A stretch of 43,145 bases of DNA from positions 1-43,145 of the forward strand of contig JBDRFG010000119.1 in assembly GCA_043819135.1 (NCBI GenBank). Direction: 5' to 3'. The notes beneath the pieces were generated by a model. It was given only the letters and a program-made list of their open reading frames with translations, was not told where the DNA came from and did no database searches. Shown one piece after another: positions 1-43,145 of this stretch (position 1 is the first letter of the stretch; every line of letters starts with the position of its first letter). The position numbers and the translations under genes are program-made. The DNA is from Candidatus Eiseniibacteriota bacterium (GTDB lineage: Bacteria; Joyebacterota; Joyebacteria; Joyebacterales; Joyebacteraceae).

Positions 1-658
1 CCTCGGTTTCTTCGGCGGGCGGAAGGTGGTCATCATCGGCCACCAGAAGGGGCGCGACACCAAAGAGAACATCCTGAGGAACTTCGGCTCCGCCCACCCC
101 GAGGGCTACAGGAAGGCGCTTCGCCTCATGAATCTGGCCGCGAAGTTCGGCCGCCCGATCGTGTCGTTCGTGGACACGCCCGGAGCGTGGCCCGGCATAG
201 GGGCGGAAGAGCGCGGTCAGGCGGAGGCCATCGCCTTCAACCTGCACGAGATGTCCCGCCTTCCGGTGCCGATCGTTGTGATAGTCATCGGTGAGGGAGG
301 GAGCGGCGGGGCTCTGGGTATTGGCGTCGGCGACAGGGTGCTGATGCTCGAGTATTCCGTCTATTCGGTCATAACGCCCGAGGGATGCGCCTCGATACTG
401 TTCCGGGACGCGGCACGCGCGACCGAGGCTGCGGAGGCCATGAAGATCACGGCTCGGGATCTCCAGGGACTCGGCGTGATAGATGAGATAGTGCCCGAAC
501 CGGGCGGGGGAGCGCACAGGGACCCCGAGAGGACGGCGCGGCACCTCGGTGAGGCGATAGAGCGTCACCTGGCGGAGCTTGAGGAGCTGTCTCCCGCGGA
601 GCTGGTGCGCGGTCGCCTGGAGAAGTTCATGGCCATGGGCGACTACAAGGAGGGGTAG
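1..658 (+). CDS. accA: Acetyl-CoA carboxylase carboxyltransferase alpha subunit (5' truncated by window edge)
   Basis: Motifs [66 protein letters not shown]. The frame stays open to the window start ([17 protein letters not shown]). Confidence 0.97.
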
Positions 659-661
659 CGG

Positions 662-1093
662 TTGACCGTCATCACCCACCTGGCGGTCGGGGCGGCGGCG
701 GGGTCGTTCACGGACAACGCGGCCGGGGCGGCAGTTCTGGGCCTCCTGAGCCACGTGCCGCTGGACGTCCTCCCGCACTACGAATTCGACAAGATGTGGG
801 TGGAGGTCGCGGCCGTGTCGGCGGTCTTCGTGGCGATGCTCGCCGCGGGGATGGGCCGCACGGGCGTTTTCTGGGGGGCCGTCGGGGCGGTGGTCCCGGA
901 TATCGAGAACCTCCTTTGGAAAACCGGGATCCTGCCGGACGAAAGGAAGATCTTCCCGGGGCATTCGCCCCGTCTATCAAGGATCTTCCCGCACGGCAGG
1001 TCTCTTGGACCCCGCCATGCGCTGACACAGGTCGCGATCGTCTGCGCATCGCTCGTCGTCGTCTTTCTGTCAATGCGCTCGGGCGCGAATTGA
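662..1093 (+). CDS. Small membrane protein, putative metal-dependent hydrolase (YdjM-like His/Asp pattern)
   Basis: TTG start 3 nt after the accA stop; several hydrophobic helices; pattern THL..G, SH..LD.LPH, GA..PD, FPGH, PH. Confidence 0.6.
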   Translation: MTVITHLAVGAAAGSFTDNAAGAAVLGLLSHVPLDVLPHYEFDKMWVEVAAVSAVFVAMLAAGMGRTGVFWGAVGAVVPDIENLLWKTGILPDERKIFPGHSPRLSRIFPHGRSLGPRHALTQVAIVCASLVVVFLSMRSGAN

Positions 1094-1131
1094 CGACGAC
1101 CGCGGGAGCGAACTGACAGGGGAGTAGAGGC

Positions 1132-1590
1132 ATGGAGCTGTCCGCTTTCACCAACACGAAGCTGGTCGATCTGTCGCTGCAGGCTCGCAGCAAGGACGAG
1201 GTCCTCTCGTCGATGGCGAGGCTGATCGCAAAGTCCCGCGACGTTACCGACGGGGCTCAATTCCTGACCGACGTTCTGGCCAGGGAGAAGCTCGTGACCA
1301 CTGGTGTGGGCTACGGGGTGGCGTTTCCCCACGCGAAGAGCACGGCGGTCCGCAAGGTCGTGTTCGCGTTCGCCAGAACGGTCGAGGACGTCCCTTTCGA
1401 CGCTCTTGACTGCAATCCGGTCAGGCTCATATTTCTTATTGGGGCTCCGAGGGAAACCGAGCCGTCCGGGGTCTATCTCAACCTGATGGCACGGCTGTCC
1501 TTCCTGATGAAGGACGAGAGCAACAGGAACGCTCTGCTCGCGGCCGAGACTCCGAAGGCCGTGTTCGAGATCTTCGATTCGGTGAAGTAG
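1132..1590 (+). CDS. PTS EIIA component (fructose/mannitol/Ntr-type EIIA domain)
   Basis: REKLVTTGVGYGVAFPHAK (phospho-His motif), FDALD..PVRLIFL; GGAG RBS upstream. Confidence 0.92.
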   Translation: MELSAFTNTKLVDLSLQARSKDEVLSSMARLIAKSRDVTDGAQFLTDVLAREKLVTTGVGYGVAFPHAKSTAVRKVVFAFARTVEDVPFDALDCNPVRLIFLIGAPRETEPSGVYLNLMARLSFLMKDESNRNALLAAETPKAVFEIFDSVK

Positions 1591-1655
1591 GCCGTCAGTA
1601 GCGGCGGGTTACGCCGTTTCGGGCGCGGTTCGACGTCTCCCTCAAGGATCGACTC

Positions 1656-2126
1656 GTGGGTCTGAAGACCAGAGACTACATGACGACGGACGTGGTGTCG
1701 GTGGGACGGGCGGCCAACGTGGCCGAAATAGTCGCCCTGTTGAAGAAACACCGCATACCCGGCGTCCCTGTTGTGGATGAGGACAAACGCCTCCTCGGCC
1801 TCGTGACGCACGAGGAGCTCATCAATATCTTCATACCGCACTACCTCTCGATGTTCGATGAGCTGGCGTTTCTTGACGACCTCGGTGAGATCGAGGCGCA
1901 GACCATGGCCGAGATCGAACCGACTCTGTTTCTTGCCGAGGACATCATGGCCACAAACCTGATCACCGCCGGCCCGTCGACGTCCATCATGAAGGTCGCC
2001 GCGCTGATGGTGAACAGGAAGCTCGTGCTTGTCCCCGTCGTCGATGAGGACAGACGCGTCGTCGGGGTCCTGAGCAGGAACGACGTGAGTTCCGCGCTGA
2101 CGTGGGCGGCATCGGAGGAGAGTTGA
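1656..2126 (+). CDS. CBS-domain (Bateman pair) protein
   Basis: Two CBS repeats: DYMTTDVVSV...GVPVVDEDKRLLGLVT and EDIMATNLITA...VPVVDEDRRVVGVLSRND. Confidence 0.92.
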   Translation: MGLKTRDYMTTDVVSVGRAANVAEIVALLKKHRIPGVPVVDEDKRLLGLVTHEELINIFIPHYLSMFDELAFLDDLGEIEAQTMAEIEPTLFLAEDIMATNLITAGPSTSIMKVAALMVNRKLVLVPVVDEDRRVVGVLSRNDVSSALTWAASEES

Positions 2127-5100
2127 TGGCACGGAGACACATGCCGGCCATGGGGGCGGCGCTCGTTGCCGTCCTTCTGATTTCTGGCGCTCTCGCAACC
2201 GGACCGAGGGTGGTGTCCTCGAGCGAGGAGGGCATCGTCCTGACGTACACGCCCGGCAGCGTCGCGCACCGTCTGACGGTGATCGGCGACAGCGCGTACA
2301 CGGCTCTTGATATCGAGGGCGCTGACGCGATGGGTGTTCCCGGCGCCCCCGACGTGCCCGTCGTGCGCCTGACGCTCGCTGTGCCGGACTGCCGCGACGT
2401 AGAACTCACCGTCTCCGCGAGCGGCCGTTCAACCGTGCGCGGTGTCAGGGTCATTCCCGCGCTCTCCACGGTCGAGGTGGAAGAGGGCGAGGTCAGCAGA
2501 TACGAGTACGCCGAGGGCGACCAATACGCGCGTGGTGGCCTCTGGCCTCCATCCGTTGCGTCGATGACCGAGCCCCGTTGGCTGTCCAGACAGAGAGTGG
2601 TACACATAGAACTCCATCCGTGCCAGGTCGACCCGGTGGAGGGCACGATCGTCTCACACGGGACGATCGAGGTAAGGCTCTCGTTCCACGGAGTGCGGGC
2701 GCACAGGCCGCCCCGAAGCACGTCCGAGCGGTGGGAGCGGCTCTATCGGTCAGTCCTCGCCAACTACGAGAGCGGCAGAGCGTGGCGGACCCTTCCCGTC
2801 GCGGCGAAGGGACGTCCGGACGAGTATTTCGACACGTCCGCCAACTGGCTCAAGCTCACGATCGACAGAGCCGGCATTTACGACGTCGGGCACGATGACC
2901 TGACGGCGGCGGGCGTCGACCCTGCCACGGTCGACCCTGCCTCGATCCGCGTGTTCACCGGGACAGGGCTGGAGCTTCCTCCGGATGTCACCGAGCCGCG
3001 GCCCGACTGGATGGACGAGTGCACGATCAGTGTGGCCGGAGGCGACGACGGCGTGTTCGACGAGAGCGACCGCGTGGTCTTCTACGCCCTGGGCGTCGAC
3101 GCGTGGTCAGACGAGCTCTCGCTCGATTCCCCGGACGAGGCTTACTACGAGAATCGCTTCGCGGGCTCGGCCGTATACTGGCTGACCTGGGAGAGCGACG
3201 GGACTCCCTTCGCCGCTCCGCCTCTCAGAATGGCGGACGACGACCTTCAGGACGACCCCGACCCCTTGTCTGTCACCGACTACCGGGCAAGGGTTCACTA
3301 CGAGGAGAACTTGTACGATTTTCTGGGGCGCGGTGACAACTTCTACATGTACGAGATGAAGCAGCGCTCGCCCGAGCACCGCCTCTTCCACGAGAGGCTC
3401 ACGCACGTCGTCACGGATTCCACAGGACGTCTCAGAGCCCGTGTGGACGGTAACTCCACCATCTACTTGGTGAACCCGGACCACGTGGTCCACTTCTACC
3501 TGAACGACATCGAGGCCTACATAGGAGAATGGGAAGGCCGCTCGACGCTCGTCTTCGAATCGGACGGTCTCCCGTTCAGGGACTATCTGCCCCTGGAGCC
3601 GGGGTCCGACTACAACACGTTCGACGTCTTCGTCCTCAGAGCGGACGAGGACCACGAGATGGACAACGTCATCATAGACTGGTTCGAGTTCGAGTACTGG
3701 CGAGAGCTCTGGGCCGACCTGGACTCCGAGGACGGCGTTGACGACGACCAGCTGGCGTTCGGGAGTTCCGGGCGGACCGGCGTGCTCGAATACTCTCTGG
3801 GCGGTTTCGAGACTGATGATGTCTCCGTGTTCAAGATCGTCGACCGCAACACGGTTCTCAGCGTCCCCGGGGTCTCGACGTCCGAGTCGTCCCGGGGCTT
3901 CGGAGCGACGTTCCAGGACGACGTGGCCGACACGACGTCGTACATCGCCGTCTCGGACGGCGGGTATCTCGTACCCGGTGTCGAACGATACGTTCACGCC
4001 GGACTCCGCGCGGATACCGAGTTCGACTACGTCATGGTCGTCTACGACGGGTTCTACGACGAGGCGCTGAGGCTCAAGAGCCACAGGGAGAGCGCCGTCG
4101 GCGGCGGCTACGACGTCCGCCTGGTCAGGCTGTCTGACGTCTACAGCGAGTTCTCCTGGGGCGTCGCCGATCCGGCGGCCATCAGGGATTACCTGAAGTA
4201 CCTCTCCGACAAGGCCGTCGTGCCTCCGACGCACGCCCTTCTCGTGGGCGACGCCACGTTCGACTACCGCCACTACCTGACTACGGGCATCGACTGCTTC
4301 GTCCCGACGTACTACACCGGAGGATCGTTGTACTGGCCCACTGATTTCTGGTTCGTCGGTTTCGACGCCGTCACCCAGTACGAGCCGGGAATGGCCCTTG
4401 GCAGGCTGTCAGTCCGATCTTCGAACGAGCTCTCCACGATCATCGACAAGATCGAGCGGTACGAGACCGAGACCGTGCAGGGGATCTGGAAGAACACCGT
4501 GGTCCTTGTGGGTGACGACGAGTGGCGCGACAACCAGGGCGACGTCAATCCGATCTTCGAGTACTCGCACACCGAGCAGGCCGAGCAGATAAGCCGGGAC
4601 ATTCTGCCCTGGCCGTTCGACAGGCGGAAGATCTATCTCATGGAATACGAGTTCGACGCCGCGTGGCACAAGCCGGGCGCCCGAACGGACCTGCTCAAGG
4701 CGTGGAGCGACGGCGCGCTCATTCTCAACTACACGGGACACGGCAACGAACTCCTGATGGCTCACGAACTCATCTTCCTTGTTGACGATATTCCGACGCT
4801 CAAGAACATCGACAGGCTGCCTCTCTTCTTCGCCGCGTCGTGCAGACTCAACAAGTTCGACATGCCGAATTCCGATTCCGTCGGCGAGCTCCTGGTCAAG
4901 TCGCCCGTGGGAGGGTCGATAGCGTCCATAGGCAGCACGAGGGACTCGGGCTCAGGCTACAACTCGGCGCTGAACAGGAGCTTCCTCAGGAAAACGTTCG
5001 GCGAGCAGAGGGACGCTCCGACGGCATATCTCGACTTCGGGCAGGCCTTGCAGGCCGGGTTCATCGAGTCGGCGGCGCACTATTCCATATGGGTCAACAA

Positions 5101-6175
5101 CACCAAGTTCGCGCTGGTGGGCGATCCCGCAACGACCTTCGTGTCGCCCGGCGGTTGGGGAGAGATAGAAGAGGAAGGCGTGTCGCCCATGCGCAGGCGT
5201 GATCACGTTACGGCCACCGGCCACAACGCGGGCTCGACCGCGGATGAGAGCGGTGTCGCGCTGGTCCGCGTGTGTGACACGTCCGACACCAGCGGCTACG
5301 TCCAGCCACAGTCCCAGTACCGGGTTCGGTATCATCTGCCGGGCGAGGTCGTCTTCGAAGGGGCCGCCGTCGTCAGCGACGGCGACTTCACGAGCGAGTT
5401 CGTCGTGTCAGCGCTTGCCGAGGAAGGGCCGTACGGCCGTGTCCGTGCCTACTTCTACGACGGGGAGAACGACGGATCGTTCTCACTCGAAGAAGTGACG
5501 ATCGCCGACAGCGTCGAGGTGTCGGACATGAGCGGGCCCGACATCTCCCTGTTGTTTGAGGGCGGAGGAACGTCCGTCCTGCCGGGTGATGAGCTGGAGG
5601 TCCGGCTGTCGGACGAAAACGGGATCAACCTGGTCAACCGCGACCCGGGAGACGGCATAGTCCTCCTGGTCAATGGGGGAGAGGATTCGACGGACGTCAC
5701 CAACCAGTTCGTGTACGACCTCGGGAGCTTCCGCGAAGGTGCCATCATCTACCCGCTGCCGTCACTGGGGTTCGGGAACCACACCGTCTCGGTCGCCGCG
5801 CGTGACAACATGGGCAACCGGTCGTCCAGGAGTCTCCAGTTCGAGATCGTGGCGTCCGCTGAGTTCACGATCCGCAACGTGGCGAATCACCCGAATCCGT
5901 TCCCGAACGGGGGGGACCTGGGAACCTACATCATGTTTCAGATCCCCGTGAGCGCTGACGTGACCATCGACATCTTCACGGTGGGCGGGCGGCGGCTGCG
6001 ACACATCGGTGATGTGGCCGGCACGGCGGGCGCCAACGAGGTCTACTGGAACGGTCGTGACGCCGAGGGCGACGAGCTGGCCAACGGGGTTTACCTGTAC
6101 AGGATCCACGCGGTGTCGAACGAGTACCGCGGAGACAAGGCAGAGGTAATCGGTAGAGCCGTGATAATGAGGTAG
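2126..6175 (+). CDS. porU: PorU-like type IX secretion sortase / gingipain-family C25 cysteine peptidase with propeptide and C-terminal FlgD-Ig/T9SS-type domain
   Basis: ATG 2126 overlaps the CBS stop (TGATG) with GGAGG RBS; signal peptide; C25 propeptide-like GAPDVPVVRLTLAVP; VYSEFSWG..DP.AIRDYL, LLVGDATFDY, LGRL; catalytic NYTGHG (~4727-4744) and AASC (~4841); GDP end of catalytic domain; CTD HPNPF...IFTVGGR...WNGRD..G..LANGVYLYRI. Lies directly upstream of porV. Confidence 0.88.
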   Translation: MARRHMPAMGAALVAVLLISGALATGPRVVSSSEEGIVLTYTPGSVAHRLTVIGDSAYTALDIEGADAMGVPGAPDVPVVRLTLAVPDCRDVELTVSASGRSTVRGVRVIPALSTVEVEEGEVSRYEYAEGDQYARGGLWPPSVASMTEPRWLSRQRVVHIELHPCQVDPVEGTIVSHGTIEVRLSFHGVRAHRPPRSTSERWERLYRSVLANYESGRAWRTLPVAAKGRPDEYFDTSANWLKLTIDRAGIYDVGHDDLTAAGVDPATVDPASIRVFTGTGLELPPDVTEPRPDWMDECTISVAGGDDGVFDESDRVVFYALGVDAWSDELSLDSPDEAYYENRFAGSAVYWLTWESDGTPFAAPPLRMADDDLQDDPDPLSVTDYRARVHYEENLYDFLGRGDNFYMYEMKQRSPEHRLFHERLTHVVTDSTGRLRARVDGNSTIYLVNPDHVVHFYLNDIEAYIGEWEGRSTLVFESDGLPFRDYLPLEPGSDYNTFDVFVLRADEDHEMDNVIIDWFEFEYWRELWADLDSEDGVDDDQLAFGSSGRTGVLEYSLGGFETDDVSVFKIVDRNTVLSVPGVSTSESSRGFGATFQDDVADTTSYIAVSDGGYLVPGVERYVHAGLRADTEFDYVMVVYDGFYDEALRLKSHRESAVGGGYDVRLVRLSDVYSEFSWGVADPAAIRDYLKYLSDKAVVPPTHALLVGDATFDYRHYLTTGIDCFVPTYYTGGSLYWPTDFWFVGFDAVTQYEPGMALGRLSVRSSNELSTIIDKIERYETETVQGIWKNTVVLVGDDEWRDNQGDVNPIFEYSHTEQAEQISRDILPWPFDRRKIYLMEYEFDAAWHKPGARTDLLKAWSDGALILNYTGHGNELLMAHELIFLVDDIPTLKNIDRLPLFFAASCRLNKFDMPNSDSVGELLVKSPVGGSIASIGSTRDSGSGYNSALNRSFLRKTFGEQRDAPTAYLDFGQALQAGFIESAAHYSIWVNNTKFALVGDPATTFVSPGGWGEIEEEGVSPMRRRDHVTATGHNAGSTADESGVALVRVCDTSDTSGYVQPQSQYRVRYHLPGEVVFEGAAVVSDGDFTSEFVVSALAEEGPYGRVRAYFYDGENDGSFSLEEVTIADSVEVSDMSGPDISLLFEGGGTSVLPGDELEVRLSDENGINLVNRDPGDGIVLLVNGGEDSTDVTNQFVYDLGSFREGAIIYPLPSLGFGNHTVSVAARDNMGNRSSRSLQFEIVASAEFTIRNVANHPNPFPNGGDLGTYIMFQIPVSADVTIDIFTVGGRRLRHIGDVAGTAGANEVYWNGRDAEGDELANGVYLYRIHAVSNEYRGDKAEVIGRAVIMR

Positions 6176-6241
6176 CCTTGTGTGGCCGTCCGACGAGCCG
6201 GACCGCCCGGCAGGCTGCCGTTGAAAGGGGACATGGACGCA

Positions 6242-7228
6242 ATGACAAGAAAGAGACTGCCGATCGCACTGGTTTTGGTCGCGCTCTTCGCGCTGCCCGC
6301 CGCCGCCCAGGTGTCAATCGGCGGAGCGCAGTCGCTCTACATCCAACCGGGCGGACGCCCGGCGGGGATGGGTGACGCCTTCGTATCGATAGTCAACGAC
6401 GCAAGCGCCTGCTGGTGGAATCCCGCCGGCCTCGCTTTCCTCGAGCAGACGTACAACGTGTCGCTGATGCACTCACGACTGGTTCCGGACTGGGAAGACG
6501 TCTACTACGAGTACGCCGCGTACGCGCAGAAGATCGAGGGGCTGGGTACCATCGGGGGGTCGCTCATCTATCTGACCTACGGCGAGCAGCAGGCCACCAC
6601 GCCTGAAGACTCGACTCCCTTCGCCACCTTCCATTCCTACGAGGTCATACCCTCGATCGCCTACGGGGCCATGCTGGGGGACAACATAGGTATCGGCATC
6701 AACCTCAAGTTCATCTACGTGGACCTGGCGCCCGCGGAGGTCACGGTCGAGGGGCAGGACGGTTCCGGAGCGACCTTCGCCGCCGACTTCGGCGCGCTGT
6801 GGCGACTGATGGACGGCAAATGGAACGTGGGCGGTGCGGTGCAGCATGTCGGTCCCAAGATCGCGTACATTGACGAAGAACAAAAGGACCCGCTGCCCAG
6901 GAATCTCAAGGTGGGAACGTCTTACAGGCTTATCTCCGACGAGATGAACGAGCTGACCGTCTCGGCCGACTTCAACAAGTCGCTCGTCATCGTAGAGGAC
7001 ATCACGGACCCGACTCTCGGAGTCGTACTGAACGTCGGCGCGGAGTACCGTTACTACGACCTCTTCGCGCTTCGTGGAGGGTACGTCTACGACGAGGACG
7101 GCGATGTCAAGGACTTCTCGTTCGGCATGGGGCTCAGCTACAGGAATTTCTCATTCGACATCGCCCAAGTACCGCAGCACAAAGACTTATCGCGACCGTT
7201 CAGATTCTCGATGACGGCGGCGTTCTAG
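6242..7228 (+). CDS. porV: PorV/PorQ-family outer-membrane beta-barrel (T9SS shuttle-like)
   Basis: Signal peptide; L.I.PGGRPAGMGDAFVSI.NDASA.WWNPAGLAF signature; GPKI.Y, DPLP.NL..G, GAEY.Y...FALRGGY; C-terminal Phe. Start 6242 (or 6233) chosen from the AAGGGGA RBS. Confidence 0.88.
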   Translation: MTRKRLPIALVLVALFALPAAAQVSIGGAQSLYIQPGGRPAGMGDAFVSIVNDASACWWNPAGLAFLEQTYNVSLMHSRLVPDWEDVYYEYAAYAQKIEGLGTIGGSLIYLTYGEQQATTPEDSTPFATFHSYEVIPSIAYGAMLGDNIGIGINLKFIYVDLAPAEVTVEGQDGSGATFAADFGALWRLMDGKWNVGGAVQHVGPKIAYIDEEQKDPLPRNLKVGTSYRLISDEMNELTVSADFNKSLVIVEDITDPTLGVVLNVGAEYRYYDLFALRGGYVYDEDGDVKDFSFGMGLSYRNFSFDIAQVPQHKDLSRPFRFSMTAAF

Positions 7229-7277
7229 CAGACGCCGCGCGGGCGCGGTACGAATCTGAGAGAGGTGTGATCCCACA

Positions 7278-10200
7278 ATGACCCGTACCCGTAACCTCGA
7301 GTTCCGCGCGGTGACGGCGCTGGCGGTCGTTGCAGCTATTGCGCTCGCGCCGCCCGCCTTCGGCGGCGACAAGCTCATCTGTCGCAAGGGCGAGCCTCCG
7401 GCCGGCGCAGCCGTCCACGGGGCCCCCAAGATCTTCGCTGACGAGGTTCCGGAAGTCGGCGCGGTCGAACTCGCGGCCTCGCGCGGGCGCAGTCGCGACG
7501 GCAGGACCACCGTCCGGCTTCTGGCCCTTCGCGTGGCCTTTCTCCCGGACAGCGATTCCCGCAGCACCGGCAACGGCGGGTTCAACCTCTCGGAGTGGGA
7601 CGGGGCGACCTTCGACGGACCTCCACACGACCGCGAGTATTTCGAACTCCACATGACGGCGCTCGCCAACTACTATGCGTCGGTCTCCTACGACAACCTC
7701 GCTATCGAGTTCGACGTCTTCCCGGCGGCTCCGGAGTCGGCCTACGTGCTCCAGCACGACATGGGCTACTACCACGACTACTCGGAGGCGCAGGTCTGGT
7801 ACGTGAGCCAGGTGGAAGCGTTCACCAGGGACGCCTTCGCCGCGGCCGACACGACCGACTCGATCGACTTCTCGCAGTACGACGGCTACGTGCTGTTCCA
7901 CGCGGGCGCCGACTGGCAGAGCGACATCAATCTCGATTCCCCGTTCGATCTCCCGTCCGCGCACATCATGCTCGGCGAGCCGATTCTCGTGAACGGCGGC
8001 GCCACGGAAGTGTGGGGCGCGGCGATAATGCCGGAGACGTCCAGCCAGGACGGGTTGGCCATGGTCCTGAACGGGACGCTCGCCCACGAGGTGGGACATA
8101 TTCTCGGCCTGCCCGACCTATACAACACCTCCAACTTCTTCCCGGCCATCGGCATGTGGGGGATCATGGATTCGGGGGGCAGCATCGGCATGAACACGGC
8201 TTGGGGATGGGCCTACGGGCTGATACCCGCGTCACCGTGCGCGTGGTCGAAGGAGTACATGGGGTGGCTCGACCCCGTCGTGCTTCTGGGCGACACCGAC
8301 AACGTCCGCGTCACGGCGACCGAACTCAGGAGGCCCGGGTTCCGGCTCTTCAAGATACCCATTACGAGTGACGAGTACTTCCTCATCGAGAACCGACTGG
8401 ATGACATCGGACATGACCTGACCGTTGTGATCGAGCAGGAGCGCGGCGTCGTGCTGGGTCCGGTCGACCCCGACTGCGTGGATCCCATCTGCCCCGTTAA
8501 TCACGAGTACGACTTCCTGCTGCCCGGGCCGGGCATGCTCATCTACCACATCGACGACACGCGGGTCAAACCGGGGCTGATGCCCTGGGACACGGTCAAC
8601 GCCGACCGCCACAGGCTCGGTGTCGCCGTCGAAGAGGCCGACGGCATCATGGACCTCGGGAACATCATGAGCTTCTACTGGTCGGGGAGCAGATACGACC
8701 CGTTCTTCGCCGAGAACAACGGGACCTTCTCGTGGGACACCTACCCCTCGACCGACACCAACATGGGGGGCAAGACGTACGTCACGGTGGACAACATCTC
8801 CGACCCCGGAGACGTCATGACCATGGACGTCCGGTTCGACAGGTGGAAGGACGGGTGGCCCACCGACCTTGAGGAGCCGCTAGGCTCGATGACGCCCCGC
8901 GTCGCCGACATCGACGGTGACGGCGACGGCGAGGTCATCGTGGCGACGAGGAGTGGCGCCGTGTACGCGTGGCATCACGACGGTACGTCGGTCATCCCGA
9001 CGTGCGGCGTGTCCGGTCGCTTCGCGGTCGTACCGGGCGGCATAACACGCTCGCCATCGGCGGCCGACCTCGACGGCGACGGCGACGCGGAGGTCATCGT
9101 CGCCTCCGCGGCCGGCTCTCTGTACGTCTGGGATCACACGGACGACGACACCGACGGCTACGCCGATCTGCACTCGGCCGGCTACCCGCTCGCGCTGGAC
9201 GGACCCGCCAGCTCGGCGCCGGTCGTCTCCGACTTCGATGAAGCAGAGGGGTTAGAGATCGCCGTAGCTTCCGCGGGGGGAGACCTCACCGTCGTGGACG
9301 GCGAGGGGGTGCACCTGGGCTCCTCGCCCTATTCGTTCGGGCACCTGGTTCTTGAGGACGTGTGCGTGGCGGCCGGGGACCTGGACGGCGACGGACTCTC
9401 GGAGATCGTGACGTCAACCACCAACCGCGGATGGGTCGCGGCTCTGAACGCCGACGGAAGCTCCGTCGATGGATGGCCCGTCGTCGTCGATTCGTGGGAG
9501 CAAGAGACGGCGCAGATCGTCATCGGGGACATCGACCGCGCGCCCGACGCCTCTCCGGAGGTAATCGTAGTGGGTTCGGGCGGGGCGGTTCATGTGTGGG
9601 ACAGCTCCGGAAGTGAACTCCCGGGATGGCCGATCGACCTTGGCAGGAGAGTCGGCGCCCGTCCGTCGCTCGGCGATCTGGACGGAGACGGGTATGTCGA
9701 GATAGTTATTCCCGCCGGTCCGTCGCGCGTCGAGGGATTGCGGGCCAACGGCACGCGCGTCGAGAACTGGCCTCTCGTGACCGACGGAGGGGACAGCACG
9801 CGTCCGGCTGGCGCGTCGGCGCTGATCGGTGACATGGACGGGGACGGCGCGCTCGACGTGCTGTCGGCCGGTCCGGGCGGAAGCATGTTCCTCTACAACG
9901 CCGTCAGCGGGAAGCTGACTCCCGGGTGGCCGTACTCGTCAGACCCCTCGCTCGGCACGCCGTGGGCGGGCGACATCGACGACGACGGGCAGCTGGACAT
10001 CCTGATCGCGGGCGCCTCGGGGCGCGTTCTACTGATGGGGCTGCCTTACGCGCACGAGGACGGCGCCATGGTCTGGTCGACCGAAGGCGGGAGCGCGTCC
10101 GGAACGGGAACCTACCCCGACTCGATCCTGCCGGGCACTCCCGTCGCGACGGGGGAGCTCCTGTCGCCTGCGCGGACGTACTGCTACCCCAATCCTGCCG

Positions 10201-10469
10201 AGAGGTCTGACCTCACCATCAGGGTTTTCCTGGAAGAGGAGGCGGACATCGAGATCGAAGTATTCGACGTCTCCGGAGAGATCGTCGCGCGGTTCGAACG
10301 CGAGGGTGTGCTGACGGTCAACGAGATCGCCTGGAGCACGTCGGGCGTCGCGAGCGGCCTCTACATGGTGCGCGTCGAGGTCAGCGAGCCCGTCGACAGC
10401 TACTACGCCCAGCACGTCGGGCAGATCAGGTCCGAATCCAAGACAATGAAGGTCGCGGTCATCAGATAG
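7278..10469 (+). CDS. M6-family (immune inhibitor A-like) zinc metalloprotease with FG-GAP repeats and T9SS type A-like CTD
   Basis: Signal peptide; FHAG; zinc motif HEVGHILGLPDLY (8085-8117); Met-turn GIMDSG; AWSK.YMGW; EYFLIENR; GMLIYHIDD; about 8 DxDxDG repeats; CTD YPNP...VFDVSGEIV...ASGLYMVRV...KTMKVAVIR. Confidence 0.88.
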   Translation: MTRTRNLEFRAVTALAVVAAIALAPPAFGGDKLICRKGEPPAGAAVHGAPKIFADEVPEVGAVELAASRGRSRDGRTTVRLLALRVAFLPDSDSRSTGNGGFNLSEWDGATFDGPPHDREYFELHMTALANYYASVSYDNLAIEFDVFPAAPESAYVLQHDMGYYHDYSEAQVWYVSQVEAFTRDAFAAADTTDSIDFSQYDGYVLFHAGADWQSDINLDSPFDLPSAHIMLGEPILVNGGATEVWGAAIMPETSSQDGLAMVLNGTLAHEVGHILGLPDLYNTSNFFPAIGMWGIMDSGGSIGMNTAWGWAYGLIPASPCAWSKEYMGWLDPVVLLGDTDNVRVTATELRRPGFRLFKIPITSDEYFLIENRLDDIGHDLTVVIEQERGVVLGPVDPDCVDPICPVNHEYDFLLPGPGMLIYHIDDTRVKPGLMPWDTVNADRHRLGVAVEEADGIMDLGNIMSFYWSGSRYDPFFAENNGTFSWDTYPSTDTNMGGKTYVTVDNISDPGDVMTMDVRFDRWKDGWPTDLEEPLGSMTPRVADIDGDGDGEVIVATRSGAVYAWHHDGTSVIPTCGVSGRFAVVPGGITRSPSAADLDGDGDAEVIVASAAGSLYVWDHTDDDTDGYADLHSAGYPLALDGPASSAPVVSDFDEAEGLEIAVASAGGDLTVVDGEGVHLGSSPYSFGHLVLEDVCVAAGDLDGDGLSEIVTSTTNRGWVAALNADGSSVDGWPVVVDSWEQETAQIVIGDIDRAPDASPEVIVVGSGGAVHVWDSSGSELPGWPIDLGRRVGARPSLGDLDGDGYVEIVIPAGPSRVEGLRANGTRVENWPLVTDGGDSTRPAGASALIGDMDGDGALDVLSAGPGGSMFLYNAVSGKLTPGWPYSSDPSLGTPWAGDIDDDGQLDILIAGASGRVLLMGLPYAHEDGAMVWSTEGGSASGTGTYPDSILPGTPVATGELLSPARTYCYPNPAERSDLTIRVFLEEEADIEIEVFDVSGEIVARFEREGVLTVNEIAWSTSGVASGLYMVRVEVSEPVDSYYAQHVGQIRSESKTMKVAVIR
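8900..10040 (+). repeat. About 8 FG-GAP/DxDxDG calcium-binding repeats (probable beta-propeller) inside the M6 protease
   Basis: ADIDGDGDGEVIV, ADLDGDGDAEVIV, SDFDEAEGLEIAV, GDLDGDGLSEIV, GDIDRAPDASPEVIV, GDLDGDGYVEIV, GDMDGDGALDVL, GDIDDDGQLDIL, interleaved with GWP/NWP/GYP. Confidence 0.85.
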
Positions 10470-10477
10470 GTGCGCGC

Positions 10478-11320
10478 ATGAAGTTCCTTCCGGTCCTCGT
10501 CGTGACAATGATGCCGCTCGCGGCCGGACCCGCCGGGGCCGGTGAGACCGACGCGGGCGGGGACGCCGCGGTGGGGTGGGCCGCGGGCGCACGCGCGCGT
10601 TTTGTAGCACCGGAGCTGGTTCTCATTTCGTCGCTCGACGCGCGCGCCGAGCTGCTCGAGGCCGGAGCGGGAGGACATGAGCCGGGCGCGGATGATCACG
10701 ACCCCGCGCTCATGCTGATGGCGTCACTGGCCGTACCCGGCGCGGGACAGCTCATTCAGGGCAACACGCGCGGCTACCTGTTCCTGGCGGCGGAGGTGGC
10801 GTTCTGGGGCGGATTCTACCTGCTCGAGAGCAGGGGAATGGACGAGCGCGACGAGTATGAGACCTTCGCGGACGACCACTGGGATTTCGCGGCCTACGCC
10901 GCATGGTACGACGCGACGTGCGTCGATTGTCCGGACTGCGACGAGTATCTGTGCCGGCCGCTCGCCGACTACGGCACTCAGGAATACTACGAGGACATCG
11001 GCAAGTACGCCACATACTGGCGGTGGTGGACGATCGACGGTGACGAGACCTACATCGACTGGCGGGAATACAGCACGATCGACGAAGCGTTCCGTGACTC
11101 GTACTACGACATGCGGGGCGACAGCAATCGACACCTGAAGCAGGCCCGCTACGCCATGACGGCCGCGTTTCTCAACCACGTGGTGGCGGCGGTGGACGCA
11201 TTCCTCACTGCCAGGTCGGGAGGTTCTCAGTACTCCGACTCCGGCAGCGACCTTGGTATCGAGTTCGACGTCGCCGACGGCGGTGACGGGCTCCGCTGCG
11301 CACTCACGGTGAGGTACTGA
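10478..11320 (+). CDS. Exported hypothetical protein, DUF5683-like (paralog A)
   Basis: Signal peptide; SLAVPGAGQL..G...RG..FLAAE; CxxCxxCxxxxC; YYEDIGKY; NHVVAAVDA; terminal beta-hairpin ending ALTVRY. Confidence 0.65.
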   Translation: MKFLPVLVVTMMPLAAGPAGAGETDAGGDAAVGWAAGARARFVAPELVLISSLDARAELLEAGAGGHEPGADDHDPALMLMASLAVPGAGQLIQGNTRGYLFLAAEVAFWGGFYLLESRGMDERDEYETFADDHWDFAAYAAWYDATCVDCPDCDEYLCRPLADYGTQEYYEDIGKYATYWRWWTIDGDETYIDWREYSTIDEAFRDSYYDMRGDSNRHLKQARYAMTAAFLNHVVAAVDAFLTARSGGSQYSDSGSDLGIEFDVADGGDGLRCALTVRY

Positions 11321-12165
11321 TGAAGAACCGAACGTCAGTTGCAGTCTCCATTCTGACCCCTGCGCTTCTCCTGGCTGCCCTGGCGACGGCGGACGCGGAC
11401 ATACGGACGGAGAGCGCTCGGGGGGGCGAGTACGTGGGCGCGCGCCTTGCCGAATCGGGTCTGTCGCTGTCGGACGACACACCCGTCAGGGCCGTGGAAG
11501 CGAGACCCTCCTCAGGCTCGTCCGGCGGTGGCGGCCAGGACGCGAAGAACCCGATGGTCGCGTTTCTCCTGTCGTGCTTGATTCCTGGCTGGGGTGACGT
11601 CTACGCGGGCGAAACGACCCGGGGGCGCTGGTTCATGGCGACCGAGGCCGCGATCTGGGCAGGATACGGCACCTTCCGGATCCAGGAGGGCATGCGGAAG
11701 GACGACTACGAGGAGTACGCCCAGATCTTTGCGGGGACCGTCGCGGAGCCGAATTCCGACCACCTGAGCCACATGGGCGACTACATTCGTAGCGAGGGAG
11801 ACGACAGCTACAATCAGTTGATCCGACGCGAGGCGAGAAGTCTGTTCCCCGACGATCTCGAGGCGCAGGCGGCGTACCTCGCGGAGAACGGGTATTACGG
11901 CGATCTTGCCTGGGACTGGGGCGGAAAGGACCGATTCTACGAGTATAGGGAGCTTCGGCTCGCCGCCTCGAGGTCCGACAGAAATGCCTTCTACATGACG
12001 GGCCTGGCGCTCCTCAATCGGGCCCTCTCCGCGATCGACAGCGCGTGGATGGCCAGGCGTCACAACGCCGGTGTCCGCGGCGAGCCCGGGACGCGCTTCT
12101 CCGTGGTCCCGCAGATTTCGGACGGCGACGTAGGCGCCCGCGCGACGCTCGAAGTGTCGTTCTGA
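11320..12165 (+). CDS. Exported hypothetical protein, DUF5683-like (paralog B)
   Basis: TGATG-coupled to paralog A; signal peptide; SCLIPGWGDVYAG...RG..FMATE; WDW; NRALSAIDSA; ends ATLEVSF. Confidence 0.65.
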   Translation: MKNRTSVAVSILTPALLLAALATADADIRTESARGGEYVGARLAESGLSLSDDTPVRAVEARPSSGSSGGGGQDAKNPMVAFLLSCLIPGWGDVYAGETTRGRWFMATEAAIWAGYGTFRIQEGMRKDDYEEYAQIFAGTVAEPNSDHLSHMGDYIRSEGDDSYNQLIRREARSLFPDDLEAQAAYLAENGYYGDLAWDWGGKDRFYEYRELRLAASRSDRNAFYMTGLALLNRALSAIDSAWMARRHNAGVRGEPGTRFSVVPQISDGDVGARATLEVSF

Positions 12166-12229
12166 CGCTCGCATTCCCCTTCTGTTCAGGCTGCTCCCCG
12201 GGAACCCGGCATTCACGGAGACAATCGCC

Positions 12230-13228
12230 ATGTGGACCTACCGGAGAAGGTCTATCCACCGGCGGACGCTGACGATGTTCGGCGTCGTGGCGGCCGTGCT
12301 CGCGTTGGTCGCCGCAACCGCGGCGCGTCCGGCATTGGCCGATGACGCGGCCGTGCCGCGGCCCGTTGGCTCGTCGAGGCCGGGACGCGTCATTACGAAT
12401 CTAGTCGTGACCGGCGAGCTGCCGGGCACGAGCGAGCTGGGCATGAGAGCGCCCGAGGCGGTGGCCCTCGACCACAGGGGCAACGTGGTCATCGCGGATA
12501 CCGGCAATCACAGGGTGCTCGTCGTCGGGCCCGACGGAACGCTTGTCGACGAGTTCGGCGGTTACGGCTGGGACGAGGACCGACTGGACACTCCAGGTGA
12601 CATCTGCGTCTACCGGGGCTTCTACACCTACGTGCTCGACGAGGGCAACCGCAGGGTCACGCGGTACGACGTGGATGGCGATTACGTCGACCTCGTGGTC
12701 GCCGAGGGTGAAGCCGGCAGTCCGGTCTCGATCGCCGTCGGCCCTTCCGGCGGGCTCCTGCTGGTGGACACCGACACCCAATCGGTTCTGTCCTACTCGC
12801 AGTTCGACGAGAAGCTTGCGCCCTTTGGGCGGTTTGGACTGGACGCGGGCGGGTTGCTCGCGCCCAGTGACGTCGCCGTAGGTCCCTCGCGAGAGGTCGC
12901 CGTGGCGGACCCCCGGCGATTCTCCGTTGAGGTCTTTGACGAGTTCGGCGCCCCCCTATACTCGATATCGTCTCCCGATACGCTCGAGCCCGAGGACATC
13001 GCCTTCGACGCACGCGGGAACGTCCTCGTGATCGACGGACGGCGCAACCGCCTGCTGGCGTTTCCTGCAGGTGGAGGACCCCACACCGCATCTCTTGCGG
13101 GTGCGGGCGACTTCCGATTCACGGCCGTCGCGCCCGGCGCCGCGGGAGAGCTGGTCGTGTTGGACGGCGGCGCCGGGCGCGTTCAGCTGATCGAGATGGT
13201 CTATGGCGCCGATGCCCGTCTACGCTAG
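12230..13228 (+). CDS. Exported NHL-repeat beta-propeller protein
   Basis: Signal peptide (..RPALA/DD); repeats PEAVALDHRGNVVIADTGNHRV, P.DI....YVLDEGNRRV, PSDVAV....VAVAD, PEDIAFDARGNVLVID. Start may be 12275. Confidence 0.85.
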   Translation: MWTYRRRSIHRRTLTMFGVVAAVLALVAATAARPALADDAAVPRPVGSSRPGRVITNLVVTGELPGTSELGMRAPEAVALDHRGNVVIADTGNHRVLVVGPDGTLVDEFGGYGWDEDRLDTPGDICVYRGFYTYVLDEGNRRVTRYDVDGDYVDLVVAEGEAGSPVSIAVGPSGGLLLVDTDTQSVLSYSQFDEKLAPFGRFGLDAGGLLAPSDVAVGPSREVAVADPRRFSVEVFDEFGAPLYSISSPDTLEPEDIAFDARGNVLVIDGRRNRLLAFPAGGGPHTASLAGAGDFRFTAVAPGAAGELVVLDGGAGRVQLIEMVYGADARLR

Positions 13229-16200
13229 GGCTCGTGCCGGAGCGCGGCCGTGGTCGCGTCTGTCGGCCCATACCCCAAGTTCGCCGTCGCGGTCGCTCCG
13301 GGCAGGCTTCGCCGGCGGCGTCTGCGTGGCGCTGCTCGCGCTCCTGCTTCCGACCGTGTCCCACGCGGGTTCGATCGAACGCCGGGGAGGGTTCCGCGAG
13401 CTGTCGGTGTCCCCGGCGGACGCGCTGAACGGCGTCGTGCTGCCCGACGTGTTCGTCATCGCGGGCAGCGACAGCGTCCGCGTCGATGGCGAGCTCCTGG
13501 CTCGAGGCGCGGACTACACGATCGACTACGACACGGGCTCGGTCACGATAGAGTCGGCGATCCCCGACGGCGGCGCTGTTCTCATCACCTACCGCTACAT
13601 CCCCCTTGAACTAACGAGGTTCCACCGGCGAGCCGTGCTCGAATCCCTTGCGGCGTTGCCCGCCGGCTTCGCGGACGACGCGCTCCTGCTCGAACGTCCC
13701 GACGCCCGAGAGGACGCTCGTCCTTCGGCGCACGGGCTCTCGATAGGGGGGGCCAAGACGTTCGGCATCACCGTCGGCTCGAACCGCGACGCGAGCCTGG
13801 AGCAGTCGCTCCGGTTGAACATCTCGGGGCGAGTGACGCGCGACGTGTCGGTGGCCGCCTATCTGTCCGACCAGAACACACCTCTGGTGCCGGAGGGAGA
13901 CACGGAAGAACTCAGAGCTCTGGACAAGGTGCTGATCGAGATCGAGGGAGAGAACGTCTCCGCCACAATGGGGGATTACGCTCTCGAGATAGCGGGGGGC
14001 CCGCTGGCGGACTTCCGACGAGACGAGACCGGCGCGAAGCTGACGGCGTCGCTCGGCCGGACGAGCTTCACGCTCGCCGGGGCGCGTGCGACCGGCCAGT
14101 TCAACACGCTGACGTTCCGCGGAGTGGACGGGAAACAGGGCGCGTACCTCCTGACCGACGCGTCGGGAGGCGCGGGCGTGACGGTCGTCGCCGGCAGCGA
14201 GCGAGTGTGGATCGACGGCGTCAGGATGACTCGCGGGCGCGACAACGACTACGTGATCGATTACTCCGGGGGCGCCATCGAGTTCACGGAGCACCGTCCC
14301 GTTGTCAGCGAGAACGAGATCACGGTCGACTACGAATTCACGGCGGGCGACTACGCACGTGACACCTACGCCGGCAGGGTCTCGCTGTCGAGCACCGGCG
14401 GGGCGGCCGGGATCGGTCTTTCCTTCTTTCGCGAGTCGGACGACAGGGACGCATCGGCGTCCGCCGCGTTCTCGTCGAAGGAACTAGCCGTGCTCGCGGC
14501 CGCCGGGGACGATCCGGAGCTCGCGCACGACGACGGCGTCGACTCGGTCGGCGTGGGCAAAGGGGACTACAGCTTTGTGGCGGAGGGCGTCTTCGAGTAC
14601 GCCGGACCGGATTCGGGCGACTACGATCTGCATTTCGAAAGGGAGGACGGCGGAGACTACGTCTACGAGTATGTTGCGGGGCACTACACGTATGTGGGGT
14701 TGGGGGAGGGCGAATACGGACTCGGCCAGACGCTCCCCATGCCCACGGATCACGCGCTCGCCGTAGTTGACGGCCGGCTGGACCTTGCACGTGAGGGCTA
14801 CGTGGAGGTCTCGGGCGCCGTGTCGGACCTCGACCGGAACACGTACTCCTCGCATGACGACGACGACAACCTGGGGAACGCGCAGGTACTGTCCGCCGCG
14901 CTGCCACGCATCGGCGTCGGAGCGCTCGACGGCACCGAACTCGGATTTTCGCTGGACGCTCGCCGCGTCGCCGGTGGATTCCGGGGAGTCGGCCGGTTCC
15001 GGGAGCCGGGCTACGTCGAGCGATGGGAACTCGAGGGGCTCGCGCTCCCCGAAGGGGAAGAGCTGCTCGAGGGCACGTCTTCACTCCTTCTCGGCGGGGG
15101 TGGGCGGGTCGAACTCTCTCACGCCTACCTTACGCGGGGCGACGCGCTCACGTCGAGCAGGACCGAGTTCTCCGCCGACGGCCGGCCCACCGAGGGTGGA
15201 AGAATGTGGAGTTCGGGCCGGTTTGTCGAGTCGCGGTGGGTAGGCGCCGCCGAGGAGGTCCGGAGAGAGCGCACGCTCTATCGGGGAGGCTTCGAGCAAG
15301 AGATCGGTCCCGTGCGCCCGGGCGTCTCGTACGCCCATGACGAGCGCGGCGAGGGCGACAGGGGCGAGCGTTACGACGAGTACGGCGCGTCGGTGGAGAG
15401 CGCGAGGCCGGGGGCGATCTCCTTCGGCGTCTCGTACGCCCGGCGTCTGACGGACCGGACCAACGGTTCGAAATGGAAGCAGGCGTCGACGACTCAGACT
15501 CAGGAGTACCGGCTGGGGACGACCGCGTGGGACAAGCTCCGGCTCGCGGGCAGCGTCGTGCGCCGTCGGGTGGACTTCGAGGAGGGGTTCGAGGACCCCG
15601 CCTCGAGATACGATCTCGCGAGCGTCACGCTCGATCACACGTCGCTCGGCGGTGGCCTGACGGGACAGGTCCGATACTCCGTGACGGCGACCGAGGTGGA
15701 GGAGAAGCAGAAGCTTGTCACCGAGGAGGACGGCGTCGAGATCGTCCGGATCGTCAGGACCGGCGACTACAGACCAGTGACCGACCTCTCGGCCAGCACG
15801 AGATGGAAGTTCAGGCCGGGCACGCGCGGCCGCGGCGGGCGCTCGATGCCCGAGCCGACCGCGTTGGGCCGGTTCCTCTCGACGCTGACCGTGACGAGCG
15901 ACCTCAAGCTGCGCGAGATGACCACGACCGACGAAAAGCGCGGCCTGTACCTGCTCGACCCGTCTGTCATCATGGGCATGGACACGGTCCGGGGCGAGAT
16001 AACCGGTCGGCACGTGGCGCGCTACCTCTCCTCTGGCAGCTCGCTCTCCCTGAGACTGGCGCTCAATACGAAGGACGTTCTCGACAGGAGCTATTCGAAC
16101 GAGAGCACGAGACGGAAGGAGCGCTCCGGCACCGCCGACGTCAAGCTGACTCGCGCGGGCGGCGTGACCTACCGGCTGCAGGGAGACGCCGGAACGCGTG

Positions 16201-16628
16201 AGGAAGACGCCGCGGCCGGCGACAGCTACGAGATAGACGAGCGCTCCCTTCTGGCCGAGGTGGACTTCAGAAAGCTCGGCGACCTGGAGGCCAGGCTGAC
16301 GGCCTCGGTCGGGCGGCAGGACGCGGCGCTCTCGGGTGTGGGGGTCACCGTGTTCAAGGTCACGCCGACCCTGACGTTCAGGCTCGCTGGACGGGGGGCC
16401 CTTTCTGCATCGGTGACGCGCATCGAGGTCGAAGCCTCCGGCGGTACGCTGGACGGGCGCCCGTATCTGGCGGAGGGAAGGCGCGCCGGACAGAGTGCCG
16501 AGTGGCGCCTCGCCGGCGACTACAGGTTCAACCAGTTTCTCACCGGCTCGCTGTCCTATTTCGGAGAGGCTAGGCCCGGCGGAGATCCGCTCCACACGTT
16601 GGACTTCCGGGTCAACGCGTTCTTCTAG
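13203..16628 (+). CDS. Very large outer-membrane beta-barrel protein with two SprA-like 'GSExVxxDG..RG.DY.IDY..G' modules
   Basis: Signal peptide (..PTVSHA/GS); GAKTFGITVGSNRD.SLEQSLRLNISG, LSDQNTPLVPEGDTEEL..LDKVLIEI; long amphipathic beta-strand pattern; ends VNAFF. Start uncertain (13203 or 13212). Confidence 0.75.
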   Translation: MAPMPVYARARAGARPWSRLSAHTPSSPSRSLRAGFAGGVCVALLALLLPTVSHAGSIERRGGFRELSVSPADALNGVVLPDVFVIAGSDSVRVDGELLARGADYTIDYDTGSVTIESAIPDGGAVLITYRYIPLELTRFHRRAVLESLAALPAGFADDALLLERPDAREDARPSAHGLSIGGAKTFGITVGSNRDASLEQSLRLNISGRVTRDVSVAAYLSDQNTPLVPEGDTEELRALDKVLIEIEGENVSATMGDYALEIAGGPLADFRRDETGAKLTASLGRTSFTLAGARATGQFNTLTFRGVDGKQGAYLLTDASGGAGVTVVAGSERVWIDGVRMTRGRDNDYVIDYSGGAIEFTEHRPVVSENEITVDYEFTAGDYARDTYAGRVSLSSTGGAAGIGLSFFRESDDRDASASAAFSSKELAVLAAAGDDPELAHDDGVDSVGVGKGDYSFVAEGVFEYAGPDSGDYDLHFEREDGGDYVYEYVAGHYTYVGLGEGEYGLGQTLPMPTDHALAVVDGRLDLAREGYVEVSGAVSDLDRNTYSSHDDDDNLGNAQVLSAALPRIGVGALDGTELGFSLDARRVAGGFRGVGRFREPGYVERWELEGLALPEGEELLEGTSSLLLGGGGRVELSHAYLTRGDALTSSRTEFSADGRPTEGGRMWSSGRFVESRWVGAAEEVRRERTLYRGGFEQEIGPVRPGVSYAHDERGEGDRGERYDEYGASVESARPGAISFGVSYARRLTDRTNGSKWKQASTTQTQEYRLGTTAWDKLRLAGSVVRRRVDFEEGFEDPASRYDLASVTLDHTSLGGGLTGQVRYSVTATEVEEKQKLVTEEDGVEIVRIVRTGDYRPVTDLSASTRWKFRPGTRGRGGRSMPEPTALGRFLSTLTVTSDLKLREMTTTDEKRGLYLLDPSVIMGMDTVRGEITGRHVARYLSSGSSLSLRLALNTKDVLDRSYSNESTRRKERSGTADVKLTRAGGVTYRLQGDAGTREEDAAAGDSYEIDERSLLAEVDFRKLGDLEARLTASVGRQDAALSGVGVTVFKVTPTLTFRLAGRGALSASVTRIEVEASGGTLDGRPYLAEGRRAGQSAEWRLAGDYRFNQFLTGSLSYFGEARPGGDPLHTLDFRVNAFF

Positions 16629-16653
16629 AACGGAGACACGACGCACGTTGAAG

Positions 16654-18435
16654 ATGGCATCGGACACTCGAAGGGCATCGTGCTCACGGAAGGTTCGCGG
16701 CGTTCCGCCTGCTCGCCGCGTTCCGTCTGCGCGCCGCGTTTCCGCGGCAACCTGTCTCCTTACGGTCGCGCTGGCTCTCCTTGCGAGTTGTCCCGTCGGC
16801 GCTGCCGAGGTAACCTTTGCTGCGGTCGCGGGACACGAGAGCATGCGCGCGCGAGACGTACTCGCCGTTCTCGGATTGGCGGAGGGCTCCGTCTTCGACA
16901 GGGAGACGGTCGAAGACGGCGCCGATTCGCTGCTCAGGCTCTACGCGGACCTCGGGCGCCCGTTCGCGCGCGTGAGCGCCTCGTGGGACTCCACCGTCGC
17001 GGGCGTAGAAGTGTCGATATCGATCGACGAAGGCCCCGATGTCCGACTGGGCGCCCTCGAGTTCCAAAGCATGGGCGGGCCCGTGCCGGACGGACTCCTG
17101 CAGCGCCTCGAGCTCCGGCCGGGCGGGCACCTCACGCGCGGCTCCCTCGCCGGGGACACGGACGCGCTTCTGCGCGGCTACGCGGACGAAGGAAGGCCCT
17201 TCGCCGAGATCGTCCTCCCTAGGTCCGTCGAGCTGTCGGACGACGGCAGGCTCAGCGGTCGGATAGAGGTGAGAGAGGGGCCTGAGACGTGGTTCGGCGA
17301 CGTCGTCGTGGCGGGCAACAACATCACTCGAGAGCACGTCGTCGTGAGGGAGGCCGGCATCGAGCGCGGCGAGACCTTCAGTGAAACGCGGCTGGCCGGG
17401 GTGCGGCCAAGACTGGAGAGGCTAATCTTCCTCGACGCCGTGGAAGAGCCTGTCGTGGCCGTCGACCCGTCGAACGGCGAGGCCACCGTGGGCATCGTGG
17501 TCACGGAGGGCACGTCGAACCGGATCTCGGGCGTTCTCGGCTTCGCCGGTGGTCCCGGCGCGGCCGATGAACTCACCGGGGTCATCGACATCGAGTTGGG
17601 GAACATCGCCGGGACAGGCAGGTCCGCGTCGGCCGCCTGGAAACGCATTCGCGAGAACCAGACCGAGATATCCTTCTCATACACCGAGCCGTGGCTCCTC
17701 GGCGCGCCGGTGGACGTGGGTGTAGCCGGCAGCCAGTCCGTCAGGGACACGTTCTACACGACCACGGAGGGGGACCTCTTAGTCACGGCGCGCGTCGGCG
17801 GGCGCGTCAGACTGACGTGGTCCGTGGGCGCCGAGCGGTACGTGCCCGGCGCGGCCACCGAGTCGACGACCACGAGCGCCAGGACCGCGTTCGCCGTCGC
17901 CTACGACGGAACGGACGCGCCGTGGAATCCGACGTCCGGAACGAGGCTCGGCGCGGGCATCGAGTACGCCGCAAAGGAGGGCGCCGACTCCGGCCGCGAC
18001 GAGAGGTCGGGCACGGTGACCGCCCAGGCTGAGGGCTTCCTCCGGGTCAGAGGGCGTCAGGTCGTGGCCCTCCTGGCACGCGTCGCGGCGCTGGTCAGCA
18101 CCGAGGAGGAGGTGCCGTACCACGAACTCCTGGTCCTCGGAGGCGCGCGCAGCCTGCGCGGCTACAGGGAGGAGCAGTTCCGCGGGACGAGGGTGGCGCT
18201 TGGGTCCGTCGAGTACCGCCTTCTGCTCGGCAGGCGGTCGAGAGCCATCGCGTTCGTCGATGTGGGGTACTGGTACCGCGATGGTTCTAATGTAGCAAAG
18301 GACACGAACTTAGGTTACGGAATCGGGTTGCGGGGCGACACCCGATTGGGTACAATCTCCATCAACTACGGGTTGGGGGAAGGGGACGACCTCCTCGACG
18401 GGAAGCTGCACGCAGGTCTGATCCGCGAATTCTAG
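16654..18435 (+). CDS. Omp85 (BamA/TamA/TamL-like) outer-membrane assembly protein with three POTRA domains
   Basis: Three POTRA-like units ending DEG/REG/TEG (Y...GRPFA in the first two; GN..TR..VV.RE in the third); N.AGTG, SYTEPWLLG; LGGARSLRGY ((V/I)RG(F/Y)-type motif); GYGIGLR; ends LIREF. The ORF-track start 16495 overlaps the upstream gene, so 16648/16654 is preferred. Confidence 0.88.
   Translation: MASDTRRASCSRKVRGVPPARRVPSARRVSAATCLLTVALALLASCPVGAAEVTFAAVAGHESMRARDVLAVLGLAEGSVFDRETVEDGADSLLRLYADLGRPFARVSASWDSTVAGVEVSISIDEGPDVRLGALEFQSMGGPVPDGLLQRLELRPGGHLTRGSLAGDTDALLRGYADEGRPFAEIVLPRSVELSDDGRLSGRIEVREGPETWFGDVVVAGNNITREHVVVREAGIERGETFSETRLAGVRPRLERLIFLDAVEEPVVAVDPSNGEATVGIVVTEGTSNRISGVLGFAGGPGAADELTGVIDIELGNIAGTGRSASAAWKRIRENQTEISFSYTEPWLLGAPVDVGVAGSQSVRDTFYTTTEGDLLVTARVGGRVRLTWSVGAERYVPGAATESTTTSARTAFAVAYDGTDAPWNPTSGTRLGAGIEYAAKEGADSGRDERSGTVTAQAEGFLRVRGRQVVALLARVAALVSTEEEVPYHELLVLGGARSLRGYREEQFRGTRVALGSVEYRLLLGRRSRAIAFVDVGYWYRDGSNVAKDTNLGYGIGLRGDTRLGTISINYGLGEGDDLLDGKLHAGLIREF
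16702..16745 (+). repeat. 18-bp imperfect tandem repeat in the Omp85 signal region (VPPARR-VPSARR-VS)
   Basis: gttccgcctgctcgccgc / gttccgtctgcgcgccgc / gtttccgc. Confidence 0.75.
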
Positions 18436-20493
<2,058 letters not shown>

Positions 20494-20520
20494 CCGCTGT
20501 ACCTTCAGAAAGGCGCACAC

Positions 20521-21810
20521 ATGCTCACAATTGAAGAGGCCCGACAGGGCAGGGCCACGGAGGCTCTAGCGGCCGTGGCCCGTGACGAGAACATCGCGGT
20601 CGAGGAACTGATCGCGTTGGTCGCCGCCGGCAAGGCGGTGATCCTGAGGAACAACAGGAGCTCGCGCAGACCAGTGGGGTTGGGGCTGGGACTGAGGACG
20701 AAAGTCAACGCGAACCTCGGGACGTCCTCGGACGCGTCCAGCCTGGAAGAGGAACTCGCGAAAGTGGACGCGGCCATCGCGGCCGGCGCCGACGCGATCA
20801 TGGACCTCTCGACGGGCGGAGATCTTGACGAGATCCGGCGCGCTGTTCTCGAGCGCTCGACAGTTCCCGTCGGCAGCGTTCCGCTCTACCAGGCCGCCGT
20901 TCGTTCGAGGAGGCAGGGTCTGGGCATCGTGCACATGACGGCCGACGACATGCTCGGGGCGATCGAGGACCACGCGAGGGACGGCATGGACTTCGTGACG
21001 GTTCACTGCGGCGTTACGCGAGAGGTCGCGGAGCACTGCAGGCGCGCCCGCAGGCTGGCCGACGTCGTCAGCCGTGGCGGCGCTTTCCTGATGGAGTGGA
21101 TGTCGTATAACGGGCAGGAGAACCCCCTGTACGAGCGGTACGACGATCTTCTGGACATAGCCGGCGAGTACGACGTGGCTCTGAGCCTGGGAGACGGCCT
21201 GAGGCCCGGCGCGTTGGCCGACGCCAACGACGCGCCGCAGATCGCCGAGCTGACCGTCATCGCGGAGCTCGTGACCCGCGCGAGGGAGCGCGGCGTTCAG
21301 GTGATCGTCGAGGGGCCGGGGCACGTGCCGCTGCATCTCGTTCGGTCCTCCGTCGAACTCGAGAAGTCCCTGTGCCACGGCGCTCCGTTCTACGTCCTGG
21401 GTCCCATCGTGACCGACGTCGCCCCGGGCTACGACCACATAGCGGCGGCCATCGGTGGCGCCGTCGCGGCGGCCGCGGGCGCGGACTTCCTCTGCTACGT
21501 AACCCCGGCGGAGCATCTGAGGCTTCCCGATGTCGACGACGTCCGAGAGGGCGTGTACGCGATCCGTGTGGCCGCTCATGCCGCGGACATTGCCAAGAAC
21601 GTCGGCGGCGCGCGCGACTGGGACGACGAGCTGTCCAGGGCGCGCAAGGCTCTGCAGTGGGAACGTGTGATAGACCTGTCCCTGAATAGCGACAAGGCCA
21701 AGGCCTTCCGCGACGCATCTTCCCCTTCGGACGATGAGCTCTGCACCATGTGCGGTGAGTTCTGTGCCATCAGGAAGATGACCGACGTCCGGAAGGGAGA
21801 GGGCGAATGA
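20521..21810 (+). CDS. thiC: Phosphomethylpyrimidine synthase ThiC (short form; ThiC/Bza radical-SAM family)
   Basis: KVNANLGTS, MDLSTGG, VSRGG, SLGDGLRPG, EGPGH, FYVLGP..TD.APGYDHI, CYVTPAEHL, CTMCGEFC. Confidence 0.88.
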   Translation: MLTIEEARQGRATEALAAVARDENIAVEELIALVAAGKAVILRNNRSSRRPVGLGLGLRTKVNANLGTSSDASSLEEELAKVDAAIAAGADAIMDLSTGGDLDEIRRAVLERSTVPVGSVPLYQAAVRSRRQGLGIVHMTADDMLGAIEDHARDGMDFVTVHCGVTREVAEHCRRARRLADVVSRGGAFLMEWMSYNGQENPLYERYDDLLDIAGEYDVALSLGDGLRPGALADANDAPQIAELTVIAELVTRARERGVQVIVEGPGHVPLHLVRSSVELEKSLCHGAPFYVLGPIVTDVAPGYDHIAAAIGGAVAAAAGADFLCYVTPAEHLRLPDVDDVREGVYAIRVAAHAADIAKNVGGARDWDDELSRARKALQWERVIDLSLNSDKAKAFRDASSPSDDELCTMCGEFCAIRKMTDVRKGEGE

Positions 21811-24659
21811 CAGAGGCAGGTTCCTCTTCCTATCCGCGCACGTTCGTCGGGCTGGATCTCGAGACGACCGGAGTCGATTCGAAGACCGACCGCATCATCG
21901 AGGTCGGGGCCGTCCGGATCGTGGACGGTGAGGTCGACGAGACGTTCGAGGCGCTCGTGAATCCCGGCTGTCCCATTCCCTCCGACATCGTCTACCTGAC
22001 CGGTATTTCGGACGCCGACGTCGCGGGGGCCCCGACGATCGACGAGGTGCTGCCGCGCATCGTCGAGTTCATCGGCGGAAGCCCGATCGTGGCGCACCAC
22101 GCGCTGTTCGACACGGGTTTCCTGAACGAGGCCGCCGCCGGCCGGCCCGAGCTCGTGGTCGGCCGCGGCGGCGTGTTCGACACCCTCCCCCTGACCAGGG
22201 CGCTTCTGCCCAGACTGCCGAACCACCGTCTGGTCACCGCGGCGCGCTTCTTCGATATACCGACGGGGCGTTCACACCGTGCGACCGACGACGCCCGCGC
22301 CGTGGCGGACCTCTTCCTCTCTCTGCTCGGGGTCCTCGATCAGATCGGCGCTAGCGTGCTGGAGCGCATGTACCGCCTCGCGGACAAGGCCACCAGAACG
22401 CTGATCGAGGCGGCGCGGGAGCGCGCCGAGGCGAAGATCGACCCGTTGGCGGTCCCGGACCACGGCGAGAAGGAGAGCGAACTCCAGCGGCTGGACACGG
22501 TGCGTGGGCTGGGTGTCACAAGGACGCCTGCGGAGGAGATCCGTGAGATAGACCTCGACGAGCTCGAGTCGCTCTTCGCCACGGACGGGCCCATCGGCCG
22601 GGAGCTGCGCGGCTACGAGATCCGCAGGCAGCAGCTCCGGATGCTCCGGGCGGTCGGCGACTCCCTGATGGGAGGCGTCCACCTCGTCGTCGAGGCGGGC
22701 ACCGGCGTGGGCAAGTCGCTCGCGTACCTGACGCCCGCCGTCTACTTCGCGGTGCAGAACGGCGAACGTGTCATCGTGTCCACCAACACGAAGAACCTGC
22801 AGGAGCAGCTCTTTCTCAAGGACGTTCCGTTCCTCGAGCGCGTGCTCGACATCGACTTCTCGGTGTCGCTCCTCAAGGGGAGGGGGAACTACATCTGCCA
22901 GTCGCGGTGGAGACAGGTGCTCGAGAAGGGCCTCTCGCCGAGCGAGCGCTCTCAGCTCCTGCCCGTGGCTCTGTGGGAGCAAGAGACGCGCTCCGGCGAC
23001 ATCAGCGAGAACGTCGCCTTCAGACAGCGCGGCTACCTGTGGAGCCGGATCTCGGCGGAGGGCGGTCCCTGTCTGGGGCAGAAGTGCCCCATGAGGGACA
23101 CCTGCTACCTCCTCAAGGCCCGCAAGGCGTCGCAGGCGGCGCACATCGTCATCGTGAACCACTCGCTCCTCTTCAGCGACACGGAGGCGGACAACAGAAT
23201 ACTCGGCGAATACTCGTACCTCATCTGCGACGAGGCGCACAACATGGAGCACGTCGCCACTGAACACCTCGGCAAGCGCTCCAACATCTGGCGCGCGAGG
23301 GCGATGCTCGACAACCTCTACAGGAACGAGGGCGGCCCGAGCGGTGATCTCGGGGAGATCATCGGCGCGCTGTCGGCAGGCGACGGGGCGCTTCTCGAGT
23401 CGGCCTCGGCCGGAGCGGAACGCCTGGCCTCGAACGTCGCGGCCGCGTCGGCCGCGACGGAGACGTTCTTCGCCGCGCTCCGGGAGAGACACAAGGACCT
23501 GAACGACGGGCGCGAGGTCGAGTTCGGGAAGCTCCGGTACCGTCAGGACGCTCCCGTGGCCGCGCTTCTCGAGAGTGAGTTGGCGGTGATACTGGCCGCG
23601 CTGTCCACGGTGGCCGAGGGAGCCGTGACGCTGGCCGATCTCATCACGGACTCCGAACTCGAAAGGGCCGACTCGTTCGTTCAGAACTTGACGTTTCACG
23701 CGGCTCGTCTCAGGGAGTTCGCCTCGGACCTCGAGTACGTTGCGGAGGCCGCCGATCCCGAGAGCGTGTTCTGGCTGGACGTGAACACGTTCCGCGACGT
23801 CTTCGAGTGCGAGCTTCGAAGCGCCCCGGTCAGCGTGGCGGAGATGATGGATGACTTCCTCTACTCGCGCGTGGATTCGCTCATCGCGACAAGTGCGACC
23901 ATGACGGTCGACGGCAGCTTCGATTTCGTCATGGAGAGGCTGGGGCTGGACCTCATACCCGACTGGAAGGTCCGGACCCTCGACGTGGGCAGCCCTTACG
24001 ACTACGACGCTCAATCTCTTGCCGTCGTGGCCGGCTACCTGCCGCAGCCATCTTCGTCCGGATTCAACCAGACGGTCGCTCGTCTGGTCGTCAAGCTGGC
24101 GGAGCGCGCGCAGGGGGGAACGCTCGTTCTCTTCACGGCGCGGTCGGCGCTGGACGCGGTCTTCAGGGCCGTGGTCGACCCGCTGACGGCCAGAGGGAAG
24201 CTCGTGCTCGCGCAGGGGCACGGGGGCGCGGCCTCCGCGCTCCTCGAGCAGTTCGCCCGCGAGGTCGACTCGGTGCTGCTGGCAACCAGCAGCTTCTGGG
24301 AGGGCGTCGACGTACCCGGGCGTTCGCTCGAGCAGCTGGTCATCGTCAAACTGCCGTTCCCGGTGCCGAGCGATCCCGTCGTGGAGGCGCACTGCGAGCG
24401 CTACGAGGCGGAAGGCGAGAACTCGTTCGGCCGCTACATGATCCCCCGAACGGCCATCAGGCTGAGACAGGGGTTCGGACGGCTGATACGCTCGACAACG
24501 GACTCGGGCGCTGTTATCTTCCTGGACAGCAGGCTCTCGACACGGGCATACGGCGACAGGCTCCTCGAGCAGCTGCCGACGCGTACCATCATTGTTGATT
24601 CGGAGGCGGGTCTCTTGACCGCACTGGCCGGCATACACGCGGACCAGCCGGCGGTCTGA
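21807..24659 (+). CDS. dinG: DnaQ-like 3'-5' exonuclease fused to a DinG-family Fe-S helicase
   Basis: DLETTG, HHALFD, HRATDDA (DEDDh); Q-motif R.QQ; EAGTGVGKS; four Cys (NYIC..PCLGQKCP...C); CDEAH; SAT; SFWEGVD; KLPFP.P.DP; QGFGRLIRS. ATGA overlap with thiC. Confidence 0.93.
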   Translation: MTEAGSSSYPRTFVGLDLETTGVDSKTDRIIEVGAVRIVDGEVDETFEALVNPGCPIPSDIVYLTGISDADVAGAPTIDEVLPRIVEFIGGSPIVAHHALFDTGFLNEAAAGRPELVVGRGGVFDTLPLTRALLPRLPNHRLVTAARFFDIPTGRSHRATDDARAVADLFLSLLGVLDQIGASVLERMYRLADKATRTLIEAARERAEAKIDPLAVPDHGEKESELQRLDTVRGLGVTRTPAEEIREIDLDELESLFATDGPIGRELRGYEIRRQQLRMLRAVGDSLMGGVHLVVEAGTGVGKSLAYLTPAVYFAVQNGERVIVSTNTKNLQEQLFLKDVPFLERVLDIDFSVSLLKGRGNYICQSRWRQVLEKGLSPSERSQLLPVALWEQETRSGDISENVAFRQRGYLWSRISAEGGPCLGQKCPMRDTCYLLKARKASQAAHIVIVNHSLLFSDTEADNRILGEYSYLICDEAHNMEHVATEHLGKRSNIWRARAMLDNLYRNEGGPSGDLGEIIGALSAGDGALLESASAGAERLASNVAAASAATETFFAALRERHKDLNDGREVEFGKLRYRQDAPVAALLESELAVILAALSTVAEGAVTLADLITDSELERADSFVQNLTFHAARLREFASDLEYVAEAADPESVFWLDVNTFRDVFECELRSAPVSVAEMMDDFLYSRVDSLIATSATMTVDGSFDFVMERLGLDLIPDWKVRTLDVGSPYDYDAQSLAVVAGYLPQPSSSGFNQTVARLVVKLAERAQGGTLVLFTARSALDAVFRAVVDPLTARGKLVLAQGHGGAASALLEQFAREVDSVLLATSSFWEGVDVPGRSLEQLVIVKLPFPVPSDPVVEAHCERYEAEGENSFGRYMIPRTAIRLRQGFGRLIRSTTDSGAVIFLDSRLSTRAYGDRLLEQLPTRTIIVDSEAGLLTALAGIHADQPAV

Positions 24660-24707
24660 GCGGGGGCGCGATGCGCGTCCGGCTCGACTCTTCCGGAGGT
24701 AGAACTC

Positions 24708-26372
24708 ATGAAGAAGACGACAGGCAGTCGCGAGGTGAGGGCGCCCCGCGGCAGCGGGCTCTCGTGCAAGGGCTGGCTGCAGGAGGCGGCGCTCAGGATG
24801 ATCTCGAACAACCTCGACCCCGAGGTAGCCGAGAAACCGGATGAACTCGTGGTCTACGGGGGAACGGGGAAGGCGGCGAGAAACTGGGACGCGTTCGATG
24901 CGATAGTCCGTTCGCTCAGGGAACTGGACGAGGACGAGACGCTGCTAGTGCAGTCGGGTAAGCCCGTCGGCGTTTTCCGGACCCACAAAGACGCCCCCCG
25001 GGTACTGATAGCGAACTCGAACCTGGTCGGAGACTGGGCGACCTGGGACAAGTTCCGTGAGCTCGAGCGCAAGGGCCTCATTATGTACGGCCAGATGACA
25101 GCCGGGAGCTGGATCTATATCGGCACTCAGGGCATCCTGCAGGGGACCTACGAGACCCTCGCCGAACTGGCGCGCCAGCACTTCGATGGCACTCTTGCCG
25201 GGAAGCTGGTCTTGACGGGCGGGATGGGAGGAATGGGTGGCGCGCAGCCGCTGGCCGTGACGATGAACGGCGGCGTCTGCATCTGCGTCGAGGTCGAGCG
25301 CGAGAGAATACAGAAACGGCTCGACACCGGGTACTGCGACCGGATGACCGACGACCTGGACGAGGCGCTCGCTCTTGCCGGCGAGGCGCAGGCCGGGAGC
25401 GACGCGCTCTCGATCGGCCTGGTAGGCAATTGCGCGGATGTCCTGCCCGAGTTCGCGCGCAGGGGCGTCGTGCCCGACGTGGTGACCGACCAGACCTCCG
25501 CCCACGACGCGCTGACGGGCTACGTGCCGGCGGGCATGCCGTATCAGGAAGCGCTCGCGCTCCGCGACGGCGACCCCGACCGGTACATCAAGCTCTCGAT
25601 GGAGTCGATGGCCACGCACGTCCGCGCCATCCTCGAACTCCGGAAGCGCGGGGCAGTGGCGTTCGATTACGGGAACAACCTCAGGGGCCAGGCGCAGGAA
25701 GCCGGTGTCGAGAACGCCTTCGACTACCCGGGCTTCGTCCCCGCGTACATCCGCCCGCTCTTCTGCGAGGGCAAGGGCCCGTTCCGCTGGGTGGCGCTGT
25801 CCGGTGACCCCGAGGACATCTACAAGACCGACGAGACCGTGCTCCGGCTGTTCCCGAAGGACGAGGCGCTCTGTCGCTGGATCAAGCTCGCGCGTGAGAA
25901 GGTGCACTTTCAGGGGCTCCCGTCGAGGATCTGCTGGCTGGGCTACGGCGAGCGCGCGAAGTTCGGCCTTGAACTCAACCGTATGGTGGGAGCGGGCGAG
26001 CTCAGCGCGCCCATAGTCATCGGGCGGGACCACCTGGACAGCGGGTCGGTCGCATCGCCCTACCGCGAGACCGAGGGTATGCTGGACGGCAGCGACGCCA
26101 TCGCCGACTGGCCCGTCCTGAATGCGCTTCTCAATGCCGTTGGCGGCGCCACGTGGGTCTCGTTCCACCACGGGGGTGGGGTGGGGATCGGCAAGTCACT
26201 GCACGCCGGAATGGTCATCGTCGCCGACGGCACCGACGAGGCGGCCGTGCGCCTGGAGAGAGTGCTCACCTACGACCCGGGCACCGGCATCATGCGCCAC
26301 GCGGACGCAGGATACGAGAAGGCCGTGGAGTGGGCCAGGACGCACGACATCAAGATACCGATGCTGGACTGA
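24708..26372 (+). CDS. hutU: Urocanate hydratase
   Basis: [77 protein letters not shown]. Confidence 0.98.
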
Positions 26373-26395
26373 GGCCGGAAGCGCAAGGGAACTCC

Positions 26396-27676
26396 ATGAC
26401 AGACCTCATCGTCAGGAACATAGGCCAGCTGATCACTCTCGCGGGGCCGGAAGGCCCCCGCCGGGGGGCGGCGATGCGGGAACTCGCGCTGGTCGAGGGT
26501 GGCGCGGTGGCCGCAGGCGGCGGGCGAGTGCTCGCAGCAGGTGCCGAGTCCGACGTGCTGGCTTCCGTCGAGACGGGACCGGGCACGATCGTCATCGACG
26601 CCGACGGCGGGGTAGTCACGCCGGGGCTTGTCGACCCTCACACGCACGCCGTCTTCGCCGCTACGCGAGAAGACGAGTTCGCGATGCGCGTCGAGGGCGT
26701 AAGCTACGAGGAGATCGCCGAGGCCGGCGGTGGGATCCGGTCGAGCGTGCGCGCTCTTCGCGCCGCGGATTCGGATAGCCTCCGGGAAAACGGACGGAAC
26801 ACGCTGGACCGAATGCTCGAGCACGGCACCACGACCGTGGAGGTCAAGAGCGGGTACGGGTTGTCCCTTCAGTCCGAACTCAAGATGCTGCGTGTGATCT
26901 CGGAGCTTGCGGACACGCACGTGGTCGACATCGTGCCGACGTTCCTGGGCGCGCACGAGTTCCCGGATGAGTGGCGCGACGACCGGGACGGCTACGTCGA
27001 CCACCTGATCGATGACATGATACCGGCGGTCGCGGCCGAGAAGCTGGCCCGGTTCTGCGACGTCTTCTGCGAGGAGGGCGTGTTCACCGTCGAGCAGTCC
27101 CGCCGCGTGCTCTCTGCAGCGCGCGCGTACGGCATGGAGCCCAAGCTCCACGCCGACGAGCTGCACCCGGCAGGTGGAGGCGAGCTGGCGTCCGAACTCA
27201 AGGCGGCGTCCGCGGATCACTTGGTATGTGTGTCGGACGACGGCATCGCAGCTCTGGCCGGGGCCGGCGTCGTGGCAGTTCTTCTGCCGGGAACGACACT
27301 GTCGCTCGGGCATACCGGGTTCGCGCCCGCTAGGAAAATGATCGACGCGGGCGTGCCCGTCGCCCTGGCCACTGACTGCAATCCCGGCAGTTCCATGACC
27401 GAGTCGATGCAGATCATCCTCGCGCTCGCGTCGATGATGCTCCGCATGACGCCCGCCGAGGCGCTCGTCGCGGCCACCGTGAACGCGGCGGCCGCCCTGC
27501 GAGCCGGGGACGTCGTGGGCAGCCTGACCCCGGGCCGCCAGTGCGACCTCGTGATCTGGGAGGTCGACGACCACAGGGCCATTCCTTACCACTACGGTGT
27601 CAATCTCGTAGCGTCGGTCGTCAAACGGGGAGAGGTGGTTGTCTCCCGAGGGGTAGCCGGAACAGACGCGCGGTAG
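26396..27676 (+). CDS. hutI: Imidazolonepropionase
   Basis: PGLVDPHTH, GGGI, GTTT.EVKSGYGL, TFLGAH, DVFCE, KLHADE, SADHL, ATDCNPGSS. Start placed at ATG 26396 after the AAGGGA RBS. Confidence 0.97.
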   Translation: MTDLIVRNIGQLITLAGPEGPRRGAAMRELALVEGGAVAAGGGRVLAAGAESDVLASVETGPGTIVIDADGGVVTPGLVDPHTHAVFAATREDEFAMRVEGVSYEEIAEAGGGIRSSVRALRAADSDSLRENGRNTLDRMLEHGTTTVEVKSGYGLSLQSELKMLRVISELADTHVVDIVPTFLGAHEFPDEWRDDRDGYVDHLIDDMIPAVAAEKLARFCDVFCEEGVFTVEQSRRVLSAARAYGMEPKLHADELHPAGGGELASELKAASADHLVCVSDDGIAALAGAGVVAVLLPGTTLSLGHTGFAPARKMIDAGVPVALATDCNPGSSMTESMQIILALASMMLRMTPAEALVAATVNAAAALRAGDVVGSLTPGRQCDLVIWEVDDHRAIPYHYGVNLVASVVKRGEVVVSRGVAGTDAR

Positions 27677-27712
27677 CCGCACAAGAGAGCATGTCCATTC
27701 TGGAGGTACGTC

Positions 27713-28627
27713 ATGAGGCTCGTGGAATGCGTTCCGAATTTCAGCGAGGGCAGGCGCCCTGAGGTGCTGGACGCCATCGTCGGCGAGATGACGTCCGTAG
27801 ACGGTGTGAGGCTCCTGGACAGAGAAATGGACGCCGACCACAACAGGGCCGTCGTGACGATAGTCGGGGAACCCGAGGCCGTGTTGGAGGGAGTGTTTCG
27901 AGGCATGGCGAAGGCCAGCGAGCTCATTGATCTGACGAAGCATGAGGGCGAGCACCCGCGCATGGGGGCGACCGACGTCGTGCCGTTCGTGCCCGTCAAG
28001 GGCGTCACGATGGCCGACTGCGTAGAACTGGCCAGGCGACTTGCCGAGCGCGTGGGTCGTGAACTCGAGATACCGGTCTTCCTCTACGAGGCCGCCTGCA
28101 CGCGGCCAGAGCGCCAGAACCTCGCGAACGTGAGGAAGGGGCAGTTCGAGGGCCTGTGCGAGGAGATAGGAACGAACCCGGCGAAGGAGCCCGACTGCGG
28201 GCCGAACTGCATCCACCCGACCGCCGGAGCCACGGCCATAGGCGCCCGGCCCTTCCTCGTGGCCTACAACATCAACCTCGGCACCGCCGACGTGGCCATC
28301 GCGAAGTCCATCGCCAAGGCGATCAGGCACTCGAACGGCGGCCTCCGGCACGTCAAGGCGATGGGATTCGCGATCAAGGACCGCGGCATCGTCCAGGTCT
28401 CCATCAACATGGTCAACTTCAAAGGAACGCCTCTGTTTCGCGCCTTCGAGATGGTCAAGAGCGAGGCCGAACGCTACGGCGTGCCGGTCATCGGCAGCGA
28501 GGTCGTAGGGCTCGTGCCGGCCGACGCGCTGGTGGACTGCGCTGAATTCTACCTGAGGCTCGAGAACTTCAAGAGGGACCAGGTGCTGGAGAACCGCCTT
28601 TCATCGGACGACGGGAGCGACGAATGA
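27713..28627 (+). CDS. ftcD: Glutamate formiminotransferase
   Basis: LVECVPNFSEGR, D.DHNRAV.T, IDL..H.GEHPRMGATDV.PF.P, R.G.FEGL, GAR..LVAYN.NL, QVSIN. Confidence 0.95.
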   Translation: MRLVECVPNFSEGRRPEVLDAIVGEMTSVDGVRLLDREMDADHNRAVVTIVGEPEAVLEGVFRGMAKASELIDLTKHEGEHPRMGATDVVPFVPVKGVTMADCVELARRLAERVGRELEIPVFLYEAACTRPERQNLANVRKGQFEGLCEEIGTNPAKEPDCGPNCIHPTAGATAIGARPFLVAYNINLGTADVAIAKSIAKAIRHSNGGLRHVKAMGFAIKDRGIVQVSINMVNFKGTPLFRAFEMVKSEAERYGVPVIGSEVVGLVPADALVDCAEFYLRLENFKRDQVLENRLSSDDGSDE

Positions 28628-29250
28628 CAGATCTGAGCGGGTTTCTGGGAGAGCTGGCGTCCGATTCGCCGACTCCGGGAGGCGGAAGCGTGGCGGCGCT
28701 GTGCGGCGCCCTCGGTGCCTCGCTGAACTCGATGGTCGCCAACCTGACCATAGGGAAGAAGAAGTACGCGGACGTCGAAGAGGACATGAAAAGGACGCTC
28801 GGGGGAACGGAGACGCTGCGGCTCGAGCTGGCGCAGATGATCGAGGAGGACGCGGCCGCGTTCGACAAGGTCATGGTGGCGCTCAAGATGCCGAAGGAGA
28901 CCGACCAACAGAAGGCATCACGGAAGGTGGCTCTTCAGCAGGCGCTGGTAGATGCGGCCACGGTGCCTCTCGCCGTGATGGAGATGTGCGTCGGCGTCAT
29001 CAGGCTGGCTGGTCCGGTCGCCGAGCGCGGGAACGTCAACGCCGTGTCGGACGCGGGCGTCGCCGCCCTTGTGGGGCGCGCTGGAGCGCACGCGGCGGGA
29101 CTGAACGTCCTGATCAACCTGGGTGGTATCCGCGCCCCCGAGCACCAGGTGTTCGTCGAGAAGGCAAGGGCCGCGATCGCCGACCTCGGCCGTGAGGCGG
29201 ACGCCGGCTGCGATGAGGTCATGGCGATCGTGCTCCCGAAGGTCTCCTAG
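28624..29250 (+). CDS. Formiminotetrahydrofolate cyclodeaminase
   Basis: LASDSPTPGGGSVAAL.GALGA.L..MVANLT.GKKKY, D..AF..VM.A.KMPK, GN.NAVSDAGV, NV.INL. ATGA overlap with the formiminotransferase. Confidence 0.93.
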   Translation: MTDLSGFLGELASDSPTPGGGSVAALCGALGASLNSMVANLTIGKKKYADVEEDMKRTLGGTETLRLELAQMIEEDAAAFDKVMVALKMPKETDQQKASRKVALQQALVDAATVPLAVMEMCVGVIRLAGPVAERGNVNAVSDAGVAALVGRAGAHAAGLNVLINLGGIRAPEHQVFVEKARAAIADLGREADAGCDEVMAIVLPKVS

Positions 29251-29267
29251 GAAAGGGAGGATTCGCT

Positions 29268-29735
29268 TTGCGACGACTCACACGACGGTCATCAGCGCGG
29301 CTCCGGGCGCCTGCGACGGCTCTGGCGGTGGCCGTGTTCTTCGTTCTCGCCGGCTGCTCCTGTCGCGTGCCGGAGCCGGCGGCGGATGAGACCGAGATGA
29401 CCTGCTCCACGGACGAGCAGCCGATGAGTTCGCTCGATCTGATAGACGCGGCGGTCAGGTCGGGTGCGCTGGAGTATTCGACCGGACTTCTGTACAAGGT
29501 CTACACGATGTTCGAGCCCGAGAGCATTCCTCCGGAATTCGCGAGCGACGTGCCGGCCAAGTGCGGCACTCCGCTGATCTCGGAGGTTCAGCGCAACTGG
29601 AATCTGCTCTCGCAGGACGTTCAGGCCGAGGTAGGGCGCTACATAGAACCCATCGGCATGCCCGGCGAGACGGACACTCAGCTTGATGACGTCACTCCGG
29701 ACCGTCTCGACAATGAGCGAGAAAAACTTGACTGA
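29268..29735 (+). CDS. Small lipoprotein resembling a metalloprotease propeptide (KCGTP motif)
   Basis: Strong AAGGGAGG RBS with TTG start; Arg-rich n-region, hydrophobic h-region, lipobox LAGC (Cys codon 29355-29357); helical domain LIDAA...G.L.Y...LLY.VY..F.PE..P.EF.SDVPAKCGTP. Confidence 0.7.
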   Translation: MRRLTRRSSARLRAPATALAVAVFFVLAGCSCRVPEPAADETEMTCSTDEQPMSSLDLIDAAVRSGALEYSTGLLYKVYTMFEPESIPPEFASDVPAKCGTPLISEVQRNWNLLSQDVQAEVGRYIEPIGMPGETDTQLDDVTPDRLDNEREKLD

Positions 29736-30420
29736 CCCGGGGAGCACCGGTCGCGTGTTCTGGACCTCGGAGACGGCCGCCACGGCCATCTTCGTCGCTT
29801 TGGCGGCGGCGCTGGGTTTCCTTCTCCTGTCCGTGCCGAACGTTGAGCTCGTGACGTTCACGGTTTTCGCCTCTGGCGTGGTACTGGGCTGCTGGCGCGG
29901 AGCGCTGGTCGGCGTCCTCGCTATGGCCATCTATTCCGCGGCCAATCCCTACGGCTCGGGACTCGGCGTCCCGACCATGTTCGTGGCCCAGCTGGCGGCC
30001 TCGGCCTTCACGGGGATGATGGGTGGCGTCGCGGCTCCACTGTGGCGGGGCCGCGCTGGAGGACGATCCCAGGGTCCGACCGCGCGGTTTGACGTGCGCG
30101 CGACCGGCCGCGCCGTCACCGGCCGGCGGGGCCTGCCGCTTCTCGCGGGCGGCATCGGATTCACGCTGACCGCGGTCTACCAGACCGGCGTCATCGTCGG
30201 ACTGGCCGCGATGAGCCCGGAGTTCCGCACCGGCGCGCTGGCCGTGCTTCTCTCGAACGCCTTCTTCTCCGGCATTCATCTCGTGTCCAACACGATCGTG
30301 TTCGCCGTGCTGGCGCCGACGGTCCTTCAGAGGGTCGTGCGGCTGGCCGGCTCCCACCTGTCGCAAGCTCGCGGGGGGCCGCCGACGCTCGCGTCGGGCG
30401 CCGATGGAGGGAACGGATGA
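29713..30420 (+). CDS. ECF transporter substrate-specific (S) component, CbrT-like
   Basis: About 6 TM helices; A..A...A pattern in helix 1; PNVELVTFTVF.SG...G, NPYG, H.VSN..F. Start uncertain (29713 or 29728). Confidence 0.75.
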   Translation: MSEKNLTDPGSTGRVFWTSETAATAIFVALAAALGFLLLSVPNVELVTFTVFASGVVLGCWRGALVGVLAMAIYSAANPYGSGLGVPTMFVAQLAASAFTGMMGGVAAPLWRGRAGGRSQGPTARFDVRATGRAVTGRRGLPLLAGGIGFTLTAVYQTGVIVGLAAMSPEFRTGALAVLLSNAFFSGIHLVSNTIVFAVLAPTVLQRVVRLAGSHLSQARGGPPTLASGADGGNG

Positions 30421-32291
30421 CACTCGGTGGACGCCACGTCTCTCTCTCTGTTCTGGTGGTGGTCCTGACGGCGGTCGCGCTGACGGCGGCCTCACCGGCA
30501 CGGGCGGACGAGACCGAGCCTGCGCCACTCGCTCACGCCGGGGCCGACTCGGTGACCTCGCCGGAGGAGGAGGTCCCGCGGGAATCTCCTCCGGGTGGCG
30601 ACGTCAGACGCGTGGGCGTCTCGGGGATGGACGCCGTTGTGGCGTTGCCCCCTGGCGTCAGGCGCGTCGGGAGTGGATGGGACGGACACCGCGCCTCGTT
30701 CGCGCGCGGAGTGCTCCCTGCCGCACTGACGGAGGTGACGCTGCGAGGCCGCAGGGCGGCGGACTGGATCGACGGAGGTCTCGACCTTCTTGCCGTCGGC
30801 ACGCCCGCCGCGGGCGTGCTTCTGGTTCCGGCGGGCCATGATCTCTCTGTCTGGCCCGTCTTGACGGCGGAGTGGCCGGATGTTCTTCTCGGCGGCGCCG
30901 CGCCGCTCGCCGTCGACCTGAGACCGCTGCGCAGGCCGGCGACGGTCCCCTTCTCGCGCCTGACGGCGGCGTCCGGACCCTTCGGGCGGTCGCTCCTCGG
31001 GGCCGAGTTCGGCAGAGGCTACTCCGGCGGCAGCGCCCTCACGGGCTTCTTCGAAACGGAGGACGGCCGGGCTCCGTCGGCCGGAGGGAGCTACGGGATC
31101 GACCGCGCAGGCGGGTCGGCGCTGCTGGACCTGTCTGGTGGGTGGACCGCGGAAGTCGGTGGCGTGAGAGTAGCGCTGGACCGCTCGCGTCCCACGCCGG
31201 ACGTCTCGGTTCCCTCGCTCACGAGGGAGTACGTCCGCACCGACCTCTTCGCACGGGGTTTCGCGGAGCGCGTCCGTCTGGAGATCTTCCACACGCAGTC
31301 GTGGCTCGAGTCCGTTTCGTTCGGTGGCGAGGCCCGGGCGGAGGTTGACGGGCTCTCTGCGGGGCTCCGCCAAGTCGGACCGGTCGACGCCGTCAGGCTC
31401 CAGCTGGAGCGCCGCGCCGTGTCAGGCGGCCTCCTGTCGGAAGCGCAGGAAGAGACGGGCTTCCACGCGGAGGTCGCGGATACGCTCCGGATGGGAACGA
31501 ACTCGGTCTCGGTGATACTGGGCGCGCACGTGCTGGGCGATGACGTCGTTCCTCAAGCGAGCGCCGCGGTGACGGGCGAGCGTTCCCGGCCCGACCTCTG
31601 GAGGTTCGAGGTGTCGCTCTGGGGGCGCCACCCCACCGCGCTCGAGCGGGCGCTTGCGCCGAGGCCGCTGTCGGGAACGAACGGGAACGCGGGTCAGATC
31701 GGCGGAAGCCGGCTGGTCGGGCCCGAGCGCGCGGTGGCCATGAGCGCGACCTACGTGAGGCGCGACCTGCTCGCGGGCGTCGGCGCCCGCGGTGAACTCG
31801 TTCGCGTGGTCGGTCCGATCGCTCTCGACGAGTACGAGGCCTTGCGCTTCGTGCCGGCGAACGCCGCCGATGAGACGGGTGGAGTTCTGTCGGTCTGGGC
31901 CGCTGCCGGCGACACGTCCGGCCCGAGCGGCGGCTTCGACGTTTCTTTCCTCGGCCTCGATGCGGAGGGCGCGCTGAACGGTCTGACCCCGGTTCCGTCC
32001 GTTGCGGCCCGCGCCAGTGCATCCATGCCCTTCGGGCTCTTCGAGGACTACCTGCGGACGCGCGTCACGGCGGCGCTGGAATTCGAGTACGGTCTGGCGC
32101 GAGGCCCGTGGAGCGGACTCATCGATGACGCCCGCGCGTCCGTGTCGCTGGTCGTCACGGGCGCGGTCGGTTCAGCGCGTCTCTTCGTCGCTCTGGACGA
32201 CGTCCTGGCCGGCGACCACGCGCGCGTTCCCGGCATGGAACCTGGCGGCACAACGCTCGCGGCCGGCTTCTCCTGGTGCTTCCGCGACTGA
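30417..32291 (+). CDS. Outer-membrane beta-barrel, putative-porin-like with a degenerate TonB-type plug region
   Basis: Signal peptide (..SPARA/DE); plug-like LPPGV..G.G...SF.RG....V.L.GR...D..DG.LDL; PFSRL....G.FG; amphipathic strands; C-terminus AGFSWCFRD resembles the G.SW.F.D ends of putative porins. Confidence 0.6.
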   Translation: MTLGGRHVSLSVLVVVLTAVALTAASPARADETEPAPLAHAGADSVTSPEEEVPRESPPGGDVRRVGVSGMDAVVALPPGVRRVGSGWDGHRASFARGVLPAALTEVTLRGRRAADWIDGGLDLLAVGTPAAGVLLVPAGHDLSVWPVLTAEWPDVLLGGAAPLAVDLRPLRRPATVPFSRLTAASGPFGRSLLGAEFGRGYSGGSALTGFFETEDGRAPSAGGSYGIDRAGGSALLDLSGGWTAEVGGVRVALDRSRPTPDVSVPSLTREYVRTDLFARGFAERVRLEIFHTQSWLESVSFGGEARAEVDGLSAGLRQVGPVDAVRLQLERRAVSGGLLSEAQEETGFHAEVADTLRMGTNSVSVILGAHVLGDDVVPQASAAVTGERSRPDLWRFEVSLWGRHPTALERALAPRPLSGTNGNAGQIGGSRLVGPERAVAMSATYVRRDLLAGVGARGELVRVVGPIALDEYEALRFVPANAADETGGVLSVWAAAGDTSGPSGGFDVSFLGLDAEGALNGLTPVPSVAARASASMPFGLFEDYLRTRVTAALEFEYGLARGPWSGLIDDARASVSLVVTGAVGSARLFVALDDVLAGDHARVPGMEPGGTTLAAGFSWCFRD

Positions 32292-32351
32292 CAATCCCCT
32301 CTCTGATATGTCACCCCTGTGCGGGCAAATGACGGATTTCGATAACTTGGT

Positions 32352-32380
32352 TTGCATTGCGTTTTGCAATACGTTAGATT
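32352..32380 (+). promoter_or_regulatory. Sigma70-type promoter upstream of comEA, with an overlapping inverted repeat
   Basis: TTGCAT (32352-57), 17-nt spacer, TAGATT (32375-80) in the most AT-rich intergenic region; ATTGC-GTTTT-GCAAT dyad at 32356-32370; AGGGAGG RBS at ~32394-32400. Confidence 0.55.
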
Positions 32381-32405
32381 CTAGGCTCCGGGTAGGGAGG
32401 ATGGG

Positions 32406-32828
32406 ATGAGGGGCATATTCACGCGCGAGGAGCGCGCCGTTGTGTTGTTCCTGGCAGTGTCGCTGCTGGTCGGGTCCGCGGTGGTGCAGGCTCGGAGGGT
32501 GTTCCCCTCGAGTGTCGCGGACTTCGGCGGTACGTCCGAGCCGCCCGGACGCGCGCCCGCGCTCGTCGAGCGGCCGACGGGCCCGGTCGATGTGAACACC
32601 GCGGGTGTCGACGAGCTGGTTCGCCTGCCGGGCGTTGGCCCGGTGAGGGCCAGGGAGATAGTTCGGCAGCGCACACTCCGCGGGGGCTACTCGTCGCTGG
32701 ACGAACTGCTTGACGTCAGGGGCATCGGCCCGGTGACCCTTGAGAAGCTAAGGGGCGAGGCGACGGTCGGCGCGGGCGTGGCGTCGACGGCCGACTCGCT
32801 CCGGACGACCGCCGAGCCAGGGTCGTAG
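32406..32828 (+). CDS. comEA: ComEA-family helix-hairpin-helix DNA-binding protein
   Basis: N-terminal FT.EER plus TM anchor; VDVNTA...EL..LPGVGP.RA.EIV..R...G.Y.S.DELL.VRGIGP.TLEKL. Confidence 0.9.
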   Translation: MRGIFTREERAVVLFLAVSLLVGSAVVQARRVFPSSVADFGGTSEPPGRAPALVERPTGPVDVNTAGVDELVRLPGVGPVRAREIVRQRTLRGGYSSLDELLDVRGIGPVTLEKLRGEATVGAGVASTADSLRTTAEPGS

Positions 32829-32859
32829 TCCGCTCCGCGGGCTACCGGAGGATCAATTC

Positions 32860-34473
32860 GTGAGAGAGAACTTCCCACGGACCAGAACGGTCATCTTCGC
32901 GAGACTGCTCGTGGCCGTCGCAGTCGTTCTGACCACCTTCGTTGCCGGCTCGAGCGTGGCTCGCCCCGCGATCGTGATCCTGGGCATCATAGCCGGGGCT
33001 CTCTCCGCGGTGTACCTGCTCTGGAACGCGACGGGGTTGCATCCACGCCTGCTCCTGCTGGTTCAGTGCGCGGCCGACGTAGTCTTCATTACACTTCTTG
33101 CTCACTTCTCAGGGGGGCTCGCCAGCCCGTTCAAGCTCCTCTATTTCCTACCTGTTATCGTTGCCGCCGGAAGACTCGGCCTCGGCGGAGGCCTCGCCGT
33201 GGCCGGCGGGGCGGCGGCCGGTCACATACTGCTGGCCGCGACCGGTCCGTCATCACTGAGCTACCTGCTCGAGTCGGGCGCCGTCGCCGAGATCGTGATA
33301 CTGCTCATCTCGCTGCTTCTTGTCGCGTTGCTCGAGGGGCATCTCGCGCGAAAGGCGGGGGAGAGCGAGGAGAAGCTCGAGGTCACGCGCTCGGAACTCG
33401 ACACGGCCGAGCTCAGGATCGCGGAGATCCTCGACGGCATCAGCAGCGGGCTCGCGCTCATCGACAGCGCCGGCTCCGTCGCCTATCTGAACAGGGCCGG
33501 CGGGAAGATCCTCGGTATCTCCGAAGAGGGGACGCGGGGGCGCGAATACAGGCTCGTGTTCGCCGACGTGCCCGCCTTCTGCGAGCGGATATCGGCCGCG
33601 CTGGACGCGGGCCGTCCGGAAGCGAGAGTGGAGTTCTTCGTCAAGGGCAGGGACGGCGGCAGCACGCCCGTCGGCCTGTCGACCTCGATACTGCGTGGTG
33701 GCGGGGGTGAGGAAAGAGGCGTGATCGCCATCTTCCAGGATCTGACGGAGGCCCGTCATATGGAGGAACGGCTTCGCCACGACGATCGGCTATCCGCGCT
33801 CGGCGAGTTCGCCGCCGGCGTCGCGCACGAGATACGGAATCCTCTGTACGCGATAAGGGGATCCATCGACCTCTTGAAGGAGACGATCGAGCCGAAGGGC
33901 GACGAGGTCAGACTCATGGAGCTTGTGTCTCGCGAGGCCGACAGGCTCAACACGCTCCTTCAGGAGGTGCTGCAGTATGGCAGGATGGAGTCGGGCGAGC
34001 GCGAGAGCGTACGGCTCGACGCGCTCGTTCGCGAGGTCGCCGAGCTTGCCCGCCGGCATCCGGCGATGACACCGACGACGGAGCTTGTCGTCGAAGCGAC
34101 CGACCAGATAGAGGGAGTGGTCAACGCGGAGCAGATAAGGCGGGCGCTGCTCAATCTCACGATCAACGCTCTCGAGGCCGTCGAGGGTGAAGGGAAGGTC
34201 CGTCTGTTGCTCGTCCCGAAGGGCGCCTTCGCGGAGCGCGGGCTCGCGGGTGGGGCGGCCTACGGCGTCGCCTTTGTTGTGGAGGACACGGGCATGGGCA
34301 TTCCCGGCGACAAGAAGGATGAGGTGTTCCAGCCGTTTCGGACCACGAAGAAGGGCGGGACCGGTCTGGGGCTGGCCATAGTGGACAAGACAGTCCAGGC
34401 TCACGGTGGACGGATAGCGGTCGCAAGCGAACCGGGCAAGGGCAGCAGGTTCATCATGTACCTGCCGGTCTAA
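32860..34473 (+). CDS. PilS-like membrane sensor histidine kinase with PAS domain
   Basis: About 6 TM helices with D...IT.L..FSGG..SPF..LY; PAS region (YLNRAG..ILG...IFQDLT); H-box AHEIRNPL; N-box NL..NA; DTG.GI, F.PF.TTK.GGTGLGL. Confidence 0.9.
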   Translation: MRENFPRTRTVIFARLLVAVAVVLTTFVAGSSVARPAIVILGIIAGALSAVYLLWNATGLHPRLLLLVQCAADVVFITLLAHFSGGLASPFKLLYFLPVIVAAGRLGLGGGLAVAGGAAAGHILLAATGPSSLSYLLESGAVAEIVILLISLLLVALLEGHLARKAGESEEKLEVTRSELDTAELRIAEILDGISSGLALIDSAGSVAYLNRAGGKILGISEEGTRGREYRLVFADVPAFCERISAALDAGRPEARVEFFVKGRDGGSTPVGLSTSILRGGGGEERGVIAIFQDLTEARHMEERLRHDDRLSALGEFAAGVAHEIRNPLYAIRGSIDLLKETIEPKGDEVRLMELVSREADRLNTLLQEVLQYGRMESGERESVRLDALVREVAELARRHPAMTPTTELVVEATDQIEGVVNAEQIRRALLNLTINALEAVEGEGKVRLLLVPKGAFAERGLAGGAAYGVAFVVEDTGMGIPGDKKDEVFQPFRTTKKGGTGLGLAIVDKTVQAHGGRIAVASEPGKGSRFIMYLPV

Positions 34474-34518
34474 AGCCCCGGGGGATTCGGGAACCGGAAA
34501 CACGGAAGGAAGTATCAG

Positions 34519-35895
34519 ATGGCAGAAGGCAGGATACTCATCGTCGACGACGAGGACAGCATCAGGGACTATCTTTCGATGATGCTCGAGCGCGAGGGCT
34601 ACGAGGTCTCCGCGAGCGAGGATGGCAAGAAGGCGCTGAAGCTGAACTCCAAGCAGGCCTACGACGTCGTCATCACCGACATACAGCTCCCGGGCATGAG
34701 CGGCATCGACGTCCTGACCACGCTCCATGACACCGATCCAGCGCTTCCAGTCATCATCATCACCGGGCACGCGTCGCAGGAATCGGCGATAGACGCGCTC
34801 AACATGGGTGCGTTCTACTACCTGCTCAAGCCCGTGTCGAACGAGGAGCTGAAGCAGGTCGTGAGAACCGCCCTCGAAGTGCGCCGGCTCAAGGAGGAGA
34901 ACACCGCCCTCGAGCGAGCGCTTCGTCCGACAGGCGAGAGGGAGATGGTGGGGAAGAGCGGGGGGATGGCGTCTGTGTTCGACCTCATCGACCGCGTGGC
35001 CACGACGTCCAGCACCGTGCTGCTCTATGGCGAGAGCGGCACCGGGAAGGAACTGGTTGCCAGGGCCATCCACACGCGCAGCGCCAGGGCCGACAAGCGC
35101 TTCGTGTCCATCAACTGCGGCGCCCTTCCCGAAACGCTTCTCGAGAGCGAGCTCTTCGGGCACGTCAAGGGATCCTTCACCGGGGCCGTGAGGGACAAGC
35201 GCGGGCTCTTCGTCGTTGCGGAGGGAGGGACGTTCTTCCTTGACGAGGTCAGCGAGACCTCGACCGCCATTCAGGTGAAGCTGCTCCGTGTGCTGCAGGA
35301 GCGCGAGGTGGTGCCCGTCGGCGGCACGAAGCCGACGAAGGTGGACGTTCGCGTGGTGGCAGCGACGAACGCGGACCTAGATAAGGCCATCAAGGACGGC
35401 AGGTTCCGCGCTGACCTGTACTACAGACTGAACGTGATACCCATCACGATCCCGCCGCTCAGAGAGCGGAAGGACGATATACCTCTGCTCGTCGATCACT
35501 TCCTGGAGAGGTTCACCGGTGGCGCCAAGCGAGTGTCCGGCAGCGCGATGGAGATCCTCACGAGCTACGACTGGCCGGGGAACGTCAGAGAGCTTGAGAA
35601 CATCATCGAGCGCGCCGTCATTCTCGAGGACGACAACGAGGTGACTGCCGAGAGTCTCAACGTGTCCATTTTCCCCGAGCGCCTGAGGAAGATGGCGCGC
35701 TCCGCCTCCGAGGGGCGGCTTGGGGTCTCAGGAGTGACTCTGGAGGAGCTGGAGCAGCGATACCTGCTGCAGACGCTCGAGGAGACCGGCTGGAAGAAGA
35801 AGAACGCGGCGGAGATCCTTGGGATCAACCCGTCGACTCTCTACCGGAAGCTCCAGCGCTACGGCATGGACGGGGGCGGTGAGGAAGATGAGTGA
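34519..35895 (+). CDS. Sigma54-dependent response regulator (PilR/NtrC family)
   Basis: Receiver domain (VDDE, TDIQLP, K-P); GESGTGKE, ESELFGH.KGSFTGA, FLDEV, R.DLYYRL, WPGNVREL; C-terminal HTH AAEILGI..STLYRKL. Confidence 0.95.
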   Translation: MAEGRILIVDDEDSIRDYLSMMLEREGYEVSASEDGKKALKLNSKQAYDVVITDIQLPGMSGIDVLTTLHDTDPALPVIIITGHASQESAIDALNMGAFYYLLKPVSNEELKQVVRTALEVRRLKEENTALERALRPTGEREMVGKSGGMASVFDLIDRVATTSSTVLLYGESGTGKELVARAIHTRSARADKRFVSINCGALPETLLESELFGHVKGSFTGAVRDKRGLFVVAEGGTFFLDEVSETSTAIQVKLLRVLQEREVVPVGGTKPTKVDVRVVAATNADLDKAIKDGRFRADLYYRLNVIPITIPPLRERKDDIPLLVDHFLERFTGGAKRVSGSAMEILTSYDWPGNVRELENIIERAVILEDDNEVTAESLNVSIFPERLRKMARSASEGRLGVSGVTLEELEQRYLLQTLEETGWKKKNAAEILGINPSTLYRKLQRYGMDGGGEEDE

Positions 35896-35919
35896 TCTCC
35901 GCGGCCCATCGGTCCGCTC

Positions 35920-36498
35920 ATGAGGGTGATAGCCGGGCGACTGAGGGGGTCCGTCATTCGTGTGCCGGCGGGGGGGGCGGTGCGTCCCACGTACGACCGC
36001 GTGCGTGAGTCGGTGTTCTCCATTATTGAGCCCCATCTTGACGGGGCGTCCGTTCTGGACCTCTTCGCCGGCTCCGGCAGTCTGGGCATCGAGAGCCTGT
36101 CCCGTGGCGCGACGTTCGCGACGTTCGTAGAGAAAGACAGGCGCGTTCTGGACGTGATCAGGGAGAACGTGGAGCGCCTCGGCCTGGCGGAGCAGTGCAG
36201 GCTCATCCGTGGCGACGCGCCGGCCGCTCTGGAGCGAGGCGTGCCCGGCGGGCCGTTCGACATCGTGTTCGTCGATCCGCCCTATTCGTCGGGGCTGGCC
36301 GCGAGGACGCTCGAGCTTCTGGCCTCCTCGCCCGTGCTCGCTGCGGAGGCGCTGGTCGTCGTTGAGCGCGCTTCGACCGACACTCCGCAGGAGCGTGCGG
36401 GGCGGCTCGGCCTGTTCAGGTCCGGGAAATACGGTAGTACTGCAGTCGACTTCTATGGGACCCGGGCTAAAGGCGCGGGCCGGGAGGAGGAGACGTGA
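35920..36498 (+). CDS. rsmD: 16S rRNA (guanine966-N2)-methyltransferase
   Basis: MRVIAG..RG, RPT.DRVRES.F, LDLFAGSGSLGIESLSRGA, DPPY; canonical adjacency to coaD. Confidence 0.95.
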   Translation: MRVIAGRLRGSVIRVPAGGAVRPTYDRVRESVFSIIEPHLDGASVLDLFAGSGSLGIESLSRGATFATFVEKDRRVLDVIRENVERLGLAEQCRLIRGDAPAALERGVPGGPFDIVFVDPPYSSGLAARTLELLASSPVLAAEALVVVERASTDTPQERAGRLGLFRSGKYGSTAVDFYGTRAKGAGREEET

Positions 36499-36989
36499 GG
36501 CGAGCGCTGTACCCAGGCACGTTCGATCCAGTGACGAACGGCCACCTCGATCTGGTCAAGCGGGCGCTTCGGCTTTTTGACGGAGTGGTCGTGGCCGTCG
36601 GAACCGGACGCGACAAGTCTCCGATGTTCTCCGTCGAAGAGAGGATCGGGTTCTTCAGGGACGCCGTGCAGAACCTCGCCAATGTCGAGGTGATATCCAT
36701 CGACGGGCTCCTCGTCGACACCGTCAGCGAGACAGGCACCGTGGCCATCATCCGGGGCCTGAGAGAGGTGTCCGACTTCGAGTACGAGTTCCAGATGGCC
36801 CTCATGAACAGACGACTGGCGCGCGACATCGAGACCGTCTTCCTGATGCCGAGCCTGAGCTACATCTATCTCGATTCAACCATAATGAAGGAAGTGGCGC
36901 TCTTAGGCGGGGACGTCGACGGACTCGCGCCCGAGGCCGTCATCCGCGCGCTCCAGCAGAAGCGAGGGTCGCGCCGGCGCACCACCTGA
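36495..36989 (+). CDS. coaD: Phosphopantetheine adenylyltransferase
   Basis: YPGTFDPVTNGHLD, RGLR..SDFEYE.QMA.MNR, ETVFL; GTGA overlap with rsmD. Confidence 0.97.
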   Translation: MRRALYPGTFDPVTNGHLDLVKRALRLFDGVVVAVGTGRDKSPMFSVEERIGFFRDAVQNLANVEVISIDGLLVDTVSETGTVAIIRGLREVSDFEYEFQMALMNRRLARDIETVFLMPSLSYIYLDSTIMKEVALLGGDVDGLAPEAVIRALQQKRGSRRRTT

Positions 36990-37027
36990 GATTCGCCCGG
37001 AACGGCCGGACGGAACCGGAGGCGTTC

Positions 37028-38530
37028 TTGTCATCGTCAACAGCTGAGAATCACCGGCCCGCGCCCGGCAGGGCAACCACGCTCTCTCTCTCCAGGGCAA
37101 CCACACGTGCGCTCTCCAGGGCGGCCGGAGGCTCGCTCTCGTTCGCTCTCGAAGACAGGATCTGCTACTCGTTCGACGCGACGAACTTTCGCTCGATCCC
37201 TGACGCCGTCGTCTGGCCGCACTGCACGGATGACGTCTCGGCGGTCATCCGCGCGGCCGCGGCCGCGTGTCTTCCCGTCACGGCGAGAGGAGCCGGCACC
37301 GGCTACACGGGAGGGAGCGTCCCCGTGGCCGGGGGCATCGTCATGTCCTTCGAGAAGATGAACCGCGTGCTTTCGATCGACGTGGGACGAAGGGTCGCCG
37401 TCGTCGAGCCGGGAGTGATCAACAACGACCTCAGGGAAGAAGCCGAGGCCGCGGGTCTCTTCTATCCTCCTGACCCCGCCAGCCTTCTTGTCTCCACGAT
37501 AGGTGGGAACATCGCGGAGGGCGCGGGAGGCCCTCGGACGGTGCTTCACGGAACGACGCGCGACTACGTCGTCGGCCTCGAGCTCGTGCTCGCGGACGGC
37601 GCCGTGATCTCAACCGGTCTCCTGGCAGAAGGACGGGCCGTTTCATGGGATCCGGGGTCGCTGCTGGTCGCGTCCGAAGGAACCCTGGCCGTCGTGACGA
37701 AGGCGGCCCTGAGACTGTGTGACCGGCCCGAGCGCTTCGCGACGTTCTGGGCGGAGTTCCCATCGCTCTCAGAGGCCGCAACCGCCGTCGCTCGCATCAC
37801 CGCATCCGGTCTGCCAGTGGCGGTCCTCGAGATACTGGACCGGGAGACGCTGGCCTGTGCGACGGAGTACATCCGGGGGGCCAGGCCGGACTCGGTTCCG
37901 GAGGGGGCGCTTCTCATCGAACTGGAGGGTGAAGAGACCGCCGTGGTCGAGTCGGCGGAGAGACTTCGAAGCGAACTCGCCGGCAGCGCGGCGTCGAGCT
38001 TTCGAGAGGCGGCCGACCAGCTCGAGCGGGACGAGATATGGGAGATCCGGCGAGCGATCTCTCCCTCGCTTGCCAGGCTCGCATCAGGCAAGATCAACGA
38101 GGACATCGCGGTGCCGAGAAGCGCTATCCCGGCCTTCGTCCGGAGGATGCACGAGATCTCGGAATCGGCGGGGCTCCCGATACTGGCGTTCGGGCACGCC
38201 GGCGACGGCAATCTGCACGTTAACATAATGCTGGATCGCGCCGACCACGGCCAGATGCGCGCGGCGCGAACCGCGGTCGACCTCCTCTTCAAGGCGGCGC
38301 TCGAGATGGGCGGGACGCTGTCGGGAGAGCACGGGATCGGTATCACGAAGGCCGACCACCTCGCCGAAGAGCTGGGCGAGCCGGCGCTTCGCGCGACCTC
38401 GGCGGTCAAGCGCGCGCTCGACCCGACCGGCCTCCTGAATCCGGAGAAGATCATGACGGACCGACCGAACCCGTGGTGGCGGGACATCGACGAGGGCGCC
38501 GCGGCGGGACCGGAGGCCGCGTCGTGCTGA
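37028..38530 (+). CDS. FAD-linked oxidase, GlcD/D-lactate dehydrogenase family
   Basis: RGAGTGYTGG, VEPGV.N, YPPDPAS...STIGGN.AE.AGG, SEGTLA..T, EDIAVP, FGHAGDGNLH, GEHGIG, LNPEK; TTG start after GGAGG. Confidence 0.9.
   Translation: MSSSTAENHRPAPGRATTLSLSRATTRALSRAAGGSLSFALEDRICYSFDATNFRSIPDAVVWPHCTDDVSAVIRAAAAACLPVTARGAGTGYTGGSVPVAGGIVMSFEKMNRVLSIDVGRRVAVVEPGVINNDLREEAEAAGLFYPPDPASLLVSTIGGNIAEGAGGPRTVLHGTTRDYVVGLELVLADGAVISTGLLAEGRAVSWDPGSLLVASEGTLAVVTKAALRLCDRPERFATFWAEFPSLSEAATAVARITASGLPVAVLEILDRETLACATEYIRGARPDSVPEGALLIELEGEETAVVESAERLRSELAGSAASSFREAADQLERDEIWEIRRAISPSLARLASGKINEDIAVPRSAIPAFVRRMHEISESAGLPILAFGHAGDGNLHVNIMLDRADHGQMRAARTAVDLLFKAALEMGGTLSGEHGIGITKADHLAEELGEPALRATSAVKRALDPTGLLNPEKIMTDRPNPWWRDIDEGAAAGPEAASC
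37069..37122 (+). repeat. 24-bp imperfect tandem repeat at the N-terminus of the GlcD-like gene (RATTLSLS-RATTRALS-RA)
   Basis: cagggcaaccac at 37069 and 37093; ctctccagggc at 37088 and 37112. Confidence 0.8.
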
Positions 38531-39504
38531 TAGACACAGCGACCATAGAGGTCAGGGGCGGCGACGGTGGGAACGGCTGTAGCAGCTTCCGCAGAGAGAA
38601 GTTCGTGCCGCGGGGAGGCCCGAACGGCGGGGACGGCGGTCACGGCGGCAGCGTGGTCTTCGAAGCCGCGCGCGGCCTTTCATCTCTCCTCGATTTCCGT
38701 TACAGGCAGCACTACAAGGCGGAGAAGGGCCGCAACGGAAGCGGGGCGAACAAGCGCGGGCGCGACGGCGAGGACATCGTGCTTCTGGTCCCGCCCGGGA
38801 CCATCATAAAGGAGCACGAGTCCGGCGACGTGCTGGCCGACCTCGAGGAGGACGGCGCCCGCATCGTGATCGCGAAGGGCGGTCGCGGTGGAAGAGGCAA
38901 CGCGCGCTTTGCCACACCCGTCGAGCAGGCTCCACGGAAGTTCGAGGGAGGCAGGCCGGGTGATGAACTCGTCGTCGATCTCGAGCTCAAGCTCCTCGCG
39001 GACGTTGGGCTCGTCGGTCTTCCCAACGCCGGCAAGTCGACACTTCTGTCACGAGTGTCGGCGGCGAAACCCAAGACGGGCAACTTCCCCTTCACAACGT
39101 TGAGTCCCGTGCTGGGCATCGTCGGGCACGGCTCCGCCGACAGCTTCGTGATGGCCGACCTCCCCGGGCTCATCGAAGGCGCCCACCAGGGAAAGGGCCT
39201 CGGTCACAGGTTCCTCCGACACATCGAGCGGACGAGGGTCCTGGTGATCCTCCTCGACTCATCGAGTGAGACGCTGACGGACGACTACCGGACGCTTCTC
39301 CGCGAGCTCGAGAGCTTCGGACAGGGGCTCTCCGAGAAGCCCAGGATCGTGGCGCTCAACAAGGCCGACCTCTCTCCAGACGAGGTCGCTCCCGGTGCCG
39401 CGTTTGGGGGGGAGGAAGTCCACCGGATCTCGGGGATGTCGGGCCAGGGTCTGGACGGACTGCTGCACGCCCTGGTCGCGATGCTCGCCGAGCTGGACGA
39501 CTGA
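38524..39504 (+). CDS. obgE: Obg-family GTPase
   Basis: GGDGGNG..SFRREK..P.GGP.GGDGG, GG.GG.GN..F, LELKLLADVGLVG.PNAGKSTL, PFTTL.P, DLPG, NKAD. GTG start at 38524 after GGAGG. Confidence 0.97.
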   Translation: MLIDTATIEVRGGDGGNGCSSFRREKFVPRGGPNGGDGGHGGSVVFEAARGLSSLLDFRYRQHYKAEKGRNGSGANKRGRDGEDIVLLVPPGTIIKEHESGDVLADLEEDGARIVIAKGGRGGRGNARFATPVEQAPRKFEGGRPGDELVVDLELKLLADVGLVGLPNAGKSTLLSRVSAAKPKTGNFPFTTLSPVLGIVGHGSADSFVMADLPGLIEGAHQGKGLGHRFLRHIERTRVLVILLDSSSETLTDDYRTLLRELESFGQGLSEKPRIVALNKADLSPDEVAPGAAFGGEEVHRISGMSGQGLDGLLHALVAMLAELDD

Positions 39505-39595
39505 CGGGCCGCGCCGGTCGCCGGCGCGTATGAATGCGACTCCGGTCCGTCCGACCGGAACCGTGGCTTCCCCTGGGTAAGGGTGGTGGTGAGGC

Positions 39596-40786
39596 GTGAC
39601 CGAACGGGAGGCCGCGATGGTGCTCGCGCTGACGAACGGCGTGGGCCCGATGACCGCGGCACGGCTGCGCGGGACCTTCGGATCGTATCGGGAGGCAGCC
39701 AGGGTCATGGCCGGCGGCGCAGCCGGTCAGGGGTGCGTTCCTCCGCGAGTGGCCGCGGCCATCAGAGACGCCGTTTCGCAGCGCAACTGGGTGGTCGAAT
39801 CGGAGCTGGCCAGGCGGGCCGGCGCACGATTCGCTCTCCCGGGCGACGAGGACTACCCGGAAGTTCTGCTGGAGATCGCTGACGCTCCCGTCGGCATCTT
39901 CGTGTCGGGAGAGCCCCTCGGCCCGCTCGCGCCGATGATAGCGGTCGTTGGAAGCAGGACGCCGACCCCTCGCGGGGCAGCGGTCGCGGCCGAACTCGCG
40001 GCCGACCTGGTCAGGGCCGGATTGACCGTCGCAAGTGGGCTGGCGCGCGGCACGGACACAAAGGCGCACGAGGGTGCCCTCGATGCCGGAGGGCGAACCG
40101 TCGCGATCCTGGGTTGCGGGCTGGCGTGCGTGTATCCCCCGGAGAACGCGGGGCTGGCCAGAGACATCGTGGCGGGCGGCTCGCTCGTGAGCGAGTTTCC
40201 CATGCTGGCGGAGCCGAAGCCTGGTTGTTTCCCAAGACGCAACCGCATCATCTCCGGGCTCTCGGTAGGAGTCGTTGTTGTGGAGGCCGCCGCGAAGAGC
40301 GGAGCCCTCATAACGGCAGCCCGCGCGCTCGAACAGGGACGCGAGGTCTTCGCCGTGCCCGGTCCCGTTGACGAGCCACTGTCGGCCGGACCCAACCGAC
40401 TGATCAAGGCGGGAGCGAAGCTCACTGAGGACGCGGGAGACGTCCTGGATGAACTCGAGAGGGCCTGGGGGCCGTTTCCCGTGTCGAGGTCCGGTTGGTT
40501 GACCTCGGGCAGCGCGCACAAGGACGCTCCGCGGCAGTCCGACGCGAACATGGAAGCCCCGCGGCAATCCGACGCGGACGCGGAGCTTCCCCTTTCCCGT
40601 CGCGTGCTGTCACTTCTGTCGCTCAAGCCGGTGACGGTCGACGACCTCGTGGCCGGGACGGGAGCGCCCGTGGCGCTCGTGCTCTCGACACTTCTGAAAC
40701 TGGAACTCGCGGACGAGGTCCGGTCTTCACCGGGGGGGCGCTTCGTTCTGGGCAGCAGGGCGAGAGGGCGCGCCGGACGCGGGTAG
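39596..40786 (+). CDS. dprA: DNA-processing protein DprA
   Basis: YPE.L.EI.DAP, AVVGSR, SGLARG.D..AH.GAL, SEFP......FPRRNRIISGLS, VEA..KSGALITA..A.EQGREVFAVPG, C-terminal winged helix (L..LEL...V...PGG.F). Confidence 0.96.
   Translation: MTEREAAMVLALTNGVGPMTAARLRGTFGSYREAARVMAGGAAGQGCVPPRVAAAIRDAVSQRNWVVESELARRAGARFALPGDEDYPEVLLEIADAPVGIFVSGEPLGPLAPMIAVVGSRTPTPRGAAVAAELAADLVRAGLTVASGLARGTDTKAHEGALDAGGRTVAILGCGLACVYPPENAGLARDIVAGGSLVSEFPMLAEPKPGCFPRRNRIISGLSVGVVVVEAAAKSGALITAARALEQGREVFAVPGPVDEPLSAGPNRLIKAGAKLTEDAGDVLDELERAWGPFPVSRSGWLTSGSAHKDAPRQSDANMEAPRQSDADAELPLSRRVLSLLSLKPVTVDDLVAGTGAPVALVLSTLLKLELADEVRSSPGGRFVLGSRARGRAGRG
40526..40585 (+). repeat. 30-bp tandem duplication in the DprA linker (APRQSDANME-APRQSDADAE)
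   Basis: gctccgcggcagtccgacgcgaacatggaa / gccccgcggcaatccgacgcggacgcggag. Confidence 0.85.
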
Positions 40787-40797
40787 GAGGAGAACGG

Positions 40798-41940
40798 ATG
40801 GCCGCAGAACGACGGGCGAAGGTGGCCTTGGCGCGCTGCGAGACCTACGAGCGAGACGACGTGTCGAGAGCCGTCGGGGAGGTCCTCGACCACCTGGGAG
40901 GCATGGCGCAATTCGTCTCGCGTGGCGAGAAAGTTCTGTTGAAGCCCAATCTCCTCGCGGCCAAAGATCCCGACCGCGCGATAACCACGCACCCCGCCGT
41001 GATCGAGGCGGTCATCGAAGCGGTCAGAGAGGCCGGCGGCGAGCCCTCGATGGGCGACAGCCCCGGAGGAGCGCTCCGCGGGATCGAGCGCGTGTGGCGC
41101 AACACCGGGCTCAAGGAACTTTCCGACAGGACCGGCGTTCCTATCAGCAACTTCGAGGCCTCAGGGGCGCGAGAGGTCGAGGGCGAGCTCAGGTCGTACA
41201 TGATCGCCCAGCCGGTTCTCGACGCCGACGTCATCATCGGTCTCCCGAAGATGAAGACTCACGTTCTCACTCTCTACACCGGGTGCATCAAGAACATGTT
41301 CGGCGCGATACCCGGGTTCGCGAAGGGACGCCTTCACAGCATCGCGCCCAGGGCCGTGCCGTTCAGCAGACACGTGGTGGACGTCTTCTCCCTCGTCCAG
41401 CCCAGGCTTCACATTATGGACGCGGTCGTCGCCATGGAGGGGAACGGGCCCTCGGGCGGCAAGCCCAGGAAGGTCGGGGCCATCATAGGCGGCACTGACG
41501 CAGTGGCCGTTGACACCGTCGTAGCCGGAATGATGGGATACCGGGACGGACAGGTTCCCACCATCCGTTTCGCCGCCGCGAAGGGCCTCGGGACCAGACG
41601 GCGCGAGGACATCGAGATCGTCGGTGAAGACCCCCTGAGCTTCGATCTCGGGGGGTTCGAACTGCCCGGCACGACGATGCTCAACCTGCTCCCCGGTCCC
41701 GTCGTCAAGGCGCTCAGACCCTGGATATGGATCTGCCCGGAGATGTCGAAGGAGCGTGGCTGCCGCGCGGAAGCGTGCGCGCTCTGCGTAAGAAGCTGCC
41801 CCGTCGAGGCGATCGAGATGACCGAGTCGGGCCCCGTCGTTGACCGGAAGAAGTGCGTCGAGTGCCTCTGCTGCCACGAGGTGTGTCCGGAGGACGCGGT
41901 GGAGATCAGATTCTCCTGGTTGGCCAGCAAGTTCGTTTGA
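40798..41940 (+). CDS. DUF362-domain protein with C-terminal 2[4Fe-4S] ferredoxin-like domain
   Basis: KVLLKPNLL, TTHP.V, GDSPG, PK.KTH...YTG..KN.FG..PG, D....MEG.GP..G, D.VAVD; CRAEACALCVRSCP and CVECLCCHEVCP. ATG 40798 after AGGAGG. Confidence 0.9.
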   Translation: MAAERRAKVALARCETYERDDVSRAVGEVLDHLGGMAQFVSRGEKVLLKPNLLAAKDPDRAITTHPAVIEAVIEAVREAGGEPSMGDSPGGALRGIERVWRNTGLKELSDRTGVPISNFEASGAREVEGELRSYMIAQPVLDADVIIGLPKMKTHVLTLYTGCIKNMFGAIPGFAKGRLHSIAPRAVPFSRHVVDVFSLVQPRLHIMDAVVAMEGNGPSGGKPRKVGAIIGGTDAVAVDTVVAGMMGYRDGQVPTIRFAAAKGLGTRRREDIEIVGEDPLSFDLGGFELPGTTMLNLLPGPVVKALRPWIWICPEMSKERGCRAEACALCVRSCPVEAIEMTESGPVVDRKKCVECLCCHEVCPEDAVEIRFSWLASKFV

Positions 41941-41995
41941 CGCGTCAGACGCGACCTCGCGGGAGCGCCGACGTTCCCGCTCGTCAGGAGTGCGC

Positions 41996-42973
41996 ATGCC
42001 GAGGTCAAGGAAGATCACAGTACAGCACAGGCTGGAGTACGCGGCCGGGCGAGCGGCGCAGGCCGCGATCTGCGCGCTTCCCGCAGCATGGGCGCGCGGG
42101 GTGGGCGCTGCGCTCGGCGGCTTTGCTTTCTCCGTGCTCAGACTGCGCCGGGGCGTCGTGATGCAGCACCTGGAGAGGGTCTTCGCGGGCGAACGGAGCC
42201 ACGAAGAACTCGTCAGGATCGCGCGCGAGTCGTACAGGAACTTCGGTCGCATGACGTTCGAGTACATGCGCTTTCCCCGCATGACGCCGCAGGATGTCGA
42301 GGCGCTGATCACCGTAACCGGGGGAGAGCACATCGACGCGGCGCTCGAGGACGGCAGGGGCGCCATACTCGTGGCCGGCCATTTCGGGAACTGGGAGACC
42401 CTGGCGATGCTCGCGTGCAAGGGTTATCCAATGACGTTCCTGGTCGGCGAACAGCACAACATTCTCGTCGATGGGCTGATGAACCGGCTGCGCGCGCGTT
42501 TCGGCGGCGAACTCGTGCCGGTGACCGGCAATCTCATGGGGGTTCTGCGCGCGCTCCGCGGCAACAGGGTCGTCGCGATGCTTTCCGACCAGGACGCCGG
42601 CAGGAACGGGGTCTTCGTGGAGTTTCTGGGGAAGCCCGCGTCGACGCCGTACGGTCCCGGGCGCATGTCCGAGAGCACCGGCGCGCCGCTTCTGCCGTGC
42701 GCCATCGTAAGGCGCGGGGGAGGGGCCCACGAGATAGTAGTCTGCCCGCCCGTCGCGTTCCCCTCCAGTGATCTTCCCAAGAAGGAGAGGGTCAGGGTTC
42801 TGACACAGGGCTACACGGCGGTCTTCGGGCAGTTCATCCGGCAGTGCCCGGACCATTACTTCTGGATGCACAAGAGGTGGAAGACGCGCCCTCCCGAGGG
42901 GGACGGGTCCGCAGCCGGCGGGAACAAGGACGGGACCGCGGACGAGCAGCCGCGCCCCGGCAGGGGCGAGTAG
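41996..42973 (+). CDS. Lipid A late acyltransferase / lysophospholipid acyltransferase (LpxL/HtrB family)
   Basis: GHFGNWE (H-x4-E), DQDAG..GVFVEFLG..A.T, P.HYFWMHKRWK; ATG 41996 after AGGAG. Confidence 0.92.
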   Translation: MPRSRKITVQHRLEYAAGRAAQAAICALPAAWARGVGAALGGFAFSVLRLRRGVVMQHLERVFAGERSHEELVRIARESYRNFGRMTFEYMRFPRMTPQDVEALITVTGGEHIDAALEDGRGAILVAGHFGNWETLAMLACKGYPMTFLVGEQHNILVDGLMNRLRARFGGELVPVTGNLMGVLRALRGNRVVAMLSDQDAGRNGVFVEFLGKPASTPYGPGRMSESTGAPLLPCAIVRRGGGAHEIVVCPPVAFPSSDLPKKERVRVLTQGYTAVFGQFIRQCPDHYFWMHKRWKTRPPEGDGSAAGGNKDGTADEQPRPGRGE

Positions 42974-43057
42974 CCGCGGCTGGGTCACGGCGAGGCGCGC
43001 GTGCCCGGCCGCGCGACAGCAACCGCCGTCACGGCGTGAGTCACCACAGAAGTACGC

Positions 43058-43091
43058 GAAAGGAGCCGCCCCTCGGGCGGCTCCTTTCTTG
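43058..43091. terminator. Rho-independent terminator, probably bidirectional
   Basis: Perfect 14-bp dyad GAAAGGAGCCGCCC-CTC-GGGCGGCTCCTTTC followed by TTGT; lies between the last + gene and a probable converging - gene. Confidence 0.85.
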
Positions 43092-43120
43092 TGCCCTGCA
43101 TCGCTCTTGTACCGGGCCTT

Positions 43121-43145
43121 CTAGTTGCCCCAGCCGACCGAGAGG
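43121..43145 (-). CDS. Probable 3' end of a converging minus-strand gene (...LSVGWGN*)
   Basis: Minus-strand TAG at 43121-43123 just beyond the terminator; only 7 sense codons are visible. Confidence 0.3.

Follow-up and report, generated by a model that had tools for sequence, protein, structure and literature searches.

A SprA-like giant barrel and an Omp85 encoded beside PorU, PorV and a CTD-bearing protease in a genome where no T9SS motor was detected

Our analysis of positions 2126 to 18435 indicates that one operon brings together the PorU, PorV and CTD-protease of a T9SS, whose SprA is encoded at another place in the genome and whose motor was not found, with a giant barrel that appears from sequence to be a SprA paralog. 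This barrel would likely act as a second channel at which PorV docks and would likely be folded by the Omp85 encoded after it, a reading that we hold with a probability of roughly 0.55. In the T9SS of Bacteroidota, CTD cargo enters SprA, binds PorV and exits through a lateral opening, and PorU exchanges the CTD for a glycolipid.

Within the window, that is the whole stretch of 43,145 nucleotides that was analysed, ORF calls and profile searches uphold the eight consecutive co-oriented ORFs described in the earlier note, each of them a genuine gene:

2126..6175, + strand: PorU sortase, a C25 peptidase with a C-terminal CTD (NF033707, PF01364, PF08126, PF13860, GHG and ASC motifs)
6242..7228, + strand: PorV-family shuttle barrel (NF033709, PF19572)
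7278..10469, + strand: M6-family metalloprotease with FG-GAP repeats and a type A CTD (TIGR04183, HExxH)
10478..11320, + strand: DUF5683-like paralog A (family alignment, model with pLDDT 82)
11320..12165, + strand: DUF5683-like paralog B, with the architecture of A and ending in Phe (family alignment)
12230..13228, + strand: exported NHL beta-propeller without a beta-signal, start maybe 12275 (PF01436, PDB sequence matches)
13203..16628, + strand: predicted giant beta-barrel, SprA paralog by sequence, about 38 predicted strands, true start probably later than 13203 (model, Foldseek, HHalign, coevolution)
13725..14444, + strand: SprA-homologous region of the barrel, strands 1-9 and an inserted small beta domain, model residues 132-371 (HHalign)
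16654..18435, + strand: POTRA-bearing Omp85 outside the BamA/TamA clade, with the LRGY loop motif kept (PF01103, PF07244, consensus, tree)

The intergenic gaps range from -26 to +109 nt, with stop/start overlaps at the cbs-porU and DUFa-DUFb junctions, and start codons are uncertain for the NHL, barrel and Omp85 genes. A promoter and terminator scan of the locus gave signal no higher than that of shuffled sequence. A look-up of RNA data containing the locus listed none, which says nothing either way about expression. Five products (PorV, DUF A, DUF B, the barrel and Omp85) end in Phe or Tyr, as had been noted.

The earlier identification of a PorU-like C25 peptidase, a PorV and a CTD-bearing M6 protease holds. 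PorU clears NF033707 (535.6 against a cut-off of 420), also matches PF01364, PF08126 and PF13860, and keeps its catalytic His/Cys motifs GHG and ASC (xSC) intact in translation. PorV matches PF19572 and NF033709 (241 against 90), although it falls below the strict PorV model NF033710 (178 against 250), and it is the best-scoring of six over-cut-off PorV-family genes in the genome. The M6 protease, likely a cargo or surface component, has its HEVGH intact, contains FG-GAP repeats and ends in a CTD of type A (TIGR04183, 32.3 against 23). The NF052323 family of T9SS-dependent M6-like inactivated metalloproteases likewise combines M6, FG-GAP and CTD in a gene that follows porU-porV, and an Ignavibacteria-type copy scores 992 against its cut-off of 600; unlike that family, the copy in our operon scores 363 and retains HExxH. 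Among the matches listed, 12 of 14 M6 homologs keep HExxH; the two that lack it match only partially, in the C-terminal part.

The genome holds much else of a T9SS. A full-length SprA is encoded outside the window on contig C72 (a 2153-aa frame, TIGR04189 score 500 against 200), SprA matches occur in all 24 phylum genomes, 23 of them over the cut-off, and 39 of 50 other barrel-bearing genomes have SprA at a strict threshold. An iterative search of C-termini found 78 CTD-ending proteins among 1917 scanned, a few of them doubtful, and PF13860 has 75 matches. The PorV family has six or more genes here, several of them next to cargo; its paralogs score below the PorQ cut-off. A polysaccharide cluster contains a PorZ-like short CTD protein of 452 aa (84.6 against a cut-off of 260). 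Compared with the T9SS of Flavobacterium johnsoniae and Porphyromonas gingivalis, what is common is SprA, PorV-family carriers, PorU, type A CTD cargo and the short PorZ-like protein; what differs is that neither GldK/L/M/N nor a separate PorP/SprF gene was detected in this genome, and that the operon adds the SprA-like barrel, Omp85, the NHL protein and the DUF pair.

The claim that the locus lacks PorKLMN motor genes extends to the genome: profile searches found none of gldK/L/M/N in the window or in the 92%-complete assembly. GldM was found in none of 73 other genomes, against 37 of 151 over the cut-off in a Bacteroidota sample that served as positive control; GldN was likewise found in none of the 73, with six of six controls positive, and GldL in none of 24. 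Custom L, M and N profiles built from 17 operons gave best E-values of 0.075, 0.48 and 0.083 against 2266 called genes, although a very divergent motor would escape such profiles. Matches resembling GldK were rejected as short, below the cut-off (best 58 against 350) and without gldL/M/N neighbours. Together with the many CTD proteins, these results support one part of the earlier proposal, a CTD-dependent, T9SS-linked conserved module in an uncultured FCB lineage outside Bacteroidota in which no motor is detectable. An ExbB-ExbD-ExbD-TonB set lies on contig C23; most simply it energises a nearby TonB-dependent receptor, and we retain it as a candidate alone.

The SprA-like motifs that had been noticed in the barrel are borne out by TIGR04189 at E 1.8e-10, with a score (38.7) well short of 200, and PF14349 has no match in it; with this score and a length below 2000 aa, the barrel is by sequence a paralog of SprA and not a member of the SprA family. 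A structure model of the 1141-aa chain (pLDDT 87.4), together with coevolution, gives about 38 strands where SprA has 36, and supports a 38-strand meander. The predicted wall would thus be slightly larger than that of the largest known beta-barrel, as SprA was described in March 2026 (bioRxiv 10.64898/2026.03.07.710327), so that the earlier description 'half-size' fits the chain and not the wall. The four best Foldseek matches to the model are all SprA, and a structural alignment takes in 698 residues across the full extent of the two barrels (Z 13.2, rmsd 8.3), with whole-chain TM-scores of 0.24-0.31. HHalign pairs barrel residues 283-371 with SprA 744-831 (probability 97) and 132-337 with SprA 281-558 (probability 87); only residues 27-95 and 132-371 can be called homologous with confidence, the remainder being collinear at a probability under 5. 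What the barrel has in common with the SprA/Sov translocon (6h3i, 6h3j, 8gl6, 8gl8; about 2150-2500 aa) is strands 1-9 and the inserted beta domain; most of the cap inserts are gone, and of the roughly 1000 residues that SprA has in excess, most have no counterpart. Strands 38 and 1 show no coevolution signal (1.4 against a background of 1.95), and we infer closure from structural alignments that span the seam. Strands 3-4 are short in the model, where a lateral opening could lie. Matches to phage-tail families (DUF2460, TIGR02217) fall on the small beta domain common to SprA and are not evidence of phage origin.

The barrel belongs to a single-copy, FCB-wide, unannotated family. Pfam and NCBIfam hold no family specific to it, a PDB sequence search with its profile gave no matches, a plasmid collection contained no homolog, and a literature search, which mostly did not reach subscription papers, turned up no description of it.

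Omp85 matches PF01103 and PF07244 and carries the (V/L)RG(F/Y) motif as LRGY. The earlier note gave it three POTRAs; two stretches pass Pfam, and the third is suggested by the length of the N-terminus. It scores 117 against 297 for the BamA model TIGR03303, BamA (477) and an Omp85 next to TamB are encoded by other genes elsewhere in the genome, and in a quick tree these two types form a clade of their own (SH-aLRT 98) with the operon protein outside. Orthologs occur in 51 of 80 Bacteroidota genomes, all 51 of which have the barrel, and in none of 20 barrel-negative ones; in 36 of 67 loci the gene directly follows the barrel. Omp85 is likely the barrel's own assembly factor. In eight of the 21 GldM-positive genomes that have it, Omp85 shares its strand with gldM and is encoded 4.5-6.8 kb upstream of that gene; four of these neighbourhoods were mapped gene by gene. 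In five Flavobacterium-type loci the ortholog directly precedes susC-susD, just as Fjoh_0402 precedes Fjoh_0403-0405, and these members group in the tree with barrel-adjacent Omp85s, apart from BamA and TamB-linked Omp85. Gene order thus suggests that Omp85 probably corresponds to Fjoh_0402 of F. johnsoniae, and therefore the barrel/Omp85 pair is open to genetic testing. Fjoh_0402 (a 'TamA homolog', PMC12045153) and the BamA-like Omp85 subfamily (PMC4104836) are, like ours, non-lipoprotein POTRA-bearing Omp85s that occur in addition to BamA and have no flanking TamB; the portions of these two papers available to us draw no link to T9SS or a giant barrel.

The NHL propeller is confirmed by PF01436 and by its best PDB sequence matches, which are NHL propellers, and in 40 of 73 loci its gene immediately precedes that of the barrel. 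For the two DUF5683-like genes, the paralogous pair stands, while the family label is weak: one operon paralog matches PF18935 at E 0.0012, below the cut-off (19.4 against 26.7), and across the family 16 of 33 members match at E<=0.05, the best at 4e-9. DUF A has a signal peptide, hydrophobic helices, a long helical hairpin and a C-terminal beta-hairpin ending in Tyr; a fold search with its model gave no clear match. A relationship to GldM was rejected: GldM ranks first in Foldseek, but the match is noise (E 1.1, TM 0.14), and the VIA matches (best Z 6.7) are generic helical hairpins. The pair is present in 28 of 31 motorless barrel-positive Bacteroidota genomes, three lacking it, and in none of 37 GldM-positive and none of 12 barrel-negative genomes, a split that may be one evolutionary event, since the genomes are not independent.

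How, then, should the operon be read? A full-length SprA does lie elsewhere, which the earlier note had coupled with a lack of conserved synteny as the mark of an incidental juxtaposition, but 14 of the 51 loci that were informative, spread over several FCB phyla, keep the full gene order, and the juxtaposition is not incidental. The idea that the barrel is the lineage's own translocon, replacing SprA in a self-contained minimal machine, is favoured by the barrel's homology to SprA, by a predicted wall of SprA size and by linkage to porU and porV; however, it is largely refuted, and we consider it highly improbable, since the intact SprA here and in all phylum genomes means that the barrel is no SprA replacement, and most other barrel-bearing genomes also have SprA. 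Moreover, barrel and Omp85 are not lineage-specific substitutes, because both occur in motor-bearing Bacteroidota too, the barrel in 29 of 37 such genomes. Could the cluster instead be an old envelope super-operon, held by co-regulation and slow rearrangement, with the unlabelled genes mechanistically unconnected to PorU and PorV? The gene ligA follows the operon in 10 of 14 full loci, which makes some of the synteny a matter of ordinary genome conservation. Moreover, accA also stays nearby, and the cluster is broken up in Ignavibacteria and in motor-bearing Bacteroidota, where each of the 20 loci inspected has the barrel gene away from those for Omp85 and the NHL protein. Yet co-occurrence holds even for unlinked genes, and fragments re-associate with sprA or gldKLMN: in split operons porU/porV-M6-DUF remains one block, which in two loci (L173, L174) sits about 3 kb upstream of sprA. 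We regard this explanation as quite unlikely.

A stronger contender, though still an unlikely one, is that barrel, Omp85 and NHL protein make up an independent unit for export or biogenesis at the outer membrane, for instance one serving surface polymers, glycolipid anchors or a non-CTD class of proteins, with T9SS ancestry and a shared operon but without handling PorV-bound cargo. The trio mostly travels without porU and porV (33 of 63 loci, against the 14 of 51 for the full operon), much of SprA is missing from the barrel, and Omp85 neighbours susCD or, in L122 and L187, large Ig-repeat proteins. Against this, the barrel is nearly nested within SprA-positive genomes (59 of 60), Omp85 recurs near gldKLMN, and the part of SprA that the barrel retains is the N-terminal wall, which the available portion of PMC10994853 would place near the PorV site. 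Among 80 Bacteroidota genomes, which are not independent, 59 have both barrel and SprA, one the barrel alone, nine SprA alone and 11 neither; the nine indicate that the barrel is dispensable in some T9SSs.

In the reading we prefer, of a second PorV-docking channel, the barrel would bind PorV or cargo, Omp85 would be its dedicated insertase and perhaps that of SprA as well, the NHL propeller would be a periplasmic partner or plug, and the DUF pair would serve a role needed only without a motor, such as carrier release. A bolder version, which we put forward tentatively and rather doubt, is that the barrel, at 38 strands, exceeds every single-chain beta-barrel so far known and serves the T9SS as a second translocon, with an Omp85 insertase reserved for it. 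In this version the motorless T9SS with the DUF pair would be the ancestral FCB form, to which Bacteroidia added the gliding motor as they lost the pair.

In T9SS models, as given in the part of PMC10994853 available to us, the GldLM-GldKN energy chain is required to pull loaded PorV off SprA. Whole lineages nevertheless retain SprA, PorV, PorU and dozens of CTD proteins while the chain goes undetected, and therefore the energy source comes into question. Our operon supplies candidate parts for such a motorless T9SS. A 38-strand wall, if true, would surpass SprA, and the overlooked single-copy giant barrel and its partner Omp85 are also encoded by genomes of the Flavobacterium type, for which gene deletion, pull-down and cryo-EM are standard practice.

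Our analysis suggests, with a probability that we put at about 0.55, that the eight-gene operon (2126-18435) is the sorting end of a motorless T9SS, combined with an accessory channel module made of an SprA paralog (the barrel), its own Omp85 and an NHL partner. The eight ORFs are real, share one orientation and are tightly packed. Most of the earlier gene calls held: PorU scores over the cut-off of its NCBIfam model, PorV does so with the model for the PorV/PorQ family, the M6 protease carries HEVGH and a type A C-terminal sorting domain (CTD), the NHL propeller and Omp85 identities were borne out, and five of the proteins do end in an aromatic residue. The DUF5683 label of the paralog pair corresponds to a weak family match. 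The genes that matter most below are:

10478..11320 (+), first DUF5683-like paralog
11320..12165 (+), second DUF5683-like paralog
13203..16628 (+), 1141-aa giant beta-barrel
16654..18435 (+), POTRA-bearing Omp85

The barrel has no protein family of its own in the family databases searched, yet it is widespread; its homologs amount to an estimated 1900 or so matching stretches in GTDB, and to 2635 clusters (50% identity) at E<=1e-30. On the DSSP string, rather than the coordinates, of its AlphaFold2 model (mean pLDDT 87.4) we count 38 wall strands over residues 137-1097 (numbered from window position 13332), nearly all alternating in hydrophobicity. A mean-field coevolution analysis used 525 sequences (effective number 283). 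Of 37 pairs of successive strands, 33 score above the 99th percentile seen for 629 pairs of non-neighbours, among them 7-8 and 9-10, which bridge long inserts; a parallel-register control gives 14/37, and part of this signal is therefore inflated by sequence proximity. The closing pair 38-1 gives no signal in these sequences, and closure of the modelled barrel is suggested solely by structural alignments that cross the seam. The top four Foldseek matches of the model are SprA (E ~1e-10 to 1e-8, TM 0.24-0.31). VIA-align ranks generic porins (Z 17.0) above SprA (13.2), with SprA having by far the most aligned residues (698). HHalign of 71 barrels against 20 SprAs yields probabilities of 97 for residues 283-371, 87 for 27-95 and 87 for 132-337, and below 5 for three more collinear segments. 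On the strength of these three comparisons of profile and model, the barrel is an SprA paralog; the earlier description of a half-size SprA-like barrel was right as to homology and chain length but not as to the wall, which is predicted to be SprA-sized, with a small cap. The largest known barrel is SprA, with 36 strands, in the available portions of PMC7463736 and bioRxiv 10.64898/2026.03.07.710327, the latter of which discarded labels of 38 and 40 strands, regarding them as rare or as errors. A literature search returned no paper that describes the barrel family or connects this Omp85 with T9SS, the accessible part of PMC11205867 adding nothing. At four loci (L025, L026, L048, L075) the barrel gene is broken up over 2-3 frames, through either sequencing error or real breakage.

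The earlier note had seen no PorKLMN motor genes in the locus. GldL, GldM and GldN are unmatched by family profile models in this genome (2.69 Mb, 92% complete), and GldK has sub-cut-off matches only. With custom profiles from 17 gldKLMN operons, the lowest E values among 2266 in-house gene calls are 0.075 for L, 0.48 for M and 0.083 for N. Searches of relatives found GldL in 0/24 phylum genomes (without a positive control), and GldM and GldN each in 0/73, namely 23 phylum genomes and the 50 behind 50/79 barrel loci (GldN positive controls 6/6); GldM is over cut-off in 37/151 sampled Bacteroidota genomes. SprA matches in 24/24 phylum genomes, a sample drawn from a single family, and, at E<=1e-22, in 39 of the 50 barrel-locus genomes, with 11 misses. 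Because GldL, GldM and GldN are missing across so many relatives in which SprA is found, the missing motor is, on sequence evidence, not explained by an assembly gap. Lacking motor (GldL/GldM) and ring (GldK/GldN) at cut-off, the operon's system is not a canonical T9SS, although it resembles the outer-membrane module of one. Such an absence was partly anticipated in print, as far as the consulted excerpts go: Melioribacter and Ignavibacterium have PorV, SprA and Plug only (PMC11705866), SprA is FCB-wide except in Chlorobiota (PMC12611786), and other FCB phyla may have T9SS (PMC11285876); the excerpt of PMC11323493 does not mention T9SS.

The idea of a CTD-dependent module fared well: in an iterative search 78/1917 proteins of at least 150 aa end in a CTD (a few of these calls are questionable), FlgD_ig-type CTD matches number 75, and six PorV-family genes are over cut-off. 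At three loci (L029:671-3253, L083:1338-3971, L149:3412-4917) PorV-family frames are unusually long (861, 878 and 502 aa), which suggests fused extra domains. On contig C23 (L150:2069-16776) consecutive genes encode a TonB-dependent receptor, a CTD protein and two PorV-family members; ~5 kb further down that strand lies ExbB-ExbD-ExbD-TonB, which is a candidate for an alternative energiser. C44 (L151:9290-17171) runs a CTD protein, a PorV-like gene, an 820-aa helix-hairpin-helix protein ending in an aromatic residue and a BamG/FadL-like gene together. A 452-aa PorZ-like CTD protein, scoring below cut-off, lies among polysaccharide genes on C106 (L198:5629-6984), amid glycosyltransferase-like and sugar aminotransferase genes, and may mark the anchor glycan pathway. 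BamA, a TamB-adjacent Omp85 and a propeller-Omp85 each have a gene of their own; the last (C112, L197:3544-6786) fuses a TolB-like propeller to an Omp85 barrel, and in other lineages the porU-porV-M6-DUF operon includes a protein of this kind. Elsewhere in the window, 29683-35895 encodes two proteins without an over-cut-off family match (245 aa; 624 aa, the latter from a T-rich coding region), together with a ComEA-like protein and a sigma-54 two-component pair of PilS/PilR type, and 24708-29250 ordinary histidine utilisation genes (urocanase, imidazolonepropionase, split formiminotransferase/cyclodeaminase).

Could the operon be a conserved super-operon whose unknown genes are mechanistically unconnected to PorU/PorV? 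We surveyed 79 loci, the top-scoring ones among 584 candidates that came from one third of the collection, which skews them to close relatives. NHL directly precedes the barrel in 40/73 loci with enough flank, Omp85 follows it in 36/67, and both flank it in 33/63. The order porU-porV-DUF-NHL-barrel-Omp85 recurs in 14/51, with M6 in 12 of these, and the lineages with barrel loci include Eisenbacteria, Krumholzibacteriota, Latescibacterota, Zixibacteria and Gemmatimonadales. Since ligA follows the operon in 10 of the 14 full-order loci, not all of this synteny need reflect function. The operon is split in KSB1-, Calditrichota- and Ignavibacteria-type genomes, one piece being porU-porV-M6-(~1000-aa protein)-DUF(-DUF), with the ~1000-aa protein belonging to a peptidase/WD40 Omp85 type in each of four scanned loci; in L173 and L174 the porU-porV-M6-DUF piece lies ~3 kb upstream of sprA. 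We regard a linkage without mechanism as improbable.

That the barrel replaces SprA in a simplified machine of the kind that the earlier note suggested is very improbable indeed. Full-length SprA, which formed part of what that note would have taken as refuting its reading, is present outside the window on C72, in a 2153-aa frame that scores 500 (cut-off 200), divergent from lptF/lptG; lptF/G-like genes adjoin sprA in L173 too. In this neighbourhood (L008:13186-14097 and L009:805-3266) sprA is followed by a 303-aa peptidase-like lipoprotein with a weak DapE match, which may have a glutaminyl cyclase-like role. From the 151 Bacteroidota genomes we took 80, namely every one of the 37 that exceed the GldM cut-off plus 43 more (kin genomes are non-independent and class names inferred). 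Of these 80, 59 have barrel and SprA, one the barrel alone, nine SprA alone and 11 neither. The barrel occurs in 29/37 motor-bearing genomes, and in 20/20 inspected loci of such genomes it is unlinked from NHL and Omp85. A barrel module acting as an independent export or biogenesis unit is a less likely reading than ours, though the most serious of its competitors.

The Omp85 tracks the barrel: its ortholog (E<=1e-45) is found in 51 of the 80 genomes, all barrel-positive, and in 0/20 barrel-negative ones. Three of the nine barrel-positive misses, when retested, each had a 572-aa-frame Omp85, and two barrel-negative genomes had none. In 8/21 carriers that have the motor, its gene is found 4.5-6.8 kb upstream of gldM; in the four such loci that were mapped, two or three genes (in L169, DUF4271, hemD and porP) separate it from gldKLMN downstream. 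In five Flavobacterium-type loci it directly precedes susC-susD, an order with which that of Fjoh_0402 of F. johnsoniae agrees, a non-lipoprotein three-POTRA Omp85 without TamB that adjoins Fjoh_0403-0405 (excerpts of PMC12045153, PMC12611786). In a quick rather than exhaustive tree, Flavobacterium-type Omp85s nest with barrel-adjacent ones (SH-aLRT 97-99) and BamA groups with the TamB-linked protein (98). The portion seen of PMC4104836 describes a 'BamA-like' Omp85 subfamily of hypothesised assembly factors.

The DUF pair divides along the motor. It occurs, nearly always as two copies, in 28/31 motorless barrel-positive Bacteroidota genomes and in 21/22 other FCB genomes, and in 0/12 barrel-negative and 0/37 motor-bearing genomes (20 searched at 1e-12, 19 at 1e-6, two at both); this split may be a single gain-and-loss event. 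Its model shows a long helical hairpin, hydrophobic helices and, at the terminus, a beta-hairpin, and it matched no known fold in structure searches.

How could a motorless T9SS with an accessory channel work? In F. johnsoniae, according to the sections available of PMC10994853 and PMC12635249, cargo loading onto SprA-PorV is energy-free and release requires the energy chain, and the excerpt of PMC12618676 has carriers other than PorV serving particular cargo. This genome encodes the outer-membrane T9SS steps but not the energy chain. We propose that the barrel would be an accessory channel, an SprA paralog keeping the N-terminal wall, which, by extension from PMC10994853, would lie near the PorV site; its own Omp85 would assemble it, and the NHL protein would be a partner. 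From its distribution, the DUF pair would be the strongest candidate for a function that needs no motor.
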